Shown: positions 1 to 64,000, numbered from the stretch's first letter. The stretch: DNA of 64,000 bases from a virus (IMGVR_UViG_3300012942_000037:13245-77244); one strand, 5' to 3'. The notes: a model not told the origin generated them from the letters alone. Made by a program: numbers and translations.

Positions 1-510
1 CTGGATGTGCTTCGTGAAATGTATGAGGAGCGTTTAGGTCAATCAGCTGGTGGTCGATTCGTCGAAACTGAAGTCGGTAAGCGACTTACGATGGGTGATA
101 TTTGCGTCAATGTGGATCCTAAATTCACATCCACCTGGGACGTGGTCAGCTATGCGCTTTTGATGAACCACAATATTCAGGTTCACCTCGAGGGTGTCTT
201 CGAGACCCAGGATCTCTATGATAAGGGTGATCCACAGTTTGTGCCAGTTGAACTACTACAGATTCGTGATGTTATCCATGAGGTCTTCCAGAGTGAAACC
301 CCTATGGATGTAATCAAGCGTAACCAGAAGGTGCTCAACTTCATTGCGGGAAGTAATGCCAGTGACGGTGTTTTGGATTACCAGTGCTTTGAAGTTTCTT
401 CAGTCAAGGAGCATTCAGGAAAGCAGAAAGCGCTGAAGGAAGCAGCGGCCGCTTATTTGGCGGAGAATAAACCAGAGCCTGAGGTGATTAAGGATCTTTT
501 CAGGTTCTAA
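1..510 (+). CDS. hypothetical protein, 5'-truncated at the window edge
   Basis: The reading frame is open from nt 1 and runs to the stop at 510. I see no recognisable motifs. Confidence 0.4.
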   Translation: MDVLREMYEERLGQSAGGRFVETEVGKRLTMGDICVNVDPKFTSTWDVVSYALLMNHNIQVHLEGVFETQDLYDKGDPQFVPVELLQIRDVIHEVFQSETPMDVIKRNQKVLNFIAGSNASDGVLDYQCFEVSSVKEHSGKQKALKEAAAAYLAENKPEPEVIKDLFRF

Positions 511-512
511 TC

Positions 513-1529
513 ATGTCTCAGAACATCGTCTATGACACCCTTCTCACCTTGATGCCAGGTAACCGGAAGCGAACTGCTTCCGGGTGGACGGCAACGAACG
601 GTGTCTGCTGTATTCATAATGGTGAAACCCCAGATACCCGACGCCGTATGAGTATTGCGATGGGTGATGATGGTGTGAGCTGTCTGGTATCCTGCTTCAA
701 CTGTAAGTTCAGAGCTATATGGAAGCCTGGTCAGTTACTTGGTCGGAAGATGACTTCCTTCCTTGGTTGGATGGGAATGTCAGATGAAGAGATCAAGAAA
801 CTTGGATTCAAGATCTGGCAGGAACGTGAACGGCTCAAATTGGATGCCGATTACAAGCCCAGGGAAATCAAGACGCTGGCTTTCAGCAAAGGAAGTTTAC
901 CGGTAGGCTCCAGGAATGTGATGGAACTCCTCAATGAGGGTTTTGAGGATCCTAACTTCATCAATGCGATGGTTTACCTGATGAGTCGCGGTGATGAGAT
1001 CATGGAAGGTTACGATTACTACTGGACACCTCTGAAGGATCATGACCTGAATCGTCGAATTCTGATTCCTTTCAGGTGGAACCATGAAATTGTTGGTTGG
1101 ACCGGTCGAGCCACCTATCCGACCAAATCACGATACCACAGTAGTGTTCCTCATCACTACCTATTCAACACGGAAGTTGTTGAGAATGATTGGGAATACG
1201 TCTTCCTTTGTGAAGGCCCCTTTGATGCCATTGCGATAAATGGTGTTGCTACTCTGGGTGATAAGCTGACTGAAGAACAGATCCAATGGCTCAAGCATAC
1301 TGGTAAGACCATTGTTGTCGTTCCTGATAGACAAAAAGGTGGCGGCACTCTTGTTGATATGGCGATCCGAGAGAATTGGCAGGTCAGCTTTCCCCATTGG
1401 GATAAGGATATCAAAGACGGTGCTGATGCGGTAAAGAGGTATGGTAAGCTCTACACCATTTGGTCCATTATTGACTCCAGAGTGGCTAACAAACTAGAAA
1501 TAAATGTGCGACGACAGCGCCTACGATAA
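513..1529 (+). CDS. DNA primase (T4 gp61-like; zinc-binding plus TOPRIM)
   Basis: There is an N-terminal Cys cluster (CCIHNG...CFNCKF), a downstream acidic TOPRIM-like segment (FLCEGPFDAIAI; VVVPDRQ), and the gene sits immediately upstream of the helicase gene. Confidence 0.65.
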   Translation: MSQNIVYDTLLTLMPGNRKRTASGWTATNGVCCIHNGETPDTRRRMSIAMGDDGVSCLVSCFNCKFRAIWKPGQLLGRKMTSFLGWMGMSDEEIKKLGFKIWQERERLKLDADYKPREIKTLAFSKGSLPVGSRNVMELLNEGFEDPNFINAMVYLMSRGDEIMEGYDYYWTPLKDHDLNRRILIPFRWNHEIVGWTGRATYPTKSRYHSSVPHHYLFNTEVVENDWEYVFLCEGPFDAIAINGVATLGDKLTEEQIQWLKHTGKTIVVVPDRQKGGGTLVDMAIRENWQVSFPHWDKDIKDGADAVKRYGKLYTIWSIIDSRVANKLEINVRRQRLR

Positions 1530-1546
1530 GAGACCAGGAGGTCCAA

Positions 1547-3049
1547 TTGAGCCAAAGAACAGAACAGGTAGAGCTCAAAGATTACAGTGAGGATATTCAG
1601 AAGGTCCTCATTCAGTTCATGCTTACCGACAATAGCGCATTTGTGCGATGTCAGAGTATCATCAAACCAGAATATTGGAATGAACGTCTCCGACCAGCAG
1701 TTCGCTATATCCAGAAGTTTACCAATGAATACCGTGCTCTCCCCACACCGGAACAGGTGGTTGCGGAGACAGGCGTCAATACACCAATAATTCCAAACGT
1801 CCAGCCACAACATACTCAGTGGTTCCTCGATACCATTGCTGATTTTTGTAAGCACAAGGCCATGGAAGCCCTGGTCTATGATGGGCCTAAGTTGCTTGCT
1901 TCTGGTGATTACGCGGAATTAGAGCGCCGTTCCAAGGAGAATATGCTGATCAGTCTACAGACTGAACTAGGCACAGATTACTTCATGGATCCTCTAGAAC
2001 GTCTCGAACGTATGAGGGATAGAACTGACACCACCCCGAGCGGTTGGCGTGATATAGATAGCAAACTCTATGGCGGATTGAACCGTGGTGAGATCACCTT
2101 CTTCTGCGGTGGTCCAGGAACTGGTAAGAGTCTCTTCCTTCAGAATCTAGCACTCAACTGGGTTCAGATGGGTCTGAATGTCATCTACATCACGATGGAA
2201 CTTAGTGAGGAATTGGTTGGCTTGCGCTTTGATGCGATGGTCACCGAAACCCCAACCAAGATGATCTTCAAGGATATCGAGGATGTAGCGATGCGCCTCG
2301 GTATGATGCGCAAATCTGGAGGTAAGGCCCACAAGTGGGGCAAGCTTCAGATCAAGAAGATGCCGATGGCTGGCACGACGGCCAATATGATCCGTGCCTA
2401 TCTCCAGGAGTATGAGATCCAGACAGGTCAGAAACCAGATGCTATTCTGGTAGACTATTTGGATCTTATGATGCCTAACAGTGGCAAGATCAACGTCTCT
2501 GATCAGTTCATCAAGGATAAGTTCACATCAGAAGAGCTACGTGCGCTTGCTGTTGAATGGAACATTCTTTGCGCCACGGCATCACAGCTCAACCGTTCAT
2601 CGATTCAGGAGCAGGATTTCGACGCAAGCCATATCGCCGGTGGTATTTCGAAGATCAATACGGCTGATAACGTGCTGGCTATCTTGACTACAGCGGCCAT
2701 GAAGGATCGTGGTGAATATCAGATCCAGTTCATGAAGACTCGCTCATCCTCTGGTGTGGGCCAGAAGATCTTCTTGAGAATTGAGTCATCAACCTTGCGT
2801 ATTACGGATGCGACACAGGAGATGCTTGAAGGCCGCGGATCAGGAGTATCTGCCATACAGGCTGGTCTACAGGCCAAAGCGGCTACAGTGGTACCGAAGA
2901 GCATAGGCACGTCATACGCACCCGACAAGGGTCTTACAGGTCCTGCGGCTGAAAATCCTATCCTACAACGCTCCACCGTAGAGTCAGCTGGTAAGACAGC
3001 CAAAGCGGGTTCTCAGTTAAGAGAAATGGTCCTCAAACATCGAGACTAA
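1547..3049 (+). CDS. replicative DNA helicase, DnaB/T4 gp41 family
   Basis: Walker A FFCGGPGTGKS and Walker B-like ILVDYLDLM are present. The 500-aa length fits the family. Confidence 0.85.
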   Translation: MSQRTEQVELKDYSEDIQKVLIQFMLTDNSAFVRCQSIIKPEYWNERLRPAVRYIQKFTNEYRALPTPEQVVAETGVNTPIIPNVQPQHTQWFLDTIADFCKHKAMEALVYDGPKLLASGDYAELERRSKENMLISLQTELGTDYFMDPLERLERMRDRTDTTPSGWRDIDSKLYGGLNRGEITFFCGGPGTGKSLFLQNLALNWVQMGLNVIYITMELSEELVGLRFDAMVTETPTKMIFKDIEDVAMRLGMMRKSGGKAHKWGKLQIKKMPMAGTTANMIRAYLQEYEIQTGQKPDAILVDYLDLMMPNSGKINVSDQFIKDKFTSEELRALAVEWNILCATASQLNRSSIQEQDFDASHIAGGISKINTADNVLAILTTAAMKDRGEYQIQFMKTRSSSGVGQKIFLRIESSTLRITDATQEMLEGRGSGVSAIQAGLQAKAATVVPKSIGTSYAPDKGLTGPAAENPILQRSTVESAGKTAKAGSQLREMVLKHRD

Positions 3050-3087
3050 GCGGATCTGCTAAATACCCAGCGTGCCAGTGAGGAGAA

Positions 3088-3369
3088 GTGTGGATGACTC
3101 GCCAACCCGACGACATCAGGAGGTATATCAGACTCACTGAATCCTCGCTCGTCCAGTTGGAAGAGGATCTGGATCATATTGAGGTTCCTGATGATCATCC
3201 AGTTGATTTGATGCTGGAAGACATAAACGATATAGTCTTCAAATTCCGTAGTTATAGTGAAGCAGATTCAAACGCCGACTATGCTAGGGGTATTGAAGAA
3301 GGATTGGCTCTTGCCGCCAATATGCTTGAAAGGCTATTGGAACGCCACTCTGGTCACTCTAGCAAGTAA
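3088..3369 (+). CDS. hypothetical protein
   Basis: 93-aa ORF that packs tightly against its neighbours. Confidence 0.35.
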   Translation: MWMTRQPDDIRRYIRLTESSLVQLEEDLDHIEVPDDHPVDLMLEDINDIVFKFRSYSEADSNADYARGIEEGLALAANMLERLLERHSGHSSK

Positions 3370-3378
3370 GGGGCCCCA

Positions 3379-3648
3379 ATGAAAGACGGTCGCGTAAAAA
3401 GTCTCATTGAAGAGCTCGATCTATTTGTTCCACAACGGGACAAACACCAGATTATTGAAGCTCGTGCGAGCAATGTCATAGCCAGTGCTATGAACTTGGT
3501 CAGATTGATCAATGAGAGTTTCACTGTTGAAGAAGCTGAGGAATTGAATCGTCGCCTTTTCAACGCTATCAAAAATCAGGATCCTGATAAGTTCAACAGG
3601 AAGGTTCGAGAGTTCCGTAAGATTCAGGAGGGTAAGCGTGGCCAATAA
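3379..3648 (+). CDS. hypothetical protein
   Basis: 89-aa ORF; its stop overlaps the next start. Confidence 0.4.
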   Translation: MKDGRVKSLIEELDLFVPQRDKHQIIEARASNVIASAMNLVRLINESFTVEEAEELNRRLFNAIKNQDPDKFNRKVREFRKIQEGKRGQ

Positions 3649-4606
3649 TAGTGACGATATCCGCCGTCTTATGAATCTCATGGAGGGGGTGAAGGCTCCT
3701 ACTCTTCTTGAGGGCTGGGTTGATAGCCTAAAGAATAAGATCCATGGCCATCTTGGCAATCAGCAGCGAAAGATGATGGCTGATGAGCTTAAGAAGGAAT
3801 ACTACACCTGGCTAGGTCAGACTGATCGCCGCGGCACCATTGACGATATGGTTCGTTTCATGGCTTACCGCATTGGTTTCAAGGATTCTGACATTGAAGC
3901 CGTACTGAGTAAGATCGGTTTGAATCCAGATGAGATTGAATCTGCTGAACAGGATGATCAGCCAGAGCAGAAAATCAAACCAGGTTCTGCCGTTCAGGAT
4001 GATTCGGAAGATCAACCAGAGGCCGATGAACCTAAAGAGCCCGAGGCTATCTCTGATGATCCTCGGAAGTATAAGACCTCAAATGGCGAATGGGATCGTA
4101 AGCGAATTCGAGCTCGCTTGGATAAGATACCTCTAGGGACCAAACTGGTCTTAGGATCAAGCTCTTTCGTTCGAACCCTGGGAGATAAACCCAAACAGGC
4201 CGCTGAGAGTATAACTGAAGATAGCATGTCAGGTGATGATCTGATTCCAAAGCAGATGGTCGACCGCATCATGGATGCCAGTGCTACTAGGGTTAATGAT
4301 GAATATCTTCTGAATGGCCCGGCTCGAGATGCGGCGGCCGCCATGTCAGCACCAAGAGGTCGAAAAGGTCGCGGTCACACCGACCAGGCATCGCCCAATA
4401 TCCCCAATAAGGAAGGTTCGGGCCGTTATGATGCCAAGGAGATGACCAACATCTTAAAGACCGACTTCCAGATCAACAATGCCAATTCATTTGTTGATAC
4501 CCTTACCCGCAAGGTCATGAAGGCACCGAGTATATCATCTTTGTCAGATAACGATATGAATGATCTGGCACTTCTAGGATGGGCGCTTATCCGGGCTCGC
4601 AACTAA
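3638..4606 (+). CDS. hypothetical protein with an acidic low-complexity centre
   Basis: 322-aa ORF with a D/E/Q-rich middle segment. Confidence 0.5.
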   Translation: MANNSDDIRRLMNLMEGVKAPTLLEGWVDSLKNKIHGHLGNQQRKMMADELKKEYYTWLGQTDRRGTIDDMVRFMAYRIGFKDSDIEAVLSKIGLNPDEIESAEQDDQPEQKIKPGSAVQDDSEDQPEADEPKEPEAISDDPRKYKTSNGEWDRKRIRARLDKIPLGTKLVLGSSSFVRTLGDKPKQAAESITEDSMSGDDLIPKQMVDRIMDASATRVNDEYLLNGPARDAAAAMSAPRGRKGRGHTDQASPNIPNKEGSGRYDAKEMTNILKTDFQINNANSFVDTLTRKVMKAPSISSLSDNDMNDLALLGWALIRARN

Positions 4607-4644
4607 ATTGAAATTTGATCTCCACATCTGCTAGATGTGGAGAC

Positions 4645-5820
4645 ATGCCCAGCATACCACATTTTGAAGACCTCAGCGCTAAGGAGATCTACGAGTCTCT
4701 AGACTTGCGTTGGTCTGCTAGCGAAAAGCTAGATGGCTCCTACCTAGAAGCCGGTCTAGATGATGAAGGCTTCTTCTATAGCCGCCGCAAGGGCGGTGAG
4801 AAGATCTACAGTATGGATGATTGGCCCGATGAGTGTTGGGCCTCTACCTACCGTATTGCTCATGAGATGGCTGGAATGTTGGTCGAAGCATTGGTCAAAG
4901 AGCAGGCCATTCAACCTGGCAACCATATAGGTTTTGAAATCATCCATGGTCGTCAGCCCAACGTGGTTCATTATTCCTTCGATAGTCGGTATAATGGCAT
5001 GATGGTGATCACCACGGTATCCTGGAAGCCATCTACTGAATTCTATTCAATCGTTGAGCACTTTGAGGCATTCTACGTCGTTCCGGTTCGTCAAAGTTCT
5101 GATGGTATGACTAGCCAGGTTACACTAGAGCATCAGGAATGGTGTATCAGGTTCAATCAACAGATCAGCCAGGAACTCATTCAGGCTAGGCTCACTCCAT
5201 CGGCTCAGAAGATCCGTAAGGTTCTTGATATGTGGTTCCCCCAAGCGAGCAATGTGGAGGATTTCACTATTGCTGAAATCCTAGATATCAATCTGGCTCG
5301 TAAACATGAGAAATGTGGTGATCGTAATTGGAATGAGTTACGCAAAGAACTCAAGAGGGAACGAGAGCAACTCTGGGAGATCTTCAGAGCTCTTGTGCTG
5401 CTATTCAAAGACATCGCGTACAAGGTTCTAGTAGATGAAATGCCTAGCGTGGTGGGTGCGGGCTCCAGAAAGGAAGGCGTAGTCGTATTGACGCCCGGAG
5501 GGCTTTTTAAGCTAGTTGATCGCCCTAACTTTGCTGCGGCTAACCTATTCATCCATCGGGTCAAATACATGCTGGTGGGTGGCCGCCGACCAGTCAGACC
5601 CTGCTTCCTGAGCAGAACCAAGGATTGGCCCAAAGAGAAGAGGTTGGCTAGGCTCACCACATTGTTGTATCGGTATATGAAGCACAGGAGCCGACTGCGA
5701 TTCACTCCTGATAGAAGTGGAAGCCAACAAACTCTCTACGTTGGCTACGTTGGTGACCTTCACCAACGCATGTTGAATCTATTCGCTGATACGAGAAAGA
5801 GAATCGAAGATGGGCGGTAA
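4645..5820 (+). CDS. RNA ligase-like nucleotidyltransferase (Rnl1-like, KxDG motif)
   Basis: Motif I SEKLDGSY resembles the T4 Rnl1 KEDGSL motif. I chose ATG 4645 as the start; the ORF track begins at an alternative start at 4615. Confidence 0.5.
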   Translation: MPSIPHFEDLSAKEIYESLDLRWSASEKLDGSYLEAGLDDEGFFYSRRKGGEKIYSMDDWPDECWASTYRIAHEMAGMLVEALVKEQAIQPGNHIGFEIIHGRQPNVVHYSFDSRYNGMMVITTVSWKPSTEFYSIVEHFEAFYVVPVRQSSDGMTSQVTLEHQEWCIRFNQQISQELIQARLTPSAQKIRKVLDMWFPQASNVEDFTIAEILDINLARKHEKCGDRNWNELRKELKREREQLWEIFRALVLLFKDIAYKVLVDEMPSVVGAGSRKEGVVVLTPGGLFKLVDRPNFAAANLFIHRVKYMLVGGRRPVRPCFLSRTKDWPKEKRLARLTTLLYRYMKHRSRLRFTPDRSGSQQTLYVGYVGDLHQRMLNLFADTRKRIEDGR

Positions 5821-6703
5821 GGCATTCGCAAATATTACTCGTCGGATCAAGCAACCAGAGATTCTTCCAACTCTCGAATGGCTTGAAGATAACTGGCCTT
5901 CCTACAACAATGAAGGCCATCTTCGAGATCACCTCCTAGGTAGCGCTGGTATGTTGAATGAAGATCAGGATGCTGGTGATCTGGATCTGAACCTACCTAT
6001 TGATCTATATGATCAAACAGTAGTGGCAGAGGATCTAAGGAGGATCCTTGGAGATGATTATGTGAAGGCTCGCCCTGGTCATAACCAGATCTTTACCGCT
6101 GTGCCTATTGGTGGAGATCCAGAGAATGGCTACGTTCAGGTAGACTTCATGTTTGGTGATTATGATTGGCAGAAATTCAGCTACTATTCAGCCAAACGTG
6201 TAGATAATATCCAATGGGGAGGCAACAAAGATACCAGCTACTTCAAGGGGCTTTACCGAACAGAATTCATCAAAGCCCTGGTCGCCTTCAATTCCGATTG
6301 GGTCTTGGAAGAAAATGGAGAGATGATTGCTCGTGTAGGACCTACCTTCTTCCATGACAAGGGTATCGTGTGGCGATACCGCCATCGGCCTATGAGGAAG
6401 GATGGCAAGGGTAGAGTTAAGGCTCTGATAGAGCTCAAAGAGGATGAATTCCTAAAGTTCTATCCAACCGCTGTCACGGCCAAAGCTAAGGTAATGACGG
6501 ATCCAGAGCTAGTAACCAAGTTGTTATTTGATAAACATGCCTCGTCTAGTGACCTGGCTTCTTTGGAGAGAATAGCTCGCCTACTACGTCGGCATTATGA
6601 CCGGGATCAAATCAACAAGATCATCCAGATTTACCATGAACGGTTAAATAGCTTGAAGGTTGAGATACCTCTTGATAAGTTCCGTCAGATTTGGTTGAGG
6701 TGA
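5810..6703 (+). CDS. hypothetical protein
   Basis: 297-aa ORF that overlaps the end of the ligase-like gene. Confidence 0.45.
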   Translation: MGGKAFANITRRIKQPEILPTLEWLEDNWPSYNNEGHLRDHLLGSAGMLNEDQDAGDLDLNLPIDLYDQTVVAEDLRRILGDDYVKARPGHNQIFTAVPIGGDPENGYVQVDFMFGDYDWQKFSYYSAKRVDNIQWGGNKDTSYFKGLYRTEFIKALVAFNSDWVLEENGEMIARVGPTFFHDKGIVWRYRHRPMRKDGKGRVKALIELKEDEFLKFYPTAVTAKAKVMTDPELVTKLLFDKHASSSDLASLERIARLLRRHYDRDQINKIIQIYHERLNSLKVEIPLDKFRQIWLR

Positions 6704-6707
6704 TGAT

Positions 6708-6893
6708 ATGCGTTGGAGCGAGATCGTTAATGAGACAGCTAGTGCTGGAGCGAGTTCTGCCGGTGGTGTAGCGACTTGCGTAGGTGGTCTTGGTGCTGGC
6801 TTTGACCCTAATGGTCACAAGGGTATCTATGATACCGCAGAGCGCAAGAAGAAGCGCAAAAAGTCAAAGAGTTCTCCTATTATCCGTCGCTAA
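6708..6893 (+). CDS. small basic protein with an MRWSEIV N-terminus (candidate head internal protein)
   Basis: The N-terminus MRWSEIVNE is shared with the ORF at 14709, and the C-terminus is a lysine-rich tail. Confidence 0.4.
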   Translation: MRWSEIVNETASAGASSAGGVATCVGGLGAGFDPNGHKGIYDTAERKKKRKKSKSSPIIRR

Positions 6894-6948
6894 TCACGCC
6901 CTCGGACTAAATAAAGGTAACAGAAACTCTCTTTTAGGAGAATTCACA

Positions 6949-7338
6949 ATGACTAATAAAGTTCATGGCTTCGTAGGCACTCCTGACCAGTCGCTGGTTG
7001 GCGGCCTTCCAATGCTCACCGTCACTGTTGACGTTGACATTGCTACCAAATCAGCAACCACTGATTCCGATTCAATGGCTGACGATCAGGACGTTATCAC
7101 TCACAACGTCGCTCTTGATAAGCTAATCGAAGGTCTTTCGACCCGCGCTCAGCCAATCATCATGGGCACTCCAGCAGTTGATGGTGACAACTGGACTCTC
7201 AACTTCGCTGTTGAGCATGACGATGTATTCAAGGCTAACGACGGCACGTTCACCGCTTTCAACACTGAGCTTTCGGCTCTGATGACTGCGGCGCTTGGTC
7301 ATAGCGTCACTGCTTCGGTTGCTGCTTTCGTATTCTAA
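6949..7338 (+). CDS. hypothetical protein, probably abundant or structural
   Basis: A strong AGGAG ribosome-binding site sits 8 nt upstream and a CTAAATA motif lies at 6907. A strong intrinsic terminator follows. The ORF track extends further upstream to 6784. Confidence 0.55.
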   Translation: MTNKVHGFVGTPDQSLVGGLPMLTVTVDVDIATKSATTDSDSMADDQDVITHNVALDKLIEGLSTRAQPIIMGTPAVDGDNWTLNFAVEHDDVFKANDGTFTAFNTELSALMTAALGHSVTASVAAFVF

Positions 7339-7361
7339 TCCTAGATTAGAACCAAAGACAG

Positions 7362-7397
7362 AAAAGCCCGCTAGCCGTGAAGACTAGCGGGCTTTTT
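7362..7397. terminator. bidirectional rho-independent terminator
   Basis: AAAAGCCCGCTAG-loop-CTAGCGGGCTTTTT lies between convergent genes. Confidence 0.7.
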
Positions 7398-7407
7398 GTT
7401 GACTGAA

Positions 7408-7725
7408 TTAGGCGGCGACAACCTCGAGCTTCGGAGCCTTCCGAGCCGTCTTGGTCTTCGGTTCGGTCGCCACCAGAGCCGCATCGAAACGGGCGATCTG
7501 GGCATTGCTGGGGATCTTGATGCCGCTGCCAAACCGTTCGGCAAACCGATCGCGATCCGCAGGCATTTCGAAATCGGCGACGACGTTCGAGGCATCCTTG
7601 TTATCGTAGGCGAAGACCGAAACCTTCAGACCCTTGAGATAGGTGTAGATGCGCTGGCGCTCGTTCTCGTCGGAGAAACGGGCGATACCCCGATGACGAT
7701 GAGTAGTGTGGTTACCATTGAGCAT
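7408..7725 (-). CDS. hypothetical protein
   Basis: 105-aa ORF with a basic KTKTARKAPK tail. Confidence 0.45.
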   Translation of the reverse strand: MLNGNHTTHRHRGIARFSDENERQRIYTYLKGLKVSVFAYDNKDASNVVADFEMPADRDRFAERFGSGIKIPSNAQIARFDAALVATEPKTKTARKAPKLEVVAA

Positions 7726-7779
7726 TAGTCGATCTCCTTTCTGTCTCCTGGTATTAGCAGGATTCTGGAAGGGGTCAAC

Positions 7780-9444
7780 CTATTCTTGGCTTGGCATCAG
7801 GTGTGTGATATCTCGAGCAACACTTTGGATTTCAATGAGTTTGCCTTCTTCATCAAAGATGCCACGATCGATCCAATCTTGCCAACGGATTTCTTCATGA
7901 CGTTGAATGCGATGAATGCCCCGCCTCACTTCATGCTCAGGCCGGATTTCTAGCATGTAGTCTTTGAACTTCTGGTGGTCACTCTCGGGGATTACCTCAA
8001 AGAGCGAGAAGCCGTTGATATCCTCGAGCTCTACATCAAAGTAATCTCGGAAGGTCTGGTTGCTGAATGTGATCTCGAACTTGCTATTGAAACACACCAC
8101 CATATCGATGGTATTATCAATGATCGTCTTGTAGCGCTCTCTAGCCGTTTTGAGTTGGGTCTCGATATCTTTGAATTCCGTCACATCACGGACGATTGCG
8201 ATTCTAGCTTCCGCATTATCCCACTCAATTGCCCGACTATTCACAGCTACTTCTTTGACATCTCCTTCCTTAGTCAGGAATAGCGTCTCATAAGACTTAT
8301 CGTCAGTCAGGTTAGCCTCGGAGATGATCTTCTCACGTTCCAAAGGATGAAGTAGGTCAAATGGATTAAGCTTCTCGAGTTCAGCATCGTTGTAACCAGT
8401 CAGGTTATAGGCTCGCTCGTTCCAATCCATGAGCTTTTTGTAATTATGGATGAACATGGATTCAGATGAAGCATCACTGAATGCTCTGAAATGAGATTCA
8501 CTCCGACTGAGGTCAGTGTAGGCCTTCTTGAGTTCGGTGGTATCGTAGAAGACTAGGATCCATTGAACTGCCTGATAGCCTTTGAAAACTGGAGTGATAT
8601 GAACATCGAACCATAGCTTCTCAGTATTCTCGAACTCTAGTTGGACTTCATGGCGAGCGGTAATCTCCTCACCTAGCGTTCGCCTAACTAGCCAATAAGA
8701 ATGATCAATACCCAGGATTTCACGTAGGTTCTTCCCCCTCAGTTCACCACGTTTCGTATTGGTAAGCCGGGCGAATCCTTCGTTTACAAAGGTGATCTCA
8801 TAATCCGGGCCGTTCTTCTCAAGGATCACAAAACCAGTGTTGGAGGAATCGATGGTAGTCAGGAGTTCTTGGTTCTTCTCGGCAAGCTCTTTCATGATCT
8901 TAGAGCTGCGAACTCGGTGGGTGACATTCCTGATTAGAATGATGTAGTAGGTCTTGCTATTGCTGCGAGTGAATTTGCTCGCACCAACATCGACATAAAT
9001 CTTGGTTCCATCCTGGCAGATACCCATGAACTCTTCATAATGGACGGTCGCAAAATCATCTTCTTCGTTGACCTGTCCCATCATGTTTTCCATGAAGTCA
9101 GAATTGACAACTATGCCTTCAGCGAACTGGAATAGGAGTGATAGACTCTTACCAATGACTTGGCGTTTTCGCCAACCAAACATGGATTCAGCAGCTGGAT
9201 TGAAGCTCTCGATGTTACCATCAGCATCTACCAGGAGTAGGGCGTCACTAAGAAGTCTAGATGTTTGGTCGATCTGGTTTGCGTAATCATCAATTCGGGC
9301 TTGTAATGCTGTGGTAACGTCTTGGGCTAGATCCATTGTGCCTTTGGCGGCCTTCTCTAGAGCTTCGCTACTATCGAGGGCCGCCTTTAGACTTGCGGAT
9401 CGTGCCTTCTTTCGATCTATCTTGGATTGCCAGAACCACTTCAT
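7780..9444 (-). CDS. multi-PAS domain sensor protein with no output domain
   Basis: An approximately 120-aa coiled-coil N-terminus is followed by about five PAS-like repeats (for example LLVDADGNIESFNPAAESMFGWRKRQVIGKSL; VILEKNGPDYEITFVNEGFARLTN). I see no kinase or DNA-binding domain. Confidence 0.7.
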   Translation of the reverse strand: MKWFWQSKIDRKKARSASLKAALDSSEALEKAAKGTMDLAQDVTTALQARIDDYANQIDQTSRLLSDALLLVDADGNIESFNPAAESMFGWRKRQVIGKSLSLLFQFAEGIVVNSDFMENMMGQVNEEDDFATVHYEEFMGICQDGTKIYVDVGASKFTRSNSKTYYIILIRNVTHRVRSSKIMKELAEKNQELLTTIDSSNTGFVILEKNGPDYEITFVNEGFARLTNTKRGELRGKNLREILGIDHSYWLVRRTLGEEITARHEVQLEFENTEKLWFDVHITPVFKGYQAVQWILVFYDTTELKKAYTDLSRSESHFRAFSDASSESMFIHNYKKLMDWNERAYNLTGYNDAELEKLNPFDLLHPLEREKIISEANLTDDKSYETLFLTKEGDVKEVAVNSRAIEWDNAEARIAIVRDVTEFKDIETQLKTARERYKTIIDNTIDMVVCFNSKFEITFSNQTFRDYFDVELEDINGFSLFEVIPESDHQKFKDYMLEIRPEHEVRRGIHRIQRHEEIRWQDWIDRGIFDEEGKLIEIQSVARDITHLMPSQE

Positions 9445-9445
9445 G

Positions 9446-9691
9446 TTAGAGCTTCGATTTGATCTCGATGAGAACCATTTTGAGACCGTTTAGAGCCTCA
9501 GTGATTGTGATGTTATTCTTGGAGTAATCGTCAATGATCTTGTAAATCTTCTCATCCTTCTTCTCGAGTTGCTTCATCTGCCTGAAACAATACCACCCGA
9601 GCGCCATGATGATGCCAAGGAGAATAGCCGTCAAAGCGCCGGCTTCCCCACTAGCAATGAGAGAGACAATGCTTTGAATCAAATCACCCAT
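9446..9691 (-). CDS. small membrane protein
   Basis: An 81-aa hydrophobic N-terminus is followed by a charged tail. Confidence 0.45.
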   Translation of the reverse strand: MGDLIQSIVSLIASGEAGALTAILLGIIMALGWYCFRQMKQLEKKDEKIYKIIDDYSKNNITITEALNGLKMVLIEIKSKL

Positions 9692-9863
9692 GCGCTGTCT
9701 CCTTAATGCGACCTATACCATATTTACCCAAAACGCTTCCAAGCCAGGTTGTAAACTGCTTATATTTCTGCGACCGTTGACCTGATATGGTAAATATCAA
9801 GGATATCCAATATGCGAGTAGCCAATGACTCTTTCTGAGCTCTTTGGGGACAATCCCCTACAA

Positions 9864-10001
9864 ATGTCTCTTGAGGAACGCCAATTCCTAGAGGCAGCAA
9901 GACATCTATGGTCTGACCAATTTGAAGCAATCATCCGTGAGAATAGAGGCCCAAAAGCCAAGACTCGGATTGTAGTCAAGAAGGGTAAGCAAAATGGATA
10001 A
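9864..10001 (+). CDS. possible 45-aa small ORF
   Basis: ATG at 9864 gives MSLEERQFLEAARHLW... It was not in the ORF track because it is under 60 aa. Confidence 0.2.
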   Translation: MSLEERQFLEAARHLWSDQFEAIIRENRGPKAKTRIVVKKGKQNG

Positions 10002-11313
10002 GTTCGATCTAGCTGATACCCTAGTTCAATATGGTGTCTCGGATGACGATGCTCAGAAACTCAAAGGAGAGATCTCCGGTGATGATCTGATGGATCTGAT
10101 TTCATATCTTAAGAATAACGGTCAGGGTGTACAGTTGAATAAGGCCTCAGATATTCTTGGTAAATATGGCATTACGCTCAGGAGCAAGAAGGATATGGAC
10201 AACTACCTAGGTGCGAAATACGAGAGTCTTCAACAGGGTAAGGAACTCGATGAAACTTTTGGTATGATGTCACCACTCGCTGAAGCATTTACCTATGCCG
10301 TTGAAGTCAATGATCAAACTAGAGACCGAGTTCTTGACTGGTTGGATGAGAATCAGGTAAACTACCAGGCTACCAGCCCTACCAATTACCGCATCGAATG
10401 TGGTGATCGTGATGTGGCATATCGCACTGGCCGGGCGTTGTCTGAGATCCTCAGGAAGCCAACGGTGCGTGATTCCGTTGAGATTGAGGAAAAGATGAGC
10501 AAGAATCCAGACAAGCGTGTCAAAGCAGCGAAAGCCAAGATGGCTGATATTAAGCCTCGCAATCCGGTAGTAGCTGCGGTCAAAACCCGTAGTGGCGCCG
10601 GCGCCCATGACGGCGGTAAGGATCCACGTAAGGTGGATAAGTTCGGTCGTGGAGCCAAGCACAAGCCTCGTTTTGACGAGGAGATCGAAAGTGATAACCT
10701 GAATGAGGGAGTGATGGGTATGAAGCCAGTGAATCCACTTTTCCGCCTGCGCGAACTCGCAGGTCTACCAATGAACGGTCTGGATGAAGATGACTTTGAT
10801 GGCATTGAAATCCCCGAGGTTCCTCAGACGGATCCAGATGGCCCTCTAGCACCTGGCCCTGTTGATATGGATGATTCATCCGACAATGAGGGTGGCATGA
10901 TGGATACAGGTCTAGCTGGTGGAATGGATGATCTTGCTTCTGAGGATACGCCATCCGATCTAGATGAACCATCGGATGATATGGATGATATGAACACCTT
11001 GGATAACACTGACGACGTGAATGATCTCGCTGATAACGATATCGGTGCCATTACTCCTTCGGATGCTGGTGTGCCAGGAGATCTAGGTAGTGATCCAGTT
11101 GAGGCAGTTCCTGGTATGGATCCTATGATGCCAACTCAGAGCGATGCTATGTCACAGATTGAAGATGCTCTGAATAGCATCCAGTCTGGTCTAGCTGACA
11201 TCCGACTTTCAGAATACAAGAGCCTGATCCAGAAGCTTCAGGATCTCACCAACCAGGCCCAAATGATGGGTCGTGATTACCTAGGCGAGCGTTTCGAACG
11301 TCGCAGGAAGTAA
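9994..11313 (+). CDS. hypothetical acidic protein
   Basis: 439 aa with very D/E/M-rich DDMDD-type repeats in the C-terminal half. Confidence 0.5.
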   Translation: MDKFDLADTLVQYGVSDDDAQKLKGEISGDDLMDLISYLKNNGQGVQLNKASDILGKYGITLRSKKDMDNYLGAKYESLQQGKELDETFGMMSPLAEAFTYAVEVNDQTRDRVLDWLDENQVNYQATSPTNYRIECGDRDVAYRTGRALSEILRKPTVRDSVEIEEKMSKNPDKRVKAAKAKMADIKPRNPVVAAVKTRSGAGAHDGGKDPRKVDKFGRGAKHKPRFDEEIESDNLNEGVMGMKPVNPLFRLRELAGLPMNGLDEDDFDGIEIPEVPQTDPDGPLAPGPVDMDDSSDNEGGMMDTGLAGGMDDLASEDTPSDLDEPSDDMDDMNTLDNTDDVNDLADNDIGAITPSDAGVPGDLGSDPVEAVPGMDPMMPTQSDAMSQIEDALNSIQSGLADIRLSEYKSLIQKLQDLTNQAQMMGRDYLGERFERRRK

Positions 11314-11315
11314 TC

Positions 11316-11555
11316 ATGCGCTTTCTTGAGATCCGTGGTGGTATTCAGATTCCTGTCTCCCTAGAGGAGCAGGATCTGGTTGACCTAATTGAATCTCAAG
11401 ATGGTGCGATTATCAAACGTAGTGATCTTGATGAGCGCCAGAAGGAAGTCGCTCGCAAAATGGTGAGTAGGGGAGTTCTTGAAAGAGCTCAACATGATGG
11501 ATCGCTCTACTATGTCGTAAATCGTTTAGACGATCTTTGGAGAAATCATGACTAA
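11316..11555 (+). CDS. hypothetical protein
   Basis: 79-aa ORF. Confidence 0.4.
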   Translation: MRFLEIRGGIQIPVSLEEQDLVDLIESQDGAIIKRSDLDERQKEVARKMVSRGVLERAQHDGSLYYVVNRLDDLWRNHD

Positions 11556-12264
11556 CTCACTAATTCCTATGGGCCCTAGCAACGCAGATAAGGCAGAGAT
11601 GTCACGCCTGCTTCAAATCATGAATGGTGGAGCAGGAACATCAAATGTGCCTGCCGTTCGAGATGAAACCGTTCACGGTCAATACAGCGGCGGCTACGCA
11701 GGAACCCAGCGACCACTCAATGAAAGTGTTGCTCCACCCGTCTACTATCCAGGTGGTGGAACGAGTCGCGAAGAAGTTGATGCGATGAAGGTTCTTCTAG
11801 AAAAGATGAACGCTCTAGAAGGCAATGAAGCACCATTCGCCCGACAAGCGCTGACTGAGACTAACCAATATGCCGCATCTAGCAATTCTGGTAGTGAGTA
11901 TCAGGTTCTAGTTACCATCCAGGAGAGCAATGGCAAGGAAGTAAATCGCTACAATGTGGTTGATTCTAATCGCCGCGATGTAGTTCCAGGTCTGGTAATC
12001 AAAGAAGCTGCCACCGCTATCATGAAGTTGATGAATAAAGGCAATAGCCTGGATAGCCGCAAGGTTCAGGAAGTTGTTGAGTTGGAAGAAACTTTCAATC
12101 GTAACCGTATTGCTACCTCGCAGAATAAGGCACGTTACACTCGTTCAATGGAACTTGGTGAAACTGCCGCTGCTAAGGTATTCAAGGAACGGTTTGCTAC
12201 TTCGCGTGCCAACGCCCTTGCGGCACAGGATGAGATCAAGAGCATCCTAGAATCTATCCGATAA
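11548..12264 (+). CDS. hypothetical protein
   Basis: 238-aa ORF. Confidence 0.5.
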   Translation: MTNSLIPMGPSNADKAEMSRLLQIMNGGAGTSNVPAVRDETVHGQYSGGYAGTQRPLNESVAPPVYYPGGGTSREEVDAMKVLLEKMNALEGNEAPFARQALTETNQYAASSNSGSEYQVLVTIQESNGKEVNRYNVVDSNRRDVVPGLVIKEAATAIMKLMNKGNSLDSRKVQEVVELEETFNRNRIATSQNKARYTRSMELGETAAAKVFKERFATSRANALAAQDEIKSILESIR

Positions 12265-12365
12265 ACTCCACGGAATGGTCGGTTATATTTTGCCGATCGT
12301 TCCGTGCTGACTGAAAGCCCTACAGACTAAATATACAGAATATCGCAGCTTACTAGTCTGGAAGG

Positions 12366-12671
12366 ATGCTAATGGTCATTGATGAACTCAACACCAGTCC
12401 AAACTATCGCTTGGCTCGGATCCTCAATTTGTTGGAATCACTATTTGGTCTGACGATTGATTTCGAGGCCGCCAATAGTTTAGCAGAGCTCCGGAGCCTT
12501 CATGAAGCTTATGGATTGGAACGTAGTAGGATTATCCAGGAATCATCTTTCAATTCCTGTAACAGCAATCCCCATTATACCAAGGCCGTCCTTATCCAGG
12601 AAGCCATCCATATCTTCCTAAGTGAAGTTGCGCCAAAGCGTATCAAGCGAACAAAGAAGACTTCCTCGTAA
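12366..12671 (+). CDS. hypothetical protein
   Basis: 101 aa; a CTAAATA motif lies at 12327. Confidence 0.4.
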   Translation: MLMVIDELNTSPNYRLARILNLLESLFGLTIDFEAANSLAELRSLHEAYGLERSRIIQESSFNSCNSNPHYTKAVLIQEAIHIFLSEVAPKRIKRTKKTSS

Positions 12672-12683
12672 GGAGCAAACCAC

Positions 12684-14660
12684 ATGACCAAGACCAAGAT
12701 TGAAAAGCTCATGGCTATCAAAGAGGAGTTTGCTCGCACGCAGGCTCGTCTCGCTGAAGTCCGTAAGCTAGAGGAGAGTGCTAAGCCTCAGGGCATGTCG
12801 GCGCTACTCGAGAATGACCTAGAGCAGGCAGAACTAGTCCTAGCAGCTCAGGATATCATGCATAAGCTTCAGGATATGGCTGAAGACCTGGCGAAGATGA
12901 ATGCGCAGGATCTCTTCCCCCTCGTTGATAAGATGAAGGTAGCTTTCGGTCAGGAAGCAGCCCATTCTTTCGAAGAGAGTGCTCAGGATGTCATCACTAA
13001 CGCAATGAATACAGTTCGTCATGCCAAGGATGAACTCGGTAATTCCATTATGCGTCTTGAAGGTAAGCTACCAGCCAGTGATATGGCTGCGGATGCCAAC
13101 ATGGATACAGGTGCTGATATGTCGGCACCAGCTGACAATGCTTTCGATGCTGATTCACAAGCAACTGATGGCGATGTTGATGCTGCTATGGATAGCTTCG
13201 GAAGCGCAGATGCTGCCGCTGGTCCAGATGATGAACCACTTGGTCGTGCCAAGAAGGAGAGTGTTGAGCCAAAGCGTGCTCCACTCAAAGAGAGCATCAT
13301 CCTAGAAGCAGCTGGTAAGAAGCTCATCGAGACTGAAGGTCTTGAGAGCCTAATTGGCTGGGTTCTCGCAGAAGCTGCCGCTGGTATGCCTGAAGAGCAC
13401 TTCCGCAGTTTCGCAACCAGCATTGCTACCAAGGCCGCTAAGGATCCAGCAAAACTGGCCGGATGGATTGGTAAGAAAAAGCATGGTATGGCAGCTATGG
13501 CCCAATTGGCCACTCCAACCTATACCCAATCACCAAATCTAGAAATCGTCGAGTCGATTGAAGAAGGCAAGACCTTCCGCAAGGGTGATGATGAGGATTA
13601 TGAGAAGGCCGAGAAGTTCTCAGCTCGTAAGAATGCTCGCAAAGCCAAGCAGAAGGGTGATGATCTCGAAGAGGGTAAAACCTTCCGCCACAATGACGAT
13701 GAAGATTATGAAAAAGCCGATCGTATGAAGGCTCGCCAGTCTGCTCGTCGTCAAAAGCAGAAGGGTGAAGATCACGTTGATGAAGCCCGTGTTGCTGCTC
13801 GACAGGTTGCTAAGATGATTGAGGCTTCGATTGTCAGAACTGGCAAGGGTAATGCTGCGAAATACGTTCGTGAGTTCGCAAACCTCATGGCATCAAAGGC
13901 TGGTCTCATGGAAGGTGCTGATGATTGTCAGAAGTGGCTCATTGAAGGATTTGAAGCAGAGTTCGGTATGAAGCCAGCCGCATATAGCGTTCTCAAGCTC
14001 AGAGAAGCCACTCCTCCATTGAGTTCATTGGATCAGAAGAATGCTAGTTCGGCTATGGCCAAGATGGCTAGCAAACTAGCTGGTGATACCTCGGCCGCTG
14101 GTCAGAGCGTACAGAGCGCAATGTCTGGTATGGATGGTTCGGAGCGCAGCATTGCTACAAAGATGCTGAATACGATGAAATCAAATGGTCAGAATCCAAC
14201 CAATGCTGGTGAGTTCGTCCAGAACGCCGCATCGATGATTGATGGCGATGATGCCAAGAATGATGCTGACGGTGATTCTGATAATTCGAGCACCAATGGC
14301 ACAACTGGAACAAGCGGAACCACCGGAACGGTTAAGGGCCCAGCAGAGATGGGTGAGGGTCTAGAAGAGAATATCAATGCTGCTCATTGGCCCATTGATT
14401 CAGCTGGTCAGTATAAGGGTGAGCCCTTCCAGACTGACTATATGAAGTTGAAGCCAAACCCAAAGGGGGCTGCTAAGACTGAAGGTGGTGAGAAGGCTCC
14501 TGAACCAAAGGCTGATGAGGTTAAGGGTTCGAAGGCACCTGAGGCTAAGGCTCCTGCTTCCAAGAAACCAGCCAAGAAGCAAGCAGGTAACCCTTTTGCT
14601 AAGGAGGAAGAGCCTGCCGAAGAACCAGCTACTGAAGAAGCTGACGACTCCGAGAAGTAA
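12684..14660 (+). CDS. large Ala/Glu/Lys-rich protein, possibly scaffold or prohead-core-like
   Basis: 658 aa with coiled-coil and low-complexity character. It has an internal tandem repeat of about 32 aa (EEGKTFRKGDDEDYEKAEK... / EEGKTFRHNDDEDYEKADR...) and a KKPAKK tail. Confidence 0.45.
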   Translation: MTKTKIEKLMAIKEEFARTQARLAEVRKLEESAKPQGMSALLENDLEQAELVLAAQDIMHKLQDMAEDLAKMNAQDLFPLVDKMKVAFGQEAAHSFEESAQDVITNAMNTVRHAKDELGNSIMRLEGKLPASDMAADANMDTGADMSAPADNAFDADSQATDGDVDAAMDSFGSADAAAGPDDEPLGRAKKESVEPKRAPLKESIILEAAGKKLIETEGLESLIGWVLAEAAAGMPEEHFRSFATSIATKAAKDPAKLAGWIGKKKHGMAAMAQLATPTYTQSPNLEIVESIEEGKTFRKGDDEDYEKAEKFSARKNARKAKQKGDDLEEGKTFRHNDDEDYEKADRMKARQSARRQKQKGEDHVDEARVAARQVAKMIEASIVRTGKGNAAKYVREFANLMASKAGLMEGADDCQKWLIEGFEAEFGMKPAAYSVLKLREATPPLSSLDQKNASSAMAKMASKLAGDTSAAGQSVQSAMSGMDGSERSIATKMLNTMKSNGQNPTNAGEFVQNAASMIDGDDAKNDADGDSDNSSTNGTTGTSGTTGTVKGPAEMGEGLEENINAAHWPIDSAGQYKGEPFQTDYMKLKPNPKGAAKTEGGEKAPEPKADEVKGSKAPEAKAPASKKPAKKQAGNPFAKEEEPAEEPATEEADDSEK

Positions 14661-14665
14661 ATAGG

Positions 14666-14693
14666 TTGGGGAGAGGGCAACTTCTCCCCAACA
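14666..14693 (+). terminator. stem-loop after the 12684..14660 gene
   Basis: GTTGGGGAGA-GGGCAACT-TCTCCCCAAC with no U-run, so it could be an attenuator or a processing site. Confidence 0.35.
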
Positions 14694-14708
14694 CCTTAGG
14701 AGAACGTC

Positions 14709-15074
14709 ATGCGCTGGTCCGAAATTGTAAGCGAAGATCTCAATCCAGTCCAGATGGCAAAGAGTTCCATCATGGATATCCTCGCATCTCTGAAGGCTCA
14801 GGGTGTCACATCTATCACAGTTCAACAGATCATTGACCAACTGAAGGAAGATCCCGATTTTGAGGGCATGGAGATTGAAGGTGATCTGATTAATCAGGCC
14901 CTTCAAGGCGTTCAAGGTCTCAAGATTGAAGCTGATCCTCAGACCAATCAAATGACTGTCTTCATTGATAACCCAACTGCTGGTCGCCAAGTTGACCAGA
15001 AGCAAGCTGAAAAGGATGCCAATAACATCCATTCAGCTGCGATGCGTTCCATTGAAAGGAAGGATTCCGAATGA
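14709..15074 (+). CDS. hypothetical protein with an MRWSEIV N-terminus
   Basis: Its N-terminus MRWSEIVSE is shared with the ORF at 6708. Confidence 0.45.
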   Translation: MRWSEIVSEDLNPVQMAKSSIMDILASLKAQGVTSITVQQIIDQLKEDPDFEGMEIEGDLINQALQGVQGLKIEADPQTNQMTVFIDNPTAGRQVDQKQAEKDANNIHSAAMRSIERKDSE

Positions 15075-15445
15075 ACACCTTCCCCACCGCGGCCGAAGCA
15101 CGATCAGGATCGCGTAACAATATAGCGATCCATGATGAGATCCGTGCCATAGAATCTGATATCTACGAAGCTATTGCGGCTGGTAAGATGAATGTCGATG
15201 TCAAAAACAGCCCATTCACCGTAACTCCAGCTCAGGATGCTCCAGATTCTGATATCAACGCCTATGACTATTATGGCGCGATATTCAGCGATACCCCTGG
15301 CAATTCTGATGTTGATCTGCTCTATCGTTCACTGAAGGAGCAGATTGACATCGTTCAACAGAACTTCACAAGTCTAGGTTATCAAGTTCAACCTCTCCAG
15401 AATACTGATACGGGTAACACCTTCTTCTGGAGGATTCTATGGTAA
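15071..15445 (+). CDS. hypothetical protein
   Basis: 124-aa ORF whose stop overlaps the next start. Confidence 0.45.
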   Translation: MNTFPTAAEARSGSRNNIAIHDEIRAIESDIYEAIAAGKMNVDVKNSPFTVTPAQDAPDSDINAYDYYGAIFSDTPGNSDVDLLYRSLKEQIDIVQQNFTSLGYQVQPLQNTDTGNTFFWRILW

Positions 15446-17067
15446 TGGAGTTACTCAAGATGCTCAATGAGGCAAAGCTTCACAGCCGTACTCATTTTGA
15501 AGGCCTTGATATCAGTGTCGAGGTGCCAGCAGGTGGATATCGCCGTGGCATCAACAAGAAGACCAAAGAAGAATGGTCTTACAAGATCCCAGCCAGCTAT
15601 GGCTATATCAAAGGTACACATAGCCCAGATGGTGAGCATCTGGATTGCTACCTGAGGAAGAATCCCAAGAAGGGTGCTCAAGTCTATGTCATGCACCAGT
15701 TGACTGTAGATGGATCTCGCTTTGACGAGGATAAGGTCATGCTTGGCTATTCCTCCAAGAGTGAAGCCATTAAGGCTTTCAAATCCATGCTCTTCAAACC
15801 AGGCACGATGTATGGTGGTTGTACTGAGTTTGACATGGAACATTTTCAGGTGATTGCCTTCAGCGCATCCAATAGTCATGCGATGCTAACCAAGAATTCC
15901 ACCTATGACGAATTCAAACGTAAAGGTCTTCTGCCCCGCAATATCAAGAGCCCGCTCATGGTAGCTCGTAAGGTTTGTGAAGGTTTAGCAGAGGGTCTCA
16001 CGGAGATTAGCCAGACATTGAGTCGTGGTGATCTCGAGGAATGTCTAGATTGGTCAGGATACCATGAAGGTAGTCCAGTAGAGGCAGTTCTGACCCGTGC
16101 TTATGGCCATTATACTGGCACACCGTATATGCATGACTTTGGAACCCTATCAGAGGAAGAGTTCAAAGCCAAAGTGCTCAATTACATCATGGAGCAGGAT
16201 GCTCTTCTGACTGATACTGAGGATCACTATGGATTGGAAGAAGCTGTCGAGGAACTTGAACCTATCGGTGAAGATCTTAGTCATACTGAAAGCGGTGACA
16301 GACATTCATCTGATCTTGAAATCGAAGAAGTAATGGAGGAAGCCCCAATGACCAATGAAACCTTCGCGGTTGTGGTTCATACCCAGATGATGGAGAATAT
16401 TGGCACGGCTGAAAATCCAAGCTGGGCTACTGCTGGAACTAAGGTTCTTTTGGTTCAAGAGGATCTCACCACATGGGGAGAAGCTAGATCCGTAGCTGCC
16501 AAAGTAGCTGCTGGCCAGATTCCTGTAGAGATTTCAGAGAATGCTCATGTGCTTGGTATCGATGTCATCCCATCTGCTGATTACCACTATCTCTATGAGG
16601 AGACCCAAGAGGAGGAGCAAGTCAAGGAGACCACTACTGATGATGTCTTCTTCCAACAGCAGGTTATGGAGATGAAGGCCAAGGCTGGTATCCGTGACGG
16701 TTCATATGAAAATCAGGGCACCCCAAGCGTTCATGAAACTCGTGAACGACTAGCTCAACTGACTGCTGATTTCTATGAGGCAATGGAGGCAGAAGAACTC
16801 AAGGAAGCTTCTAGTAAGCTAACTGATGGTCAGCTTGCTCAAGCACTCAGAACGGTCAAAGAAGCCCTGAAAGTGAATCCACACGCTAACGTCAACCAGG
16901 TAATCAGAGCTGTATGTAAGAAGCTCTTCGGTAATCCAAACTTGGATGATGAGGTGATCAAATACGCTGAATTCGAATACGGAAGTATTGATGAGTTTGA
17001 CGACCAGATTCGAGGCAAGAAGGTTCCAGAGAAGATCTCAAGAGTCATCACCAAGTATGAAAACTAA
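15439..17067 (+). CDS. protein with an N-terminal inorganic-pyrophosphatase-like domain and a long acidic C-terminus
   Basis: The segments VPAGGYRRGIN...PASYGYIKGT..DGEHLDCYL...DEDKVM resemble family I PPase motifs (AGS..KYE / PxNYGFIPxT / DGDPLDVLV / DDKV). Confidence 0.35.
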   Translation: MVMELLKMLNEAKLHSRTHFEGLDISVEVPAGGYRRGINKKTKEEWSYKIPASYGYIKGTHSPDGEHLDCYLRKNPKKGAQVYVMHQLTVDGSRFDEDKVMLGYSSKSEAIKAFKSMLFKPGTMYGGCTEFDMEHFQVIAFSASNSHAMLTKNSTYDEFKRKGLLPRNIKSPLMVARKVCEGLAEGLTEISQTLSRGDLEECLDWSGYHEGSPVEAVLTRAYGHYTGTPYMHDFGTLSEEEFKAKVLNYIMEQDALLTDTEDHYGLEEAVEELEPIGEDLSHTESGDRHSSDLEIEEVMEEAPMTNETFAVVVHTQMMENIGTAENPSWATAGTKVLLVQEDLTTWGEARSVAAKVAAGQIPVEISENAHVLGIDVIPSADYHYLYEETQEEEQVKETTTDDVFFQQQVMEMKAKAGIRDGSYENQGTPSVHETRERLAQLTADFYEAMEAEELKEASSKLTDGQLAQALRTVKEALKVNPHANVNQVIRAVCKKLFGNPNLDDEVIKYAEFEYGSIDEFDDQIRGKKVPEKISRVITKYEN

Positions 17068-17073
17068 ATAGGG

Positions 17074-17100
17074 GCGGGGACATGGTTCCCCGCTTCTTTC
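17074..17100 (+). terminator. rho-independent terminator
   Basis: GCGGGGA-CATGGT-TCCCCGC followed by TTCTTTC. Confidence 0.6.
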
Positions 17101-17162
17101 ATGTCTGGCTAGATCGGAAATAGACAAGAACAACCAGAATTCCGTATAGCTAAGAGAAAGAC

Positions 17163-17861
17163 ATGATCCCACAAAACAAACTCTATACCTATCCGACTCT
17201 CGAGCGAGTAACGCAAGAAGACGGAACCCGTCATTACATCTGTGATAAAGACATCCCCCACGCCAGTGTCACAACTATCCTGAGTGCTACTGAGGATAAG
17301 ACTGGCTTGATGGAATGGCGAGCTTGGGTTGGTGATAAGAAAGCTGATCAGATTCGCGATGAAGCAACTGGTCTTGGTTCACTCATGCATACTCATCTGG
17401 AGAATTACATGATGGGTGAAGAGCGCCCACGTGGATCCAACCTGGTGCGTCAAATGGCCAGTAATATGGCTGATACGATCATCGCTCGTGGTCTATGTAA
17501 TGTCAATGAAGTATGGGCTATGGAAGAGATGCTCTACTTCCCTGGCCTATATGCTGGAACAGCCGACCTCATTGGTCTTCATAATGGTGAGCCAGCCATC
17601 ATGGATTACAAGACCACAAACAAGATGAAGACCAAGGATAAGATCAACAACTATGCCTGTCAGCTTGCTGCCTACGCTCTAGCCCATAATGAACTCTTTG
17701 ATACTCAGATCAAGAAGGGTGTGATCTTTATGGTTGCTCGAGATTTGAGCTTCCAAGAGTATGTCTTTGAAGGTGAGGAGTTCGAGAATGCGATCAATGA
17801 GTGGTTGGATCGCCTAGACCTTTATTTTAAGAATCAGCCATCTGCTCTCGAGCAGCCTTGA
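17163..17861 (+). CDS. PD-(D/E)XK family nuclease (RecB/Cas4-like exonuclease fold)
   Basis: The segments ADLIGLHNGEPAIMDYKTT and QLAAYALA resemble the D..E.K and QxxxY motifs of this nuclease family. Confidence 0.55.
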   Translation: MIPQNKLYTYPTLERVTQEDGTRHYICDKDIPHASVTTILSATEDKTGLMEWRAWVGDKKADQIRDEATGLGSLMHTHLENYMMGEERPRGSNLVRQMASNMADTIIARGLCNVNEVWAMEEMLYFPGLYAGTADLIGLHNGEPAIMDYKTTNKMKTKDKINNYACQLAAYALAHNELFDTQIKKGVIFMVARDLSFQEYVFEGEEFENAINEWLDRLDLYFKNQPSALEQP

Positions 17862-18297
17862 CGTGTTTACACTGACGACCATGGGTTCCTGCTGGGCAGG
17901 TACAGGATGATTTGTCACCATCAATGGTAACAACGTAGACGTCACCCTTGCTGCCTTGGATCTCGAAGCTTTGGATCTTGGGTGAGGTCATTTCGGTAGG
18001 TTCTAGGAGAGACTTAGAACCTAATACCTTGAGATCTTCCACATATTCGAGATTGATAACCGATTCACCAATATGGTTGTTTGGTGTCTCGATACCAATG
18101 AGGCGAAAAGTGCCCGGTTGGTCCCAGGGGTTGCTATGAGCAACTATTCCAATGGTTGGCTGACGGTATTCGTTCATCCATTCTAGGGTATATCGGGTCA
18201 GAACTTCAACCCTGGTGCCAATCTTTGGAATCTTAATCTCGGTCATACCACATTGTAACAAAACAGGAACCAAAGTCAAGCCAGCAAATAAATACAA
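17827..18297 (-). CDS. hypothetical protein with a C-terminal SWIM-type zinc finger
   Basis: The C-terminal segment SCTCPAGTHGRQCKH fits CxCx(n)CxH. The real start may be the internal ATG at 18246. Confidence 0.4.
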   Translation of the reverse strand: MYLFAGLTLVPVLLQCGMTEIKIPKIGTRVEVLTRYTLEWMNEYRQPTIGIVAHSNPWDQPGTFRLIGIETPNNHIGESVINLEYVEDLKVLGSKSLLEPTEMTSPKIQSFEIQGSKGDVYVVTIDGDKSSCTCPAGTHGRQCKHVKAAREQMADS

Positions 18298-18302
18298 AGA
18301 AA

Positions 18303-18917
18303 TTGGAGGCGCCTATGTCGGTTATACAGATCAGCCGAGTTCAACATCGTCGGGGCACAAGCGGGGAACTGCCTGACGCACTTGCGGACGGTGAGATTGG
18401 TATGACCACTGACACCGGTGAAGTTTTCATTGGTGCGCCCAATAACCCTAAGGTTCAAGGCCGTCACAGTTACCCTTACCAGAATATCAAGATTCTCACT
18501 GAGCTAGACGTTCAATATGGCGTCAGGGGTGATGTCTATTATCATGGTGCTCTTGAGAGTGCGGTAAGTCTGGCCAACAGTGAATGGATTCCTCTAATTG
18601 GTCTATTCCCCAGCAACACTCGCGACTTCGCCGTCTTTGATTTTTCATTGATGAAGAGTGATGGAACCGTGAAGGTTCTTGGAGAAATCAGCGCTTGTAT
18701 TCATGAGACTGATGCTGACCAAAGTGTAGTCAATACTACCGTGAAATCATCCATTGGATGGAATGGTGATCTTAGCAATGCGTTCAAGCTGACTAAGCTA
18801 GACAATGAAGGGCATACTGACTCAGGCCTCACTTGGCTTGCTATGAAGAACACCTTTGGTATCCAACTCACGCTCTGTGTTTCAGGCCGTGTTTGGACTA
18901 CCCCTTCGATTAGCTAA
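18303..18917 (+). CDS. hypothetical protein
   Basis: 204-aa ORF. Confidence 0.45.
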   Translation: MEAPMSVIQISRVQHRRGTSGELPDALADGEIGMTTDTGEVFIGAPNNPKVQGRHSYPYQNIKILTELDVQYGVRGDVYYHGALESAVSLANSEWIPLIGLFPSNTRDFAVFDFSLMKSDGTVKVLGEISACIHETDADQSVVNTTVKSSIGWNGDLSNAFKLTKLDNEGHTDSGLTWLAMKNTFGIQLTLCVSGRVWTTPSIS

Positions 18918-18932
18918 TCTTCGGAGCATCTC

Positions 18933-19385
18933 ATGAACCCCTTTCTATTGTCGCCTTCTGAGCGTCTTGCTGAATGGAGAGAATTTCGTCTTAGGTTGGA
19001 TGGTCTGAGTGAAGCAGAACAACTTGACCAGGTCGCCTTTTGGGTTTCACAGGCACCCACCTCTACTTACGTCTTAGATTACAATGATCCTACTACTTGG
19101 CCAGGCCCTTGGGAACTTTTGAACCAGGGTGATTTTGACGATACCGCCAAGGCTTACCTGATGGAACAAACCCTGGTTATGATCGGGTGGAACCCTGATC
19201 GTATGCGTCTCCATTATGTGAGAAACCAGAATGCCTCAATGGAGACGATGATTCTACTCATCGACGACAAATGGGCTCTAAATTACCTGCATGCCAGGGT
19301 AATCAATTTTGACACGGAGCACCAGAATTGTACATATTTGGTGAGCTATCGTGTAAACCCAGAGGGTGGACATTTAGAGACCTAA
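18933..19385 (+). CDS. hypothetical protein
   Basis: 150-aa ORF. Confidence 0.45.
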   Translation: MNPFLLSPSERLAEWREFRLRLDGLSEAEQLDQVAFWVSQAPTSTYVLDYNDPTTWPGPWELLNQGDFDDTAKAYLMEQTLVMIGWNPDRMRLHYVRNQNASMETMILLIDDKWALNYLHARVINFDTEHQNCTYLVSYRVNPEGGHLET

Positions 19386-19474
19386 TTAGCATTCCAGGAT
19401 GACTTCTAACGCCCTGGAGAATGCCAGATTGGGCTCACTAAATATCTACCCTACGATAAGAGAACAGGAAATAA

Positions 19475-21781
19475 ATGGGCAGCACACCAATCATGGTCGT
19501 CAAGCGTGACGGCCGTCAAGAGGTTCTCGACCTCGAGAAAATCCACAAAGTCGTCTTCTGGTCTTGTGAAGGCTTAACTGGTGTTTCACCAAGTGAAGTA
19601 GAACTTCGAGCCAAACTCCAACTCGAAGATGGCACTCCAAGCACCAAGATTCATGAATTGCTCATTAAGAGCGCTAGTGAGCTTATCAGCGAAGACACTC
19701 CGAATTACCAGTATGTGGCTAGTCGTCTAGCTTCCTACCAATTGCGTAAGGAAGTCTATGGCCGATATGAACCCTGGACTGTGAAGCAAGTTGTCGAGGC
19801 CAATGTCAAAGCTGGTCACTACACTAGCGAGCTCCTAGAGAATTTCGATGATGACGATTGGCGCAAAATGGAGAAGATCGTCAAGCATTCTCGAGATGAC
19901 CTGATTGCGTTTGCCGGCATGGAACAATGGCGAGGCAAGTATCTGGTCAAGGATCGTGTCACAGGTCAGTTCTTTGAAACACCACAAATTGCCATTGTCT
20001 TGATCGCTGCTATTGGTTTCATGGCTTACCCCAAAGAGATCCGCATGGAATACATCAAGGATTTCTACGATGCGGTGAGCCAATTTGATATCAGCCTCCC
20101 CACTCCTATCATGGCTGGTTTGCGCACGCCTCAGAAGCAATTCAGTTCATGTGTCACTATCGCGACTGATGATTCCTTGGATTCACTCCTCGCCACCAAT
20201 GGTGCCGTGGTCAAATACATCAGCCAGAAGGCTGGCCTTGGTATCGATATGTCAAGGGTTCGTGCCCAAGGCTCCAAGATCCGCAATGGCGATGCGGAGC
20301 ATACTGGTATGATTCCGTTTGTGCGTTGGTTTCAAAGCGCTGTGAAGAGTTGCTCTCAGGGCGGCGTTCGAGGCGGGGCCGCTACGGTTCACTTCCCCTT
20401 GTGGCATTATGAGTTTGAAGATCTGGTGGTGCTTAAGAACAACAAGGGCACCGAATTCAATCGTATCCGCCAACTCGACTATAGCTTCCTATTCAATCGT
20501 CTGATGTATCAGCGTCTGGTTGAGGGCGGTGATATCACCTTCTTCTCACCTCAAGATGTGCCTGGATTGCTAGATGCTTTCTATGCGGATCAGGATCGCT
20601 TTGATGAGCTTTACGTTCAGTATGAGAATGATCCAAAGATCCGTAAGAAGTCAATGAAAGCTCTGGATGTCTTCATTACGTTCCTAACTGAGCGTAAAGA
20701 GACTGGTCGTATCTATCTCATGAATATCGACCATGCGAATACCCATAGTTCTTACATTCCTGAACTCGCACCTATCACTCAGTCTAACCTTTGTCAGGAG
20801 ATCACGCTTCCAACTTCACCTCTCCAATCCTACGATTGTGATGAAGGGCGGATCAGCCTCTGTACTCTGAGTGCTCTCAATTGGGGACGAGTCAAGACTC
20901 CTCATGATTTTGAAAAGCCAGCTAAACTAGTGGTGCGATTCCTTGATGAGATCCTAAGCTACCAGAACTATCCAGTGAAGGCAGCTGAAATCGCCACCCG
21001 CGAACTCCGCCCACTCGGTGTTGGTATTGTGAATCTGGCCTACTTCCTTGCCAAGAATGGCCTGAAGTATGATGATGCGGCTCTTCCTCTAATTGATGAA
21101 TACATGGAAGGGATGTCTTACTATCTGATCAAAGCTTCAGCCGACCTAGCTGTCGAGAAAGGTGCGTGTCAGGCTGTCTATAAATCCAAGTATAGTAAGG
21201 GTATTCTCCCCATTGACACGTATAAGCGTGATATTGATAACTTGGTTGAACCCCGGTTCCGTATGGAATGGGAAGATCTTCGTAATCAACTCCTCAAGAC
21301 CGGTATCCGTAATACCACATTGATGGCCCTTATGCCAGCCGAGACATCAGCACAGCTCTCGAACTCAACCAATGGTATTGAACCAGTTCGTGCCCTGGTG
21401 AGTGAGAAGGTCAGCAAGCACGGCGTGTTGAAGCAGGTTGTTCCTGAGATTCAGAAGCTCAAGAATAAGTATGAGCTCCTATGGGACCAGAAGAGCCCAC
21501 GTGGTTACATCAAGGTATGTGGTGTACTTCAGAAGTATATTGATCAGGCTATCTCGGCCAACACCTCTTACAATCCTGATCACTATGTTGATCGTGAGAT
21601 TTCGATGAAAGAGATGATCACTGATCTACTGACGATGTACAAATATGGTATCAAGACTGCCTACTATTTCAATACGTATGACGGGCAGGAAGACATCACG
21701 GTTATTAAGGATGAAGCATCTGAAGCTGAAGAGCTTGATCTACTAGAAGATGATGGAACGTGTGATTCCTGCGTTCTTTAA
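19475..21781 (+). CDS. nrdA: ribonucleotide reductase class Ia alpha subunit
   Basis: An N-terminal ATP-cone (VVKRDGRQEVLDLEKI), the catalytic NLCQEI segment, a C-terminal CxxC tail and the 768-aa length all fit. Confidence 0.9.
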   Translation: MGSTPIMVVKRDGRQEVLDLEKIHKVVFWSCEGLTGVSPSEVELRAKLQLEDGTPSTKIHELLIKSASELISEDTPNYQYVASRLASYQLRKEVYGRYEPWTVKQVVEANVKAGHYTSELLENFDDDDWRKMEKIVKHSRDDLIAFAGMEQWRGKYLVKDRVTGQFFETPQIAIVLIAAIGFMAYPKEIRMEYIKDFYDAVSQFDISLPTPIMAGLRTPQKQFSSCVTIATDDSLDSLLATNGAVVKYISQKAGLGIDMSRVRAQGSKIRNGDAEHTGMIPFVRWFQSAVKSCSQGGVRGGAATVHFPLWHYEFEDLVVLKNNKGTEFNRIRQLDYSFLFNRLMYQRLVEGGDITFFSPQDVPGLLDAFYADQDRFDELYVQYENDPKIRKKSMKALDVFITFLTERKETGRIYLMNIDHANTHSSYIPELAPITQSNLCQEITLPTSPLQSYDCDEGRISLCTLSALNWGRVKTPHDFEKPAKLVVRFLDEILSYQNYPVKAAEIATRELRPLGVGIVNLAYFLAKNGLKYDDAALPLIDEYMEGMSYYLIKASADLAVEKGACQAVYKSKYSKGILPIDTYKRDIDNLVEPRFRMEWEDLRNQLLKTGIRNTTLMALMPAETSAQLSNSTNGIEPVRALVSEKVSKHGVLKQVVPEIQKLKNKYELLWDQKSPRGYIKVCGVLQKYIDQAISANTSYNPDHYVDREISMKEMITDLLTMYKYGIKTAYYFNTYDGQEDITVIKDEASEAEELDLLEDDGTCDSCVL

Positions 21782-21787
21782 GTGTGA

Positions 21788-21814
21788 AATCCACGGGTTT
21801 TAGGCCCGTGGATT
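21788..21814 (+). terminator. stem-loop after nrdA
   Basis: AATCCACGGG-loop-CCCGTGGATT, with a weak U-run. Confidence 0.35.
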
Positions 21815-21881
21815 CTCCATCAGAGATAGACAATGATCGACCAGAACCGTATTCTGGTAAGAAAGAGAAAAGAGGCAGGCA

Positions 21882-23012
21882 ATGTCCGTTTTTAACCTAA
21901 ACAAGGTTGACCATCTAACAGCCAAGATGTTTTTCGATCCAAGTGGTCCAGTTGACATTCAGCGTTTCGACCAGGTCAAATATCCTGAAATAGAGCACCT
22001 AACCAACCAGCAGCTTGGTTTCTTTTGGCGACCTGAAGAGATTGATCTCAATACTGATCGCGGAGACTTTGGTAAGCTCACTGATCATGAGAAGCACATC
22101 TTCACCAGCAACCTGAAGAGGCAGATCCTTCTTGATTCGGTTCAAGGTCGCTCACCTACTGCGGCTTTTGGCTCTATCACAAGTCTACCAGAGATGGAGA
22201 CTTGGGCGCAGACTTGGGCGTTCTTTGAAACCATTCATAGTCGTTCATACACTCACATCATCCGCAATGTTTACCCCAATCCTGGTTCAGTTTTTGATGC
22301 GATGAAATCCATTCAGGAGATCGTCGATTGTGCCAAGGATATCAGTGCTAACTATGATGATCTAATTGCTGCTTCTAAGTGGTATGAGCTTTTGGGTGAA
22401 GGTGAGCACCGTGTAAATGGTAAGAAGCTCAAGGTCGACATCTATGAGTTGAAGAAGAAGCTTTGGTTGACCATGATGAGTGTCAACATCCTTGAAGGTG
22501 TTCGATTCTATGTCAGCTTCGCTTGCTCATGGGCTTTTGCTGAAAACAAGCGAATGGAGGGCAATGCCAAGATTATCAAACTCATTGCTCGTGATGAGAA
22601 TCTACATCTTGCTGGCACTCAGAACCTACTCCGCAATATCCTGAAAGCTGATGATCCCCATTATATCAAGATTGCTCAGGAGACCGAAGAGCAATGTATC
22701 GCGATGTATCTGTCAGCTATTCGTCAGGAGAAGGAATGGGCGAGATACCTCTTCAAGGATGGGTCGCTCATTGGTCTTAATGAAGCTCTGCTGAACGAGT
22801 ATGTGGATTATATCGCAGGAACTCGTATGCGTGGTGTGGGATTGAAGGCGCCCTTCAGTATTCCTGCTCGTAATCCCCTACCATGGACCTCTAGCTGGAT
22901 CGCTTCTAAGTCAGTTCAGGTAGCCCCCCAGGAGACCGAGATTTCAAGTTATGTCGTAGGTGGAGTAAAGCAGGATGCTGCCACTGACGATTTCAGCACT
23001 TTCAAACTTTAA
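21882..23012 (+). CDS. nrdB: ribonucleotide reductase class Ia beta subunit
   Basis: Diiron ligand context (IARDENLHLAG) is present and the 376-aa length fits. Confidence 0.9.
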   Translation: MSVFNLNKVDHLTAKMFFDPSGPVDIQRFDQVKYPEIEHLTNQQLGFFWRPEEIDLNTDRGDFGKLTDHEKHIFTSNLKRQILLDSVQGRSPTAAFGSITSLPEMETWAQTWAFFETIHSRSYTHIIRNVYPNPGSVFDAMKSIQEIVDCAKDISANYDDLIAASKWYELLGEGEHRVNGKKLKVDIYELKKKLWLTMMSVNILEGVRFYVSFACSWAFAENKRMEGNAKIIKLIARDENLHLAGTQNLLRNILKADDPHYIKIAQETEEQCIAMYLSAIRQEKEWARYLFKDGSLIGLNEALLNEYVDYIAGTRMRGVGLKAPFSIPARNPLPWTSSWIASKSVQVAPQETEISSYVVGGVKQDAATDDFSTFKL

Positions 23013-23022
23013 GGAGAACTCA

Positions 23023-23262
23023 ATGAAGGCAACCATTTACAGTAAGCCTAGCTGCCCCTATTGCGACCGCGCTAAGATGCTGCTGAAGAACCGTGGCATC
23101 GAATATACCGAGGTTAGCGCAGTTGAAAATCGCGAAGACCTGATCCAGAAAGTCACTGAAGCAACGGGTGCGGCCCCTCGCACGGTTCCTCAGATTTGGC
23201 TCGATGAAACTTACATTGGTGGATTCACTGAGCTAGATGCGCATTTCAAGAAGCAGGCATGA
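23023..23262 (+). CDS. glutaredoxin (NrdH/Grx-like)
   Basis: The CPYC active site sits in YSKPSCPYCDRAK. There is an AAGGAG ribosome-binding site, and the gene lies immediately after nrdB. Confidence 0.8.
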   Translation: MKATIYSKPSCPYCDRAKMLLKNRGIEYTEVSAVENREDLIQKVTEATGAAPRTVPQIWLDETYIGGFTELDAHFKKQA

Positions 23263-23777
23263 GATCCTTCTACTCTAAGGATGAGATGTTGGTAGCCGTG
23301 GCTAAGAAAAAGCCACGGCTACAGGCTCTGGTTGATCAGGTAACCCAGATGTCATGGGAGGAGATTAAGGCCCTACAAGAGCCCCTGTGGGTAAGAGAGG
23401 CACTAGAAATCCTCAAACAGGCAAACGGTAAATCACAGAAGGAACGGCTAGCAGATATCCTTCGTCATGCTGAAGAGCAGGAAGCTAAAGTAAGGGCCCA
23501 GCCACAACCTACATATGAAATACGTATTTGGGACTGCGATCCTGATTTCGTAGGCTATGAGAATCTAGATCGGAGTTGGAAGATCCAAGTAGAAACTGGT
23601 GATACGTTCGCAATACTAACGGATGGCCAGGTAAAGTTCGGTGATCAACTGGTTACTGTTGGTGAAGAGGATAGATTCAACCTCTTTCACAAGAGCAAAC
23701 TGGTGGGTTATATGACCCTAGCCAACTACAATGGCTTCCATAGAGAGTTACTCAATCAGAAGCACAAGAACCCATAA
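23259..23777 (+). CDS. hypothetical protein
   Basis: 172-aa ORF. Confidence 0.45.
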   Translation: MRSFYSKDEMLVAVAKKKPRLQALVDQVTQMSWEEIKALQEPLWVREALEILKQANGKSQKERLADILRHAEEQEAKVRAQPQPTYEIRIWDCDPDFVGYENLDRSWKIQVETGDTFAILTDGQVKFGDQLVTVGEEDRFNLFHKSKLVGYMTLANYNGFHRELLNQKHKNP

Positions 23778-23798
23778 TATACGTGGATAAATACCCCT

Positions 23799-24095
23799 AT
23801 GCTAGTTGAAAAGAAGAGTCAGAACCTAACCGTCGTAGCTATCAAGCTCATCACTGGTGAGGAGATCATCGCTCGCCGTCTTAGTGATGACGACAACCAT
23901 ATCATTATCAGCAGACCACTGGCTATGGTGATGGCGGAAAATCCTGATAACCCAACCCAGACTCGTGTGATGTTTACACCTTGGATGGTTGCTGCGGGTA
24001 AAGAGACGGTTACGCTTAAGAACCAACATGTTGTCGCAGTCACTCCAGCAAGAACGGATGCTGTTGATCAGTATGAGCAGGCAATTTCTAACTGA
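23799..24095 (+). CDS. hypothetical protein (tail/baseplate module?)
   Basis: 98-aa ORF upstream of the PAAR-like gene. Confidence 0.4.
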   Translation: MLVEKKSQNLTVVAIKLITGEEIIARRLSDDDNHIIISRPLAMVMAENPDNPTQTRVMFTPWMVAAGKETVTLKNQHVVAVTPARTDAVDQYEQAISN

Positions 24096-24504
24096 GCTGG
24101 TTGACCGCATCAGATTGGCCTTTTCAATTCTGGTAGCGCCAAGGCACATAGTTGGATCGCAAACTGGTCTGCCAATCACCTACGATCCAGTGAACCGCCG
24201 TCTGGTCATCGAGGGTGATTTTGAGATCCATGCTAAGGGCAACCTATATCTGAATTCGGATAAGCACGTGGTCGTCCATAGTGGTAATACCGGCGGTCAT
24301 TATACCCATGCGATCTGGCTTAATCCAGATCTGGAGGATGAATATGCTATCCATGTCGAAGATTGTGAATCAGGAAGCCTTAGACAGCCAGATCTACAAT
24401 CCAACAACCAAGCCGGCTGTCTTGATGCTCCAGCAGATCATGGAGACCACACCAGTTCCTGCTCCATCTGCGACTCAGCAAAATCCTCCACCTCCGCTGG
24501 TTGA
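24073..24504 (+). CDS. hypothetical protein, beta-rich, possibly a spike or baseplate component
   Basis: GDFEIHAKGNLYLNSDKHVVVHSGNTGG. I inferred the start at ATG 24073. It overlaps the next ORF, and I cannot resolve which frame is genuine across 24341-24504. Confidence 0.3.
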   Translation: MSRQFLTELVDRIRLAFSILVAPRHIVGSQTGLPITYDPVNRRLVIEGDFEIHAKGNLYLNSDKHVVVHSGNTGGHYTHAIWLNPDLEDEYAIHVEDCESGSLRQPDLQSNNQAGCLDAPADHGDHTSSCSICDSAKSSTSAG

Positions 24505-25267
24505 TTCCAGTGATACCAGCATAGTTCCTCCTGAGCTTAAGGAACATGTTGATGCCTTCTTCGCTCTTCCAACTACCAACCCTTACCATGGCGTGTTGGT
24601 TAATCCGGCTTCGTGTCTGATTGATGATATCCGTGGTAGTCTTGATGATTTGAATAATGCGGGACAGGCCTTGGATAATGCCTCGGGCCAGACTGATTGG
24701 TCTGATTACCAGGATGACTTTGATCAGGATAGCCAGGATATCAACTCTGACTTGGATTCAATTCAGGATCACACTGATCGTCTAACCAGCAACCTACCAA
24801 GCCTGGCTGGTGTGGCTCAAGGTGCTCTAGCACTAGCTACTGTAATGAACCTCCTGAGCAATCCATGCTTAGGTCTGGATGGTATGTTGGGAAGCATTAT
24901 GGATTCTGGTAAACAGCTTCTCAACGATGTCACTAATCAGATCAAGGCAGGTGTGAGTCAAGTCAATAATGCTCTAAGTGATCTCACGAGTGCCATTCAA
25001 TCTGGAGTACAGAGTGCTATTAGTGCGGCGAAGGCAGCTATTAGCCCTCTTATGGACCAGATCAAAGATGGTATCTCGGTGGCAAAACAACAGGTCAGTG
25101 CCTTCATTAGCAAGGCTCAAACTGAGGTTATGAATTTTGCCAAAGCAGCTCTGGCGCAGCTTCGTCAGGGTCTAGCTGAACTTATGGCCAACCTTCCTCA
25201 GGATCCTTGTTTAAAAGGCCTCCTAACAAGTGCTGCCACTGGTGCTGCGGCAGCTATCATAAAATGA
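24341..25267 (+). CDS. hypothetical protein (Ser/Ala-rich helical C-terminus)
   Basis: The ORF track shows 24281..25267; the start is uncertain. Confidence 0.4.
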   Translation, partial: NMLSMSKIVNQEALDSQIYNPTTKPAVLMLQQIMETTPVPAPSATQQNPPPPLVDSSDTSIVPPELKEHVDAFFALPTTNPYHGVLVNPASCLIDDIRGSLDDLNNAGQALDNASGQTDWSDYQDDFDQDSQDINSDLDSIQDHTDRLTSNLPSLAGVAQGALALATVMNLLSNPCLGLDGMLGSIMDSGKQLLNDVTNQIKAGVSQVNNALSDLTSAIQSGVQSAISAAKAAISPLMDQIKDGISVAKQQVSAFISKAQTEVMNFAKAALAQLRQGLAELMANLPQDPCLKGLLTSAATGAAAAIIK

Positions 25268-26241
25268 CCAAAGCGGCAGTTAGGAAGGGTGATAAGTGTA
25301 CAGGCCATGGTGACGCCAAACCACGGCCTTGTGACCAGGGATCACCAGATACATTCATCAACGGTAAGGCGGCGCATCGGCAAGGTGATCATTGGGCTGT
25401 ACATAAGAGCCATGATAGCCACCTAGCCAAGGGCTCTGATTGTGTTTTCGTGAACGGTAAGGGTCAGGGTAGAGTTGGTGATCCGATCCTTTGTGGCTCC
25501 AGGTGTCAACAAGGTAGCCCGAATGTCTTTGTAGGTGATAACAGCTCTAGTGGCACTTCTAGCCAGAGTAGCCAGGGTGCCGCTTCAGCACCTATTGATT
25601 ATTCAAATCCATACCGCTTTGAAGGCGGAGCGGGTGCGAATGGTTATTCAGGTTCTGGCACCATTGAAACTGAAGGTGGTGTCACGGGTGCTACTGATGA
25701 TGCCCCTCCAGCATCTGATCCTGATTCACAAGAACCGCTAGATGCGAGTGATGATGATGTTGATTGGCTTACTACGTGTATGATTGACGAGGCAGGCAAT
25801 CAGAGCCAGAAGGATGCCTGGGCCGCGGTTGCCGCTGTAGTGGTGGATCGCCTTCAAACTGGTAAAGCAACTGGTACAGTCAATCCAGCATGGAAGGGGA
25901 CGATCAAAGGAATAGTTTTGGCTAATGGTCAGTTTTCAGGCTTCTACTTTGAGATGATCAACCGCAAATATACCAGAGTCGTAGCTAGCAAGGATTGGGC
26001 TGCGGCCGAGAAACGTGGTAAGCAGAAAATGGCCGCTTATCGGAAGCGATCTCAATGGAATGCCTTTCATGAGGTAGCCCAGCAGGTAGTTAGCGGAACA
26101 TATAATGGAGGAGCGGCATGGCGACTTGTGAAGAGCAGACCAGCCCTCATGTATTGTAATTTGGCTATCTCGAATCCACCCTGGGCTACCCAGAGCAAAT
26201 ATGTGACTAAGATTGAGGATCACACGTTCTTCTTAGCTTGA
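25264..26241 (+). CDS. PAAR-like tail-tip protein fused to a SleB-type cell-wall hydrolase domain
   Basis: The N-terminus has GDKCTGHGD...FINGKAAHRQGD...FVNGKGQGRVGD repeats, which are PAAR-like. The C-terminus has DEAGNQ...AVAAVVVDRL...NGQFSGF, a Hydrolase_2/SleB-like signature. The ATG overlaps the upstream stop (ATGA). Confidence 0.55.
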   Translation: MTKAAVRKGDKCTGHGDAKPRPCDQGSPDTFINGKAAHRQGDHWAVHKSHDSHLAKGSDCVFVNGKGQGRVGDPILCGSRCQQGSPNVFVGDNSSSGTSSQSSQGAASAPIDYSNPYRFEGGAGANGYSGSGTIETEGGVTGATDDAPPASDPDSQEPLDASDDDVDWLTTCMIDEAGNQSQKDAWAAVAAVVVDRLQTGKATGTVNPAWKGTIKGIVLANGQFSGFYFEMINRKYTRVVASKDWAAAEKRGKQKMAAYRKRSQWNAFHEVAQQVVSGTYNGGAAWRLVKSRPALMYCNLAISNPPWATQSKYVTKIEDHTFFLA

Positions 26242-26266
26242 CATCTTGGTGCTTTGTTGCTATATA
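26238..26266 (+). promoter_or_regulatory. sigma70-like promoter for the tmRNA gene
   Basis: TTGACA, a 17-nt spacer, then TATATA. Confidence 0.6.
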
Positions 26267-26272
26267 GATGAT

Positions 26273-26337
26273 GCTATTGAAGACCGAAGCCTAGTATCGA
26301 CTAGCGGACGCGGGGGCAGTACCCGCCAGGTCCACCA
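26273..26337 (+). ncRNA. ssrA: tmRNA acceptor piece of a permuted, two-piece ssrA
   Basis: It ends GGACGCGGGGGCAGUACCCGCCAGGUCCACCA: a T-arm-like hairpin, the 3' acceptor strand CAGGUCC, then ACCA. The 5' end is approximate. Confidence 0.6.
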
Positions 26338-26504
26338 TAGCAAGTGACCTAGGAGCACTCAGAGCAATCTGGGCGGCGCCAAAACCACTGAGGGAATCGA
26401 AGGATCTCAACCGGATCTGGGTCCTGAGGATGGTATGAGGAAGGGTGGATGAAAGTGGGGCACCGCGGAAGGCCTCATGAGTAAGGTAAGTCACTTGCTT
26501 TGCT

Positions 26505-26700
26505 GGGCCTGAACTAGGATCGACGTGGAAGAGAACGGCAGAGAGAAGATCCAGGCAACTGGTGAAGCGATGGTGAGGGTGGCTCCTCTAAAAGGCCACG
26601 CAGAATACCTGCAAACGACAACACTGTCGAGGTTGCGCTCGCTGCCTAAGGTAGCGCGGGTAACCGCCTAAAGTCTTAGGGCTTCGACTCCTTAAGCGCG
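26505..26700 (+). ncRNA. ssrA: tmRNA coding piece of a permuted ssrA, with tag ORF 26609..26647
   Basis: It starts GGGCCUGAACUAGGAUCGACGUGG (compare E. coli GGGGCUGAUUCUGGAUUCGACGGG). Its GGGCCUG pairs with the upstream CAGGUCC and includes a G3-U wobble. From the resume GCA the tag reads ANDNTVEVALAA-stop. GGCUUCG at 26678 pairs with CGAAGCC at 26285. The 3' end is approximate. Confidence 0.65.
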
Positions 26701-26900
26701 GTATGGTTCCACCGGGCAACAGAACGGGCCACTCTTCCTGATACTCTTGACCTATTGGTAAACTCCGTTACTCTAGAAGGACAACGGGGCAAATCGATAT
26801 GTGACATCAAGTGACTGACTAGATGGGAGTAAACCCACAATAATCTTCATAATACGGGTACGCATCCAGGGCTTAACATCTCCAATTATAGGGGATCTAT

Positions 26901-28610
26901 ATGGCACAGGGTGAACCAGTTGATTTTTCATGGATTAGGCAATCGCTTACCTATGATAAAGCCAGCGAGGACAGAGTGGATAAAGCAATCAAGTCCGACA
27001 TCAATATCAAGATGCTTACCGAACTCGCGCCGACTATCATATGGACGCGGAACGCTAAGTGGGATTTGACCTATATCAACTCATATTGGTTCGAATTCAC
27101 AGGTTGTGAGGATCGTCCAGTCAGAGAGATCAACTGGCAGGAATTCATCCATCCTGATGATCTCAAAGGAGTCACGGATTACTGGAACACAGCTCTTGAA
27201 CTCCAACTTGAGTTCAAGGTTGATCTACGTCTTCGTCGCCGAGATGGTGAATACCGATGGTTCCAATCAGTCGGCCGACCAGTCACCAATCAGGCTGGTG
27301 AAGTTATTCAATGGCTTGGTGTTTCATCGATCATTCAGGACCTCAAAGACGCCCAAGAAGAAACTGAACGCCTCCGTCAGAAACTTGAAGAAAAGGTTCT
27401 CGAGCGTACACGAGCTCTTGAAGAAGCTCAGGCACAGGTTCTCGCCGAAATTAGTGCTCGACAAGCCACCCAGGATGCTCTCCGCCAAGCACAGAAGATG
27501 GAGAGTGTTGGTCAATTAACTGGTGGCATAGCACATGATTTCAACAACATGCTCACTGTGATCATCGGCAATCTCGAACTCCTCAAGATGAGCGCTCCAA
27601 AACTAGGCGATAATCCAGTCGCAAAACGCATGGAGCGGAATGTTAGGATGGCTATTGAGGCATCCATGAAGGCAGAGAAGCTTACCGCTCAGTTGTTGGC
27701 TTTCTCAAGAAAAGCCCGTCTCCAGCTGGAGCGTCTTGATGCCAATGTGGTTGTCATCGGGGTAAAGGAAATGGTCGAGAGAGCTGTTGGTCTTTCAGTT
27801 AGCTGCGACATTAAGATCCAGGAAGACCTATGGCTTTGCTTGAGTGACAAGACCCAGCTTGAAAGCGCAATCATCAATCTAGCTATCAATGCTCGAGATG
27901 CCATGCCGGAAGGCGGTAAACTTTGTATCTCGACTGCCAACAAAGTGATGGAGGATCTCCGCTTTGTTAGCGTTTCAGTCAGTGATACTGGTCTGGGTAT
28001 GAACCAGGAAACTCTGGAGAAGGCTTGTGAACCGTTCTTCACTACCAAGGATGTTGGCAAGGGTTCAGGTCTTGGCCTTTCGATGGTTTACGGTTTCTGC
28101 GAGCAATCAAATGGTAAACTGCTCATCGAGAGCGAAGAGGGCAAGGGCACGATCGTTGAAATGCTCTTCCCCTTCACTGCTGGTGAGACTATCGAAGAGA
28201 CGCAAGCTGAAGAGGATTTCAATTTCGATGCCGCTAAGCAAAGCATCCTAGTAGTGGATGATGAACCAGCGGTCAGAGAGCTGGCCTGCCAATTGCTAAC
28301 TGATGCTGGCTTTAACGTAATCAGCGCTCAAGATGGTCAATCGGCGATTAAGATCATCCAAGACTCCACCATACCGTTGGATCTGCTATTTACAGACATT
28401 GTGATGCCTGGTGGTATTGATGGGTTTGGCTTGGCTAAAATCACCAAACAGGAACGACCCACCCTTCCGATTATTTTCACAACAGGCCATGCGGAGGTCG
28501 CCCTCAAGGAATTGAAGAAGGACCTCACGCAGAAGATCAAGGTGATTGGTAAGCCTTATCGTTTGAATGAGTTGAAGCAGATGATTCTACATGAACTGGC
28601 AATTCAGTAA
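26901..28610 (+). CDS. PAS-containing hybrid histidine kinase (CckA-like: PAS, DHp, CA, REC)
   Basis: PAS domain ([18 protein letters not shown]...[14 protein letters not shown]). H-box [22 protein letters not shown]-box [11 protein letters not shown]-boxes DTGLGM / [10 protein letters not shown]-terminal receiver [12 protein letters not shown]...[10 protein letters not shown]...KPY. Confidence 0.8.
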
Positions 28611-28667
28611 TATTGATTTCAGACACCTAGCCAGTTATTAGATGGGTTCTACCAAACAAAAGGAAGT

Positions 28668-28853
28668 GTGGTCGTGAGTGTATGGAACCTGCGGGCTGAT
28701 CCCGTGTCTAAAGAAATCGTCGAAGCATGGCTCAAGGAAGAAGCCTTGGAAGGTTACGTGATCAGTGTCAAACCTGAGGCCATGCAGATTGGCTTTTCTA
28801 ACATCGATGATGCCTTTAGGTTCCGACTTCAATTTGACGAGGTTCTGATCTGA
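28668..28853 (+). CDS. small protein, a divergent member of the FKL-motif family
   Basis: Its C-terminus DDAFRFRLQFDE parallels the DAMLFKLAWG motif. Confidence 0.35.
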   Translation: MVVSVWNLRADPVSKEIVEAWLKEEALEGYVISVKPEAMQIGFSNIDDAFRFRLQFDEVLI

Positions 28854-28865
28854 CCATAAGCCTAC

Positions 28866-28900
28866 GGAATATGGGTCAGAGCTATTTCGGCCCATATTCC
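28866..28900 (+). terminator. stem-loop terminator
   Basis: GGAATATGGG-loop-CCCATATTCC followed by a T-rich tract. Confidence 0.45.
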
Positions 28901-29085
28901 AACTACTTGCTGTTTTGTATGCTGGCGCCAAAGTCTAGACTAGACTGGCGTCATAATCTTCAATAGCTTGTGTGAACTGCTTACAACGCGCTTTGCGCAA
29001 TTTAGTTGCGAAGCCAGCGTAGATTTTTGTGGAGGCGTATAGCCAAGGTTGTCGTAGAGATCGATCCCCTCAAGTTGCGTAGGTT

Positions 29086-29613
29086 ATGATGAGCCTGAAT
29101 GACTTTAAGACTGCGACGACCTTGATTAAGGCTATGGAAGATGGACCCCAATACGTAAGGGTTACTGCTGGATCACGCATTGGAACCATAGGCAGGGTTA
29201 TGATGGTGCGGACCAAATATTACAGCGCTCATGACTATCAGTTGGCTGTGAAAGGTCGGCGCAGCTTTTGGATGAAAGGTAGTGATCTCGAGCATCTACC
29301 TAACCACCGTTCCGGCACTCACTATATTGTCAATCATGAGACCCCTACCTACAACGATCTAATGGGTCGCCGTATTGAGGTAGGTCAGACCATCCTATTC
29401 CCCCGAGGTTGTGAAGGTGCCCGAGTTGATATGGTTATGGGCACCGTACGTCGGATCAGCAACAAAGGGGCGATCTACGCGAAACTCTTCAAGAGTGGCC
29501 AGGGTAATGACCTGGGTGATGGGCTTGTCAGAGTTGGTAAGCCAGGCAGCGCTATGATAATCGATAAGGGCACGACTGATCAGGTAATGTTGGCAAAGTT
29601 GGCCGCGTTCTAA
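29086..29613 (+). CDS. hypothetical protein
   Basis: 175-aa ORF. Confidence 0.45.
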   Translation: MMSLNDFKTATTLIKAMEDGPQYVRVTAGSRIGTIGRVMMVRTKYYSAHDYQLAVKGRRSFWMKGSDLEHLPNHRSGTHYIVNHETPTYNDLMGRRIEVGQTILFPRGCEGARVDMVMGTVRRISNKGAIYAKLFKSGQGNDLGDGLVRVGKPGSAMIIDKGTTDQVMLAKLAAF

Positions 29614-29625
29614 GAAAGGGAGTCT

Positions 29626-30000
29626 ATGTCGAATGGTCGTATTCTTCTAGTTGAAGATGAGCCAATGCTCCACTTCCTTTGGGAAGACATGTGTGCGATC
29701 AGTGATTTCGAAATAGCCTTTACTGCGATGACCTGTCAAGAAGCCATGGCCTACTTCCAGGATCATCATGCTGAACTATCGGGTGTGATCCTTGATGTGA
29801 ACCTCCACGGGGAAACAAGCGGCCCAGTCGCGGAATATCTCAAACTGCTATCCATACCAGTTATTGTTTCAACAGGTAGCCATCCTGATTCATTACCAGA
29901 AATCTTCAGGGGCTGGCCAACCCTCATGAAGCCATATAGGCCACATGATATAACTGGTATCCTGCCGTCTTTGGCCTTCTGTAAGCAAATAGTCAGGTAA
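29626..30000 (+). CDS. stand-alone receiver (REC) domain protein
   Basis: LLVEDEP acidic pocket, a candidate phospho-acceptor Asp in GVILDVNL, then VSTGS and the conserved MKPY. There is no output domain. Confidence 0.55.
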   Translation: MSNGRILLVEDEPMLHFLWEDMCAISDFEIAFTAMTCQEAMAYFQDHHAELSGVILDVNLHGETSGPVAEYLKLLSIPVIVSTGSHPDSLPEIFRGWPTLMKPYRPHDITGILPSLAFCKQIVR

Positions 30001-30151
30001 CCGCTCCTACATTCCGCTTGCGTCACTTGCTGATTTCAATCATATAGTGTGAGCGTGATGCTGTCCCTCAACAGAGCACGTTGGGGTCTGGTGGTGAGAG
30101 GGGGCTAACTTCTCATCAACCAGACCCCGTCAGTCTGGCTAAGTAGATCGT

Positions 30152-30454
30152 ATGGCAGACGATCTATTTCAATGGCCTCAACCCAACACGACCGTCGTAA
30201 ACCTCAAAGAGGAACACTATGACGTTCGTATTGATCGCAAGACCAAATGGGGAAATCCATTCGTAGTTGGGCGAGACGGCACCCGCGAGGAATGTATCAG
30301 CCAGTTCGCCGATTGGATTGTGGAACAATCTCACCTCATGGAAGCTCTACATGAGCTCAAGGGCAAGCGTCTGGGTTGTTGGTGTCATCCCCAAGCATGT
30401 CATGGTAACGTGCTAGCCAAGTTGGCAGATGCGAGTAGGGTTCCTACCAAATAA
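30152..30454 (+). CDS. hypothetical protein (DUF4326-like)
   Basis: KWGNPF...CWCHPQACHG. Confidence 0.45.
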   Translation: MADDLFQWPQPNTTVVNLKEEHYDVRIDRKTKWGNPFVVGRDGTREECISQFADWIVEQSHLMEALHELKGKRLGCWCHPQACHGNVLAKLADASRVPTK

Positions 30455-30494
30455 GATTTGACAGGTGGTTCACCATTCGCTTAAAGCGGATCAC

Positions 30495-31127
30495 ATGGAC
30501 TTCATGGCATTCCTCACCGCTCCGCAGAATCTGGCGTTCCTAATAGCTGGCATTCTCGTCATGGCTATCTTCATCATCGAGTTCCTAGGAACGATGGTTG
30601 GTTTCTCACTGAGTCACCTGGGACCCGACTTCCATATTGACCTAGATCATGATGGCACTCCTGATCATCTTGAGGGTGCTAGCCTTATGGGCTGGCTCAA
30701 CCCAGGCGGTGTGCCGTTCATGATTTTTATCACCCTGGGGGTGACGATCTTTGCGATTATTGGTTATGCCATTCAGGCAGTTACCTGGTCCTACACAGCG
30801 TATTTGCTGTCAGGATTGATCATTGGTCCGATCTCATTCTTATTGATGCTCATATGCGTCCGCCCTTTGACTCGTTGGGTGAACAAGATCCTGCCTAGGG
30901 AGGAGAGTAGCGATGTCAGTCTCAATAGCCTAATTGGTGAGACTGGTGTAGTGACCGTGGGCCCTGTAACCAAAGGTCAATTTGGTTTCATTCGGGTCCG
31001 CGACAAGTTTGGTACTGATCATTCGATCCAGGTCGAAGCAAGCAATGATGAGGTGTTTGCGATTGGTTCTGAAGTTCAACTGGTTGGGCCTCACCCAACC
31101 AATCTGTATGCGTATCTAATCCGCTAA
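30495..31127 (+). CDS. NfeD-like membrane protein (membrane anchor plus C-terminal OB-fold)
   Basis: Multiple TM helices are followed by GETGVVTV...GFIRV..., an OB-fold-like C-terminus. It lies directly upstream of the SPFH gene. The ORF track begins at 30465. Confidence 0.6.
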   Translation: MDFMAFLTAPQNLAFLIAGILVMAIFIIEFLGTMVGFSLSHLGPDFHIDLDHDGTPDHLEGASLMGWLNPGGVPFMIFITLGVTIFAIIGYAIQAVTWSYTAYLLSGLIIGPISFLLMLICVRPLTRWVNKILPREESSDVSLNSLIGETGVVTVGPVTKGQFGFIRVRDKFGTDHSIQVEASNDEVFAIGSEVQLVGPHPTNLYAYLIR

Positions 31128-31139
31128 CTGGAGAATACA

Positions 31140-32876
31140 ATGTCCATCAAGTTCATTGGCTTGCTGGTCGGGCTGGCTGTCGTAGGATTCCTGATCCTCG
31201 GCATGATCATCACCCGGCTCTATAAGCGAGCTTCCAAGGAAACTGCTTTTGTCCGCACCGGTATGGGCGGTCAGAAGGTGATCAAGGATGGCGGCGCCCT
31301 CGTCATTCCAGTCGTTCATGAAACCCTCGACATTAACATGCAGACTCTTCGTCTGTCGGTTAATCGTGGTGGTCAGAATGACTCGCTTATTACCAAGGAT
31401 CGTCTGCGTGTTGACGTGAACGCTGAGTTTTACGTTCGTGTTGCTCCAGATACCGAGAGCATTGCTACTGCGGCTCAGACGCTTGGTAAGCGCACCATGG
31501 ATCCAAGTCAGCTAAGCACCCTCGTTGAGGGCAAGTTCGTTGACGCTTTGCGAGCCGCCGCTGCTTCGATGGATATGCAGGATCTGCATGAGAAGCGCAC
31601 TGAGTTCGTTCAGAAGGTCAAGACCACTGTTGCCGAGGATCTGAAGCAGAATGGTCTCGAGCTTGAGTCAGTCAGCCTGACCAACTTGAACCAGACTGAC
31701 ATCAGTCACTTCGATGCCAACAATGCTTTCGATGCTGAGGGTCTCGCGGTGATCGCCAAGGTCACCAACGCGCGCCGTAAGGAACGCAACGACATCGAGA
31801 AGCAGACCGAGGTTGAAATCGAGACTAAGAACCTCGAGACTACCAAGGCGACGCTGGCTCTGAAGCAGGATGGTGAGTTCGCCCGCCTGGATCAGGAGAA
31901 GCAGGTTCAGACTCGTGCTGCTGAGCAGGAATCGCAGCTTGCTATTGCTCGTGCCGAGCGTGAGCGGGAAGCACAGGTCGCTGCAGAATCAGCGAAGCAG
32001 GCGTCGGAGCAGGCTCGTATTGAACGCGAGCGCGGTGTCAAGGTGGCACAGACCCAGGCCGACCAGGATACTGAATTGGCTGCTCAGGCCTCGCGTATTG
32101 CGGTTGCCGAGAAGTCCGAGGCAGAGTCGAAGGCCAAGGCGAAGGCTGACGAAGCTCGCGCTGAAGCTACCAGGGCTGCTGAAAACGTAACTACCGTTTC
32201 GGCGACTGCTCGGGCGGATCGTGAAGCCCAGATTGCCGTTATTGCGGCAGAGGGTGAAGCGAAGCAGAAGGCAGCTAGTGTCACGGTTCAGGCCGAGGCT
32301 GAGCTCAAGGCTGCTGATTCACAGGCGAGGGCTAAGGAACGCCTTGCTGACGCAGACGCCAAGCGCTACCAGGTCGAATCCGAGGGTCAGCGTTCCATCC
32401 ATGAGGCTGGTAACGTAATCAGCCCTGAGAGCATGAACTTCCAGCTTCGGAAGGCCATGGTCGAGCGCCTGCCAGAAATCATCGAAGCGATGACCCGTCC
32501 AATCGAGAAGATTGACAGCTTCCGCGTCGTTCATATGAATGGCGGGCTGGGCACTGGTCAGACCAATGGTGAGGCTGGTTCGGTTGCGGAGAAGGGTAAT
32601 CTGCCAACGCAGATGACCAACGCGCTGCTGGATTATCGGATGCAGTCTCCGTTCGTAGACGCCCTGGGCAAGGAACTCGGTATCGACTTCTCCAAGGGCA
32701 TGAACGGCATGATGGAAGCGGCGGGCCTCTCCGTTGAGGTCTCGGATCTTCCGGAAGAGGTGGTCAAGCCATCCATTCCGAATGAAGCTGCTCAGCCGGT
32801 TACTACTCGTGAAGCCCCATTGGCACCCGAGGATAAGGCTGAAATCCAGAAGCTTGCTGGGATCGCCAACGGCTGA
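31140..32876 (+). CDS. flotillin-like SPFH/band-7 protein (YqiK/FloT-like)
   Basis: An N-terminal TM helix is followed by an SPFH domain and then a long Ala/Glu/Gln coiled coil (EAQ.. repeats). Length is 578 aa. Confidence 0.8.
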   Translation: MSIKFIGLLVGLAVVGFLILGMIITRLYKRASKETAFVRTGMGGQKVIKDGGALVIPVVHETLDINMQTLRLSVNRGGQNDSLITKDRLRVDVNAEFYVRVAPDTESIATAAQTLGKRTMDPSQLSTLVEGKFVDALRAAAASMDMQDLHEKRTEFVQKVKTTVAEDLKQNGLELESVSLTNLNQTDISHFDANNAFDAEGLAVIAKVTNARRKERNDIEKQTEVEIETKNLETTKATLALKQDGEFARLDQEKQVQTRAAEQESQLAIARAEREREAQVAAESAKQASEQARIERERGVKVAQTQADQDTELAAQASRIAVAEKSEAESKAKAKADEARAEATRAAENVTTVSATARADREAQIAVIAAEGEAKQKAASVTVQAEAELKAADSQARAKERLADADAKRYQVESEGQRSIHEAGNVISPESMNFQLRKAMVERLPEIIEAMTRPIEKIDSFRVVHMNGGLGTGQTNGEAGSVAEKGNLPTQMTNALLDYRMQSPFVDALGKELGIDFSKGMNGMMEAAGLSVEVSDLPEEVVKPSIPNEAAQPVTTREAPLAPEDKAEIQKLAGIANG

Positions 32877-32957
32877 TACGGCCCTAGTAGAGCGCTACAG
32901 GGTGGGCTGGTAGAAATACCAGCCCATTCCTGTCTGAGTCTTTCTGTTGTAGACATT

Positions 32958-33650
32958 ATGGAATGTATCGCCCATACTGGTCCTAGATCAATGAGGGATA
33001 GCATGTCAGGCCGTTTAGCTAAGATCGTTTCTTTGGGTGGAGTAGCTTGTGTCTTCACGGGTGGTATGATCACCCTCCCCTTTCACCAACTCAGTGACCT
33101 CGCCATTAGCTTACCATTATCTCTGATTACCGGCGCGGGTATTTGGCATTTCTGGCCGGGCCATCTACCAGCCAAACCAGACGTCGAACAACTATTCAGC
33201 GACCAGGAAGCTCTTAAGAGAGCTGGCGTGAGCAAGGCAGAGAGTATTGAAACTATCAGGCTGGTCAGTAACAAGCTAGATCACATCCTCATGTGTGCGG
33301 CTCAGATCAACGATCCAAAGATCACTCGTCGCATCCAAGCCCTTGATACCATTGGCAGGAAGATCATTGCTGACTTCCGCCAGAACCCCACAGGTATCAA
33401 ACAAGCTCAAACATGGATCCATGCCTATTTGGATCAGACCATCGATTGTGTGGATCAATACGCACAACTCCATATGACCAAAGTGCGTAATGATGAAATT
33501 CGCCGTCAGATGGTGGAATTTGAAGACATGCTTGTTGAGCTCCAGGAGAAGTCACAGGAATTGCTGGATAGGCTCCTATCCGCAGATACCACGACCTTTG
33601 AAGTCAATGTTTCAGTGTTTCGTGATATGATGAAGAACGAGGGAATCTAA
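32958..33650 (+). CDS. XpaC-like protein (5-bromo-4-chloroindolyl phosphate hydrolysis protein family)
   Basis: An N-terminal membrane anchor is followed by a helical domain. Adjacency to a TelA-like gene mirrors the Bacillus yaaN-xpaC arrangement. The start is uncertain. Confidence 0.4.
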   Translation: MECIAHTGPRSMRDSMSGRLAKIVSLGGVACVFTGGMITLPFHQLSDLAISLPLSLITGAGIWHFWPGHLPAKPDVEQLFSDQEALKRAGVSKAESIETIRLVSNKLDHILMCAAQINDPKITRRIQALDTIGRKIIADFRQNPTGIKQAQTWIHAYLDQTIDCVDQYAQLHMTKVRNDEIRRQMVEFEDMLVELQEKSQELLDRLLSADTTTFEVNVSVFRDMMKNEGI

Positions 33651-34810
33651 TGACCGAGGCTACTATGACACAAACCACGCCGACCCTAGCGCCTGAGACG
33701 GTTCAGACATTGGGTTCAACCTCGTTGGTTAGTTTGGCGCCAGCCAATACCGCCATCCAGATCACGAGTGTGCCAGAGGCACGCGCCAAGGAATTGGCAC
33801 AGAAGATCAACATCCATGACACCCAGAGTATCATTGGCTTCGGTGTTGAGGCTCAAAAGAGCGTTAGCCAGGTCAGTGATCAAATGCTTGACGGGGTTCG
33901 CACCAAGGATACCGGTCCGGCCGGAGAAGCTCTGAACCTCATGGTTCATGAGATGCGGGGTCTTGATTTCAGCAAGTTGAGTGAGAAGCCTGGTTTGATT
34001 TCACGCCTCCTCCGCAAGGCGGGTAAGGTGTCATTGTTCCTTGAGCAATATGAGACAGTTCAGGCTAAGATCAATAAGACCCAAGCGGTTCTCGATGGTC
34101 ATCGTATTCAGATGCTCCGAGGCGTGAAGATGCTTGATCTACTATACAACAAGACACTTGACCTGTTGTATAGCCTGGATGAGCAGATTGCTGCCGTTCA
34201 ATACAAACTCAATGAGGTCAACACCACTGATATTCCGGCTGCTAATGAGAAGGCCCAGCAAACCAGGGATATGGCAGATACCCAGGCAGTCTCGGATTTG
34301 ATTCAGGCTCGCGATGCTCTGGAGCGTAAACTCCATGATCTCCAGCTGACCAGGCAGATTACGATCCAAGCCTTACCTAGCATCCGTATTGTTCAATCCA
34401 ATGAGGTCGGGCTTTCAGAGAAGATCCAATCACAGATCCTCAATGCTTTGCCTCTTTGGAAGCGCAACATGGCTCTTGCTGTGGAGATGGCCAAGACACA
34501 GAATGCCGCCAAGGCCACCAAGGCGGCTGCTGATTTCACAAACGAGCAGCTTCGCATTGGTGCCACAATGCTTCAGCAATCCAACCAAGCCGTTCGAACC
34601 GAGGTGGAACGTGGTATTGTTGATGTGGATAGCGTCAAGTTTGCTAATGACCAGCTGATCCAGACCATCGAGGATACGATTGAGATTGCTCAGCAGGGTA
34701 AGGATATGCGAGCTCATGCTGAGCAGGAACTCGCCGAGGCTGAGCAGAAGCTCAAGGAGACCCTGCTTAGTGCGGCAAACCGTCATGCCAATATGAAGGC
34801 TTTGGCATGA
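33650..34810 (+). CDS. TelA-like (toxic anion resistance family) protein
   Basis: The 386-aa all-helical, coiled-coil-rich architecture and conserved spacing fit TelA/KlaB/YaaN-type proteins. Confidence 0.55.
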   Translation: MTEATMTQTTPTLAPETVQTLGSTSLVSLAPANTAIQITSVPEARAKELAQKINIHDTQSIIGFGVEAQKSVSQVSDQMLDGVRTKDTGPAGEALNLMVHEMRGLDFSKLSEKPGLISRLLRKAGKVSLFLEQYETVQAKINKTQAVLDGHRIQMLRGVKMLDLLYNKTLDLLYSLDEQIAAVQYKLNEVNTTDIPAANEKAQQTRDMADTQAVSDLIQARDALERKLHDLQLTRQITIQALPSIRIVQSNEVGLSEKIQSQILNALPLWKRNMALAVEMAKTQNAAKATKAAADFTNEQLRIGATMLQQSNQAVRTEVERGIVDVDSVKFANDQLIQTIEDTIEIAQQGKDMRAHAEQELAEAEQKLKETLLSAANRHANMKALA

Positions 34811-35280
34811 GGCTCTTATCGCTCCTTTCTCTAATGGGGCTTGGTGGTGGGATTCTCTTGCTCTTGGCTGTGCTTTTGATGGCGAACTCATCCGCCAAAT
34901 TACCACAGGCCGACAAGTTTGGATCGCATTATATCAAGGTTGATCACGTCTACGACGGCGATACCTTCTACTTCAGAATGCCAGGTAGTTGGCCCGAACT
35001 CAGCATGGTAGGGGTTCGGGTCTTGGGCATCGATGCTCCTGAGAAGCGTGGGCGATGCGCTGCTGAACGTCAGAGGGCTAATGAGGCTAAGCTGGCCGCC
35101 CAAACCTTCCTTAGTAGAGGTCCGGTTGAACTCCGTAATGTGCGCTGGGACAAATACGGAGGCCGGATAGAGGCCGATGTTCTGGTTGACGGCCAAAGCC
35201 TCTCCAGTTACATGATCAGCCAGAAGTTAGCTCGACCCTATCATGGTGAGCACAGGGATAAACTGGAGTGGTGCCGATGA
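34807..35280 (+). CDS. secreted thermonuclease (SNase-like)
   Basis: There is a signal/TM peptide, then YDGDTF...RVLGIDAPE and a downstream R...R/KYG motif. Confidence 0.7.
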   Translation: MRLLSLLSLMGLGGGILLLLAVLLMANSSAKLPQADKFGSHYIKVDHVYDGDTFYFRMPGSWPELSMVGVRVLGIDAPEKRGRCAAERQRANEAKLAAQTFLSRGPVELRNVRWDKYGGRIEADVLVDGQSLSSYMISQKLARPYHGEHRDKLEWCR

Positions 35281-35774
35281 CTGAGAAGTTCACCCTATTC
35301 TATGGAGGTCCAGCAAGTCAATGGGCTCCGGGTAACTTCACAGTCGATGGTGTGGTCTATAACTGTGCTGAGCAGTTCATGATGGCCGAGAAGGCTCGGT
35401 TGTTTGGTGACGATGATGCTCTGAAGATCATCATGGAGACAACTAATCCAAAGATCCAAAAAGCAACTGGCCGACTAGTCAGGAACTTTGACCTGGAGAA
35501 ATGGAATCTGAATCGCAAGCTGATCGTATATCGAGGTAATTTTGCGAAGTTCAGTCAGATCAAAGATTACCAGGCCTGGTTGTTGGCAACGGATGGCACA
35601 ACCCTAGTCGAGGCTAGCCCCTGGGACACTATTTGGGGTATCGGTTTGGATGAAGGCGATCCAAAGGCACGTGATAGATCCACTTGGCTAGGGTCTAACG
35701 ATCTCGGTGAGATTGTGACTCAGGTCAGAGAAGAGATCAAACAACTAATCTCGCATGGCTTGATGAGCGCATAA
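35276..35774 (+). CDS. NADAR / YbiA-like (DUF1768) domain protein
   Basis: FYGG...WAPGNF.V.G..Y...EQFMMAEKARLFGD is the characteristic NADAR N-terminus. The ATG overlaps the upstream stop. Confidence 0.7.
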
Positions 35775-36230
35775 ATGGAGTCAATCCATGACATCCGAGA
35801 TCGCTACGCTAGGGAGATAGTCAAAAGACTTTGGATATGTCGCAATCTCTACCGTAGACACAAGCTAGCTACGCTTGGTGATGAATGGGATTTCGAGAAG
35901 ATCACGCCTTATGAAAAAGGGCGTATGACCCGCGAGGGGAACCGATTGGGTGGCTACCTATTGCTGCTCAATCAATCACCCCAGGATCAGAAGATCGTAA
36001 CCTGGTTCTCCACCTACGCTTGGGTAACTGGCATTAAACCTAACCTTTTCGAGAAGCCAGGCAACCATGTCTGGACTACCTTGATATCAAAGGCCTCTGA
36101 GAGCGTTGAGAAATTCGAAATCAATGTCGGCCAGGCTCAACAGATCTTCGAAACGATTGATGCTATCCTGGATACTCCAATAAGCCAAGCCAGTAACCGT
36201 TTTATGCTTTTGAAATTGAGCATCCTTTAA
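35775..36230 (+). CDS. hypothetical protein
   Basis: 151-aa ORF. Confidence 0.45.
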   Translation: MESIHDIRDRYAREIVKRLWICRNLYRRHKLATLGDEWDFEKITPYEKGRMTREGNRLGGYLLLLNQSPQDQKIVTWFSTYAWVTGIKPNLFEKPGNHVWTTLISKASESVEKFEINVGQAQQIFETIDAILDTPISQASNRFMLLKLSIL

Positions 36231-36299
36231 ATCGTATTCTCTCCAAGATCCGCTAAATAGGTGAAAGATCCACACCTATTCCTAGGGGAGACCTGATAC

Positions 36300-37544
36300 A
36301 TGGGACGTCCAGTTAATAAGCACATTCTTACGAGAATGGTAGCTATTGCCAAGATTGGCACAAATGATGAAGATACAGCCACTCTCCTAAAGCAGAAGGG
36401 TGAGAAGCGATTTCTTGTAACCGTCGGAAGTCATACCGGCCTTGTAGTTCTAGTTGACAAAGAGCCTGGAACGCTAGCTGCTGGTGAGATGGTTGTTAAG
36501 GTGGAGAACGCCGATGGTGATACTTTCAACGTCGTGAAGCTCTACAACCGTACAGCCATTCTTTCGGATGGTTCTCATCATGCTTGGGATTTCACCAATG
36601 CTGTTGATGAGAAGGTTCAGATGATTGATACTGTTGAAGCGCCCACTCCAGTAATCACGATTACGGCCCAGCCAGCTAGCCAAACCTTCAACCCAGGCGA
36701 TGAGCTTTCGTTCACTGTAACCGCTTCTAGCTCTAGTGGTAAGCCTTTGACCTTCACTTGGCAGTATGCCACCGGTGGTAGCAGCACTTTCTCAGATGTT
36801 GATTTCGGTAATCTCCTCGGTAGTGGTGGTACCTCAATCCTGGGTAACGTCTCGACAGAAACTGAGAGCAATGGTCTTCAGATCCGTTGCGTTGTGAGTT
36901 CTGAGGGCGCCGCAGACGTCGTATCAGATGTTGCCACTTTGACTCTACTGGCCCCAGTGATCACAATCACTGGTCAGCCCACGGCTCAGGAATCATATGA
37001 TATTGGCTCCTCGGCCAACTTCTTCATCAGTGCTTCGGTCACCGGAGGGGCTACGCTATCATATCAGTGGCAGACTGCCCCATCGGGATCTTCGACATTC
37101 ACTGATATCGATGAAGCAACTGATACCGAATACACCACGCATCAGCTTACCTCAGACGATGATGGTGTCCAGCTTCGTTGCGTAGTTAGCGCAACTGGTG
37201 GAGCCGAATCAGTAACATCAAATGAGGTTACGATTCACATGCCAGCCACTCCAGTGATCACGATCACAAGTCAGCCAGAATCCGCCGAGGTAGATGAGGG
37301 TGCTCCAGTTGAATTCAGTGTGACAGCCAGTGTTACCGAAGGTGCGACACTTAGCTACAATTGGCAGTCGAGACTAGGTGAAGGTATCTACATGGATACC
37401 GGTGGAACCGAAGCAACCTACAGCATTGCGGGTGTGTCAGCGGACAACAGTGGCACGGTCTTCCGTTGTATCGTAAGTGCGACAGGTGGTGCTGCTAATG
37501 TCACTTCGGATGAAGCAACTCTAACAGTCGACCCAGCACCGTAA
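36300..37544 (+). CDS. structural protein with three tandem Ig-like repeats
   Basis: Approximately 100-aa repeats each begin PVITIT(A/G/S)QP. Its N-terminal domain is shared with the 37623 protein. A CTAAATA motif lies at 36253. Confidence 0.55.
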   Translation: MGRPVNKHILTRMVAIAKIGTNDEDTATLLKQKGEKRFLVTVGSHTGLVVLVDKEPGTLAAGEMVVKVENADGDTFNVVKLYNRTAILSDGSHHAWDFTNAVDEKVQMIDTVEAPTPVITITAQPASQTFNPGDELSFTVTASSSSGKPLTFTWQYATGGSSTFSDVDFGNLLGSGGTSILGNVSTETESNGLQIRCVVSSEGAADVVSDVATLTLLAPVITITGQPTAQESYDIGSSANFFISASVTGGATLSYQWQTAPSGSSTFTDIDEATDTEYTTHQLTSDDDGVQLRCVVSATGGAESVTSNEVTIHMPATPVITITSQPESAEVDEGAPVEFSVTASVTEGATLSYNWQSRLGEGIYMDTGGTEATYSIAGVSADNSGTVFRCIVSATGGAANVTSDEATLTVDPAP

Positions 37545-37622
37545 AGGATAGTGGCTTCGGATCATTCCGAAGCCATTACCTTGGCTAAATAGCGGACTTT
37601 GGGATTATAAAAGGAGAAGATC

Positions 37623-38594
37623 GTGGGCCGTCCAGTAGACAAACAGTTCTTTGGTCCAGATGCCATTCAATGTATCGCCAATGTAGGTGATGGTGAGGCC
37701 ACTGGATATATCGTTAAACAAACCGCTTCGAGTGAGTTCCTGGTTAATGCTGGTGGCACGGAGAAGAAGTGCCATCTAGTCAATAAGGCTCCAGCCGATC
37801 TAGAAGTTGGTGAGATGGTTATCACGGTTCAATTGGCCGATGATTCTGTCGTTACTGTGAAAACCCTCAAGGGTCACAAGCTCACAACTTCAACGGGTAG
37901 TCAGGTTGTTTGGAATACTGGCGTGACCAGCAACCCCGCACCAGCCGCTGTTAGCACAAGTGATGATGTGGTGCCCTTCCCCGACGCCACACCAGTTACT
38001 CCTACTGTAGTGGAGAATGGTTCGATCTCTACCAAGTTCACTGCTAACAGCCGTATGCTTGTTGGAACTGGTAACCCAATCAACAACATGATGGTAGCCA
38101 GCGATGGCGTGATCGAAGTGGCTATTGGTGCTCATCTGTACAATGACGGTAACGTCCTTCCATCCACTGATGGCAAATACACCCTACAGCTCGCAACAGG
38201 AATCACGGATAGCAAGGGCAATCCGAAGGATAACAAGTGGGTCTATGCGTTCAGCATTGGCTTGAAGCAGAATCCAAACCTCAAGGCTATCACTGATCTC
38301 TATGATGTCACAGCTAGCCTTAAGAAAGATGATGCTGAGGTTGCTACGCTAACTCTGGAGAAGGTTGATGACAGCCTCCAGTTTGTATTTGGTATTGCTG
38401 ATAACACGCCAATCGTCGATAGCTATGTAGGTGCTCACCTGGATGTTATCCAGAATGCTGAGCGTTTCGACTTCATCGATTCATCCTATACCGATGGCAA
38501 CTATGCGGTTTCATTCACCGCAACTCCAAAGGCGGAAGGTGGTGCTCCTGTTACCGCATCCTTCACCGTAGAGGTTGCTGCTCCTCTAGCTTAA
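37623..38594 (+). CDS. structural protein, N-terminal paralog of the 36300 protein
   Basis: It starts at a GTG with an AAGGAG ribosome-binding site. MGRPVDKQ...GEMVITV... parallels MGRPVNKH...GEMVVKV... A CTAAATA motif lies at 37585. Confidence 0.5.
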   Translation: MGRPVDKQFFGPDAIQCIANVGDGEATGYIVKQTASSEFLVNAGGTEKKCHLVNKAPADLEVGEMVITVQLADDSVVTVKTLKGHKLTTSTGSQVVWNTGVTSNPAPAAVSTSDDVVPFPDATPVTPTVVENGSISTKFTANSRMLVGTGNPINNMMVASDGVIEVAIGAHLYNDGNVLPSTDGKYTLQLATGITDSKGNPKDNKWVYAFSIGLKQNPNLKAITDLYDVTASLKKDDAEVATLTLEKVDDSLQFVFGIADNTPIVDSYVGAHLDVIQNAERFDFIDSSYTDGNYAVSFTATPKAEGGAPVTASFTVEVAAPLA

Positions 38595-38600
38595 TGGGCC

Positions 38601-38626
38601 AATGGCGGAGAGGAATCTCCGCCATT
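38601..38626 (+). terminator. stem-loop after the structural gene
   Basis: AATGGCGGAGA-GGAA-TCTCCGCCATT; there is no U-run. Confidence 0.35.
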
Positions 38627-38705
38627 CCTATGAGTGAAATTCTGGTTGACACCTCACCAGAGTCTGCTAGATCTTGGATTGTCGGAAGCAACCAGGAGAT
38701 CAGAG

Positions 38706-39833
38706 ATGGCCGAAGGTAAGACCTACAACATTCCTGCTACTCGGTTCGAGTGGTTCAAGGCCAAACTCGATACCCTGGGCCGTAAGGCCAAGAAGCTCAA
38801 CGGCGAGCGCCTCTTTTGTACGGTGGTAGGCTTCCATACGGAAGAAGATACTGGCTCCAGATGGCATGGGCAGAAGATCATGGAGGTCTTTGTAGCTTGC
38901 CCCGAACCCAAGCTCGAGGGTTGGGAGTTCGTGGCCCGTATCGATCACGCGCATGATGTGGGAAATATCATCCGCTCTACTGGATTGCGGGATCTCCCCG
39001 AACAGTATCGGGATCGTGGCCCTGTTTGTGACCATTGCGGTCATCGCCGTCTACGCCGCGATACGTTCATCGTCTACAAGGATGGTGAGGGATTCAAGCA
39101 GGTTGGTAGCTCGTGCCTTAAGGACTTCCTGGGTCATGGTGATGCCGATCGTATTGCTAAGCTGGCAGAACTGTTGGCCAACATTCACGGCTTCATGCGT
39201 GGCTCCTATGAGGATGAAGTTGGGCTAGTTAACCGCAACACTATCATCACTGAATCCTACCTCTGTCATGTGGCGCAGCGGGTTCTCACCCACGGTTTCA
39301 TCAGCAAGAAGCAGGCATGGGAAACCAATCGAGAAGCTACTGCGGAGATTGCTCTGATGGAGCATTATCGCCACACGCCGATCTCGATGGAAGCAAGGGA
39401 TCTAGCCCGTAATGCGCTGGCATGGGCTGAAAACCTCGATGAAACCGAGGAGCCGCCCTTGAACGATTACCTCCACAACGCCTGGGTGGTTGCTAATTCT
39501 CCAGTCATTGAACCGCGTAGCACTGGCATTGCGGCCAGCATCGTGGGCGTGTATTATCGGAATCAGCAGCCCAAACCCTTGCCTAGCAAGCACCTGGGCA
39601 CGGTAGGGCAGAAGCTGGAGATCGATGTGGAAGTTCTCGATACGCGCCTCCTCGATAGCGGCTCCACGCTGGTTACGATGCGTGATCAGGCAGGCAACAC
39701 CCTCAAGTGGTTTGCTTCGGGTAAGGCTCCCCAGCGTGGAACGCAGGCGCGGATCGTGGCTACGGTAAAGGCCCACAACACCTTCCGTGGTCGGGATGAG
39801 ACCATCCTCACGCGCTGTAAGGAAGCCCGTTGA
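38706..39833 (+). CDS. hypothetical protein
   Basis: I used ATG 38706 (MAEGKTYN...); the ORF track begins at an alternative start at 38634. Confidence 0.45.
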   Translation: MAEGKTYNIPATRFEWFKAKLDTLGRKAKKLNGERLFCTVVGFHTEEDTGSRWHGQKIMEVFVACPEPKLEGWEFVARIDHAHDVGNIIRSTGLRDLPEQYRDRGPVCDHCGHRRLRRDTFIVYKDGEGFKQVGSSCLKDFLGHGDADRIAKLAELLANIHGFMRGSYEDEVGLVNRNTIITESYLCHVAQRVLTHGFISKKQAWETNREATAEIALMEHYRHTPISMEARDLARNALAWAENLDETEEPPLNDYLHNAWVVANSPVIEPRSTGIAASIVGVYYRNQQPKPLPSKHLGTVGQKLEIDVEVLDTRLLDSGSTLVTMRDQAGNTLKWFASGKAPQRGTQARIVATVKAHNTFRGRDETILTRCKEAR

Positions 39834-40564
39834 TCAGTAACCGTCTTTGGAATCAGCCCACCGAAACATGGTCTGAAATGCGAGAGCTCTATAAGCTCTT
39901 CTTTGATCATTCCAATGATATGAAATACCTATTCAATGGGAACGCCTGGCAGGGACTAAAGATGATCTCTGACCAGTATATCAAGACCCGTCAGGAGTTC
40001 CAGTCGCTCACTGATCCAAATCACATTCCTGTCTGGCTCAACACCAACCAACATCGGCTTTTCAATGTTCCTCTTATCCAATGTGAGAAGGATCGTAAGC
40101 CCACCAAGTTTGATCGGTTTGAATTCGTCTCCTTCAAGGAAGAGCAGAATTTGAATTCTTGCTTCTACTTCGGTAACAGTTCCATCGAGGATGATGTCGC
40201 GGGGCATGGCTATTCCGGTGATGTAAGGATCTATATCCCCTACAAGACGCTTAGGTATGATGATACGGCAGTCAGATGGGCCCTTGCGAGTATGGGGATC
40301 TACACCTTCGAAATGGTCTATGGATCGAATGATCAGGGCCGCTACCTCGATGCTGGATTCGAGATGCTCCAAAGAGATTGGCCCTTCAAGGTCGATTTTA
40401 CTGATTGGAGTCTCAATGTCAAAACCAGAACTCCAGGATTTGATGGCCTGACTGATGAAGAATATGATATGCTCTCGGAGGATGAGAAAGACGATATTGA
40501 CCTCAAGGAGCGTCTCTGGGAAATTGAGGAAGGATACCATGATGACGAGGATGATCGGATATGA
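39830..40564 (+). CDS. hypothetical protein with an acidic C-terminus
   Basis: 244-aa ORF. Confidence 0.45.
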   Translation: MISNRLWNQPTETWSEMRELYKLFFDHSNDMKYLFNGNAWQGLKMISDQYIKTRQEFQSLTDPNHIPVWLNTNQHRLFNVPLIQCEKDRKPTKFDRFEFVSFKEEQNLNSCFYFGNSSIEDDVAGHGYSGDVRIYIPYKTLRYDDTAVRWALASMGIYTFEMVYGSNDQGRYLDAGFEMLQRDWPFKVDFTDWSLNVKTRTPGFDGLTDEEYDMLSEDEKDDIDLKERLWEIEEGYHDDEDDRI

Positions 40565-40773
40565 TTGACCAGATGTCACCTCATATCGTGGTCAAGATTT
40601 CATCGACCAAGCGAGTAGCGGATATGCGCCGCTGGCTCTTCGAGAAGAAGCTCACGCTTGGTGAGGATTATGAATACTATGGCAAGTCTACAAAGGATAT
40701 GATCGCCTTTGGCTTCCATGAACGGCACAAGTCGATAGCTTTCATGTTCAAGTTGACCTTTGGTGGCCAATAG
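40561..40773 (+). CDS. FKL-motif family small protein
   Basis: Its C-terminus reads HKSIAFMFKLTFGGQ. Confidence 0.5.
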   Translation: MIDQMSPHIVVKISSTKRVADMRRWLFEKKLTLGEDYEYYGKSTKDMIAFGFHERHKSIAFMFKLTFGGQ

Positions 40774-40787
40774 GCTAAAGCGGCCAT

Positions 40788-41372
40788 ATGGATCAGATTG
40801 AAACTGGTGAGCATTACGCCAAGGTAATTCATCGTCATGTCTGTCGTAAATGGTCTACTCCTGAACTCAAGGAGTGGTGGTATGCGAAGTTCACTATGAG
40901 TCTACGTAAGAAATTGATCAAGCTACACCGTCGACAGAACGGCCTTTGTTGCTTCTGTGGAAACGAGACATGGCTGGCTGTTGAGGGTGTCAAAAGGCAG
41001 AACCCGCCTCCTGGTATGAAGATGAAACAGATGGCTACTGCGGATCACAAGATTCCACAGAGCCAAGGTGGAACCAATCGAATGAGCAATTTGGCTATGG
41101 CCTGCTCACTCTGTAACAATGACAGGCAGACGACACCCTTCGAGGAGTTCATGGAAGTTCGGCAGGATCCTGTGAAGTGGAAGGCTCGGAACCGAAAACT
41201 AACAGCTCAGTACAAACAGAATGCGGCGAGGCGCCGTAAGAATAGCGAAGCACGACGGAATGCTCTGGTGTGGAAGCTGGCTGTCTTATTCTACCTCAGG
41301 CCTGACATTGCCGAAATAGCATCTACCCTGAAGAGTGAACCGGGCCGTCGAGATCGTTCTACTCGTTCTTAG
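40788..41372 (+). CDS. HNH endonuclease
   Basis: CCFCG...ADHKIPQSQGG...CSLCNN is the HNH zinc/His motif, and the tail is basic. Confidence 0.75.
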   Translation: MDQIETGEHYAKVIHRHVCRKWSTPELKEWWYAKFTMSLRKKLIKLHRRQNGLCCFCGNETWLAVEGVKRQNPPPGMKMKQMATADHKIPQSQGGTNRMSNLAMACSLCNNDRQTTPFEEFMEVRQDPVKWKARNRKLTAQYKQNAARRRKNSEARRNALVWKLAVLFYLRPDIAEIASTLKSEPGRRDRSTRS

Positions 41373-41709
41373 GTTCAACCTTGACTGTGATATTTGCTAG
41401 GACGATGTGAAGTTCGTCATGCATGGCCTTGAGTTCAGCCATCTCAGCCATCAAGGTTTCATGATCCTCTATAGCTCGTTCTTCACTCTTCTTGCTCAAG
41501 ACTGCGCTGCCAACCATAATGAGCGGTAGAGCAACTAATTGAATCACACCACCGCTAACATAGAATACGAAGCTCTGAAGCTTCGGAAATAGTACTGGTA
41601 GGATGCTCCAGATAGCAAATAGATAGACACAACCCATGGAACCCATAAGAACCGTGGTGGTACTGGCGATTCGCTCGTTGAGAGCCTTAAGGTCGATCTT
41701 CATGCCCAT
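41359..41709 (-). CDS. small membrane protein
   Basis: 116 aa with two or three TM helices. Confidence 0.45.
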   Translation of the reverse strand: MGMKIDLKALNERIASTTTVLMGSMGCVYLFAIWSILPVLFPKLQSFVFYVSGGVIQLVALPLIMVGSAVLSKKSEERAIEDHETLMAEMAELKAMHDELHIVLANITVKVEPKNE

Positions 41710-41779
41710 ATTTACCAGTTCTGGTTGACAGACCCCGCTTTGGTGTTAGATCTAGACTCAAGATACTAAGGAGATCGAC

Positions 41780-42901
41780 GTGCTGAATAAGCTGATGACC
41801 CCGGAGACGAAGAAGCTGTTTAAGGCCATGGATCGGGCCGGCTTTGAGATGCGTTTCGTGGGTGGCTGCGTTCGGGACGCCATGTTGGGCGTGGAGCCCA
41901 AGGATATCGACTTCTGTACAGACGCAACACCAGACGAAATGCTGGACGTCGCGACTATCAACAAGTTCGGTTTCATCCCCACTGGTATCGATCATGGCAC
42001 GGTGACGCTGGTCGTACAAGGTGAACCCTTTGAGGTCACTACCCTGCGCGTTGATGCCGAGACTGATGGGCGCCACGCCACTGTGGAGTTCACCAGAGAC
42101 TTCGAGAAGGATGCTGAGCGGCGGGACCTGACTATCAACGCAATGTCGATGGACAAGGACGGCAGGGTCTACGATTACTTCAATGGTTCGGAGGACCTGG
42201 CTAACCGCGTGGTTCGCTTTGTGGGCGATGCTCGCAAGCGGGTCGAAGAGGATTACCTACGCATCCTGCGTTACTTTCGTTTCGCTGCGCGGTTCGACGC
42301 TCAGATGGATCAGGAGACCCTGGCTATCTTTGCCGATCCTGACGTATTAGCTGGTTTGGGTCGGGTTTCCGTTGAGCGTTTCTGGCTGGAGATGTCTAAG
42401 CTGCTGACCTACAAGGCTCGGACCAGGATCATGGACGCGATCTTCAAGACTGGTGTCAATGTGCCGCTGGGTATCTTTCGGCTCAACGCCGTGGAGTTGG
42501 ATAGAGCGACTGATGCTCTGACGGCTCTGGCGACGCTGGTTCCTGAGAGCGGCCTGGATGCTTTCTTCGATTTCTGGAAGATGGCCAGTGACGAGGAGAA
42601 GAAGGTTCGCTGGTTGGTTGGTAATCGAGATGTGGTGTCGGATTTGCTGACTGTTGAGGATATGCTGTTGGTGACACCGCGCGATTTCGTGGTGAGTTGG
42701 TTGGAGATCCAGGGTGATTCCAAGATGGCTCAGTATGCCAGGGAGTTCAATGTTCCGACCTTCCCCGTTAGCGGTAAGGATCTACTGGCGGCTGGTATGA
42801 AGCCTGGTCCCCAGATGGGGCAGCGTCTGCGACGGATGGAGGATGCTTGGAAGGTGAGCCGATTCAGCAAGTCGAAGGATGAGCTGTTGGAGGTTGAGTA
42901 A
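41780..42901 (+). CDS. tRNA nucleotidyltransferase (CCA-adding enzyme / poly(A) polymerase family)
   Basis: FVGGCVRDAMLG..PKDIDF carries the class II NT motif (GGxVRD ... DxD), and RRDLTINA follows downstream. Confidence 0.8.
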   Translation: MLNKLMTPETKKLFKAMDRAGFEMRFVGGCVRDAMLGVEPKDIDFCTDATPDEMLDVATINKFGFIPTGIDHGTVTLVVQGEPFEVTTLRVDAETDGRHATVEFTRDFEKDAERRDLTINAMSMDKDGRVYDYFNGSEDLANRVVRFVGDARKRVEEDYLRILRYFRFAARFDAQMDQETLAIFADPDVLAGLGRVSVERFWLEMSKLLTYKARTRIMDAIFKTGVNVPLGIFRLNAVELDRATDALTALATLVPESGLDAFFDFWKMASDEEKKVRWLVGNRDVVSDLLTVEDMLLVTPRDFVVSWLEIQGDSKMAQYAREFNVPTFPVSGKDLLAAGMKPGPQMGQRLRRMEDAWKVSRFSKSKDELLEVE

Positions 42902-43254
42902 TGTCTCGCACCTACCGCAAACATGCCGATAACGCCGAGATCTTCGGATCAAAGCGTTATCGGTATTTCATTGATGTTCCTATCAACGTCCAGACCTCCG
43001 AAATCTTCTACGGGGAGATGGATGATCGAAATATCGATTGGCCTCTCTCCTTTCTCGAGGAAGCATGTGAGAGATTCACCGGGCAACCTCGTTGGAATGG
43101 CCATAATGGCGGCTTTGCCCGTTGGGGCTTTGTAACCATGTGGGTTTGGGAGGATAGGGATGAGCTTTTTACAGGCTCCTACCATTCAAACACCTTCCGC
43201 TTTGGGTTCACTCGTAAACGTGACGCAATAGCTTTCAAGCTATGTCTGCCTTGA
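42901..43254 (+). CDS. FKL-motif family small protein
   Basis: C-terminus ...RKRDAIAFKLCLP. It is tandemly arranged with overlapping stop and start codons. Confidence 0.5.
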   Translation: MSRTYRKHADNAEIFGSKRYRYFIDVPINVQTSEIFYGEMDDRNIDWPLSFLEEACERFTGQPRWNGHNGGFARWGFVTMWVWEDRDELFTGSYHSNTFRFGFTRKRDAIAFKLCLP

Positions 43255-43257
43255 TCC

Positions 43258-43554
43258 ATGGCTGTAATCCAGTTCATTATTCGGGTTGATGACTCCAAGT
43301 TGCTCGACAATCGAGCAATGCTTCGCCTTGAAGTCATTGATTGGCTCGAGCAGATGGGCGGCGGACTGAAGTGTGATCGTCGATCAGTTCATTTCATAAC
43401 CAATCCACCACATTGGTGGTATGAACGCCATCCTCGTAATGATATCGGTATCACCACAATGACCGAGAAGGCCCTTCAGGCTGAGCAGACTTGGGACGTC
43501 TTTAGTTTCGCCGATCCTACCCTGGCGATGATGTTTAAGCTGGCCTGGCTATGA
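43258..43554 (+). CDS. FKL-motif family small protein
   Basis: C-terminus ...DPTLAMMFKLAWL, with a central DWLEQ element. Confidence 0.55.
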   Translation: MAVIQFIIRVDDSKLLDNRAMLRLEVIDWLEQMGGGLKCDRRSVHFITNPPHWWYERHPRNDIGITTMTEKALQAEQTWDVFSFADPTLAMMFKLAWL

Positions 43555-43877
43555 CATTCAACGGAAGAATGGAACCTGGTCCTTGGTATTCCGATGGTGT
43601 TGAGATCGGTGTCGAGGATGTGCCAGAAGAGGATATCCTCTACACGGTCAAGCTACGAGCCAATAACAGGGCTATACGACGAGATGATGTCTACAATATT
43701 CCTGTGCCTAGCGAGGCATTGGCTGGTTGGTTACGAGCGCGAAACCGAGCCGATGAACGTATTCGCATGGGAAACTTTGAGCTAGTTGATCGGCATTCCG
43801 ATGAACCCTACTTCACTGTCTCCTTCTTCTTTAAAGAGAAGGATCTCGCCATTCTATTCAAATTGGTATGGGCATGA
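43551..43877 (+). CDS. FKL-motif family small protein
   Basis: C-terminus ...KDLAILFKLVWA. Confidence 0.55.
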   Translation: MTFNGRMEPGPWYSDGVEIGVEDVPEEDILYTVKLRANNRAIRRDDVYNIPVPSEALAGWLRARNRADERIRMGNFELVDRHSDEPYFTVSFFFKEKDLAILFKLVWA

Positions 43878-44170
43878 GCAAATCTAAGCAGATTGAAGCT
43901 CTTGAGAGCCAGGTCCAGGCTCTGGTAGCTAAGCCCACTCTGAGTAAGAATGCCAAATATCACCGTCGTGAGCGCTTTGAGCACAAGATCCAACCAAATT
44001 GGCAAGCAATGCCAAAGGCTCAGAGAGCCAACACCGCTAGACGGACCTGTCTATTGATCAACTGGTGTAATAGGCATTGCCAGGGTGATTACTCCTGGGA
44101 CGGAGTGACTGTTGGTTTTAGCTTCAAGCTCAAGAGCGATGCCATGCTCTTCAAGTTGGCTTGGGGTTAA
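43868..44170 (+). CDS. FKL-motif family small protein
   Basis: C-terminus ...SDAMLFKLAWG, with a central NWCNRHC element. Confidence 0.55.
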   Translation: MGMSKSKQIEALESQVQALVAKPTLSKNAKYHRRERFEHKIQPNWQAMPKAQRANTARRTCLLINWCNRHCQGDYSWDGVTVGFSFKLKSDAMLFKLAWG

Positions 44171-44214
44171 GCCTTTAGGTTGACACTAGGTGATCACCTA
44201 GTAAGTAGTCTGGT

Positions 44215-44574
44215 ATGTACGACATCGAAGTCATTGACGGCCACAATTACGCCATTATCAGTGAGGGCTCACCCTCATATGAATTCCTGAAGGCCATGAA
44301 TGCCAAGCTGGTTATGAAGAAACTAGCCAGTGAGCCAGGGGAGAAGATCTACCTGACTGCCATGGAGACAGCACAACTCTGCCGTGGGTTTCAGCGTAAG
44401 GATCTTAAACGTCTCGTGGATGTGGATCTAATTGAGTATGATCGTGAGCGTGTCTTTGAGGTCTCGACCTCAACCTTCCACTATATAGAATCCTACACCT
44501 TCACTGATTACGGCCTTGAAGTTATGAAGTTCATCAAGGCTGAAGGTGGTGATGTGGAAATCCGGCTGAACTAG
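44215..44574 (+). CDS. hypothetical protein
   Basis: 119-aa ORF. Confidence 0.45.
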   Translation: MYDIEVIDGHNYAIISEGSPSYEFLKAMNAKLVMKKLASEPGEKIYLTAMETAQLCRGFQRKDLKRLVDVDLIEYDRERVFEVSTSTFHYIESYTFTDYGLEVMKFIKAEGGDVEIRLN

Positions 44575-44815
44575 CGGTTATCCCCCAGGGGATGCTCTGG
44601 AATACAAGAATCCCTCTGAACGCAAAGCAGGCATTTGTCATAGGGCTCGCTTGCTTCCATGACCAACCGCATCAGAGTTTCTCTGAACTCGATGAAGCCA
44701 GCGGACATACAGGTGTTAATCATCTGGCTGATGATTGGCTCAAGCTGACCGTTGTAATAGCCAGATCCACAAGGAATGGACATGACTCGTAGAGCTTCTA
44801 CGAGCTTGTCTGCGT

Positions 44816-45202
44816 CTATGTATCTTTTCGCTTCAACCATACTTCCCAGGCTCCACCGCCGTTTTTGCTTTCAACCGATCTAACTAGGGGATTGCTTTCA
44901 ACCCAACGAGGCAATTCGAGATTGATCTGACCACTCTTGCCACTAATCAGAGTCAACCGCTTATAACCCAGAAGAGCACCCTTCTCAATATGATCCCTAA
45001 CTGCTAGAAAGGCCTCTTGTACAGTTAGCCCATGAAGGTCCATACAGGGGTTAAATGAAACTGGGCGGGTCTGCGTTACCTTTATTCCGTTCTGGCCCTG
45101 TACGAGCCCCACAGGGGGATGACCAAGCGGTCTAACAGTCTTGGTAACATTGGCCCATAGATTGCGTTCTTCAGGGGTAAGACCACGTGCCATAGAGTTC
45201 AT
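44816..45202 (-). CDS. Smr-domain protein
   Basis: DLHGLTVQEAFLAVRDHI...LISGKSG is an Smr-like signature. Confidence 0.5.
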   Translation of the reverse strand: MNSMARGLTPEERNLWANVTKTVRPLGHPPVGLVQGQNGIKVTQTRPVSFNPCMDLHGLTVQEAFLAVRDHIEKGALLGYKRLTLISGKSGQINLELPRWVESNPLVRSVESKNGGGAWEVWLKRKDT

Positions 45203-45324
45203 ATAGAATGAAGACGCCTTGGCGTCTATATTGACTCTGGTTCACCAGTTTCTGTATAAATGACTGATAGAGGACAACGACTCACCCCTCTCAAAAGATT
45301 CTGCGTCGCCAATAAGAGCAGAAA

Positions 45325-45984
45325 ATGCCTAAATATCAATCGACTAAGACCTACGGCACGGATCGTGGGCTATCCTGTTGCTTCCGCCAGTGGAAGGCCA
45401 ATCACTCACATTGTAGTACGCTACACGGTTACAGTCTGGGCTTTAAGTTCGTCTTTGAGTCTGAGATCCTTGATGAGAAGAACTGGTGTTTTGACTTCGG
45501 TGGCATGAAGCCAATCAAGCAATACCTGGATAGTATGTTTGATCACACGGTTCTAGTGGCTGAGGATGATCCTGCGCTGCCGTTCTTCAAATCAATGGCA
45601 GAATTCTCAACGATGCCTGAGTTCAATGGCACCAATGAGAATATCGGTTACCTGACACCAATTCCGCATGAAGAAGGTCGTATTTGCGCTCTTCGTATCG
45701 TTCCTGGTGTTGGATGCGAGATGACTGCTAGAATGGTCTTTGAGAAGACCAATGAACTTCTGGAGCAGATGAAGACTGGTGATCTAGGTCGTTATTCAGT
45801 GAATCCAGACGTGCGTCTAGTCTCTGTTGAATGCTTCGAGCATGGATCCAACAGTGCGATCTATTATGGTGAACAGGATCGCAAGGTTTTCACTGTTGAT
45901 GTTGGTGATCTAAGCATTGAAGATGTCAAACTCTTGACTGAGCAATTGATCAGCGAAATCAAGATCCCATCGGCTAAAAGGTAA
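45325..45984 (+). CDS. 6-pyruvoyl-tetrahydropterin synthase / QueD-like protein
   Basis: CSTLHGY is a variant of the CxxxHGH motif, and an EKN..FDFGG segment follows. This family is common as a phage auxiliary metabolic gene. Confidence 0.6.
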   Translation: MPKYQSTKTYGTDRGLSCCFRQWKANHSHCSTLHGYSLGFKFVFESEILDEKNWCFDFGGMKPIKQYLDSMFDHTVLVAEDDPALPFFKSMAEFSTMPEFNGTNENIGYLTPIPHEEGRICALRIVPGVGCEMTARMVFEKTNELLEQMKTGDLGRYSVNPDVRLVSVECFEHGSNSAIYYGEQDRKVFTVDVGDLSIEDVKLLTEQLISEIKIPSAKR

Positions 45985-46009
45985 GATTCCTTCCAGCCTT
46001 GATGCTATT

Positions 46010-46042
46010 AGACCCCCGGCTTATTGGGCCGGGGGTCTTTTC
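46010..46042. terminator. bidirectional rho-independent terminator
   Basis: GACCCCCGGC-TTATTGG-GCCGGGGGTC followed by TTTT, lying between convergent genes. Confidence 0.65.
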
Positions 46043-46065
46043 CTTCTAGAGTCTATGGGCAAACC

Positions 46066-46611
46066 CTATCTACCGCCAGGCAGACTCGCGAACACATGGG
46101 CTCCGATACGGATCTTATTAACTAAGCGTCGGGTCCAACTGAAATTCAACCTTGCCTGGTAGAAGAACGTGGAACCATCCGTAGGGTCATTCATTTTCTC
46201 CCCACTGAGAAGTAGGACGGCCTTATGCTGGCTCTCAATCCATGCTGCCTTCTCATGTGGAACTTGTGCCCTCAATGGCCACCTGGTCCAAGAAAATTGC
46301 CCTGGGGACCACACAACATCGCATACGGTGTCAGCCTTAAATGCGTCATGGTGCGTTCTATTCAGGGTTACAAATCCAACTGCCCACTGATCTCGAGAAG
46401 TGCCCCCTCGAATCTCATGATAGATGTTGAGTGCCATACACAACATTTGATCCTGATCGGTCTGGTCGGCTTGCCCAATTTCAGGAATAATATCCCCTTG
46501 AGCCCGAACCGCAGTAAGTAGCGCTTGGTATCTAGGTGGTGTCTCCGCTGCGGCTGGTCTTGGCGTTAGCATAAGAGACAAGAGGAGCACGATTGCTCCT
46601 ATAAATTTCAA
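46066..46611 (-). CDS. secreted SleB-type cell-wall hydrolase
   Basis: There is a signal peptide (MKFIGAIVLLLSLMLTPRPAAA), then NIYHEIRGG...AVGFVTLNR...PGQFSW, a Hydrolase_2 signature. Confidence 0.7.
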   Translation of the reverse strand: MKFIGAIVLLLSLMLTPRPAAAETPPRYQALLTAVRAQGDIIPEIGQADQTDQDQMLCMALNIYHEIRGGTSRDQWAVGFVTLNRTHHDAFKADTVCDVVWSPGQFSWTRWPLRAQVPHEKAAWIESQHKAVLLLSGEKMNDPTDGSTFFYQARLNFSWTRRLVNKIRIGAHVFASLPGGR

Positions 46612-46680
46612 CCATCACCTCATTCATTGTTAATCCGATCTCCCGTTATACCCTGGAGAAGGGTGATCCGTCAACTCAAC

Positions 46681-47340
46681 CTATAGAAGATGTCGGTCAT
46701 CCAAGCTGAGTAGTTGCTCTCCAAGGATAAGTTTGAAGAGCAGAACGTCGTTTAATTTATCCAAGTAGAGGAAGGTCCTGGGTGACGTAACCAACTTGAG
46801 AGACCCGGAGAGCTTCTCCAATTCAGCCAGGTTAGCCTGATCTAGTCCCCAACGTGGATCTTTGAATGTGAAGCGATAGCCATATAGTTCATAGAACTTC
46901 CCCTTAGGCCGTGGCCTGGGCAACTTGAGATGCCAGCAAGAGCGATCAACGATTCGCACGTGGTTAAAGCTGAAAAGCTCGCGATGCTTCAGAAACCATC
47001 GTAACATGGCTGGATTGTTGGAAAAGGCATTGAATTGGTAGGTGCGCTGATTAGACTGTAGGGTGAAGTCTAGATCCTTAAGCCCTTCGAGGATGAAATC
47101 TTTGATATGGAGCCATTCACCCCATTGCTCCATCTTTAGAGAAAGGCCGACACCATAGGCGAATTGCCCAAAGAATAGCGGTCGACGCACTGTTTCGATC
47201 TGCGAATCCTCAACCAAATAGCGTGCCATTAATGCGTCACACGCCTTCTGGATTCTCTGCTCAAAAGTCCAAGGCATCCAGTCTACGTAACATTGTATTG
47301 GGTTGAAAGCAAGGTATTTACCGCGTTGACACCTATCCAA
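46681..47340 (-). CDS. hypothetical protein
   Basis: 219-aa ORF. Confidence 0.45.
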   Translation of the reverse strand: MDRCQRGKYLAFNPIQCYVDWMPWTFEQRIQKACDALMARYLVEDSQIETVRRPLFFGQFAYGVGLSLKMEQWGEWLHIKDFILEGLKDLDFTLQSNQRTYQFNAFSNNPAMLRWFLKHRELFSFNHVRIVDRSCWHLKLPRPRPKGKFYELYGYRFTFKDPRWGLDQANLAELEKLSGSLKLVTSPRTFLYLDKLNDVLLFKLILGEQLLSLDDRHLL

Positions 47341-47374
47341 TAGGTGTTACAGCGGAGACAATAAGGAGATTCTA

Positions 47375-47827
47375 GTGCCGCTTATTGATCCGAATGTTCC
47401 AGAAGAAAGCATGAGCTATCTCGATGAGGCTTCTGCCTACTTTCTACGAGCGATCAAGCAGCATTACACCCGAGATACCGCGGTTGATGTCATGGAAGCA
47501 TTGGCCCCAATCCTGGGTAAGGATTGGAAGGGCCGAGTGATCTTCGGTATCATGGCCAACAAGTACAAGAATATCCGCAATCTACGGATCAGCAAGGCAG
47601 TTCATGACAGCCTGGTCAAGAAGATCAACGCAATCAAGGAGGTCCGCTACATTAGTGGAATGGGCCTGACGGAGGCTAAGACTCTAGTAGAGAACGCCTA
47701 CTTCACTCCTAAGGATGTGATAGTTCAGCAGCCAGCATCAGGTGTATCTGAAAGTGATTGGGATCAGCGAATCCAACATTCGATGACAGTTCTGCGCGAT
47801 GCTGGCTTCAACGTGGAGTTCGCATGA
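47375..47827 (+). CDS. protein with a ribosomal bL12 (L7/L12) C-terminal-domain-like region
   Basis: The C-terminal INAIKEVRYISGMGLTEAKTLVENA...LRDAGFNVEF parallels the E. coli L7/L12 C-terminal domain [23 protein letters not shown]...LEEAGAEVEV. The N-terminal 80 aa are unrelated. Confidence 0.55.
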   Translation: MPLIDPNVPEESMSYLDEASAYFLRAIKQHYTRDTAVDVMEALAPILGKDWKGRVIFGIMANKYKNIRNLRISKAVHDSLVKKINAIKEVRYISGMGLTEAKTLVENAYFTPKDVIVQQPASGVSESDWDQRIQHSMTVLRDAGFNVEFA

Positions 47828-48069
47828 GCATTTTGGCCAAAGTCCGTGCTGATCTTATGAGATCCGGCCTGAGTGAGGCCGAAGTCCTTGCCTCAAGTGG
47901 TGGCATTCAGGGTATGTTTGAGGAGCTTCAAGGCCTCAAGCGTGAGATGAATGAAGCCAAGAAGAAGGCAGCCGAAGAGGCAGCAAAGCCCTACTTGGAA
48001 GCCATTGCGGCGCTTGAGAAGCGTTACTCGATTTTCGTCAAACTGTCTGCTAGAGACTCAAGGAAGTAA
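47823..48069 (+). CDS. hypothetical small coiled-coil protein
   Basis: The ATG overlaps the upstream stop. The ORF track extends upstream to 47758. Confidence 0.4.
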
Positions 48070-48079
48070 AGGGAAGATC

Positions 48080-49429
48080 ATGGCTGATAACAAGAGCATC
48101 AAGTTCCCCACCCACCACTATGTGGGCTTCCAAGCCCGTCCAAGTGTTGATGAACTGCCCCTGGGATTCATGACGCCAGATGGCACGGATAAAGCTGCCA
48201 TCAAGCGCAAAGCCACTGTGGATAATTGGGCTCGTGGTTATGGCTATGGTGCCCAGAATCAAGCAGAGGATAAGCTGCCTGCCCAGACCTACGAAAACAA
48301 GCCCATGATTGGCTTCAAGCTAGGGCGCAATGTGCGCCATGGCTACGGTTGGGGCCAGGGCAACGTCAAATGGCGGATCGAGGATCCTCGCGGTTTTGAA
48401 CTCGAGATCACTAGCCCCAACTTGGCTCAGATTATGGCATTCTCTACTATCGAGAAGGGTGAGATCCTCGAGGAATGTATCTGGGCTCGATTGGGTGCCG
48501 AAAACATCCTGGTCCCCGTGGATAGTGATGTCTACAAGAATACCGTTCGCAACACTGAGCGAATGAGCAAGACGGCCAGTATGCGTGATATCAAGATTGG
48601 GGATCATGCGGTTCTTCAGAATGGTGATGAGGGCGTCTACTACGGTGTCTTCTATATCGCGAATATCGACAAGTATGGCTCCAACTACTCGCATAAGCTG
48701 AGCTTCAGTGGGAAGAAGCGGCATGTTTTTCTCATGCAGAGACCAGGTGATGATGGTCATGAATCGGTGAAGTTCTTCAAGGCTATGAGCGCTCCTAAGC
48801 TCTCGGAACTCTTTGAGGGCACAGCAATGACCCATGAGGAGGCCGAGAAGGAGATCAACCGTCTGATTCAGAAAGGTGTTGGGCTTAACGAGGCTGGTCA
48901 AACCTACCATGACGCCATCGGTGTATCGATAGATCCGATCACCAAGGATGACTTTACGATGACCGAGGAGGCCATCACTTACGATGAGCTGATCAAGGAA
49001 GCCGAAAGCATGGAAGGTGCGGAACCGCACATTCAGCAGGGCAACCTCCGCTATTTGCTACGCTACATCGTGCCTGGCAATGTCTACGCAGACTTCCGAG
49101 GCCATCTGGTCTACGTTCCTATCGAGGAATGGGAGCATAAGAAGGATATGATGCCTGGTGGTAAGAACCATCATCCGCAATATCAGACCAACCCCAGCCA
49201 TTGGCTCTTCAACTGTATAGTGATGAATCCAGTATCCTGGAAGCAAGGTCAGCTGGTCGCAGTAACTAAGCAAGTTGCCCAACCCAACCATTGGTATGGC
49301 GGTTCGCGCTTCCGAGACGAAGCGGTGGTTGAATCCATCGACCCGGCGATCGAGGATCTGCCCCCACTGAAGCGCTTCCGGATGACAGCAAAGACTAAGA
49401 CGGGCTGTGAGGTCGTCTATTACCGTTGA
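48080..49429 (+). CDS. hypothetical protein
   Basis: I used ATG 48080 (MADNKSIKF...). About 449 aa. Confidence 0.5.
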   Translation: MADNKSIKFPTHHYVGFQARPSVDELPLGFMTPDGTDKAAIKRKATVDNWARGYGYGAQNQAEDKLPAQTYENKPMIGFKLGRNVRHGYGWGQGNVKWRIEDPRGFELEITSPNLAQIMAFSTIEKGEILEECIWARLGAENILVPVDSDVYKNTVRNTERMSKTASMRDIKIGDHAVLQNGDEGVYYGVFYIANIDKYGSNYSHKLSFSGKKRHVFLMQRPGDDGHESVKFFKAMSAPKLSELFEGTAMTHEEAEKEINRLIQKGVGLNEAGQTYHDAIGVSIDPITKDDFTMTEEAITYDELIKEAESMEGAEPHIQQGNLRYLLRYIVPGNVYADFRGHLVYVPIEEWEHKKDMMPGGKNHHPQYQTNPSHWLFNCIVMNPVSWKQGQLVAVTKQVAQPNHWYGGSRFRDEAVVESIDPAIEDLPPLKRFRMTAKTKTGCEVVYYR

Positions 49430-49432
49430 TCC

Positions 49433-50791
49433 TCAGAACTTAACCTTCTTGAGAGCCTCTACCTCCTCACGGTAGAGGCTCTTTCTTGCCTCTGGATCCT
49501 TGAGGATGCGGTTGTATTCCTTGATGTTGGCCTTGAGTTCTTTGATCTTCTCAAGAACCTGTTTGTAAGCATCTTTGGTCCAGCGATGGGCTGGTAGATT
49601 GACGATACGGTCGATGCGTTTATCGTCCAGCTTGAGCTTGGTTGTGACCTTCTGAACATCAGCATCTAGGGTGGCACGATCAGCAATGCTACCTAGGCGG
49701 GCTGGCAGCTTATCATCAAAACAAAGCTTCACGCCCTCCCAGAATCCAAGCTCATATGAATCACGTTCAACCTTGTGCTCATAACGAGTAGCATACCACC
49801 CGAGTCGCCATTCAACGAAATCCTGGATCAACTGCTCAGCAGATTCATACTGGCGAATTGAGGAACCATTCCAATCAATGACCACAATGCGCTCAGTCTT
49901 CTTCTGCTTGAGTTTGAAGTAGTCAATAGCACGGGCCTCATTCCAACCTTTACAAGCACCTCGGGCCATCTTGATCGTAATGTTAATGGTGTCGGTGGAT
50001 CGATCCGTGTACATCGAGATCCGGTTCTCATCCTCATACGTATTGAGGCGCTCCTTGAACTTCTCTAGGGTAAGATCAGGTGGTAGCTCTGTGATCTTGA
50101 TGGTAGAGGTATCAATGATCTGAACCTTACCGCTGAATTCCCAGGAGTTCTCCTCCAAGTGTTTCACACCAATGTCATAGAGTTCATAGGATGGCGCGAT
50201 CCTCTTGAGCTTCTTGCCATCCAGAACGTCGAGCGTAGCTTGAACCAAACTCTTGAAACTCCTGGGTAGGATCTCCGTAGACCATCCAACGGCAATACCC
50301 GATACACCGTTGAGCAAAACGGTTGGAATGATTGGTAGGAAGTGTTGAGGTTCGATGGTCGAACCGTCATAGTTCTCCTTGACTGGCACGATATCCATAT
50401 CGGGGAACATGAGTTCTTGAGCCGCTTTACCACGTTTCACGTAGGTGTAGCGAGGAGCACCAATACCATCAACGGGTGCCACACGGGTGCCAAAGGATCC
50501 AATACCATCTAGGAGGGGAATGTTGTTGACATAAGGTGCTGCCAACATGCTGACAGCACCAGCCGCTGACTGGTCACCATGTAGATAGAGGTTTTCAGAG
50601 ATCATCATTCCAGCTAGAGAAACTGTCTTGATCTTGTCTGCTCTATTCTTCAAAAGCCATAGAGCTTTTCTCTGAGCGTCCTTCAATCCATCAGCTACTT
50701 TGGGTATAGCTCTATTTTCACAGACGTAAATGGAATATTCGCGAGACGTGTCTAGAATGTAGTTACTTGAGCTTTGATTTACAGTTGTCAC
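49433..50791 (-). CDS. DNA topoisomerase II GyrA-like subunit (T4 gp52-like)
   Basis: AIPKVADGLKDAQRKALW parallels the GyrA ...DGLKPVQRR... segment. The 452-aa length fits gp52. Confidence 0.8.
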   Translation of the reverse strand: MTTVNQSSSNYILDTSREYSIYVCENRAIPKVADGLKDAQRKALWLLKNRADKIKTVSLAGMMISENLYLHGDQSAAGAVSMLAAPYVNNIPLLDGIGSFGTRVAPVDGIGAPRYTYVKRGKAAQELMFPDMDIVPVKENYDGSTIEPQHFLPIIPTVLLNGVSGIAVGWSTEILPRSFKSLVQATLDVLDGKKLKRIAPSYELYDIGVKHLEENSWEFSGKVQIIDTSTIKITELPPDLTLEKFKERLNTYEDENRISMYTDRSTDTINITIKMARGACKGWNEARAIDYFKLKQKKTERIVVIDWNGSSIRQYESAEQLIQDFVEWRLGWYATRYEHKVERDSYELGFWEGVKLCFDDKLPARLGSIADRATLDADVQKVTTKLKLDDKRIDRIVNLPAHRWTKDAYKQVLEKIKELKANIKEYNRILKDPEARKSLYREEVEALKKVKF

Positions 50792-51413
50792 CGTGCCACC
50801 TTGAATGATTGCCTTTGTTTGTAGTTAGTCCACAAACCAGACATGTAATCTTTTCATTGCGAGCAGCATTGCCTTTGGATGACTTTGCTATTCGATCTTT
50901 AGTATCTAAAGAAGCCCAATCTGCCGTGACCATGTCTGAATGTGTAGCGTATTTTGCTAGTTCATTAGGTGTGAACTTCTTTTCTTTATGGCGTTGCCGC
51001 ATTTTCTCTCGACCAGCTAACCAAGCTGGTCCACCAACAACTTCCTCAATTAACCTCCTTTTAGACTCCTGGTAAATTGGTGCCATTATTTCAGGATCTG
51101 TAACTATCTGATTGCCACAATTCCCGTTATAACCTTTAGGCCACAAAGTATTGCCACTTTTGATAGCGGCGATCTCAGCTTCCCGTAAATCAATCAATGA
51201 ATCAAATTGGTCGCTTACAAGTTGAATAGAGAAATCGGATTCTTTAGCACGACCAGCTTGTAGATCACGCCAAATATATCTAGAACCCTTGCCACTCAAA
51301 TGCTCTAGCAGACGTTTATGATATGTCTTACCAGGTGAGAAGACTATCCCAAAATAGCGGAGACCGTTTTGAATGTTGGTTATTACATAAAGTTGGCCAT
51401 AAAATTCGCTCAT
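50763..51413 (-). CDS. GIY-YIG homing endonuclease
   Basis: The N-terminus GQLYVITN..NGLRYFGIV...H carries GIY-YIG motifs and the C-terminus is basic and DNA-binding-like. Confidence 0.75.
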   Translation of the reverse strand: MSEFYGQLYVITNIQNGLRYFGIVFSPGKTYHKRLLEHLSGKGSRYIWRDLQAGRAKESDFSIQLVSDQFDSLIDLREAEIAAIKSGNTLWPKGYNGNCGNQIVTDPEIMAPIYQESKRRLIEEVVGGPAWLAGREKMRQRHKEKKFTPNELAKYATHSDMVTADWASLDTKDRIAKSSKGNAARNEKITCLVCGLTTNKGNHSRWHGDNCKSKLK

Positions 51414-51456
51414 CCTGGTAGTCTACTTAGCACACCCAGATTGAGTCAATATCTGG

Positions 51457-51669
51457 TTAAGCCCATCTCATTTTGAATATGATGGCATCTCGAATATCTT
51501 CAAACTCAAATAGAGCCATAAGGCCATCATAGCCGATACTCAGTAGGGGATGGTAGATTCTACCATAAGCAGTTTCAGACCATTCCTCGAATTGGCGAGA
51601 AAGATGGTATGATCCGTCATCCAAGGTAGTCATGACGTTATTAGCCAATACACCTACTTGGATACTCAA
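51457..51669 (-). CDS. FKL-motif family small protein
   Basis: C-terminus ...RDAIIFKMRWA. Confidence 0.5.
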   Translation of the reverse strand: MSIQVGVLANNVMTTLDDGSYHLSRQFEEWSETAYGRIYHPLLSIGYDGLMALFEFEDIRDAIIFKMRWA

Positions 51670-52013
51670 ATGGAACCACCCCAGGTGAGTTTGAATAACA
51701 AAACATCATCCTTTCGAGCAAACCAAATAGGTGGCGGCTGTTTACCACCAGTCTTCATCCTACCCATATCTACTATCATTAAGGGTCGGAACCGCTTAGT
51801 TCGGATGAGATAGCTGACAGCCCTATAATGGCGCCCAATGACCCTTACAGGGGAGAGTTGATCGAGCCAAACGGCCACCCTAGTATTGAATTCATACCAA
51901 GGCCAATCGGGTTCAAGACCAAAGCGACTAGTAGTAGAATACTGGTATAGTTCAGGAGCATCTACCCGCCATGGTCGGAGTGGATTACACCAAGGTTGGT
52001 ATCTAACTTTCAT
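51666..52013 (-). CDS. FKL-motif family small protein
   Basis: C-terminus ...DDVLLFKLTWGGSI. Confidence 0.55.
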   Translation of the reverse strand: MKVRYQPWCNPLRPWRVDAPELYQYSTTSRFGLEPDWPWYEFNTRVAVWLDQLSPVRVIGRHYRAVSYLIRTKRFRPLMIVDMGRMKTGGKQPPPIWFARKDDVLLFKLTWGGSI

Positions 52014-52318
52014 CGGCCACCAAAGATCATCTTGAACATTACCGCTTCACCCATTCTGTCGAAATACCACGAGCAATAACCGGATGAAGACCAGCTTCGG
52101 GTACAATTCTCTTCACACCAGTCTTCCATTTCAGCCAGCTTCTCATTAACCAAATTACGATTGGCAAAGGTGTTTAGAGATCGACCATGATCGCGATCTG
52201 GATAGGGTATTGTGACTTTGATGGCCTGAACAAATTGAGTGCGAAGCCCCTTATACTTACGGGGAGGACTCCAAGAGCCAATAGACATAGCGATTCTCCA
52301 GTGAGCGTAATTGCCCAC
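52010..52318 (-). CDS. FKL-motif family small protein
   Basis: C-terminus ...GEAVMFKMIFGGR, with a central DWCEENC element. Confidence 0.55.
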   Translation of the reverse strand: MGNYAHWRIAMSIGSWSPPRKYKGLRTQFVQAIKVTIPYPDRDHGRSLNTFANRNLVNEKLAEMEDWCEENCTRSWSSSGYCSWYFDRMGEAVMFKMIFGGR

Positions 52319-52370
52319 TAGTGCTCGCTGTGAAGGGTCTCTCTATAGTTCATGCTTCTGATCTAACACC

Positions 52371-52562
52371 TTATTGGATAAGATCAACCTTGAGTATCGT
52401 GATACGACTTCCGGGCTTCTCAGCTTTGGCCCATCGAACTGCCGCATTGCGAGCCAACGGTTCACTCATATGATAACCCCAGAATACCAGATCAGTCTGA
52501 TCATCCAGAGTGTCATGCATGAGCGTGATCTTCCATAACTTACACTGGTTCATATCATCCAT
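52371..52562 (-). CDS. hypothetical small protein inside the array (non-member)
   Basis: 63 aa with no FKL motif. Confidence 0.3.
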   Translation of the reverse strand: MDDMNQCKLWKITLMHDTLDDQTDLVFWGYHMSEPLARNAAVRWAKAEKPGSRITILKVDLIQ

Positions 52563-52818
52563 TCGCTAATTTGAAAAGCATTGCGTCGTAGGCATCTGTG
52601 AAGAGAACCTGCATGATGTTGAAAGGGTTTATCGCGAACTCGCCTTGACAATTACTAATACACCAAGATTCAGTCAGCCGAGTCATTTCCACCACCAAAT
52701 CAGTCATCCCAATAGGGCATCTACCAGCTTTCATCGCATCATCCAGGATAACACGACACAGTGAGCTTCTGAGGGTTAGTTCTACTGGATAGGCGAATCT
52801 GGTAAGATCATAGATCAT
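52555..52818 (-). CDS. FKL-motif family small protein
   Basis: C-terminus ...YDAMLFKLANG, with a central SWCISNC element. Confidence 0.55.
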   Translation of the reverse strand: MIYDLTRFAYPVELTLRSSLCRVILDDAMKAGRCPIGMTDLVVEMTRLTESWCISNCQGEFAINPFNIMQVLFTDAYDAMLFKLANG

Positions 52819-53126
52819 AAACTACCACCCCAGGCCAGCTTGAATGCCAATGCGTCTTGCTCACTCTGGAAGTAAACCTTGAACTGGTCCCTCTGAATAC
52901 TCTTAAGCAATGAATGGTAGGGGTGATCCTCAGTTCCAACTCTTGGCATCACTCCCTGGCCCGAGATAACCACGACATCCTGTGCCATAGTTTCTAGCCA
53001 ATGGCGTAGAGTGTGATGGTTGTCTTTCAACTGAATACAAAAGCTGGTGACCTGAGTGACATCGAGAAACCATTTTACCTGGTCTTCCCTATCCACTATG
53101 TAGATGCGTTGGTTCAAGCCTGCCAT
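52815..53126 (-). CDS. FKL-motif family small protein
   Basis: C-terminus ...QDALAFKLAWGGSL. Confidence 0.55.
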   Translation of the reverse strand: MAGLNQRIYIVDREDQVKWFLDVTQVTSFCIQLKDNHHTLRHWLETMAQDVVVISGQGVMPRVGTEDHPYHSLLKSIQRDQFKVYFQSEQDALAFKLAWGGSL

Positions 53127-53365
53127 TGGTTTTCAAATGCCTCAGCATCAGCTTGGTTCTTGAACCATGCGGTGACCTCATAGGATCTTCCAGCCCCAAG
53201 ACGTTCTGGTTGGAACTCGATTACTGTGTATCGCATTGGCCCCTTGAGATTCTCTCTACACCATTGAGTAATGAATTCCTCATCAAACACGCCACGCTCA
53301 AATTCTTTGATTCGCTTGTGGGGCATGTGTTTTGGTGGAGTTCCATTTCGGTAAACAGTACCCAT
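53114..53365 (-). CDS. FKL-motif family small protein (divergent)
   Basis: It keeps QWCRENL but the C-terminus is the divergent ...ADAEAFENQWQA. Confidence 0.4.
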   Translation of the reverse strand: MGTVYRNGTPPKHMPHKRIKEFERGVFDEEFITQWCRENLKGPMRYTVIEFQPERLGAGRSYEVTAWFKNQADAEAFENQWQA

Positions 53366-53366
53366 G

Positions 53367-53570
53367 TCAGAGCCTCAATTTGAAGAGCATTGCTTGCTCA
53401 GTAGTTTCAAAGGACAAGGCTTTGATCTCATGATTACCAACATAATGGAAGGCCACTGTATGGAGAACTTTCATCTCCTGAATGATCTCCCATGCTCTAT
53501 TGAATTTATCGCTCTTAAAGGCGAGCGGCGGGTCAAATCCTATGTAACCCCTCTTTGGTGGTCTTGGCAC
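53367..53570 (-). CDS. FKL-motif family small protein
   Basis: C-terminus ...EQAMLFKLRL. Confidence 0.5.
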   Translation of the reverse strand: MPRPPKRGYIGFDPPLAFKSDKFNRAWEIIQEMKVLHTVAFHYVGNHEIKALSFETTEQAMLFKLRL

Positions 53571-53820
53571 TATGCCACCTCAGTTTGAACAACATGGCAT
53601 CCCTGGATTCAGAGAATGTGATGTTGATTGCGATCTGAGTGTGGCCGATACCATAGGCCGTTATTCCAGTAGATTGACACCACTCAGTTAGTGCGTCAAT
53701 AATTGTGGCGAACACCTCCCACGACTTCTCGGTATCCTCTATGATCTCGTAGGTAACATTCACCTGTTGGGCTATAATCAGGACCGAATCATCCCAACGT
53801 GAAAAGCTGAATTGGTTCAA
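53533..53820 (-). CDS. FKL-motif family small protein
   Basis: C-terminus ...RDAMLFKLRWHS plus a tail, with a central EWCQS element. Confidence 0.5.
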   Translation of the reverse strand: MNQFSFSRWDDSVLIIAQQVNVTYEIIEDTEKSWEVFATIIDALTEWCQSTGITAYGIGHTQIAINITFSESRDAMLFKLRWHSAKTTKEGLHRI

Positions 53821-54113
53821 TTACCGCTCCAGGCGAGCTTAAACATCATCGCATCATTGGCATTCTTGAACGTAATGGAATATGCGACATGAACGAGGTT
53901 AGTATTAGGATCATGAGCCTTGCCATTGAAACACCAACCAAACTGATCATTATCCAGATTCGCTAAGAAGACAAAGTAGGTAGGAGCCTGCTCACCAACA
54001 TGCTCCTTGAGCCATTCAACAGCTTTCTGACTCAGGATATCGCTGTGACGATCCCACCAACCCAGTTTATCCGAGACTGGCATATAGATCGTAGTCGTTT
54101 CATAATCACTCAT
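53817..54113 (-). CDS. FKL-motif family small protein
   Basis: C-terminus ...NDAMMFKLAWSGN. Confidence 0.55.
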   Translation of the reverse strand: MSDYETTTIYMPVSDKLGWWDRHSDILSQKAVEWLKEHVGEQAPTYFVFLANLDNDQFGWCFNGKAHDPNTNLVHVAYSITFKNANDAMMFKLAWSGN

Positions 54114-54433
54114 TTGCCACCCCAGGCCAATTTAAACATCATCACCACATCAGGATCATAGTCATCGTAATTTATCAGCCCACCTTGGTGATTCATACGG
54201 AGGATCTTTAACCAAGCACCCTCCAGATAGCCATGGAGAGCTGAGCATTGCCAGCCCTCAAGTTTACGCCAATTATAGGTATGGCCCATGATCCTGTGAT
54301 CATATGGTTCTAACCAATCATTCATAGCTTTGACCATATGAGGCTCTTCACGCCCATCATACTTGACATAGACGGCGCATTTGAGCAGATCAGTCATGAG
54401 ATTGAGATCCGAAGTTCTTGATCCATATGCCAT
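54110..54433 (-). CDS. FKL-motif family small protein
   Basis: C-terminus ...PDVVMMFKLAWGGK. Confidence 0.55.
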   Translation of the reverse strand: MAYGSRTSDLNLMTDLLKCAVYVKYDGREEPHMVKAMNDWLEPYDHRIMGHTYNWRKLEGWQCSALHGYLEGAWLKILRMNHQGGLINYDDYDPDVVMMFKLAWGGK

Positions 54434-54725
54434 CCCAGACTTCCTTGAATTTCACAGCATCAGATTCCCTTCGGAATGCGAATGCTTGGCAAGGTCTGTG
54501 ACGGATATCACTTCGATCAACTTCATTTGGTATGTAGCACCAATGATAGATATCCTTCTCCAGATCTTGCTTGAACCTCGCAAAATCAATAGCCTGAGGG
54601 CCCACATTCTCCCAAAGCCAGAAGCTTACTTCATGCTTCAAAGCCGGAAAACCATGATCCAGTCGATCCATATGATTCAGCTTATCAGAGAACAGCACAT
54701 ATAGGATTGAGAATCCTTGATTCAT
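54390..54725 (-). CDS. FKL-motif family small protein (divergent, extended tail)
   Basis: ...SDAVKFKEVWDG followed by a tail. A central HWCY element is present. Confidence 0.45.
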   Translation of the reverse strand: MNQGFSILYVLFSDKLNHMDRLDHGFPALKHEVSFWLWENVGPQAIDFARFKQDLEKDIYHWCYIPNEVDRSDIRHRPCQAFAFRRESDAVKFKEVWDGIWIKNFGSQSHD

Positions 54726-55138
54726 TGACCACCCCAGGTTAGCTTGAATAGTAGAGCGTCATCGAGATCCTGGAACCAGAAGTAGATGTAAGGTGGATTA
54801 CAACCAAGTTGGTTGAGGATCTCTCGATCGATATCACGTTGTATTTCACGTGCCATCGCATCAGTTAGTTTGGCTTCTATCCAATTCTCATCCCTATCTT
54901 CATCTGGATTAGGTATGATGCCATCTGCGATCTCAATGCTTCGATTATAGGTCTGATCATCAATTAGAACGTTTTCGAAGGAACTCTCGAATTCAGCCTT
55001 ACAATGCTCCTTACACCAAGCCTTCATATCATGCGTGGTAGTTTCATAGACACCAACTCTTGTGCCTTTGTCTTGTAGCCTACGAAAGCGCTCAGCCGTT
55101 TCTCTATCATAGAAAGTGGTGATCATATTGATCCTCAT
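54722..55138 (-). CDS. FKL-motif family small protein
   Basis: C-terminus ...DDALLFKLTWGGQ, with a central AWCKEHC element. Confidence 0.55.
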   Translation of the reverse strand: MRINMITTFYDRETAERFRRLQDKGTRVGVYETTTHDMKAWCKEHCKAEFESSFENVLIDDQTYNRSIEIADGIIPNPDEDRDENWIEAKLTDAMAREIQRDIDREILNQLGCNPPYIYFWFQDLDDALLFKLTWGGQ

Positions 55139-55139
55139 A

Positions 55140-55421
55140 TCACCCCCAAGTCAGTTTAAACATGACAGCATCAGCGTTATGTTGAAATGCGAAACCCGTC
55201 TTTCCCATCACATTAACTGGTTTGGGTGGTGAAGAGCAATTTAGACGGCACCACCGTTGGAGAACTGCCATACCCTGGTTGATCTCGTTAGTGGTGTATC
55301 TAGTATAATAGGATGGGTGGATCGTACCGCCTATTTCGACAATACGATCCACAGTGATATAAGCGATAATGTCTGACTCATCCGGAGTGTACCAGATAGT
55401 AAACCAATCGCGGTATGACAC
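55140..55421 (-). CDS. FKL-motif family small protein
   Basis: C-terminus ...ADAVMFKLTWG, with a central RWCRLNC element. Confidence 0.55.
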   Translation of the reverse strand: MSYRDWFTIWYTPDESDIIAYITVDRIVEIGGTIHPSYYTRYTTNEINQGMAVLQRWCRLNCSSPPKPVNVMGKTGFAFQHNADAVMFKLTWG

Positions 55422-57293
55422 TTAGAGCCCAATCCATGATTTTCGATCATCCGATCGCTTGCTGTTGAAGATCAGATCCAATGTTTCGCCGATATTACCA
55501 TCATCCACAACTGGATAGACCTCAGGATTCTTGAGGCTGTATTCCCAATCCTCTCGGGTCAGAGTTCCCAGACCTTTAGCCCTGGTAATGGTCCAACCAC
55601 TGTAGTTCTCTGGTTTGAATTCATCATAGTTATGAGCATACCAGTATTTGCGCACCTTCCCTTTTTCGGCAATGATGAAAGGCGTTCGGAAGATGTGGAT
55701 AAACGGGTTCTTGGGGTCCTCGAAGAGTTCTGGCCAGTAGGTGTGGAAGAAGTTGATCAGAAGCGCACCAATGTTGAGTCCATCCGGATCCATGTCATGT
55801 GCCACATACACCTTACCGTAACGGAGATCCTCCAGCTTTGCCTTCTGCCCAATCACCAATCCCAAGCAACTCATGATGTCACCGAGTTCCTTGTTATCGA
55901 TGACCTTCTTGGGTGACTCGCCATTGACGTTAAGAACCTTACCCTTCATACCCAGACCTCCATGTAAGTCTGGATCACGTACACTACCCATACCCGAGAT
56001 AGCACTTTCACCCTCGGCCAGGAATAGGATACACTTTGAACGGTCCCTACCTGTAGCATCCATGAGTCTTGGAACCTTGTTGCGAAGGTTCTTCTTGGCC
56101 GCCTTCGCAATATCAGCGGCATCTTTCTTCATCGTGCGTTCAGCACAACGCTTGTAGATATCCTCAATCCAATCTCGGTTCTTACGGATGAACTCCTTAT
56201 AGAGCTCTGGATCTTCGAGTTTGGCCTTAATGATCTTCCCAACCTCTTCATTGATCAGTCGGGTCTTTGACTGACTATCGAAGTTTGGGCCATGCATGTT
56301 GGTGATGTTATATATGAGCACACCCTCAGTGACGTCTGAGCGATTTGGCTGAAGGCGCCGCTTCTTGGATTCACGCTCCAATGCGGTCAATAGATTACCG
56401 TAGAAGAGCCTACGGAATGTTTCAATGTGAACTCCGCCGTTGAATGCTGGAATGTTGTTGACGATCGTATGAACGTGCTCACCAGATTCAACCCATCCAG
56501 GCACGATCCAGAACCGACTACGGAAGGTATCCTCCTTGACCTCAATCGCCATTGGCTTCATGCCGGGGAAGAGACTCTGCTCTGGTCGAGGTTTAACCTT
56601 GATCTGCTCACCATTGTAATAGATCTTGATTAATGGGTTACAAATTGCGACCTCAGTGACTCGCGAACGGATGAATTCTTCCGGAAGGATCAAATCAGGA
56701 AACACTTCACTGGATAGCTTGAAGGTGATCTTAGTGCCATTGGTCCCTTGCTTCTTAGTCAGCTTTACCTTACCAAACTGGAGCTCATCACCAAATACGG
56801 CATTACCCTCTTTGAATTCCTGTTGGAATCTCTCCCCATCTTTCTGAATATCCAGTTTGAAATACTCAGAGCAGAAGTTCACAACACTAGCACCAATACC
56901 ATTCGTACCAGCAACCTCCCCGCGCTCCTCGAAGTTGCGGCCAGCTCGTGCTTCGGTCATAACCAGGGTAGCAAGGTGACATTTATGAGTTTCATCCCAA
57001 GCGATTGGAATACCCCTACCATCATCCTCTACACTCATTTCTCGAGTCGTTGGATCATAGGTAACTCTGATCTTGCTGCCATGGCCATGGCCCACCAGTT
57101 CATCTAGGGCATTATCGAGGATCTCTCGAAAAGCCGTATAGAGAGCAGGAACCCAAGTAGTCTCGACGGGTGTTGGTTTACCATCTACAAATTCTAGAAT
57201 GGTCTGGGTATGTGGAGCACGACTACCCAGATACATCTCGGTTCTTAAGCGTCCGTGAGAGTAATCGGAGAGTTTCTTAATCTTATCTGACAT
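55422..57293 (-). CDS. DNA topoisomerase II GyrB-like large subunit (T4 gp39/gp60-like, ATPase plus TOPRIM)
   Basis: GHKL ATPase motifs (EILDNALDE; GTNGIGASVVN) and the TOPRIM segment LFLAEGESA...DMDPDG. Length is 623 aa. Confidence 0.85.
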   Translation of the reverse strand: MSDKIKKLSDYSHGRLRTEMYLGSRAPHTQTILEFVDGKPTPVETTWVPALYTAFREILDNALDELVGHGHGSKIRVTYDPTTREMSVEDDGRGIPIAWDETHKCHLATLVMTEARAGRNFEERGEVAGTNGIGASVVNFCSEYFKLDIQKDGERFQQEFKEGNAVFGDELQFGKVKLTKKQGTNGTKITFKLSSEVFPDLILPEEFIRSRVTEVAICNPLIKIYYNGEQIKVKPRPEQSLFPGMKPMAIEVKEDTFRSRFWIVPGWVESGEHVHTIVNNIPAFNGGVHIETFRRLFYGNLLTALERESKKRRLQPNRSDVTEGVLIYNITNMHGPNFDSQSKTRLINEEVGKIIKAKLEDPELYKEFIRKNRDWIEDIYKRCAERTMKKDAADIAKAAKKNLRNKVPRLMDATGRDRSKCILFLAEGESAISGMGSVRDPDLHGGLGMKGKVLNVNGESPKKVIDNKELGDIMSCLGLVIGQKAKLEDLRYGKVYVAHDMDPDGLNIGALLINFFHTYWPELFEDPKNPFIHIFRTPFIIAEKGKVRKYWYAHNYDEFKPENYSGWTITRAKGLGTLTREDWEYSLKNPEVYPVVDDGNIGETLDLIFNSKRSDDRKSWIGL

Positions 57294-57379
57294 GAACGAC
57301 CCTTATTCTTTGGTGTAATGTAAGGCTTCATTGACCTGAACGTCAATTTCTGGCTCAGGCACCATCTCATTTATCTTTC

Positions 57380-57847
57380 TTGCGTTTTGGCCCTGATGAG
57401 CCTATTGGTGGATATCAGGATGTGGAGGAAGCATTGAAGGCATACGAGATCATAGAGGCAGGTGAAAAGCCCCGGCGCGGTTATCAGGCCTTTGAACTCT
57501 CCGAGGAATCAAGGAATCACCTGGCTGGAATCTTCCCTCCAAAGTTCCCTGAATTCATTGGTCATCACATCACATACGCTTTTGGAGTCATGTCTACCGA
57601 CCCACTGCCTGAGGCTTCTAACCTACAGGTCGTTGGTTATGCTTGTGATTCCAAGGGTATTGAGGCTCTTATTGTTTCAGTCGATGGTTCCACTGATCGA
57701 CCTGATGGCAAGACATTTCACATTACCTGGTCCTTGGATCGTTCGGCAGGTTTTAAGCCGGTCAATTCCAACGACCTTATTGCTAATAATGGTTGGAATC
57801 GAATACGCGGATCGATAAATATCACCGCTAAACCTAGGTTTTTCTAG
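57380..57847 (+). CDS. hypothetical protein
   Basis: 155-aa ORF that overlaps a second ORF in another frame; the choice of frame is tentative. Confidence 0.35.
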   Translation: MRFGPDEPIGGYQDVEEALKAYEIIEAGEKPRRGYQAFELSEESRNHLAGIFPPKFPEFIGHHITYAFGVMSTDPLPEASNLQVVGYACDSKGIEALIVSVDGSTDRPDGKTFHITWSLDRSAGFKPVNSNDLIANNGWNRIRGSINITAKPRFF

Positions 57848-57937
57848 GGGCATCAAGTCAAAGGGCGAAGCGGTTCTCCTAATCTCCCTTTTGGTTACGC
57901 TTATCGCACGGCGCGATCTTTTGATTAGGGGTATAGA

Positions 57938-58324
57938 ATGGCTAAGCTTCACAAGCACCTTATCGTTCACGCAGAAGTTGATCGTCCTCCGCTGAAGGAA
58001 GACGAGCGATTTGTTGAGCAATGGCTCACAGAGATTGTACACAATATGGGTATGGAAGTCCTCAAAGCGGCTTCTGCGGAATATTGTGAGCAACAGGGTA
58101 ATCGCGGCATGACCGCAATGGTCCTCATCACAACATCTCATATGGTCCTCCACACCTGGGATGAATGTGATCAGCCCTTCATCGAGTTTGATATCTATAC
58201 CTGTAGTGATCTTGACCCCGAAATGGCATTCAAAGCCCTCGAGGTCTTTGGTGCTAAGAACATCTCCTACAAGTTCATCGACCGCTACAATGGTCTGACT
58301 GATCTGGATGCTGGTAAGCGCTAA
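57938..58324 (+). CDS. S-adenosylmethionine decarboxylase proenzyme (SpeH-type, class 1)
   Basis: LITTSHMVLHTWDE parallels the ESHISIHTWPE self-processing motif. The 128-aa length fits. Confidence 0.65.
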   Translation: MAKLHKHLIVHAEVDRPPLKEDERFVEQWLTEIVHNMGMEVLKAASAEYCEQQGNRGMTAMVLITTSHMVLHTWDECDQPFIEFDIYTCSDLDPEMAFKALEVFGAKNISYKFIDRYNGLTDLDAGKR

Positions 58325-58401
58325 ATTGGGTTGTTTGATCTGATAAGTAGACAGTCCGCTTCGGCGGTCTTTATCACATCAGATATCCCTAGAGGCACTA
58401 T

Positions 58402-59637
58402 ATGGCATTCATTCTATTCATCTTTCTCATCGCAATGGCTATCAGCAGCGTTGCGGCTTACTTTTCTCTAGTTGGTATGGGTACGCTCTTTGCGGCTACC
58501 TTCTGGGGTGTCGTCATCATGGCTGGCACTCTGGAGGTGGGCAAGATTGTCGCCACCAAATGGGTTCACGCAAATTGGCACAACCCAAGAGCTCCATGGT
58601 ATTTCAGAGGTCTCTTCTGTATCTTCATCGCAGCTCTTATGATTATCACATCTCTGGGCATTTACGGTTACCTGAGCAAAGGTCATTTGGAACAGGCCGC
58701 TCCAATAGCCGGGCTGGAGATCCAAGCTAACCAACTTGAAGTTCAGATCCAGCAGAAGCAGACTGAGAATCAGCAACTTCAAACACGTTTGGATCAGATC
58801 AACCGTATCACCGATAAGAGTTTGGAACGGTCGGGTAGATCAGCTCTTTGGGCGGCATCTTCACAGAAGAAGGAAGCGGCCAGTATTCAGGAGCGCATCA
58901 ATACAAACTTTGGTGCTATCAACGCTTTGAATGCCAAGTTGGTGCCACTTAAGACACAAGGTGCTGAAGTTGAAGCCAAATTGGGGCCGGTCAAATATGT
59001 GGCCGAATTGTTCGGGTTGAAAGATCCAGAATACGCGGTTCGGATCGTTATTTGTATCATCATGGTGGCCTTTGACCCATTGGCTCTGAGTCTATTCATT
59101 GCTGGAAGCATCTCACTAGGTGATTGGCGTGAAGCTCGCATGGCCAAAGAAGGTCTTGGCGGCCGAGAGGCAATCATACCAGAGACTCTGGCCGATGAAC
59201 CGACCAATGTGGAAGTAACCCAACCAAGTGAGGAAGAGCTGACATCTGACCCATCGAATGATCAGGCGGCTTTTGAGCAATCACGTCAGGAATTCAACGA
59301 GGCTCGTGAGCAGTTGGAGCAAACTTTCATTCAGCAAGCGGCTGATCTGGATAAGCGCGAAGCCTTAATGGCGCAAGATCAAGAAACCCTCAAGTCTGCT
59401 CACCAACAGCTCTTGGATATGGAAGCCAGAATTACCGAAGAGCGTGAACTTCTGAAGCAGTGGGAGGATCAGCTGATCCAACAGCAGACTGTAATCAACA
59501 ATTGGGTTCCACCTTCTGAAGATACACGATCTGATAAGGAAAAGATCATCGAGATGCTTGAAAAGAATCCACAGGTTGTGAATGAGATTGTGAGCATTGT
59601 GGATGCTATGCGGCCACCTTCAAAGCCAGGTCTTTAA
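58402..59637 (+). CDS. membrane protein with a long coiled coil
   Basis: Several N-terminal TM helices are followed by a Q/E-rich coiled coil. Confidence 0.5.
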   Translation: MAFILFIFLIAMAISSVAAYFSLVGMGTLFAATFWGVVIMAGTLEVGKIVATKWVHANWHNPRAPWYFRGLFCIFIAALMIITSLGIYGYLSKGHLEQAAPIAGLEIQANQLEVQIQQKQTENQQLQTRLDQINRITDKSLERSGRSALWAASSQKKEAASIQERINTNFGAINALNAKLVPLKTQGAEVEAKLGPVKYVAELFGLKDPEYAVRIVICIIMVAFDPLALSLFIAGSISLGDWREARMAKEGLGGREAIIPETLADEPTNVEVTQPSEEELTSDPSNDQAAFEQSRQEFNEAREQLEQTFIQQAADLDKREALMAQDQETLKSAHQQLLDMEARITEERELLKQWEDQLIQQQTVINNWVPPSEDTRSDKEKIIEMLEKNPQVVNEIVSIVDAMRPPSKPGL

Positions 59638-59726
59638 TGCGAAAGGTGATTGAATGCTATACGATGTCTGGTGGTGGCGAGTATGCCTACCACTAAATAT
59701 CAGTAAGCAAAGACCGAGGTCGCATA

Positions 59727-60983
59727 ATGAGTGAAACCAAAAAGAATCTGAGCTGCTCTTTCTGTAGCAAAAGGCAGGAAGACGTTCAGAAGCTGATTGC
59801 TGGTCCAGATGTTTTCATCTGTAATGATTGCGTACAGCTTTGCGCTGATATACTCAAAGAAGATGATAACGGTGTTGCTTCTTTGGGTTTCAAAGATGGT
59901 ATTCCATCCCCTCGCCAAATTAAAGAGTTCCTTGATCAATACGTGATCGGCCAGGATGAAGCCAAGATGGTCATGGGTGTGGCAGTTCACAACCATTACA
60001 AGCGCTTGGCCAATCCAGTAGTTGATGATGTGGAGCTCGAGAAGTCCAACATTCTTTTACTGGGCCCAACTGGCTCGGGTAAGACCCTCATGGCTAGGTC
60101 GATTGCCAAGCTTCTTGATGTGCCTTTCACCATTGCTGATGCGACCAGCCTTACTGAGGCTGGTTATGTGGGTGATGATGTCGAGACCATTATTTCACGC
60201 CTTTTACAAGTCTGCGATAATGACATTTCGAAGGCTGAACGCGGCATCATCTACTTGGATGAGGTGGATAAGAAAGCAAAGCGTGGTGACTCAGCTAGTA
60301 TTAGCCGTGATGTCTCGGGCGAAGGCGTTCAACAAGCCCTACTGAAGATCATTGAGGGCAGTGAAGTTCGAGTTCCAGTCACGGGTAACCGCAAACATCC
60401 AAACGCCGAAATGGCCGTTGTGAATACCAAGAATATCCTCTTTATCGTCGGTGGTGCTTTTGTAGGTCTGGATGATATCGTGGCAAAGCGTCTTAACAAG
60501 GGTAAGAGTGGCATTGGCTTCGGTGCTTCTATTCAGATGGCCGAAGATTCAAAGAAAGCAGCCAGTGAAGCATTGCTCAAGATGGTTGAACCTGAAGACC
60601 TGACCAAATTTGGTCTCATTCCTGAACTAGTTGGTCGCTTACCAGTCATTACCAATCTGGAAGAGCTGGATCAGGAGCAAATGGTAAAAGTACTGACTGA
60701 GCCAAAGAATGCTCTTGTGAAGCAATTCCAGAAGCAATTCCAACTAGCCGGTGTTGATTTGGAATTTGACGATGAGGCCCTCAAAGCTATTGCCAAGAAT
60801 GCTATCACACGGAAGACCGGGGCGAGAGGTCTTAGGAGCGTGATTGAGAAGCGATTGATCAAGGTCCAATTTGATCTTCCTGATCTCAAGGCTCAAGGGG
60901 CTCACGCGGTTCGAGTAAGCCAGGATGTAATCGATGGCTCGGCTGAACCACTAGTGGTTTATGAAAAGGCTGCTAATGAATGA
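59727..60983 (+). CDS. clpX: ATP-dependent protease ATPase subunit ClpX
   Basis: N-terminal C4 zinc finger (CSFCSKRQEDV...FICNDC), the IGF-loop-containing AAA+ domain, and Walker A LLLGPTGSGKT. Length is 418 aa. Confidence 0.9.
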   Translation: MSETKKNLSCSFCSKRQEDVQKLIAGPDVFICNDCVQLCADILKEDDNGVASLGFKDGIPSPRQIKEFLDQYVIGQDEAKMVMGVAVHNHYKRLANPVVDDVELEKSNILLLGPTGSGKTLMARSIAKLLDVPFTIADATSLTEAGYVGDDVETIISRLLQVCDNDISKAERGIIYLDEVDKKAKRGDSASISRDVSGEGVQQALLKIIEGSEVRVPVTGNRKHPNAEMAVVNTKNILFIVGGAFVGLDDIVAKRLNKGKSGIGFGASIQMAEDSKKAASEALLKMVEPEDLTKFGLIPELVGRLPVITNLEELDQEQMVKVLTEPKNALVKQFQKQFQLAGVDLEFDDEALKAIAKNAITRKTGARGLRSVIEKRLIKVQFDLPDLKAQGAHAVRVSQDVIDGSAEPLVVYEKAANE

Positions 60984-61043
60984 TTGACACCAAAGAGACC
61001 CGTGTTAATCTTCCATCTACCTAAAAGAAAGGAACTACTGTCT

Positions 61044-61562
61044 GTGAATTCTAATTATGCGGTGAACGACCAAATCCGAGCCAAGGAGGTCCGACTCATC
61101 GCTGACAATGGCGAGCAAGTTGGCATCATCTCTACTTTGGAAGCTCGTCGCCGCGCACATGATGCGGGCTTGGATCTAGTAGCCATTAACATCAACAATG
61201 GCGTGCCGATCTGTAAGATCCTCGATTATGGTAAGTTCAAATACGACCAGAGTCGTAAGGATCGCGAGAACGCGAAGAAGAATCGCGAATCTCGAGTAGA
61301 ACTCAAAGAGATCCAGCTACGCCCGACCACAGACAGTAATGATATCGCGATCAAGGCAAAACGCGCCCAAGGCTTCCTCGAGGATGGCAACAAGGTCGAA
61401 GTCATCCTGAAATTCAAAGGTCGTGAGATCACACACATGGATGTTGGTGCTCAGGTGATGAATACCTTCCTCGACGCTCTGGTTGATTACAAACTGGAAG
61501 CGCCGGTACGTCGCAGCGAACGGCAACTTTTTACAATCTTGGTGCCTCTACCCAAGAAGTAA
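61044..61562 (+). CDS. infC: translation initiation factor IF-3
   Basis: NDQIRAKEVRLIADNGEQVGIIS...GLDLV.I......PICKILDYGKFKYDQ...KEIQLRP...FKGREITH aligns along its length with E. coli IF3. I chose the in-frame GTG at 61044 as the start, since no in-frame ATG occurs near the expected N-terminus. Confidence 0.8.
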   Translation: MNSNYAVNDQIRAKEVRLIADNGEQVGIISTLEARRRAHDAGLDLVAININNGVPICKILDYGKFKYDQSRKDRENAKKNRESRVELKEIQLRPTTDSNDIAIKAKRAQGFLEDGNKVEVILKFKGREITHMDVGAQVMNTFLDALVDYKLEAPVRRSERQLFTILVPLPKK

Positions 61563-61935
61563 ATTCTAATCTACAATACGGAATCGTGATCACAAGGCTG
61601 CCTTGATCTGGTCACCAGTATTACTGTGGTCCAGGATGACAATCTGATTCATCCAACTACCCTGTTAAGATTCCTAAACAAACCGTCATAAAGCATCCGG
61701 CTTCCTAGGCTCTTGAATTCTATGACTTTATGGAGTTTGTAGGTTTGGTTCTGGAGATTATGTTGCGCCGCAGTAACTATTTCTTGTAACTTTTAGGCTT
61801 GTGTGGAATAAGCACTTAGCATAGCTTGATCAAACAGCACGACACAGTTGAGGGGGTGACGGGTTGTAAGGTCGTAGCAGGGTCGCACCAGCAACCGCCT
61901 TTACCTAGAAAATATCATATAGGAGCGAGGGCTCG

Positions 61936-62319
61936 ATGGGTGTCGTGCGTTTATTCAGTCAGCAAGATACTGACGGATCTTCATCCAATTTGCCAGTGAA
62001 TGATGATTCTGAGTCGGCTCAAATCATCAATTTGGCGTCACATCCAAAGGCATCCAAGGGGCTTTCATCTAAAGCAGTATATCGCCAGATGCGAACTATG
62101 CTTGCCGCACAAGGAGTTGATTTTTCGTGTGGCAAGACCCAGAAGGACTTCAAGATTATCACCTACCTGGTTCAGGGTATCTTTGATAGACAGGACGGGG
62201 TCGTTATGTCAGAAGGATCACTTCTTGGAGAAACCTTGCGTTTCGTATTTGAAGGGGATGGTGATAACGATGTCAGAGAAACCAATGAGCTCTTTGGCGA
62301 CCTGCTTAGTCAGCTGTAG
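61936..62319 (+). CDS. hypothetical acidic protein
   Basis: AGGAG ribosome-binding site; I prefer this frame over the overlapping 62000..62482 frame. Confidence 0.4.
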   Translation: MGVVRLFSQQDTDGSSSNLPVNDDSESAQIINLASHPKASKGLSSKAVYRQMRTMLAAQGVDFSCGKTQKDFKIITYLVQGIFDRQDGVVMSEGSLLGETLRFVFEGDGDNDVRETNELFGDLLSQL

Positions 62320-62691
62320 CGAAACCCAAAAGAGCCAGAAGGCTGATATCCTCAAGAGGAGTGACAAGATGATTCGAGTCGCCCTCCAGGGAACCAGCAT
62401 TGTATTCAATCTTACCCGGACCGACACTCGCCGGCCCTATGTTGGAACACTACATGGCCTCGAGTTCACCACTAACGGCTGATGCCTCGCTATCACAGAA
62501 GCTCAAAGAAGCTCGTCATAAGGGTTGGCTCGCTGGTGTTGCTCTGCGCCTAGGCTGTGGTGGAGCACCGCGCAATCCTTACCACAGGGAGTCTGAGGAG
62601 TATTTTCATTGGGAGGTGGGTTTCGAGGAAGGCCTGGCTGGTTGACTTACTGGCTTCCTATGTTAGCTTGATTGAAACATAGGAGATTGAC

Positions 62692-63453
62692 TTGAAACTG
62701 CTTCTACAGCTGGACCTCACTCCGATCGTGGAATCCATCCTTAAGGGTGATTTCCCGGACGACAATCTAGAGCCAGATCAGCAAGTTTCTCTTATCAATG
62801 TAATCGCCGCTGAACTATCGCGGTTGGATCCTTATGGCCAGGGTGAGCAGATCATGGACGAGGTCAACAACTTCGCCCTTTGGCTTGGTGGTCAGCCAAA
62901 GGATCTACAAGTCTACGCTTGGCAATTGATCCGTCGAGTCAAGGGTATTGATGTCTTGGCCAATGATAAAACAGCCGTTCGCCTTCGGCCTCTTGAGGAT
63001 AAGATCTTCCAGGGCGAACCCTATGAAGCAGATACCTACCAGGATATCACCCATTTCGCATGGCCTAAGCAATTCCTAGATGGTTCTACGTTTGAGGAAC
63101 GGCTCGAGGTCTTGGCTGAAGACTTTGAGAGTGATGAGTCACCTGCTGATCTTCTGCTTAGTGGTGTGAGTGTTCCTGAGGATCTCGACTTTAATCAGCG
63201 CTTTCAGTTAGCACAGGATTGTATCCAGGATATTGTTTCGCAATATCAGCGGTATGGGAAGGCAACGATCATCACTGATGAGCGAATCGACCGGTTCTTT
63301 GGCTGGCTCCTTACGATTGAGGATGATATCGCTCTTTTCTCCATCCGTAGCCTATTGAGTATCAGCCGCGGCAAGGTGACTTGTAATCTTAAAAATTTGA
63401 AGAATTGGCACGAGGTATGTGATCGCTGGAGTGATATCATACCTAAGGTATAA
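62692..63453 (+). CDS. hypothetical protein
   Basis: It starts at a TTG with an AGGAG ribosome-binding site 7 nt upstream. About 253 aa. Confidence 0.4.
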   Translation: MKLLLQLDLTPIVESILKGDFPDDNLEPDQQVSLINVIAAELSRLDPYGQGEQIMDEVNNFALWLGGQPKDLQVYAWQLIRRVKGIDVLANDKTAVRLRPLEDKIFQGEPYEADTYQDITHFAWPKQFLDGSTFEERLEVLAEDFESDESPADLLLSGVSVPEDLDFNQRFQLAQDCIQDIVSQYQRYGKATIITDERIDRFFGWLLTIEDDIALFSIRSLLSISRGKVTCNLKNLKNWHEVCDRWSDIIPKV

Positions 63454-63454
63454 T

Positions 63455-63940
63455 TGACTTCCAATAACCAGGTACGTTATTCAGAAGGTCACTGCCTTAA
63501 ATAGGCGATCAACATCCTAGCATTACCTAAACCTTGTCCGGAAGAAGACGGAATGGTAGCGGCTAGGCGCAAACTGGCATCTCCATTACGGAGACCCTTA
63601 GGGGCGACACACCAGTATAAACAGAGGCCGCAGGAAGTAGGGCGGCAAGGTGTTCCGAGAGGCAACCAGGGGTGTAAAGTGGCTTTCCCCTTGGCTCTGG
63701 CTCTTAGTAGGAGGGCGAGGAAGCGTGTCTGTCGATACCTCGCCAGCCGGCCAGCCGCAACTTGGAATGTGATTGGTTCGGTACCGTCATATTCGAGATT
63801 CTATCTTTTACACCGACAGGATGACCCCGGTGCTGATCGTAAGATCAGTGGTAGTTCCAAGTCTTTGCGCGACAACCTCTAACAGCAAGGCCAATCTCCC
63901 CTAGACCTAATTCATTTGAGTTGGGTCTGGGGGAGAAATG
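63455..63940. other. structured, apparently non-coding region
   Basis: It contains many stable local hairpins, including GGCGAGG..CCUCGCC, CCAGGGG..CCCCUUGG and UCUCCCCUAGACC..GGGUCUGGGGGAGA. The only ORF across it is rich in R/G/A and of poor quality. Confidence 0.3.
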
Positions 63941-64000
63941 TCTATGGCTCCTACCTACAGCAAGTTCATCAACTTCGCTCAGTCGCTTCGCTCAGTCGCT

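Follow-up and report, generated by a model that had tools for sequence, protein, structure and literature searches.

The window, that is the whole 64,000-nucleotide stretch of DNA analysed here, belongs to a jumbo phage of an alphaproteobacterium. It hosts 19 members of a family of small proteins, denominated here the FKLxW(G) family, about 55-150 aa in size. Members differ in their N-terminal parts and end in a common module of about 50 residues fitting the consensus ..W[C/L]xEN[C]..FxFxxxxDAxxFKLxW(G)(G). Thirteen are found in an array on the minus strand, four in an array on the plus strand, and two as single genes. A sequence-only reading of the same DNA had listed about 18 paralogs; the ORFs it named are all present at the coordinates given, and the family holds, with a count of 19. 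By HMM A3, a profile drawn almost entirely from database representatives, to which the bit scores of single members given below refer, members score 18.3-62.5 bits, and the next-best window ORF 5.7 bits.

The minus-strand array lies between the genes for two topoisomerase II subunits, and is collinear in three related genomes, L004, L087 and L102, whose array genes are marked A, B and C, respectively. The large-subunit gene (GyrB-like; 55422-57293, minus strand) encodes a protein matching those of L004 and L087 at 84%, that of Phosso at 70.6% and that of Atu_ph07 at 60.6%, and its stop codon abuts the start of the first array gene, W01 (55140-55421; 93 aa, GTG start, 49.2 bits), the orthologs of which are C03 (75.5%), A03 (58%) and B02 (52%). 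In W02 (54722-55138; 138 aa, 62.5 bits; orthologs C04 53%, A04 48%, B03 36%) the first helix of the module (AWCKEHC) is near the N-terminus, and is followed by a long insertion and by the C-terminal FWFQDLDDALLFKLTWGGQ. W03 (54390-54725; 111 aa, 26.2 bits) is identical to database protein P0011, and its tail runs beyond the motif (..FKEVWDGIWIKNFGSQSHD); W05 (53817-54113; 98 aa, 42.8 bits) is its paralog over the full length, and both have as best matches the same orthologs, C05 (52% to W05), B05 (39%) and A05 (37%). The most divergent core (..NYDDYDPDVVMMFKLAWGGK) is that of W04 (54110-54433; 107 aa, 18.3 bits), the sole ortholog of which found is B04 of L087 (36%). W06 (53533-53820; 95 aa, TTG start, 49.0 bits) has orthologs A07, B07 and C07 (44-50%). 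W07 (53367-53570; 67 aa, GTG start, 20.0 bits; orthologs B08 64%, A08 52%) is identical to P0007. W08 (53114-53365; 83 aa, 30.8 bits; B09 46%, C08 42%, A09 40%) has the divergent tail ..DAEAFENQWQA. Next are W09 (52815-53126; 103 aa, 35.9 bits; C09 63%, A10 59%, B10 54%) and W10 (52555-52818; 87 aa, 48.0 bits; A11 46%, B11 41%), which is identical to P0013.

The block had been described as thirteen consecutive genes spanning 51457-55421. Thirteen members are indeed there, but they are interrupted by W11 (52371-52562, minus strand; 63 aa, -1.6 bits), a non-member which makes the block one of 14 ORFs, and which is kept at the same array position in all three relatives (A12, B12, C10; 38-56% identity). 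W12 (52010-52318; 102 aa from a GTG start, 52.2 bits; the database call P0001 has 92 aa) represents a widespread subfamily marked by the conserved N-terminal peptide W-x-P-P-R-K/G-Y-K/Y-G. W13 (51666-52013; 115 aa, pI 10.3, 27.0 bits) has ortholog B14 (42% over 113 aa), and W14 (51457-51669; 70 aa, TTG start, 23.5 bits), the last gene of the array, is identical to P0004. Between W14 and the second topoisomerase gene lies a homing endonuclease gene (50763-51413, minus strand; phrog_314, E 7.4e-7), and there is no gene call at this spot in L004 or L087. The second topoisomerase gene (49433-50791, minus strand) encodes a subunit A-like protein of topoisomerase II/IV; its counterparts in L004 and L087, in which PF00521 is present, are 84-86% identical to it.

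The plus-strand array follows a CCA-type tRNA nucleotidyltransferase gene (41780-42901, plus strand; PF01743, E 3e-32), the stop of which is overlapped by the start of the first member (42901-43254; 117 aa, 24.9 bits, identical to P0015). Family genes are found beside the equivalent nucleotidyltransferase gene of Phosso as well. The other three members map at 43258-43554 (98 aa, 23.2 bits), 43551-43877 (108 aa, 22.7 bits) and 43868-44170 (100 aa, 62.2 bits); of all window members the last comes nearest to the family consensus, and a terminator-like hairpin is located at its end (44158-44173). Both single members are on the plus strand. The one at 40561-40773 (70 aa, 40.1 bits, identical to P0021) is followed by an HNH endonuclease gene (40788-41372). 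The other, at 28668-28853 (61 aa from a GTG start, 28.2 bits; the database call P0002 has 59 aa), is a minimal beta-alpha-beta-beta-alpha unit, with close orthologs P0003 and P0009.

Array genes are tightly packed. An exact 4-nt overlap, either ATGA (five) or TTGA (two), is found in 7 of the 16 internal junctions, so that the overlaps noted earlier are real but not the usual arrangement; two junctions have a 1-nt spacer, and the others measure -8, -10, -13, -38, -44, +3 and +52. Counting family genes alone, about 70% of 311 feature tight stop/start coupling. Equimolar production had been suggested on the basis of the overlaps, a step not warranted, as coupling carries no information on stoichiometry. 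No strong minus-strand terminator is found inside the 13-member array, and the best-placed promoter-like site is upstream of the topoisomerase gene, in a scan that returned 21 sites in total versus 25 expected from shuffled sequence. The array is probably co-transcribed as part of one operon, which would open with the gene for the topoisomerase II large subunit and close with that for subunit A. T4 also hosts small ORFs of unknown function and a homing endonuclease gene between its topoisomerase II genes (39, 60, mobA). The gap between the subunit genes is thus filled in a similar way in T4-like phages, but the small T4 ORFs do not make up one paralogous family, and no homology to them was found.

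The FKLxW(G) family is a real protein family lacking curated annotation. Trained on the C-terminal segments of the 19 members, a second HMM gives them 35-65 bits, and none of the remaining 1033 six-frame ORFs scores above 8.9 bits. In leave-one-out tests 17 of 19 members are recovered at E<0.01; W07 is marginal (E 0.06), and W08 fails (E 1.8). The central W-[C/L]-x-x-[H/N]-C element pointed out in the sequence-only reading is confirmed, and takes the form WCxENC across the family; its W is invariant in 122 representatives, and the two Cys are frequently replaced by L, V or I. Other conserved positions are F, A, F, L, a helix-capping D, the EN..G cap and a Lys surrounded by hydrophobic residues, near-invariant family-wide and present in 17 of the 19 window members. 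No catalytic-looking motif is found among the conserved positions. Codons within the motif vary at synonymous positions (four Ala and six Leu codons are used, and AAA and AAG are about equally frequent), hence conservation is at the protein level. Window paralogs are 13-38% identical to each other. Neither near-identical DNA repeats nor template/variable repeat pairs were found in the window, in which the longest DNA repeat is about 40 nt at 61-76% identity. Judging from the sequence, paralogs are old and diverged, and not subject to active diversification. Their N-termini had been regarded as hypervariable; they do differ among paralogs, but are conserved among orthologs, since the L004, L087 and L102 proteins align full length at 36-75% identity.

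No match to the family was found in Pfam, PHROGs, NCBIfam, PADLOC or PDB sequences, nor was a paper describing it found in the literature. The initial statement that these proteins fit no characterised family thus stands, and no other protein family of the window is likely to be as novel. Full-length W12 is modelled by AlphaFold (pLDDT 78.8) with strands b1 (23-26), b2 (66-69) and b3 (73-76) and helices a1 (39-61) and a2 (79-89), and the last 51 residues of the 43868-44170 protein as alpha-beta-beta-alpha (pLDDT 85.2); the underlying alignments are shallow (19 and 44 sequences). The module is accordingly predicted to consist of helix a1 (..WCxENC.G.W), a b2-b3 hairpin (..FxF) and helix a2 (DAxxFKLxW), the latter usually reaching the C-terminus; together with the upstream strand it would form a beta-alpha-beta-beta-alpha domain, ferredoxin-like but devoid of the fourth strand. 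From sequence pattern and secondary structure we read all conserved residues, Lys excepted, as core or cap residues. The FKLxWGG tail had been imagined as a docking peptide or an oligomerisation strand; in the AlphaFold models it is instead part of helix a2, within a compact domain. The ferredoxin-like fold predicted is a generic one, and the best TM-scores in a Foldseek search of the PDB, which include the Mesd/Boca chaperone domain, are at generic fold-match level.

The family comprises about 1050 clusters at 50% identity (E<=1e-3). In 109 of the 148 top matches under 400 aa, taken as representatives, module and protein end at the same residue; twelve host two modules, and in some the N-terminal part includes hydrophobic stretches resembling membrane anchors. 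Sinorhizobium phage Phosso has members, as do PA5oct-like Pseudomonas phages (in PA5oct, gp209 and gp210) and a few alphaproteobacterial genomes, among which those of Rhizobium and Novosphingobium. The family is greatly expanded in Phosso-related jumbo phages: Phosso has 18 copies within its first 50 kb, one phage contig has 25 within 13 kb, and a 417-kb phage contig has at least 55 within the 66 kb sampled. In Atu_ph07 no gene separates the two topoisomerase genes, in Phosso 4 genes do, and the window and its close relatives have 14-16 at this place; the close relatives differ in array gene content, genes having been both gained and lost. Array genes diverge faster than their flanks, orthologs being 36-75% identical and the topoisomerase genes beside them 84-87%. 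That orthologs are kept intact, N-termini included, points to purifying selection on distinct functions. In other phage contigs, 148 ORFs located within 1.5 kb of family genes match 42 Pfam families, including helicases, topoisomerase, kinases, phosphoesterases, dCMP deaminase, Pol III alpha, RNA ligase, NUDIX and aminoacyl-tRNA synthetases.

An unlikely alternative, although the best placed one, is a nucleic-acid-binding role for the module, as an RRM-, KH- or ACT-like alpha+beta sandwich; paralogs would then be regulators of transcription, translation or RNA, or DNA-packaging proteins. In RRMs the RNP1 strand precedes the start of helix 2, and the FxF on b3 followed by xxxxDA resembles this arrangement; neighbour genes are mostly involved in DNA or RNA metabolism, and some members are strongly basic (pI 9.2-10.3). 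Nonetheless the pI of window members spans 4.4-10.3, the median in the 148 representatives is 5.8, with 52% below pI 6, and surface-looking basic or aromatic conservation is limited to the one Lys. RRM, ACT, Mesd/Boca and secretin N-domains are all ferredoxin-like; FKLxW(G) proteins miss the fourth strand, end after helix 2 and lack RNP motifs, and no relation in sequence to any of these domains was found. Pfam RRM, KH and ACT are unmatched by 122 members even at E<=10, and the structural scores are of the generic level noted above. A precedent is provided by Bacillus phage G, which has about 35 copies of a zinc-ribbon family, the function of which is only guessed at, a transcription-factor or DNA-binding role having been proposed (Iyer et al. 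2021, PMC7824862). In both cases one jumbo phage has dozens of copies of a small domain, but the FKLxW(G) fold differs and has no conserved set of metal-binding Cys/His, and the zinc ribbons are expanded in one phage, FKLxW(G) proteins across many phage lineages.

Arrays could also be mostly filler, produced by tandem duplication to enlarge the genome for a bigger capsid, in which single copies have little function. We consider this improbable. More than 30 similar genes in tandem have been described in phages G and 121Q, and read as a ratchet enlarging the genome (Hua et al. 2017, PMC5646251); the statement is repeated in a 2026 review (PMC13282480), and 121Q is placed by PMC7824862 and the PA5oct preprint in one broad group of jumbo phages with Atu_ph07 and PA5oct. 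The likeness is in the tight same-strand packing of small paralogous genes in jumbo phages, and strong copy-number variation between relatives, along with the much higher divergence of array genes than of flanking genes, would fit the filler view. However, the G and 121Q genes are described as very similar, which implies recent duplication, whereas FKLxW(G) paralogs are old and dispersed among numerous loci, with orthologs that are stable. Used as a tblastn query, the family consensus matched nothing in 121Q or phage G. Every copy in the window has an intact ORF and the motif, ortholog-specific N-termini are kept in at least four genomes, W12-type orthologs are found in about 12 distinct clusters, and synonymous sites vary while residues are kept, which argues for purifying selection.

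Somewhat less probable still is an adaptor or degron family, in which the module would dock a common partner, such as phage ClpXP, RNA polymerase or another hub, and N-termini would bring the cargos. Large eukaryotic viruses host substrate-adaptor families comparable in this respect. The frequent coincidence of module end and C-terminus and the near-invariant Lys of helix a2 are in line with docking. A phage ClpX is encoded at 59727-60983 (64% to the Phosso protein), a few genes upstream of the topoisomerase operon, as in L004, L087 and Phosso, which also encodes ClpP; a tmRNA is encoded in the window, and ClpX-like proteins and the family consensus, counted separately, each match 11 Pseudomonas phage records. 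Against this, Atu_ph07 has ClpX, but consensus tblastn found no family member in its genome, and the HMM found none in 13.5 kb around its topoisomerase genes; Rhizobium and Novosphingobium genomes with members have no ClpX gene in the 8-kb stretches covered, and the tag encoded in the window has an ssrA-type ..LAA end, to which the ..KLxWG(G) tail bears no likeness. That the proteins are virion components or assembly chaperones is very improbable, since the similarity to Mesd/Boca which would favour it is a generic ferredoxin-like match, a baseplate protein is the one structural family among the 25 listed of the 42 Pfam families matched by neighbouring ORFs, gp209 and gp210 lack the virion mass-spectrometry flag, an annotation note, present on neighbouring PA5oct genes, and the window arrays sit in replication and tRNA-processing operons.

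We tentatively favour, at a probability of roughly 45%, the view that FKLxW(G) proteins are non-structural accessory factors serving host takeover or counter-defence, each paralog binding a different macromolecule. A role as binders or decoys, as suggested in the sequence-only reading, is possible. No homolog of known function and no informative fusion pointing to a particular activity was found, and we infer the non-structural role and the binder or effector function of the family. Poxvirus ankyrin/F-box proteins and ASFV MGF360/505 are similarly families of dozens of diverged, clustered paralogs, gained and lost among strains, and contribute to host range and immune evasion. A common scaffold, diverged paralogs, arrays, and gain and loss are all shared, but this is an analogy only, as folds are unrelated and FKLxW(G) proteins far smaller. 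In the accessory-factor reading the module would be a folding scaffold, and specificity would be conferred by the N-terminal extension and by the a1-b2 loop, which varies in length. Gene context suggests when the genes are expressed: the proteins would be made together with the products of replication and nucleotide-metabolism genes, and each paralog may target a different host or phage macromolecule.

The FKLxW(G) family is represented in the window by 19 of the 225 ORFs of 60 aa or more. All the paralogous ORFs described in the sequence-only reading are present: thirteen lie in the minus-strand array located between topoisomerase II genes (51457-55421), four in a plus-strand array (42901-44170), and two are single (40561-40773 and 28668-28853). 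Their alignment reveals a common C-terminal block, F-x-F-x-x-x-x-D-A-x-x-F-K-L-x-W, preceded at variable distance by the predicted central element, W-[C/L]-x-x-N-[C]. ORFs were regarded as members when the module W[C/L]xEN[C] .. FxF xxxx DAxxFKLxW was detected far above background, the tested sequence being absent from the profile. A profile HMM derived from the 19 C-terminal segments assigned 35-65 bits to these, and 8.9 bits at best to the other 1033 six-frame ORFs of the window. Because this test is circular, it was repeated leaving each tested sequence out of the profile. The similarity, as had been supposed, exceeds noise: 17 of the 19 ORFs were recovered at E<0.01, the exceptions being 53367-53570 and 53114-53365. 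The A3 profile, built from 122 database representatives, detected all 19 at 18.3-62.5 bits, and the next window ORF at 5.7 bits.

Contrary to the sequence-only reading, the thirteen minus-strand members are not consecutive. The block is made of 14 ORFs (W01-W14), and W11 (52371-52562, minus strand, 63 aa) is not a member, scoring -1.6 bits with the family HMM. W11 is kept at the same array position in the related genomes L004, L087 and L102 (38-56% identity), and could be either a family gene that has diverged very far or a small gene of other origin. ORF 46681-47340 (minus strand, 219 aa) was evaluated as a long member and discarded, since the family profiles give it only 4-9 bits; no match was found in Pfam or PHROG. 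The protein features an internal ..NDVLLFKLILG.. stretch, and its ortholog in Sinorhizobium phage Phosso (L001 15585-16223) has ..NEVLVLKLMFA... The hypothesis of a DNA repeat or recombination cassette was also dismissed. Synonymous positions in the motif are free to vary, four Ala and six Leu codons being in use, and the only DNA repeats found at 40-56 kb of the window are motif-coding stretches of about 40 nt, 61-76% identical. It follows that selection operates at the protein level and that the duplications are old.

The family could not be placed among characterised ones from the sequence, and database searches led to the same result. No relevant match was found in Pfam-A, PHROGs v4, NCBIfam 20 or PADLOC 2.0 for window members, canonical representatives and members from the phages PA5oct and Phosso. 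No Pfam family recurred in more than two of 122 members compared at E<=10, and a profile search of all PDB sequences returned only noise at E>1. Neither blastn of the array DNA nor tblastn with one member (W02, 138 aa) detected similarities in cultured phages. Family proteins are labelled in databases as 'hypothetical protein' or carry no label, and no description of the family was found in the literature on Phosso, Atu_ph07, the motif and jumbo-phage paralogs. As far as these searches show, FKLxW(G) is a new domain family, devoid of a curated entry.

The structure of the module was predicted with AlphaFold from shallow alignments. In the AlphaFold2 model of the 51-residue module (19 paralogs aligned; mean pLDDT 85), a helix (residues 2-21) is followed by two strands (24-28 and 33-37) and a second helix (40-50). 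The model of full-length W12 (52010-52318; 92-aa database gene call, 44 sequences, pLDDT 79) includes an additional N-terminal strand (23-26), resulting in a b-a-b-b-a arrangement, and the only parts modelled with low confidence are the first residues and the linker joining b1 to a1. The predicted helix-hairpin-helix core is located at the C-terminus, or within a few residues of it. The FKLxWGG tail, suspected to be an oligomerisation strand or a docking peptide, is in these models the second helix of a compact domain, and neither a strand nor a free peptide. Foldseek found nothing below E=1 in the PDB; in BFVD only entries annotated as 'uncharacterized protein [uncultured Caudovirales phage]' were returned, several of which are probably relatives of the family. 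As modelled, the fold would be a ferredoxin-like sandwich minus the fourth strand, bearing no functional label.

The fold and the gene context both fit proteins binding nucleic acids in the manner of RRM or KH domains, and the FxF..DA motif presumably recalls RNP1 and helix 2 of RRMs. An RRM/ferredoxin-like b-a-b-b-a-b domain is not supported, because the four-stranded sheet (order b4-b1-b3-b2) is not formed in the models. The Pfam RRM_1 profile gave no match at any threshold, RNP1 and RNP2 were not found, and strand b1 is not conserved between paralogs. Charge varies, the pI of window members ranging from 4.4 to 10.3 (median 5.8 across 148 representatives). This spread rules out a uniform charge, expected for either DNA mimics or DNA binders. 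Missing the fourth strand and RNP motifs, and being so diverse in charge, the proteins are unlikely to be RRM/KH-like nucleic-acid binders.

An exhaustive HMMER search over 1.84 billion cluster representatives matched 1050 proteins at E<=1e-3, and about a thousand 50%-identity clusters are found in public data. In comparison, word-indexed protein searches are nearly blind to the family (9 and 21 matches). Detailed inspection covered the top ~150 of the 1050 representatives (149 matches, 148 after removal of one false positive). The latter is the top match, P0010 (4818 aa), which fits only profile positions 5-24, corresponding to the first helix, 23 times, and is probably a repetitive helical protein. 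The median length of the 148 proteins is 85 aa. The end of the module coincides with the C-terminus in 109, two modules are present in 12, and a few have hydrophobic, transmembrane-like N-terminal stretches. The family-wide consensus is ..WCxENCxGxW....FxFxxxxDAMxFKLxWG, where the W never changes and F, A, F, K and L each reach at least 90% conservation.

A degenerate DNA pattern for DAM[L/M/I]FKLxW was searched in IMG/VR and genome collections. The pattern matches only the strictest form of the motif, and the resulting counts are therefore lower bounds. In IMG/VR 82 loci were found, mostly on contigs of 180-600 kb, and profile scans identified 351 member ORFs therein. At least 55 members are found on one 417-kb phage contig, within the 66 kb fetched (a sixth of the contig), and 25 within 13 kb of another; runs of up to 14 members in tandem occur on other contigs. 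Phosso has 18 members in the first 50 kb, and more adjoining the topoisomerase and nucleotidyltransferase genes (70 kb scanned in total). In the Phosso 1-50000 interval, numerous tRNA genes lie between the family genes, together with a fragment of histidyl-tRNA synthetase and genes for peptidyl-tRNA hydrolase, ClpP and NAD salvage (NAD kinase, NMN transporter, NMN adenylyltransferase). PA5oct (NC_071039) encodes two matching proteins, gp210 (3866-4123) and gp209 (4284-4505), corresponding to YP_010679004 and YP_010679005 and scoring 37 bits each. The same two matches were found in each of the 11 matching records of PA5oct-like Pseudomonas phages, including MIJ3 and Paride. No members were detected in Atu_ph07, either by consensus tblastn of the genome or by HMM scan of 13.5 kb around the topoisomerase genes.

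In 185,579 species-representative genomes, the DNA pattern identified true members only in three Alphaproteobacteria, Novosphingobium guangzhouense, Rhizobium sp. 2MFCol3.1 and Microvirga tunisiensis. The Novosphingobium and Rhizobium contexts look like prophages or genomic islands. In Rhizobium sp. 2MFCol3.1 (NZ_KB898354, 644-5658) at least six small ORFs lie on the same strand, and their tails are increasingly degenerate (..VAKLSYTGGAA, ..LVAKLRLSV, ..LLAKLSQQ, ..AMLFKLSYGGGEA, ..AMLFKLTWDGGAA, ..EVKLANG). One more member was found in an IMG/VR provirus contig, along with tail-fibre-like and integrase-like ORFs. The family is nearly restricted to phages, and may be wider than the profiles detect.

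The start codon of W01 directly follows the stop codon of the gene encoding the topoisomerase II large subunit (55422-57293, minus strand). The array is gapless except for one 52-nt spacer, and is followed by a homing endonuclease gene (50763-51413, minus strand; phrog_314, E 7e-7, no Pfam match) and by the subunit A gene (49433-50791). L004 and L087 have no called gene where the homing endonuclease lies. The number of genes separating the topoisomerase genes varies, being 0 in Atu_ph07, 4 in Phosso, 16 in both L004 (464-kb JGI contig) and L087 (481-kb ENA contig), and 14, plus the homing endonuclease, in the window. The interval seems to be a general insertion site. Within the array, no strong minus-strand terminator was found. 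Of the promoter-like sites, the best placed lies upstream of the topoisomerase gene, though in the promoter scan such sites were no more frequent than in shuffled sequence. In the simplest reading, topoisomerase genes and array would form one operon.

Overlaps of 4 nt, thought to be usual between adjacent copies, are found at 7 of the 16 internal junctions, and the remaining 9 differ. Among 311 non-redundant members, the overlap with the next ORF is of 4 nt in 107 and of 1 nt in 35, and about 70% are tightly coupled. The codons of the W-G-G tail (TGG GGT GG[T/C]) are Shine-Dalgarno-like and lie 3-8 nt before the next start, as at 55139-55150, 54726-54740, 54114-54128 and 52014-52030. The first tail Gly codon is GGT in 7 of 9 cases, and TGGGGTGG is found before several start codons. 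Family-wide, coupling to the downstream start is only slightly higher for WGG tails than for other tails (78% vs 68%), and a role of these codons as the Shine-Dalgarno site of the next gene is at most tentative.

The arrays of the window, L004, L087 and L102 are collinear. Full-length orthologs are 36-75% identical, N-termini included, whereas the flanking topoisomerase proteins are 84-87% identical between the window and its relatives. Array genes are thus far more diverged than their neighbours, and still keep their own N-terminal sequences. The notion of hypervariable N-termini is not supported. Diversification of the DGR type was rejected on the same ground, and on the shortness and divergence of the repeats at 40000-56000. 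A W12-type subfamily, marked by the conserved N-terminal peptide W-x-P-P-R-K/G-Y-K/Y-G, comprises about a dozen distinct clusters. Gene content also changes. The window has no orthologs of A01, A02 and A06, array genes of L004. It carries W04 and W03, the latter being paralogous to W05 over its full length. L102 has no orthologs of W03, W04 and W10, and possibly of W07. These comparisons indicate that array genes are accessory genes, plausibly shaped by purifying selection and turnover, and neither by active hypervariation nor by recent duplication.

Tandem arrays of paralogous genes are a phenomenon already known in jumbo phages, and have been described in phage G and 121Q (Hua et al. 2017, PMC5646251). 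As in these, homologous genes are arranged in tandem on the same strand, 13 members being found here in a 4-kb block and four in another. In contrast, the phage G and 121Q copies are 'very similar', and hence recent, whereas paralogs in the window are 13-38% identical, lack long DNA repeats and have collinear orthologs. A consensus tblastn search at E<=10 gave no match in 121Q or phage G, its matches being limited to Phosso, the PA5oct-like phages and some spurious ones to Streptomyces endolysins; at this sensitivity no sequence relation to the known arrays is seen. Unlike the known arrays, FKLxW(G) paralogs are ancient and individually conserved, reach higher copy numbers, and are found in several phage lineages and in a few prophage-like regions. 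It is improbable that they are filler accumulated through the duplication ratchet of Hua et al., as copies are old, intact and conserved as orthologs.

The topoisomerase II large subunit of the window is 70.6% identical to the Phosso protein (469-kb genome), 60.6% to that of Agrobacterium phage Atu_ph07 (490 kb), and less than 50% to those of Rak2-like enterobacterial jumbo phages. A phage-encoded, permuted tmRNA of the Alphaproteobacteria type is located at 26234-26733 (plus strand; Rfam RF01849, 115 bits; RF04321, 73 bits), and its tag peptide, according to ARAGORN, is ANDNTVEVALAA. The tmRNA supports an alphaproteobacterial host. From the topoisomerase relatives and the tmRNA type, the window is part of a jumbo phage of an alphaproteobacterium. 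Database copies of its proteins are found on contigs up to 125 kb, and nucleotide identity to the nearest IMG/VR contig fetched is only 77-80%. A ClpX gene (59727-60983, plus strand; 64% identity to the Phosso protein) is also present, and together with the tmRNA suggests phage interference with tagging and proteolysis. Members might serve a common hub, phage ClpXP for instance, as adaptors or degrons, given the ClpX gene of the window, ClpP in Phosso and the location of the module at the extreme C-terminus; ClpX is however present in Atu_ph07, which has no detected members, and the odds of this explanation are low.

Genes around the arrays also encode a protein with a ribosomal L7/L12 C-terminal domain (47375-47827), a Smr-domain protein (44816-45202), a PTPS/QueD-like enzyme (45325-45984), a CCA-type nucleotidyltransferase (41780-42901), a cell-wall hydrolase (46066-46611) and an HNH endonuclease (40788-41372). 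Context was further assessed by searching Pfam with 148 ORFs located within 1.5 kb of family genes at IMG/VR loci. The neighbour families are dominated by AAA_33 kinases, metallophosphoesterases, topoisomerase, helicases, cytidylyltransferases, class II aminoacyl-tRNA synthetases, PDDEXK nucleases, dCMP deaminase, Pol III alpha, RNA ligase, NUDIX and NADAR. Among the 25 families listed, of 42 matched, one alone is structural (baseplate protein) and none is a toxin family. An array of immunity genes, as in polymorphic toxin systems, was discarded, the flanks being topoisomerase subunits, homing endonuclease, nucleotidyltransferase and HNH endonuclease, with no toxin gene. In PA5oct, gp209 and gp210 are found amid DNA ligase, dCMP deaminase and MazG genes, and are not marked by the 'ESI-MS/MS' virion note that several neighbours bear; the published PA5oct omics paper has no per-gene information on either. 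Gene context and PA5oct annotation make it very improbable that members are virion or assembly proteins.

The preferred reading, to which we assign a probability of roughly 0.45, is that FKLxW(G) members are non-structural accessory proteins built on a common scaffold. The shared module would be a minimal folding scaffold, and each paralog would have a binding target of its own, a host or phage macromolecule, in takeover or counter-defence. Several data argue for accessory proteins. Conserved residues, one Lys apart, look like hydrophobic-core and helix-cap positions, and no catalytic-looking set is seen. The N-terminal extension and the a1-b2 loop are variable, and both are conserved within ortholog groups. 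The genes are found among replication, nucleotide-metabolism and RNA-repair genes, and not among structural genes; they change more rapidly than core genes do, come and go between relatives, and are almost exclusive to phages. No match to anti-CRISPR or other anti-defence inhibitors emerged from the sequence and fold searches of the PDB.

A more tentative proposal, based on analogy, is that the family may be to phages what the multigene families for host range and immune evasion are to large eukaryotic viruses. Each of the dozens of diverged paralogs on one minimal scaffold would neutralise or redirect its own target, be it a host factor or a defence system, and the repertoire would set which soil and freshwater Alphaproteobacteria (and Pseudomonas) can be infected. 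In a sharper version, the module could dock onto one common hub encoded by the phage, for instance ClpXP, the family being a set of targeting adaptors.

Most jumbo phage genes have no known function. With the family defined, hundreds of 'hypothetical proteins' become a single tractable question, which could be addressed in two cultured systems, Phosso, with many copies, and the PA5oct-like Pseudomonas phages. Since the latter have only two matches each (gp209 and gp210 in PA5oct), clean genetics is possible; PA5oct and its host are a well-studied pair. If members are host-takeover or counter-defence factors, they would offer a large and new reservoir of small protein inhibitors, and would help explain the large size of such genomes.
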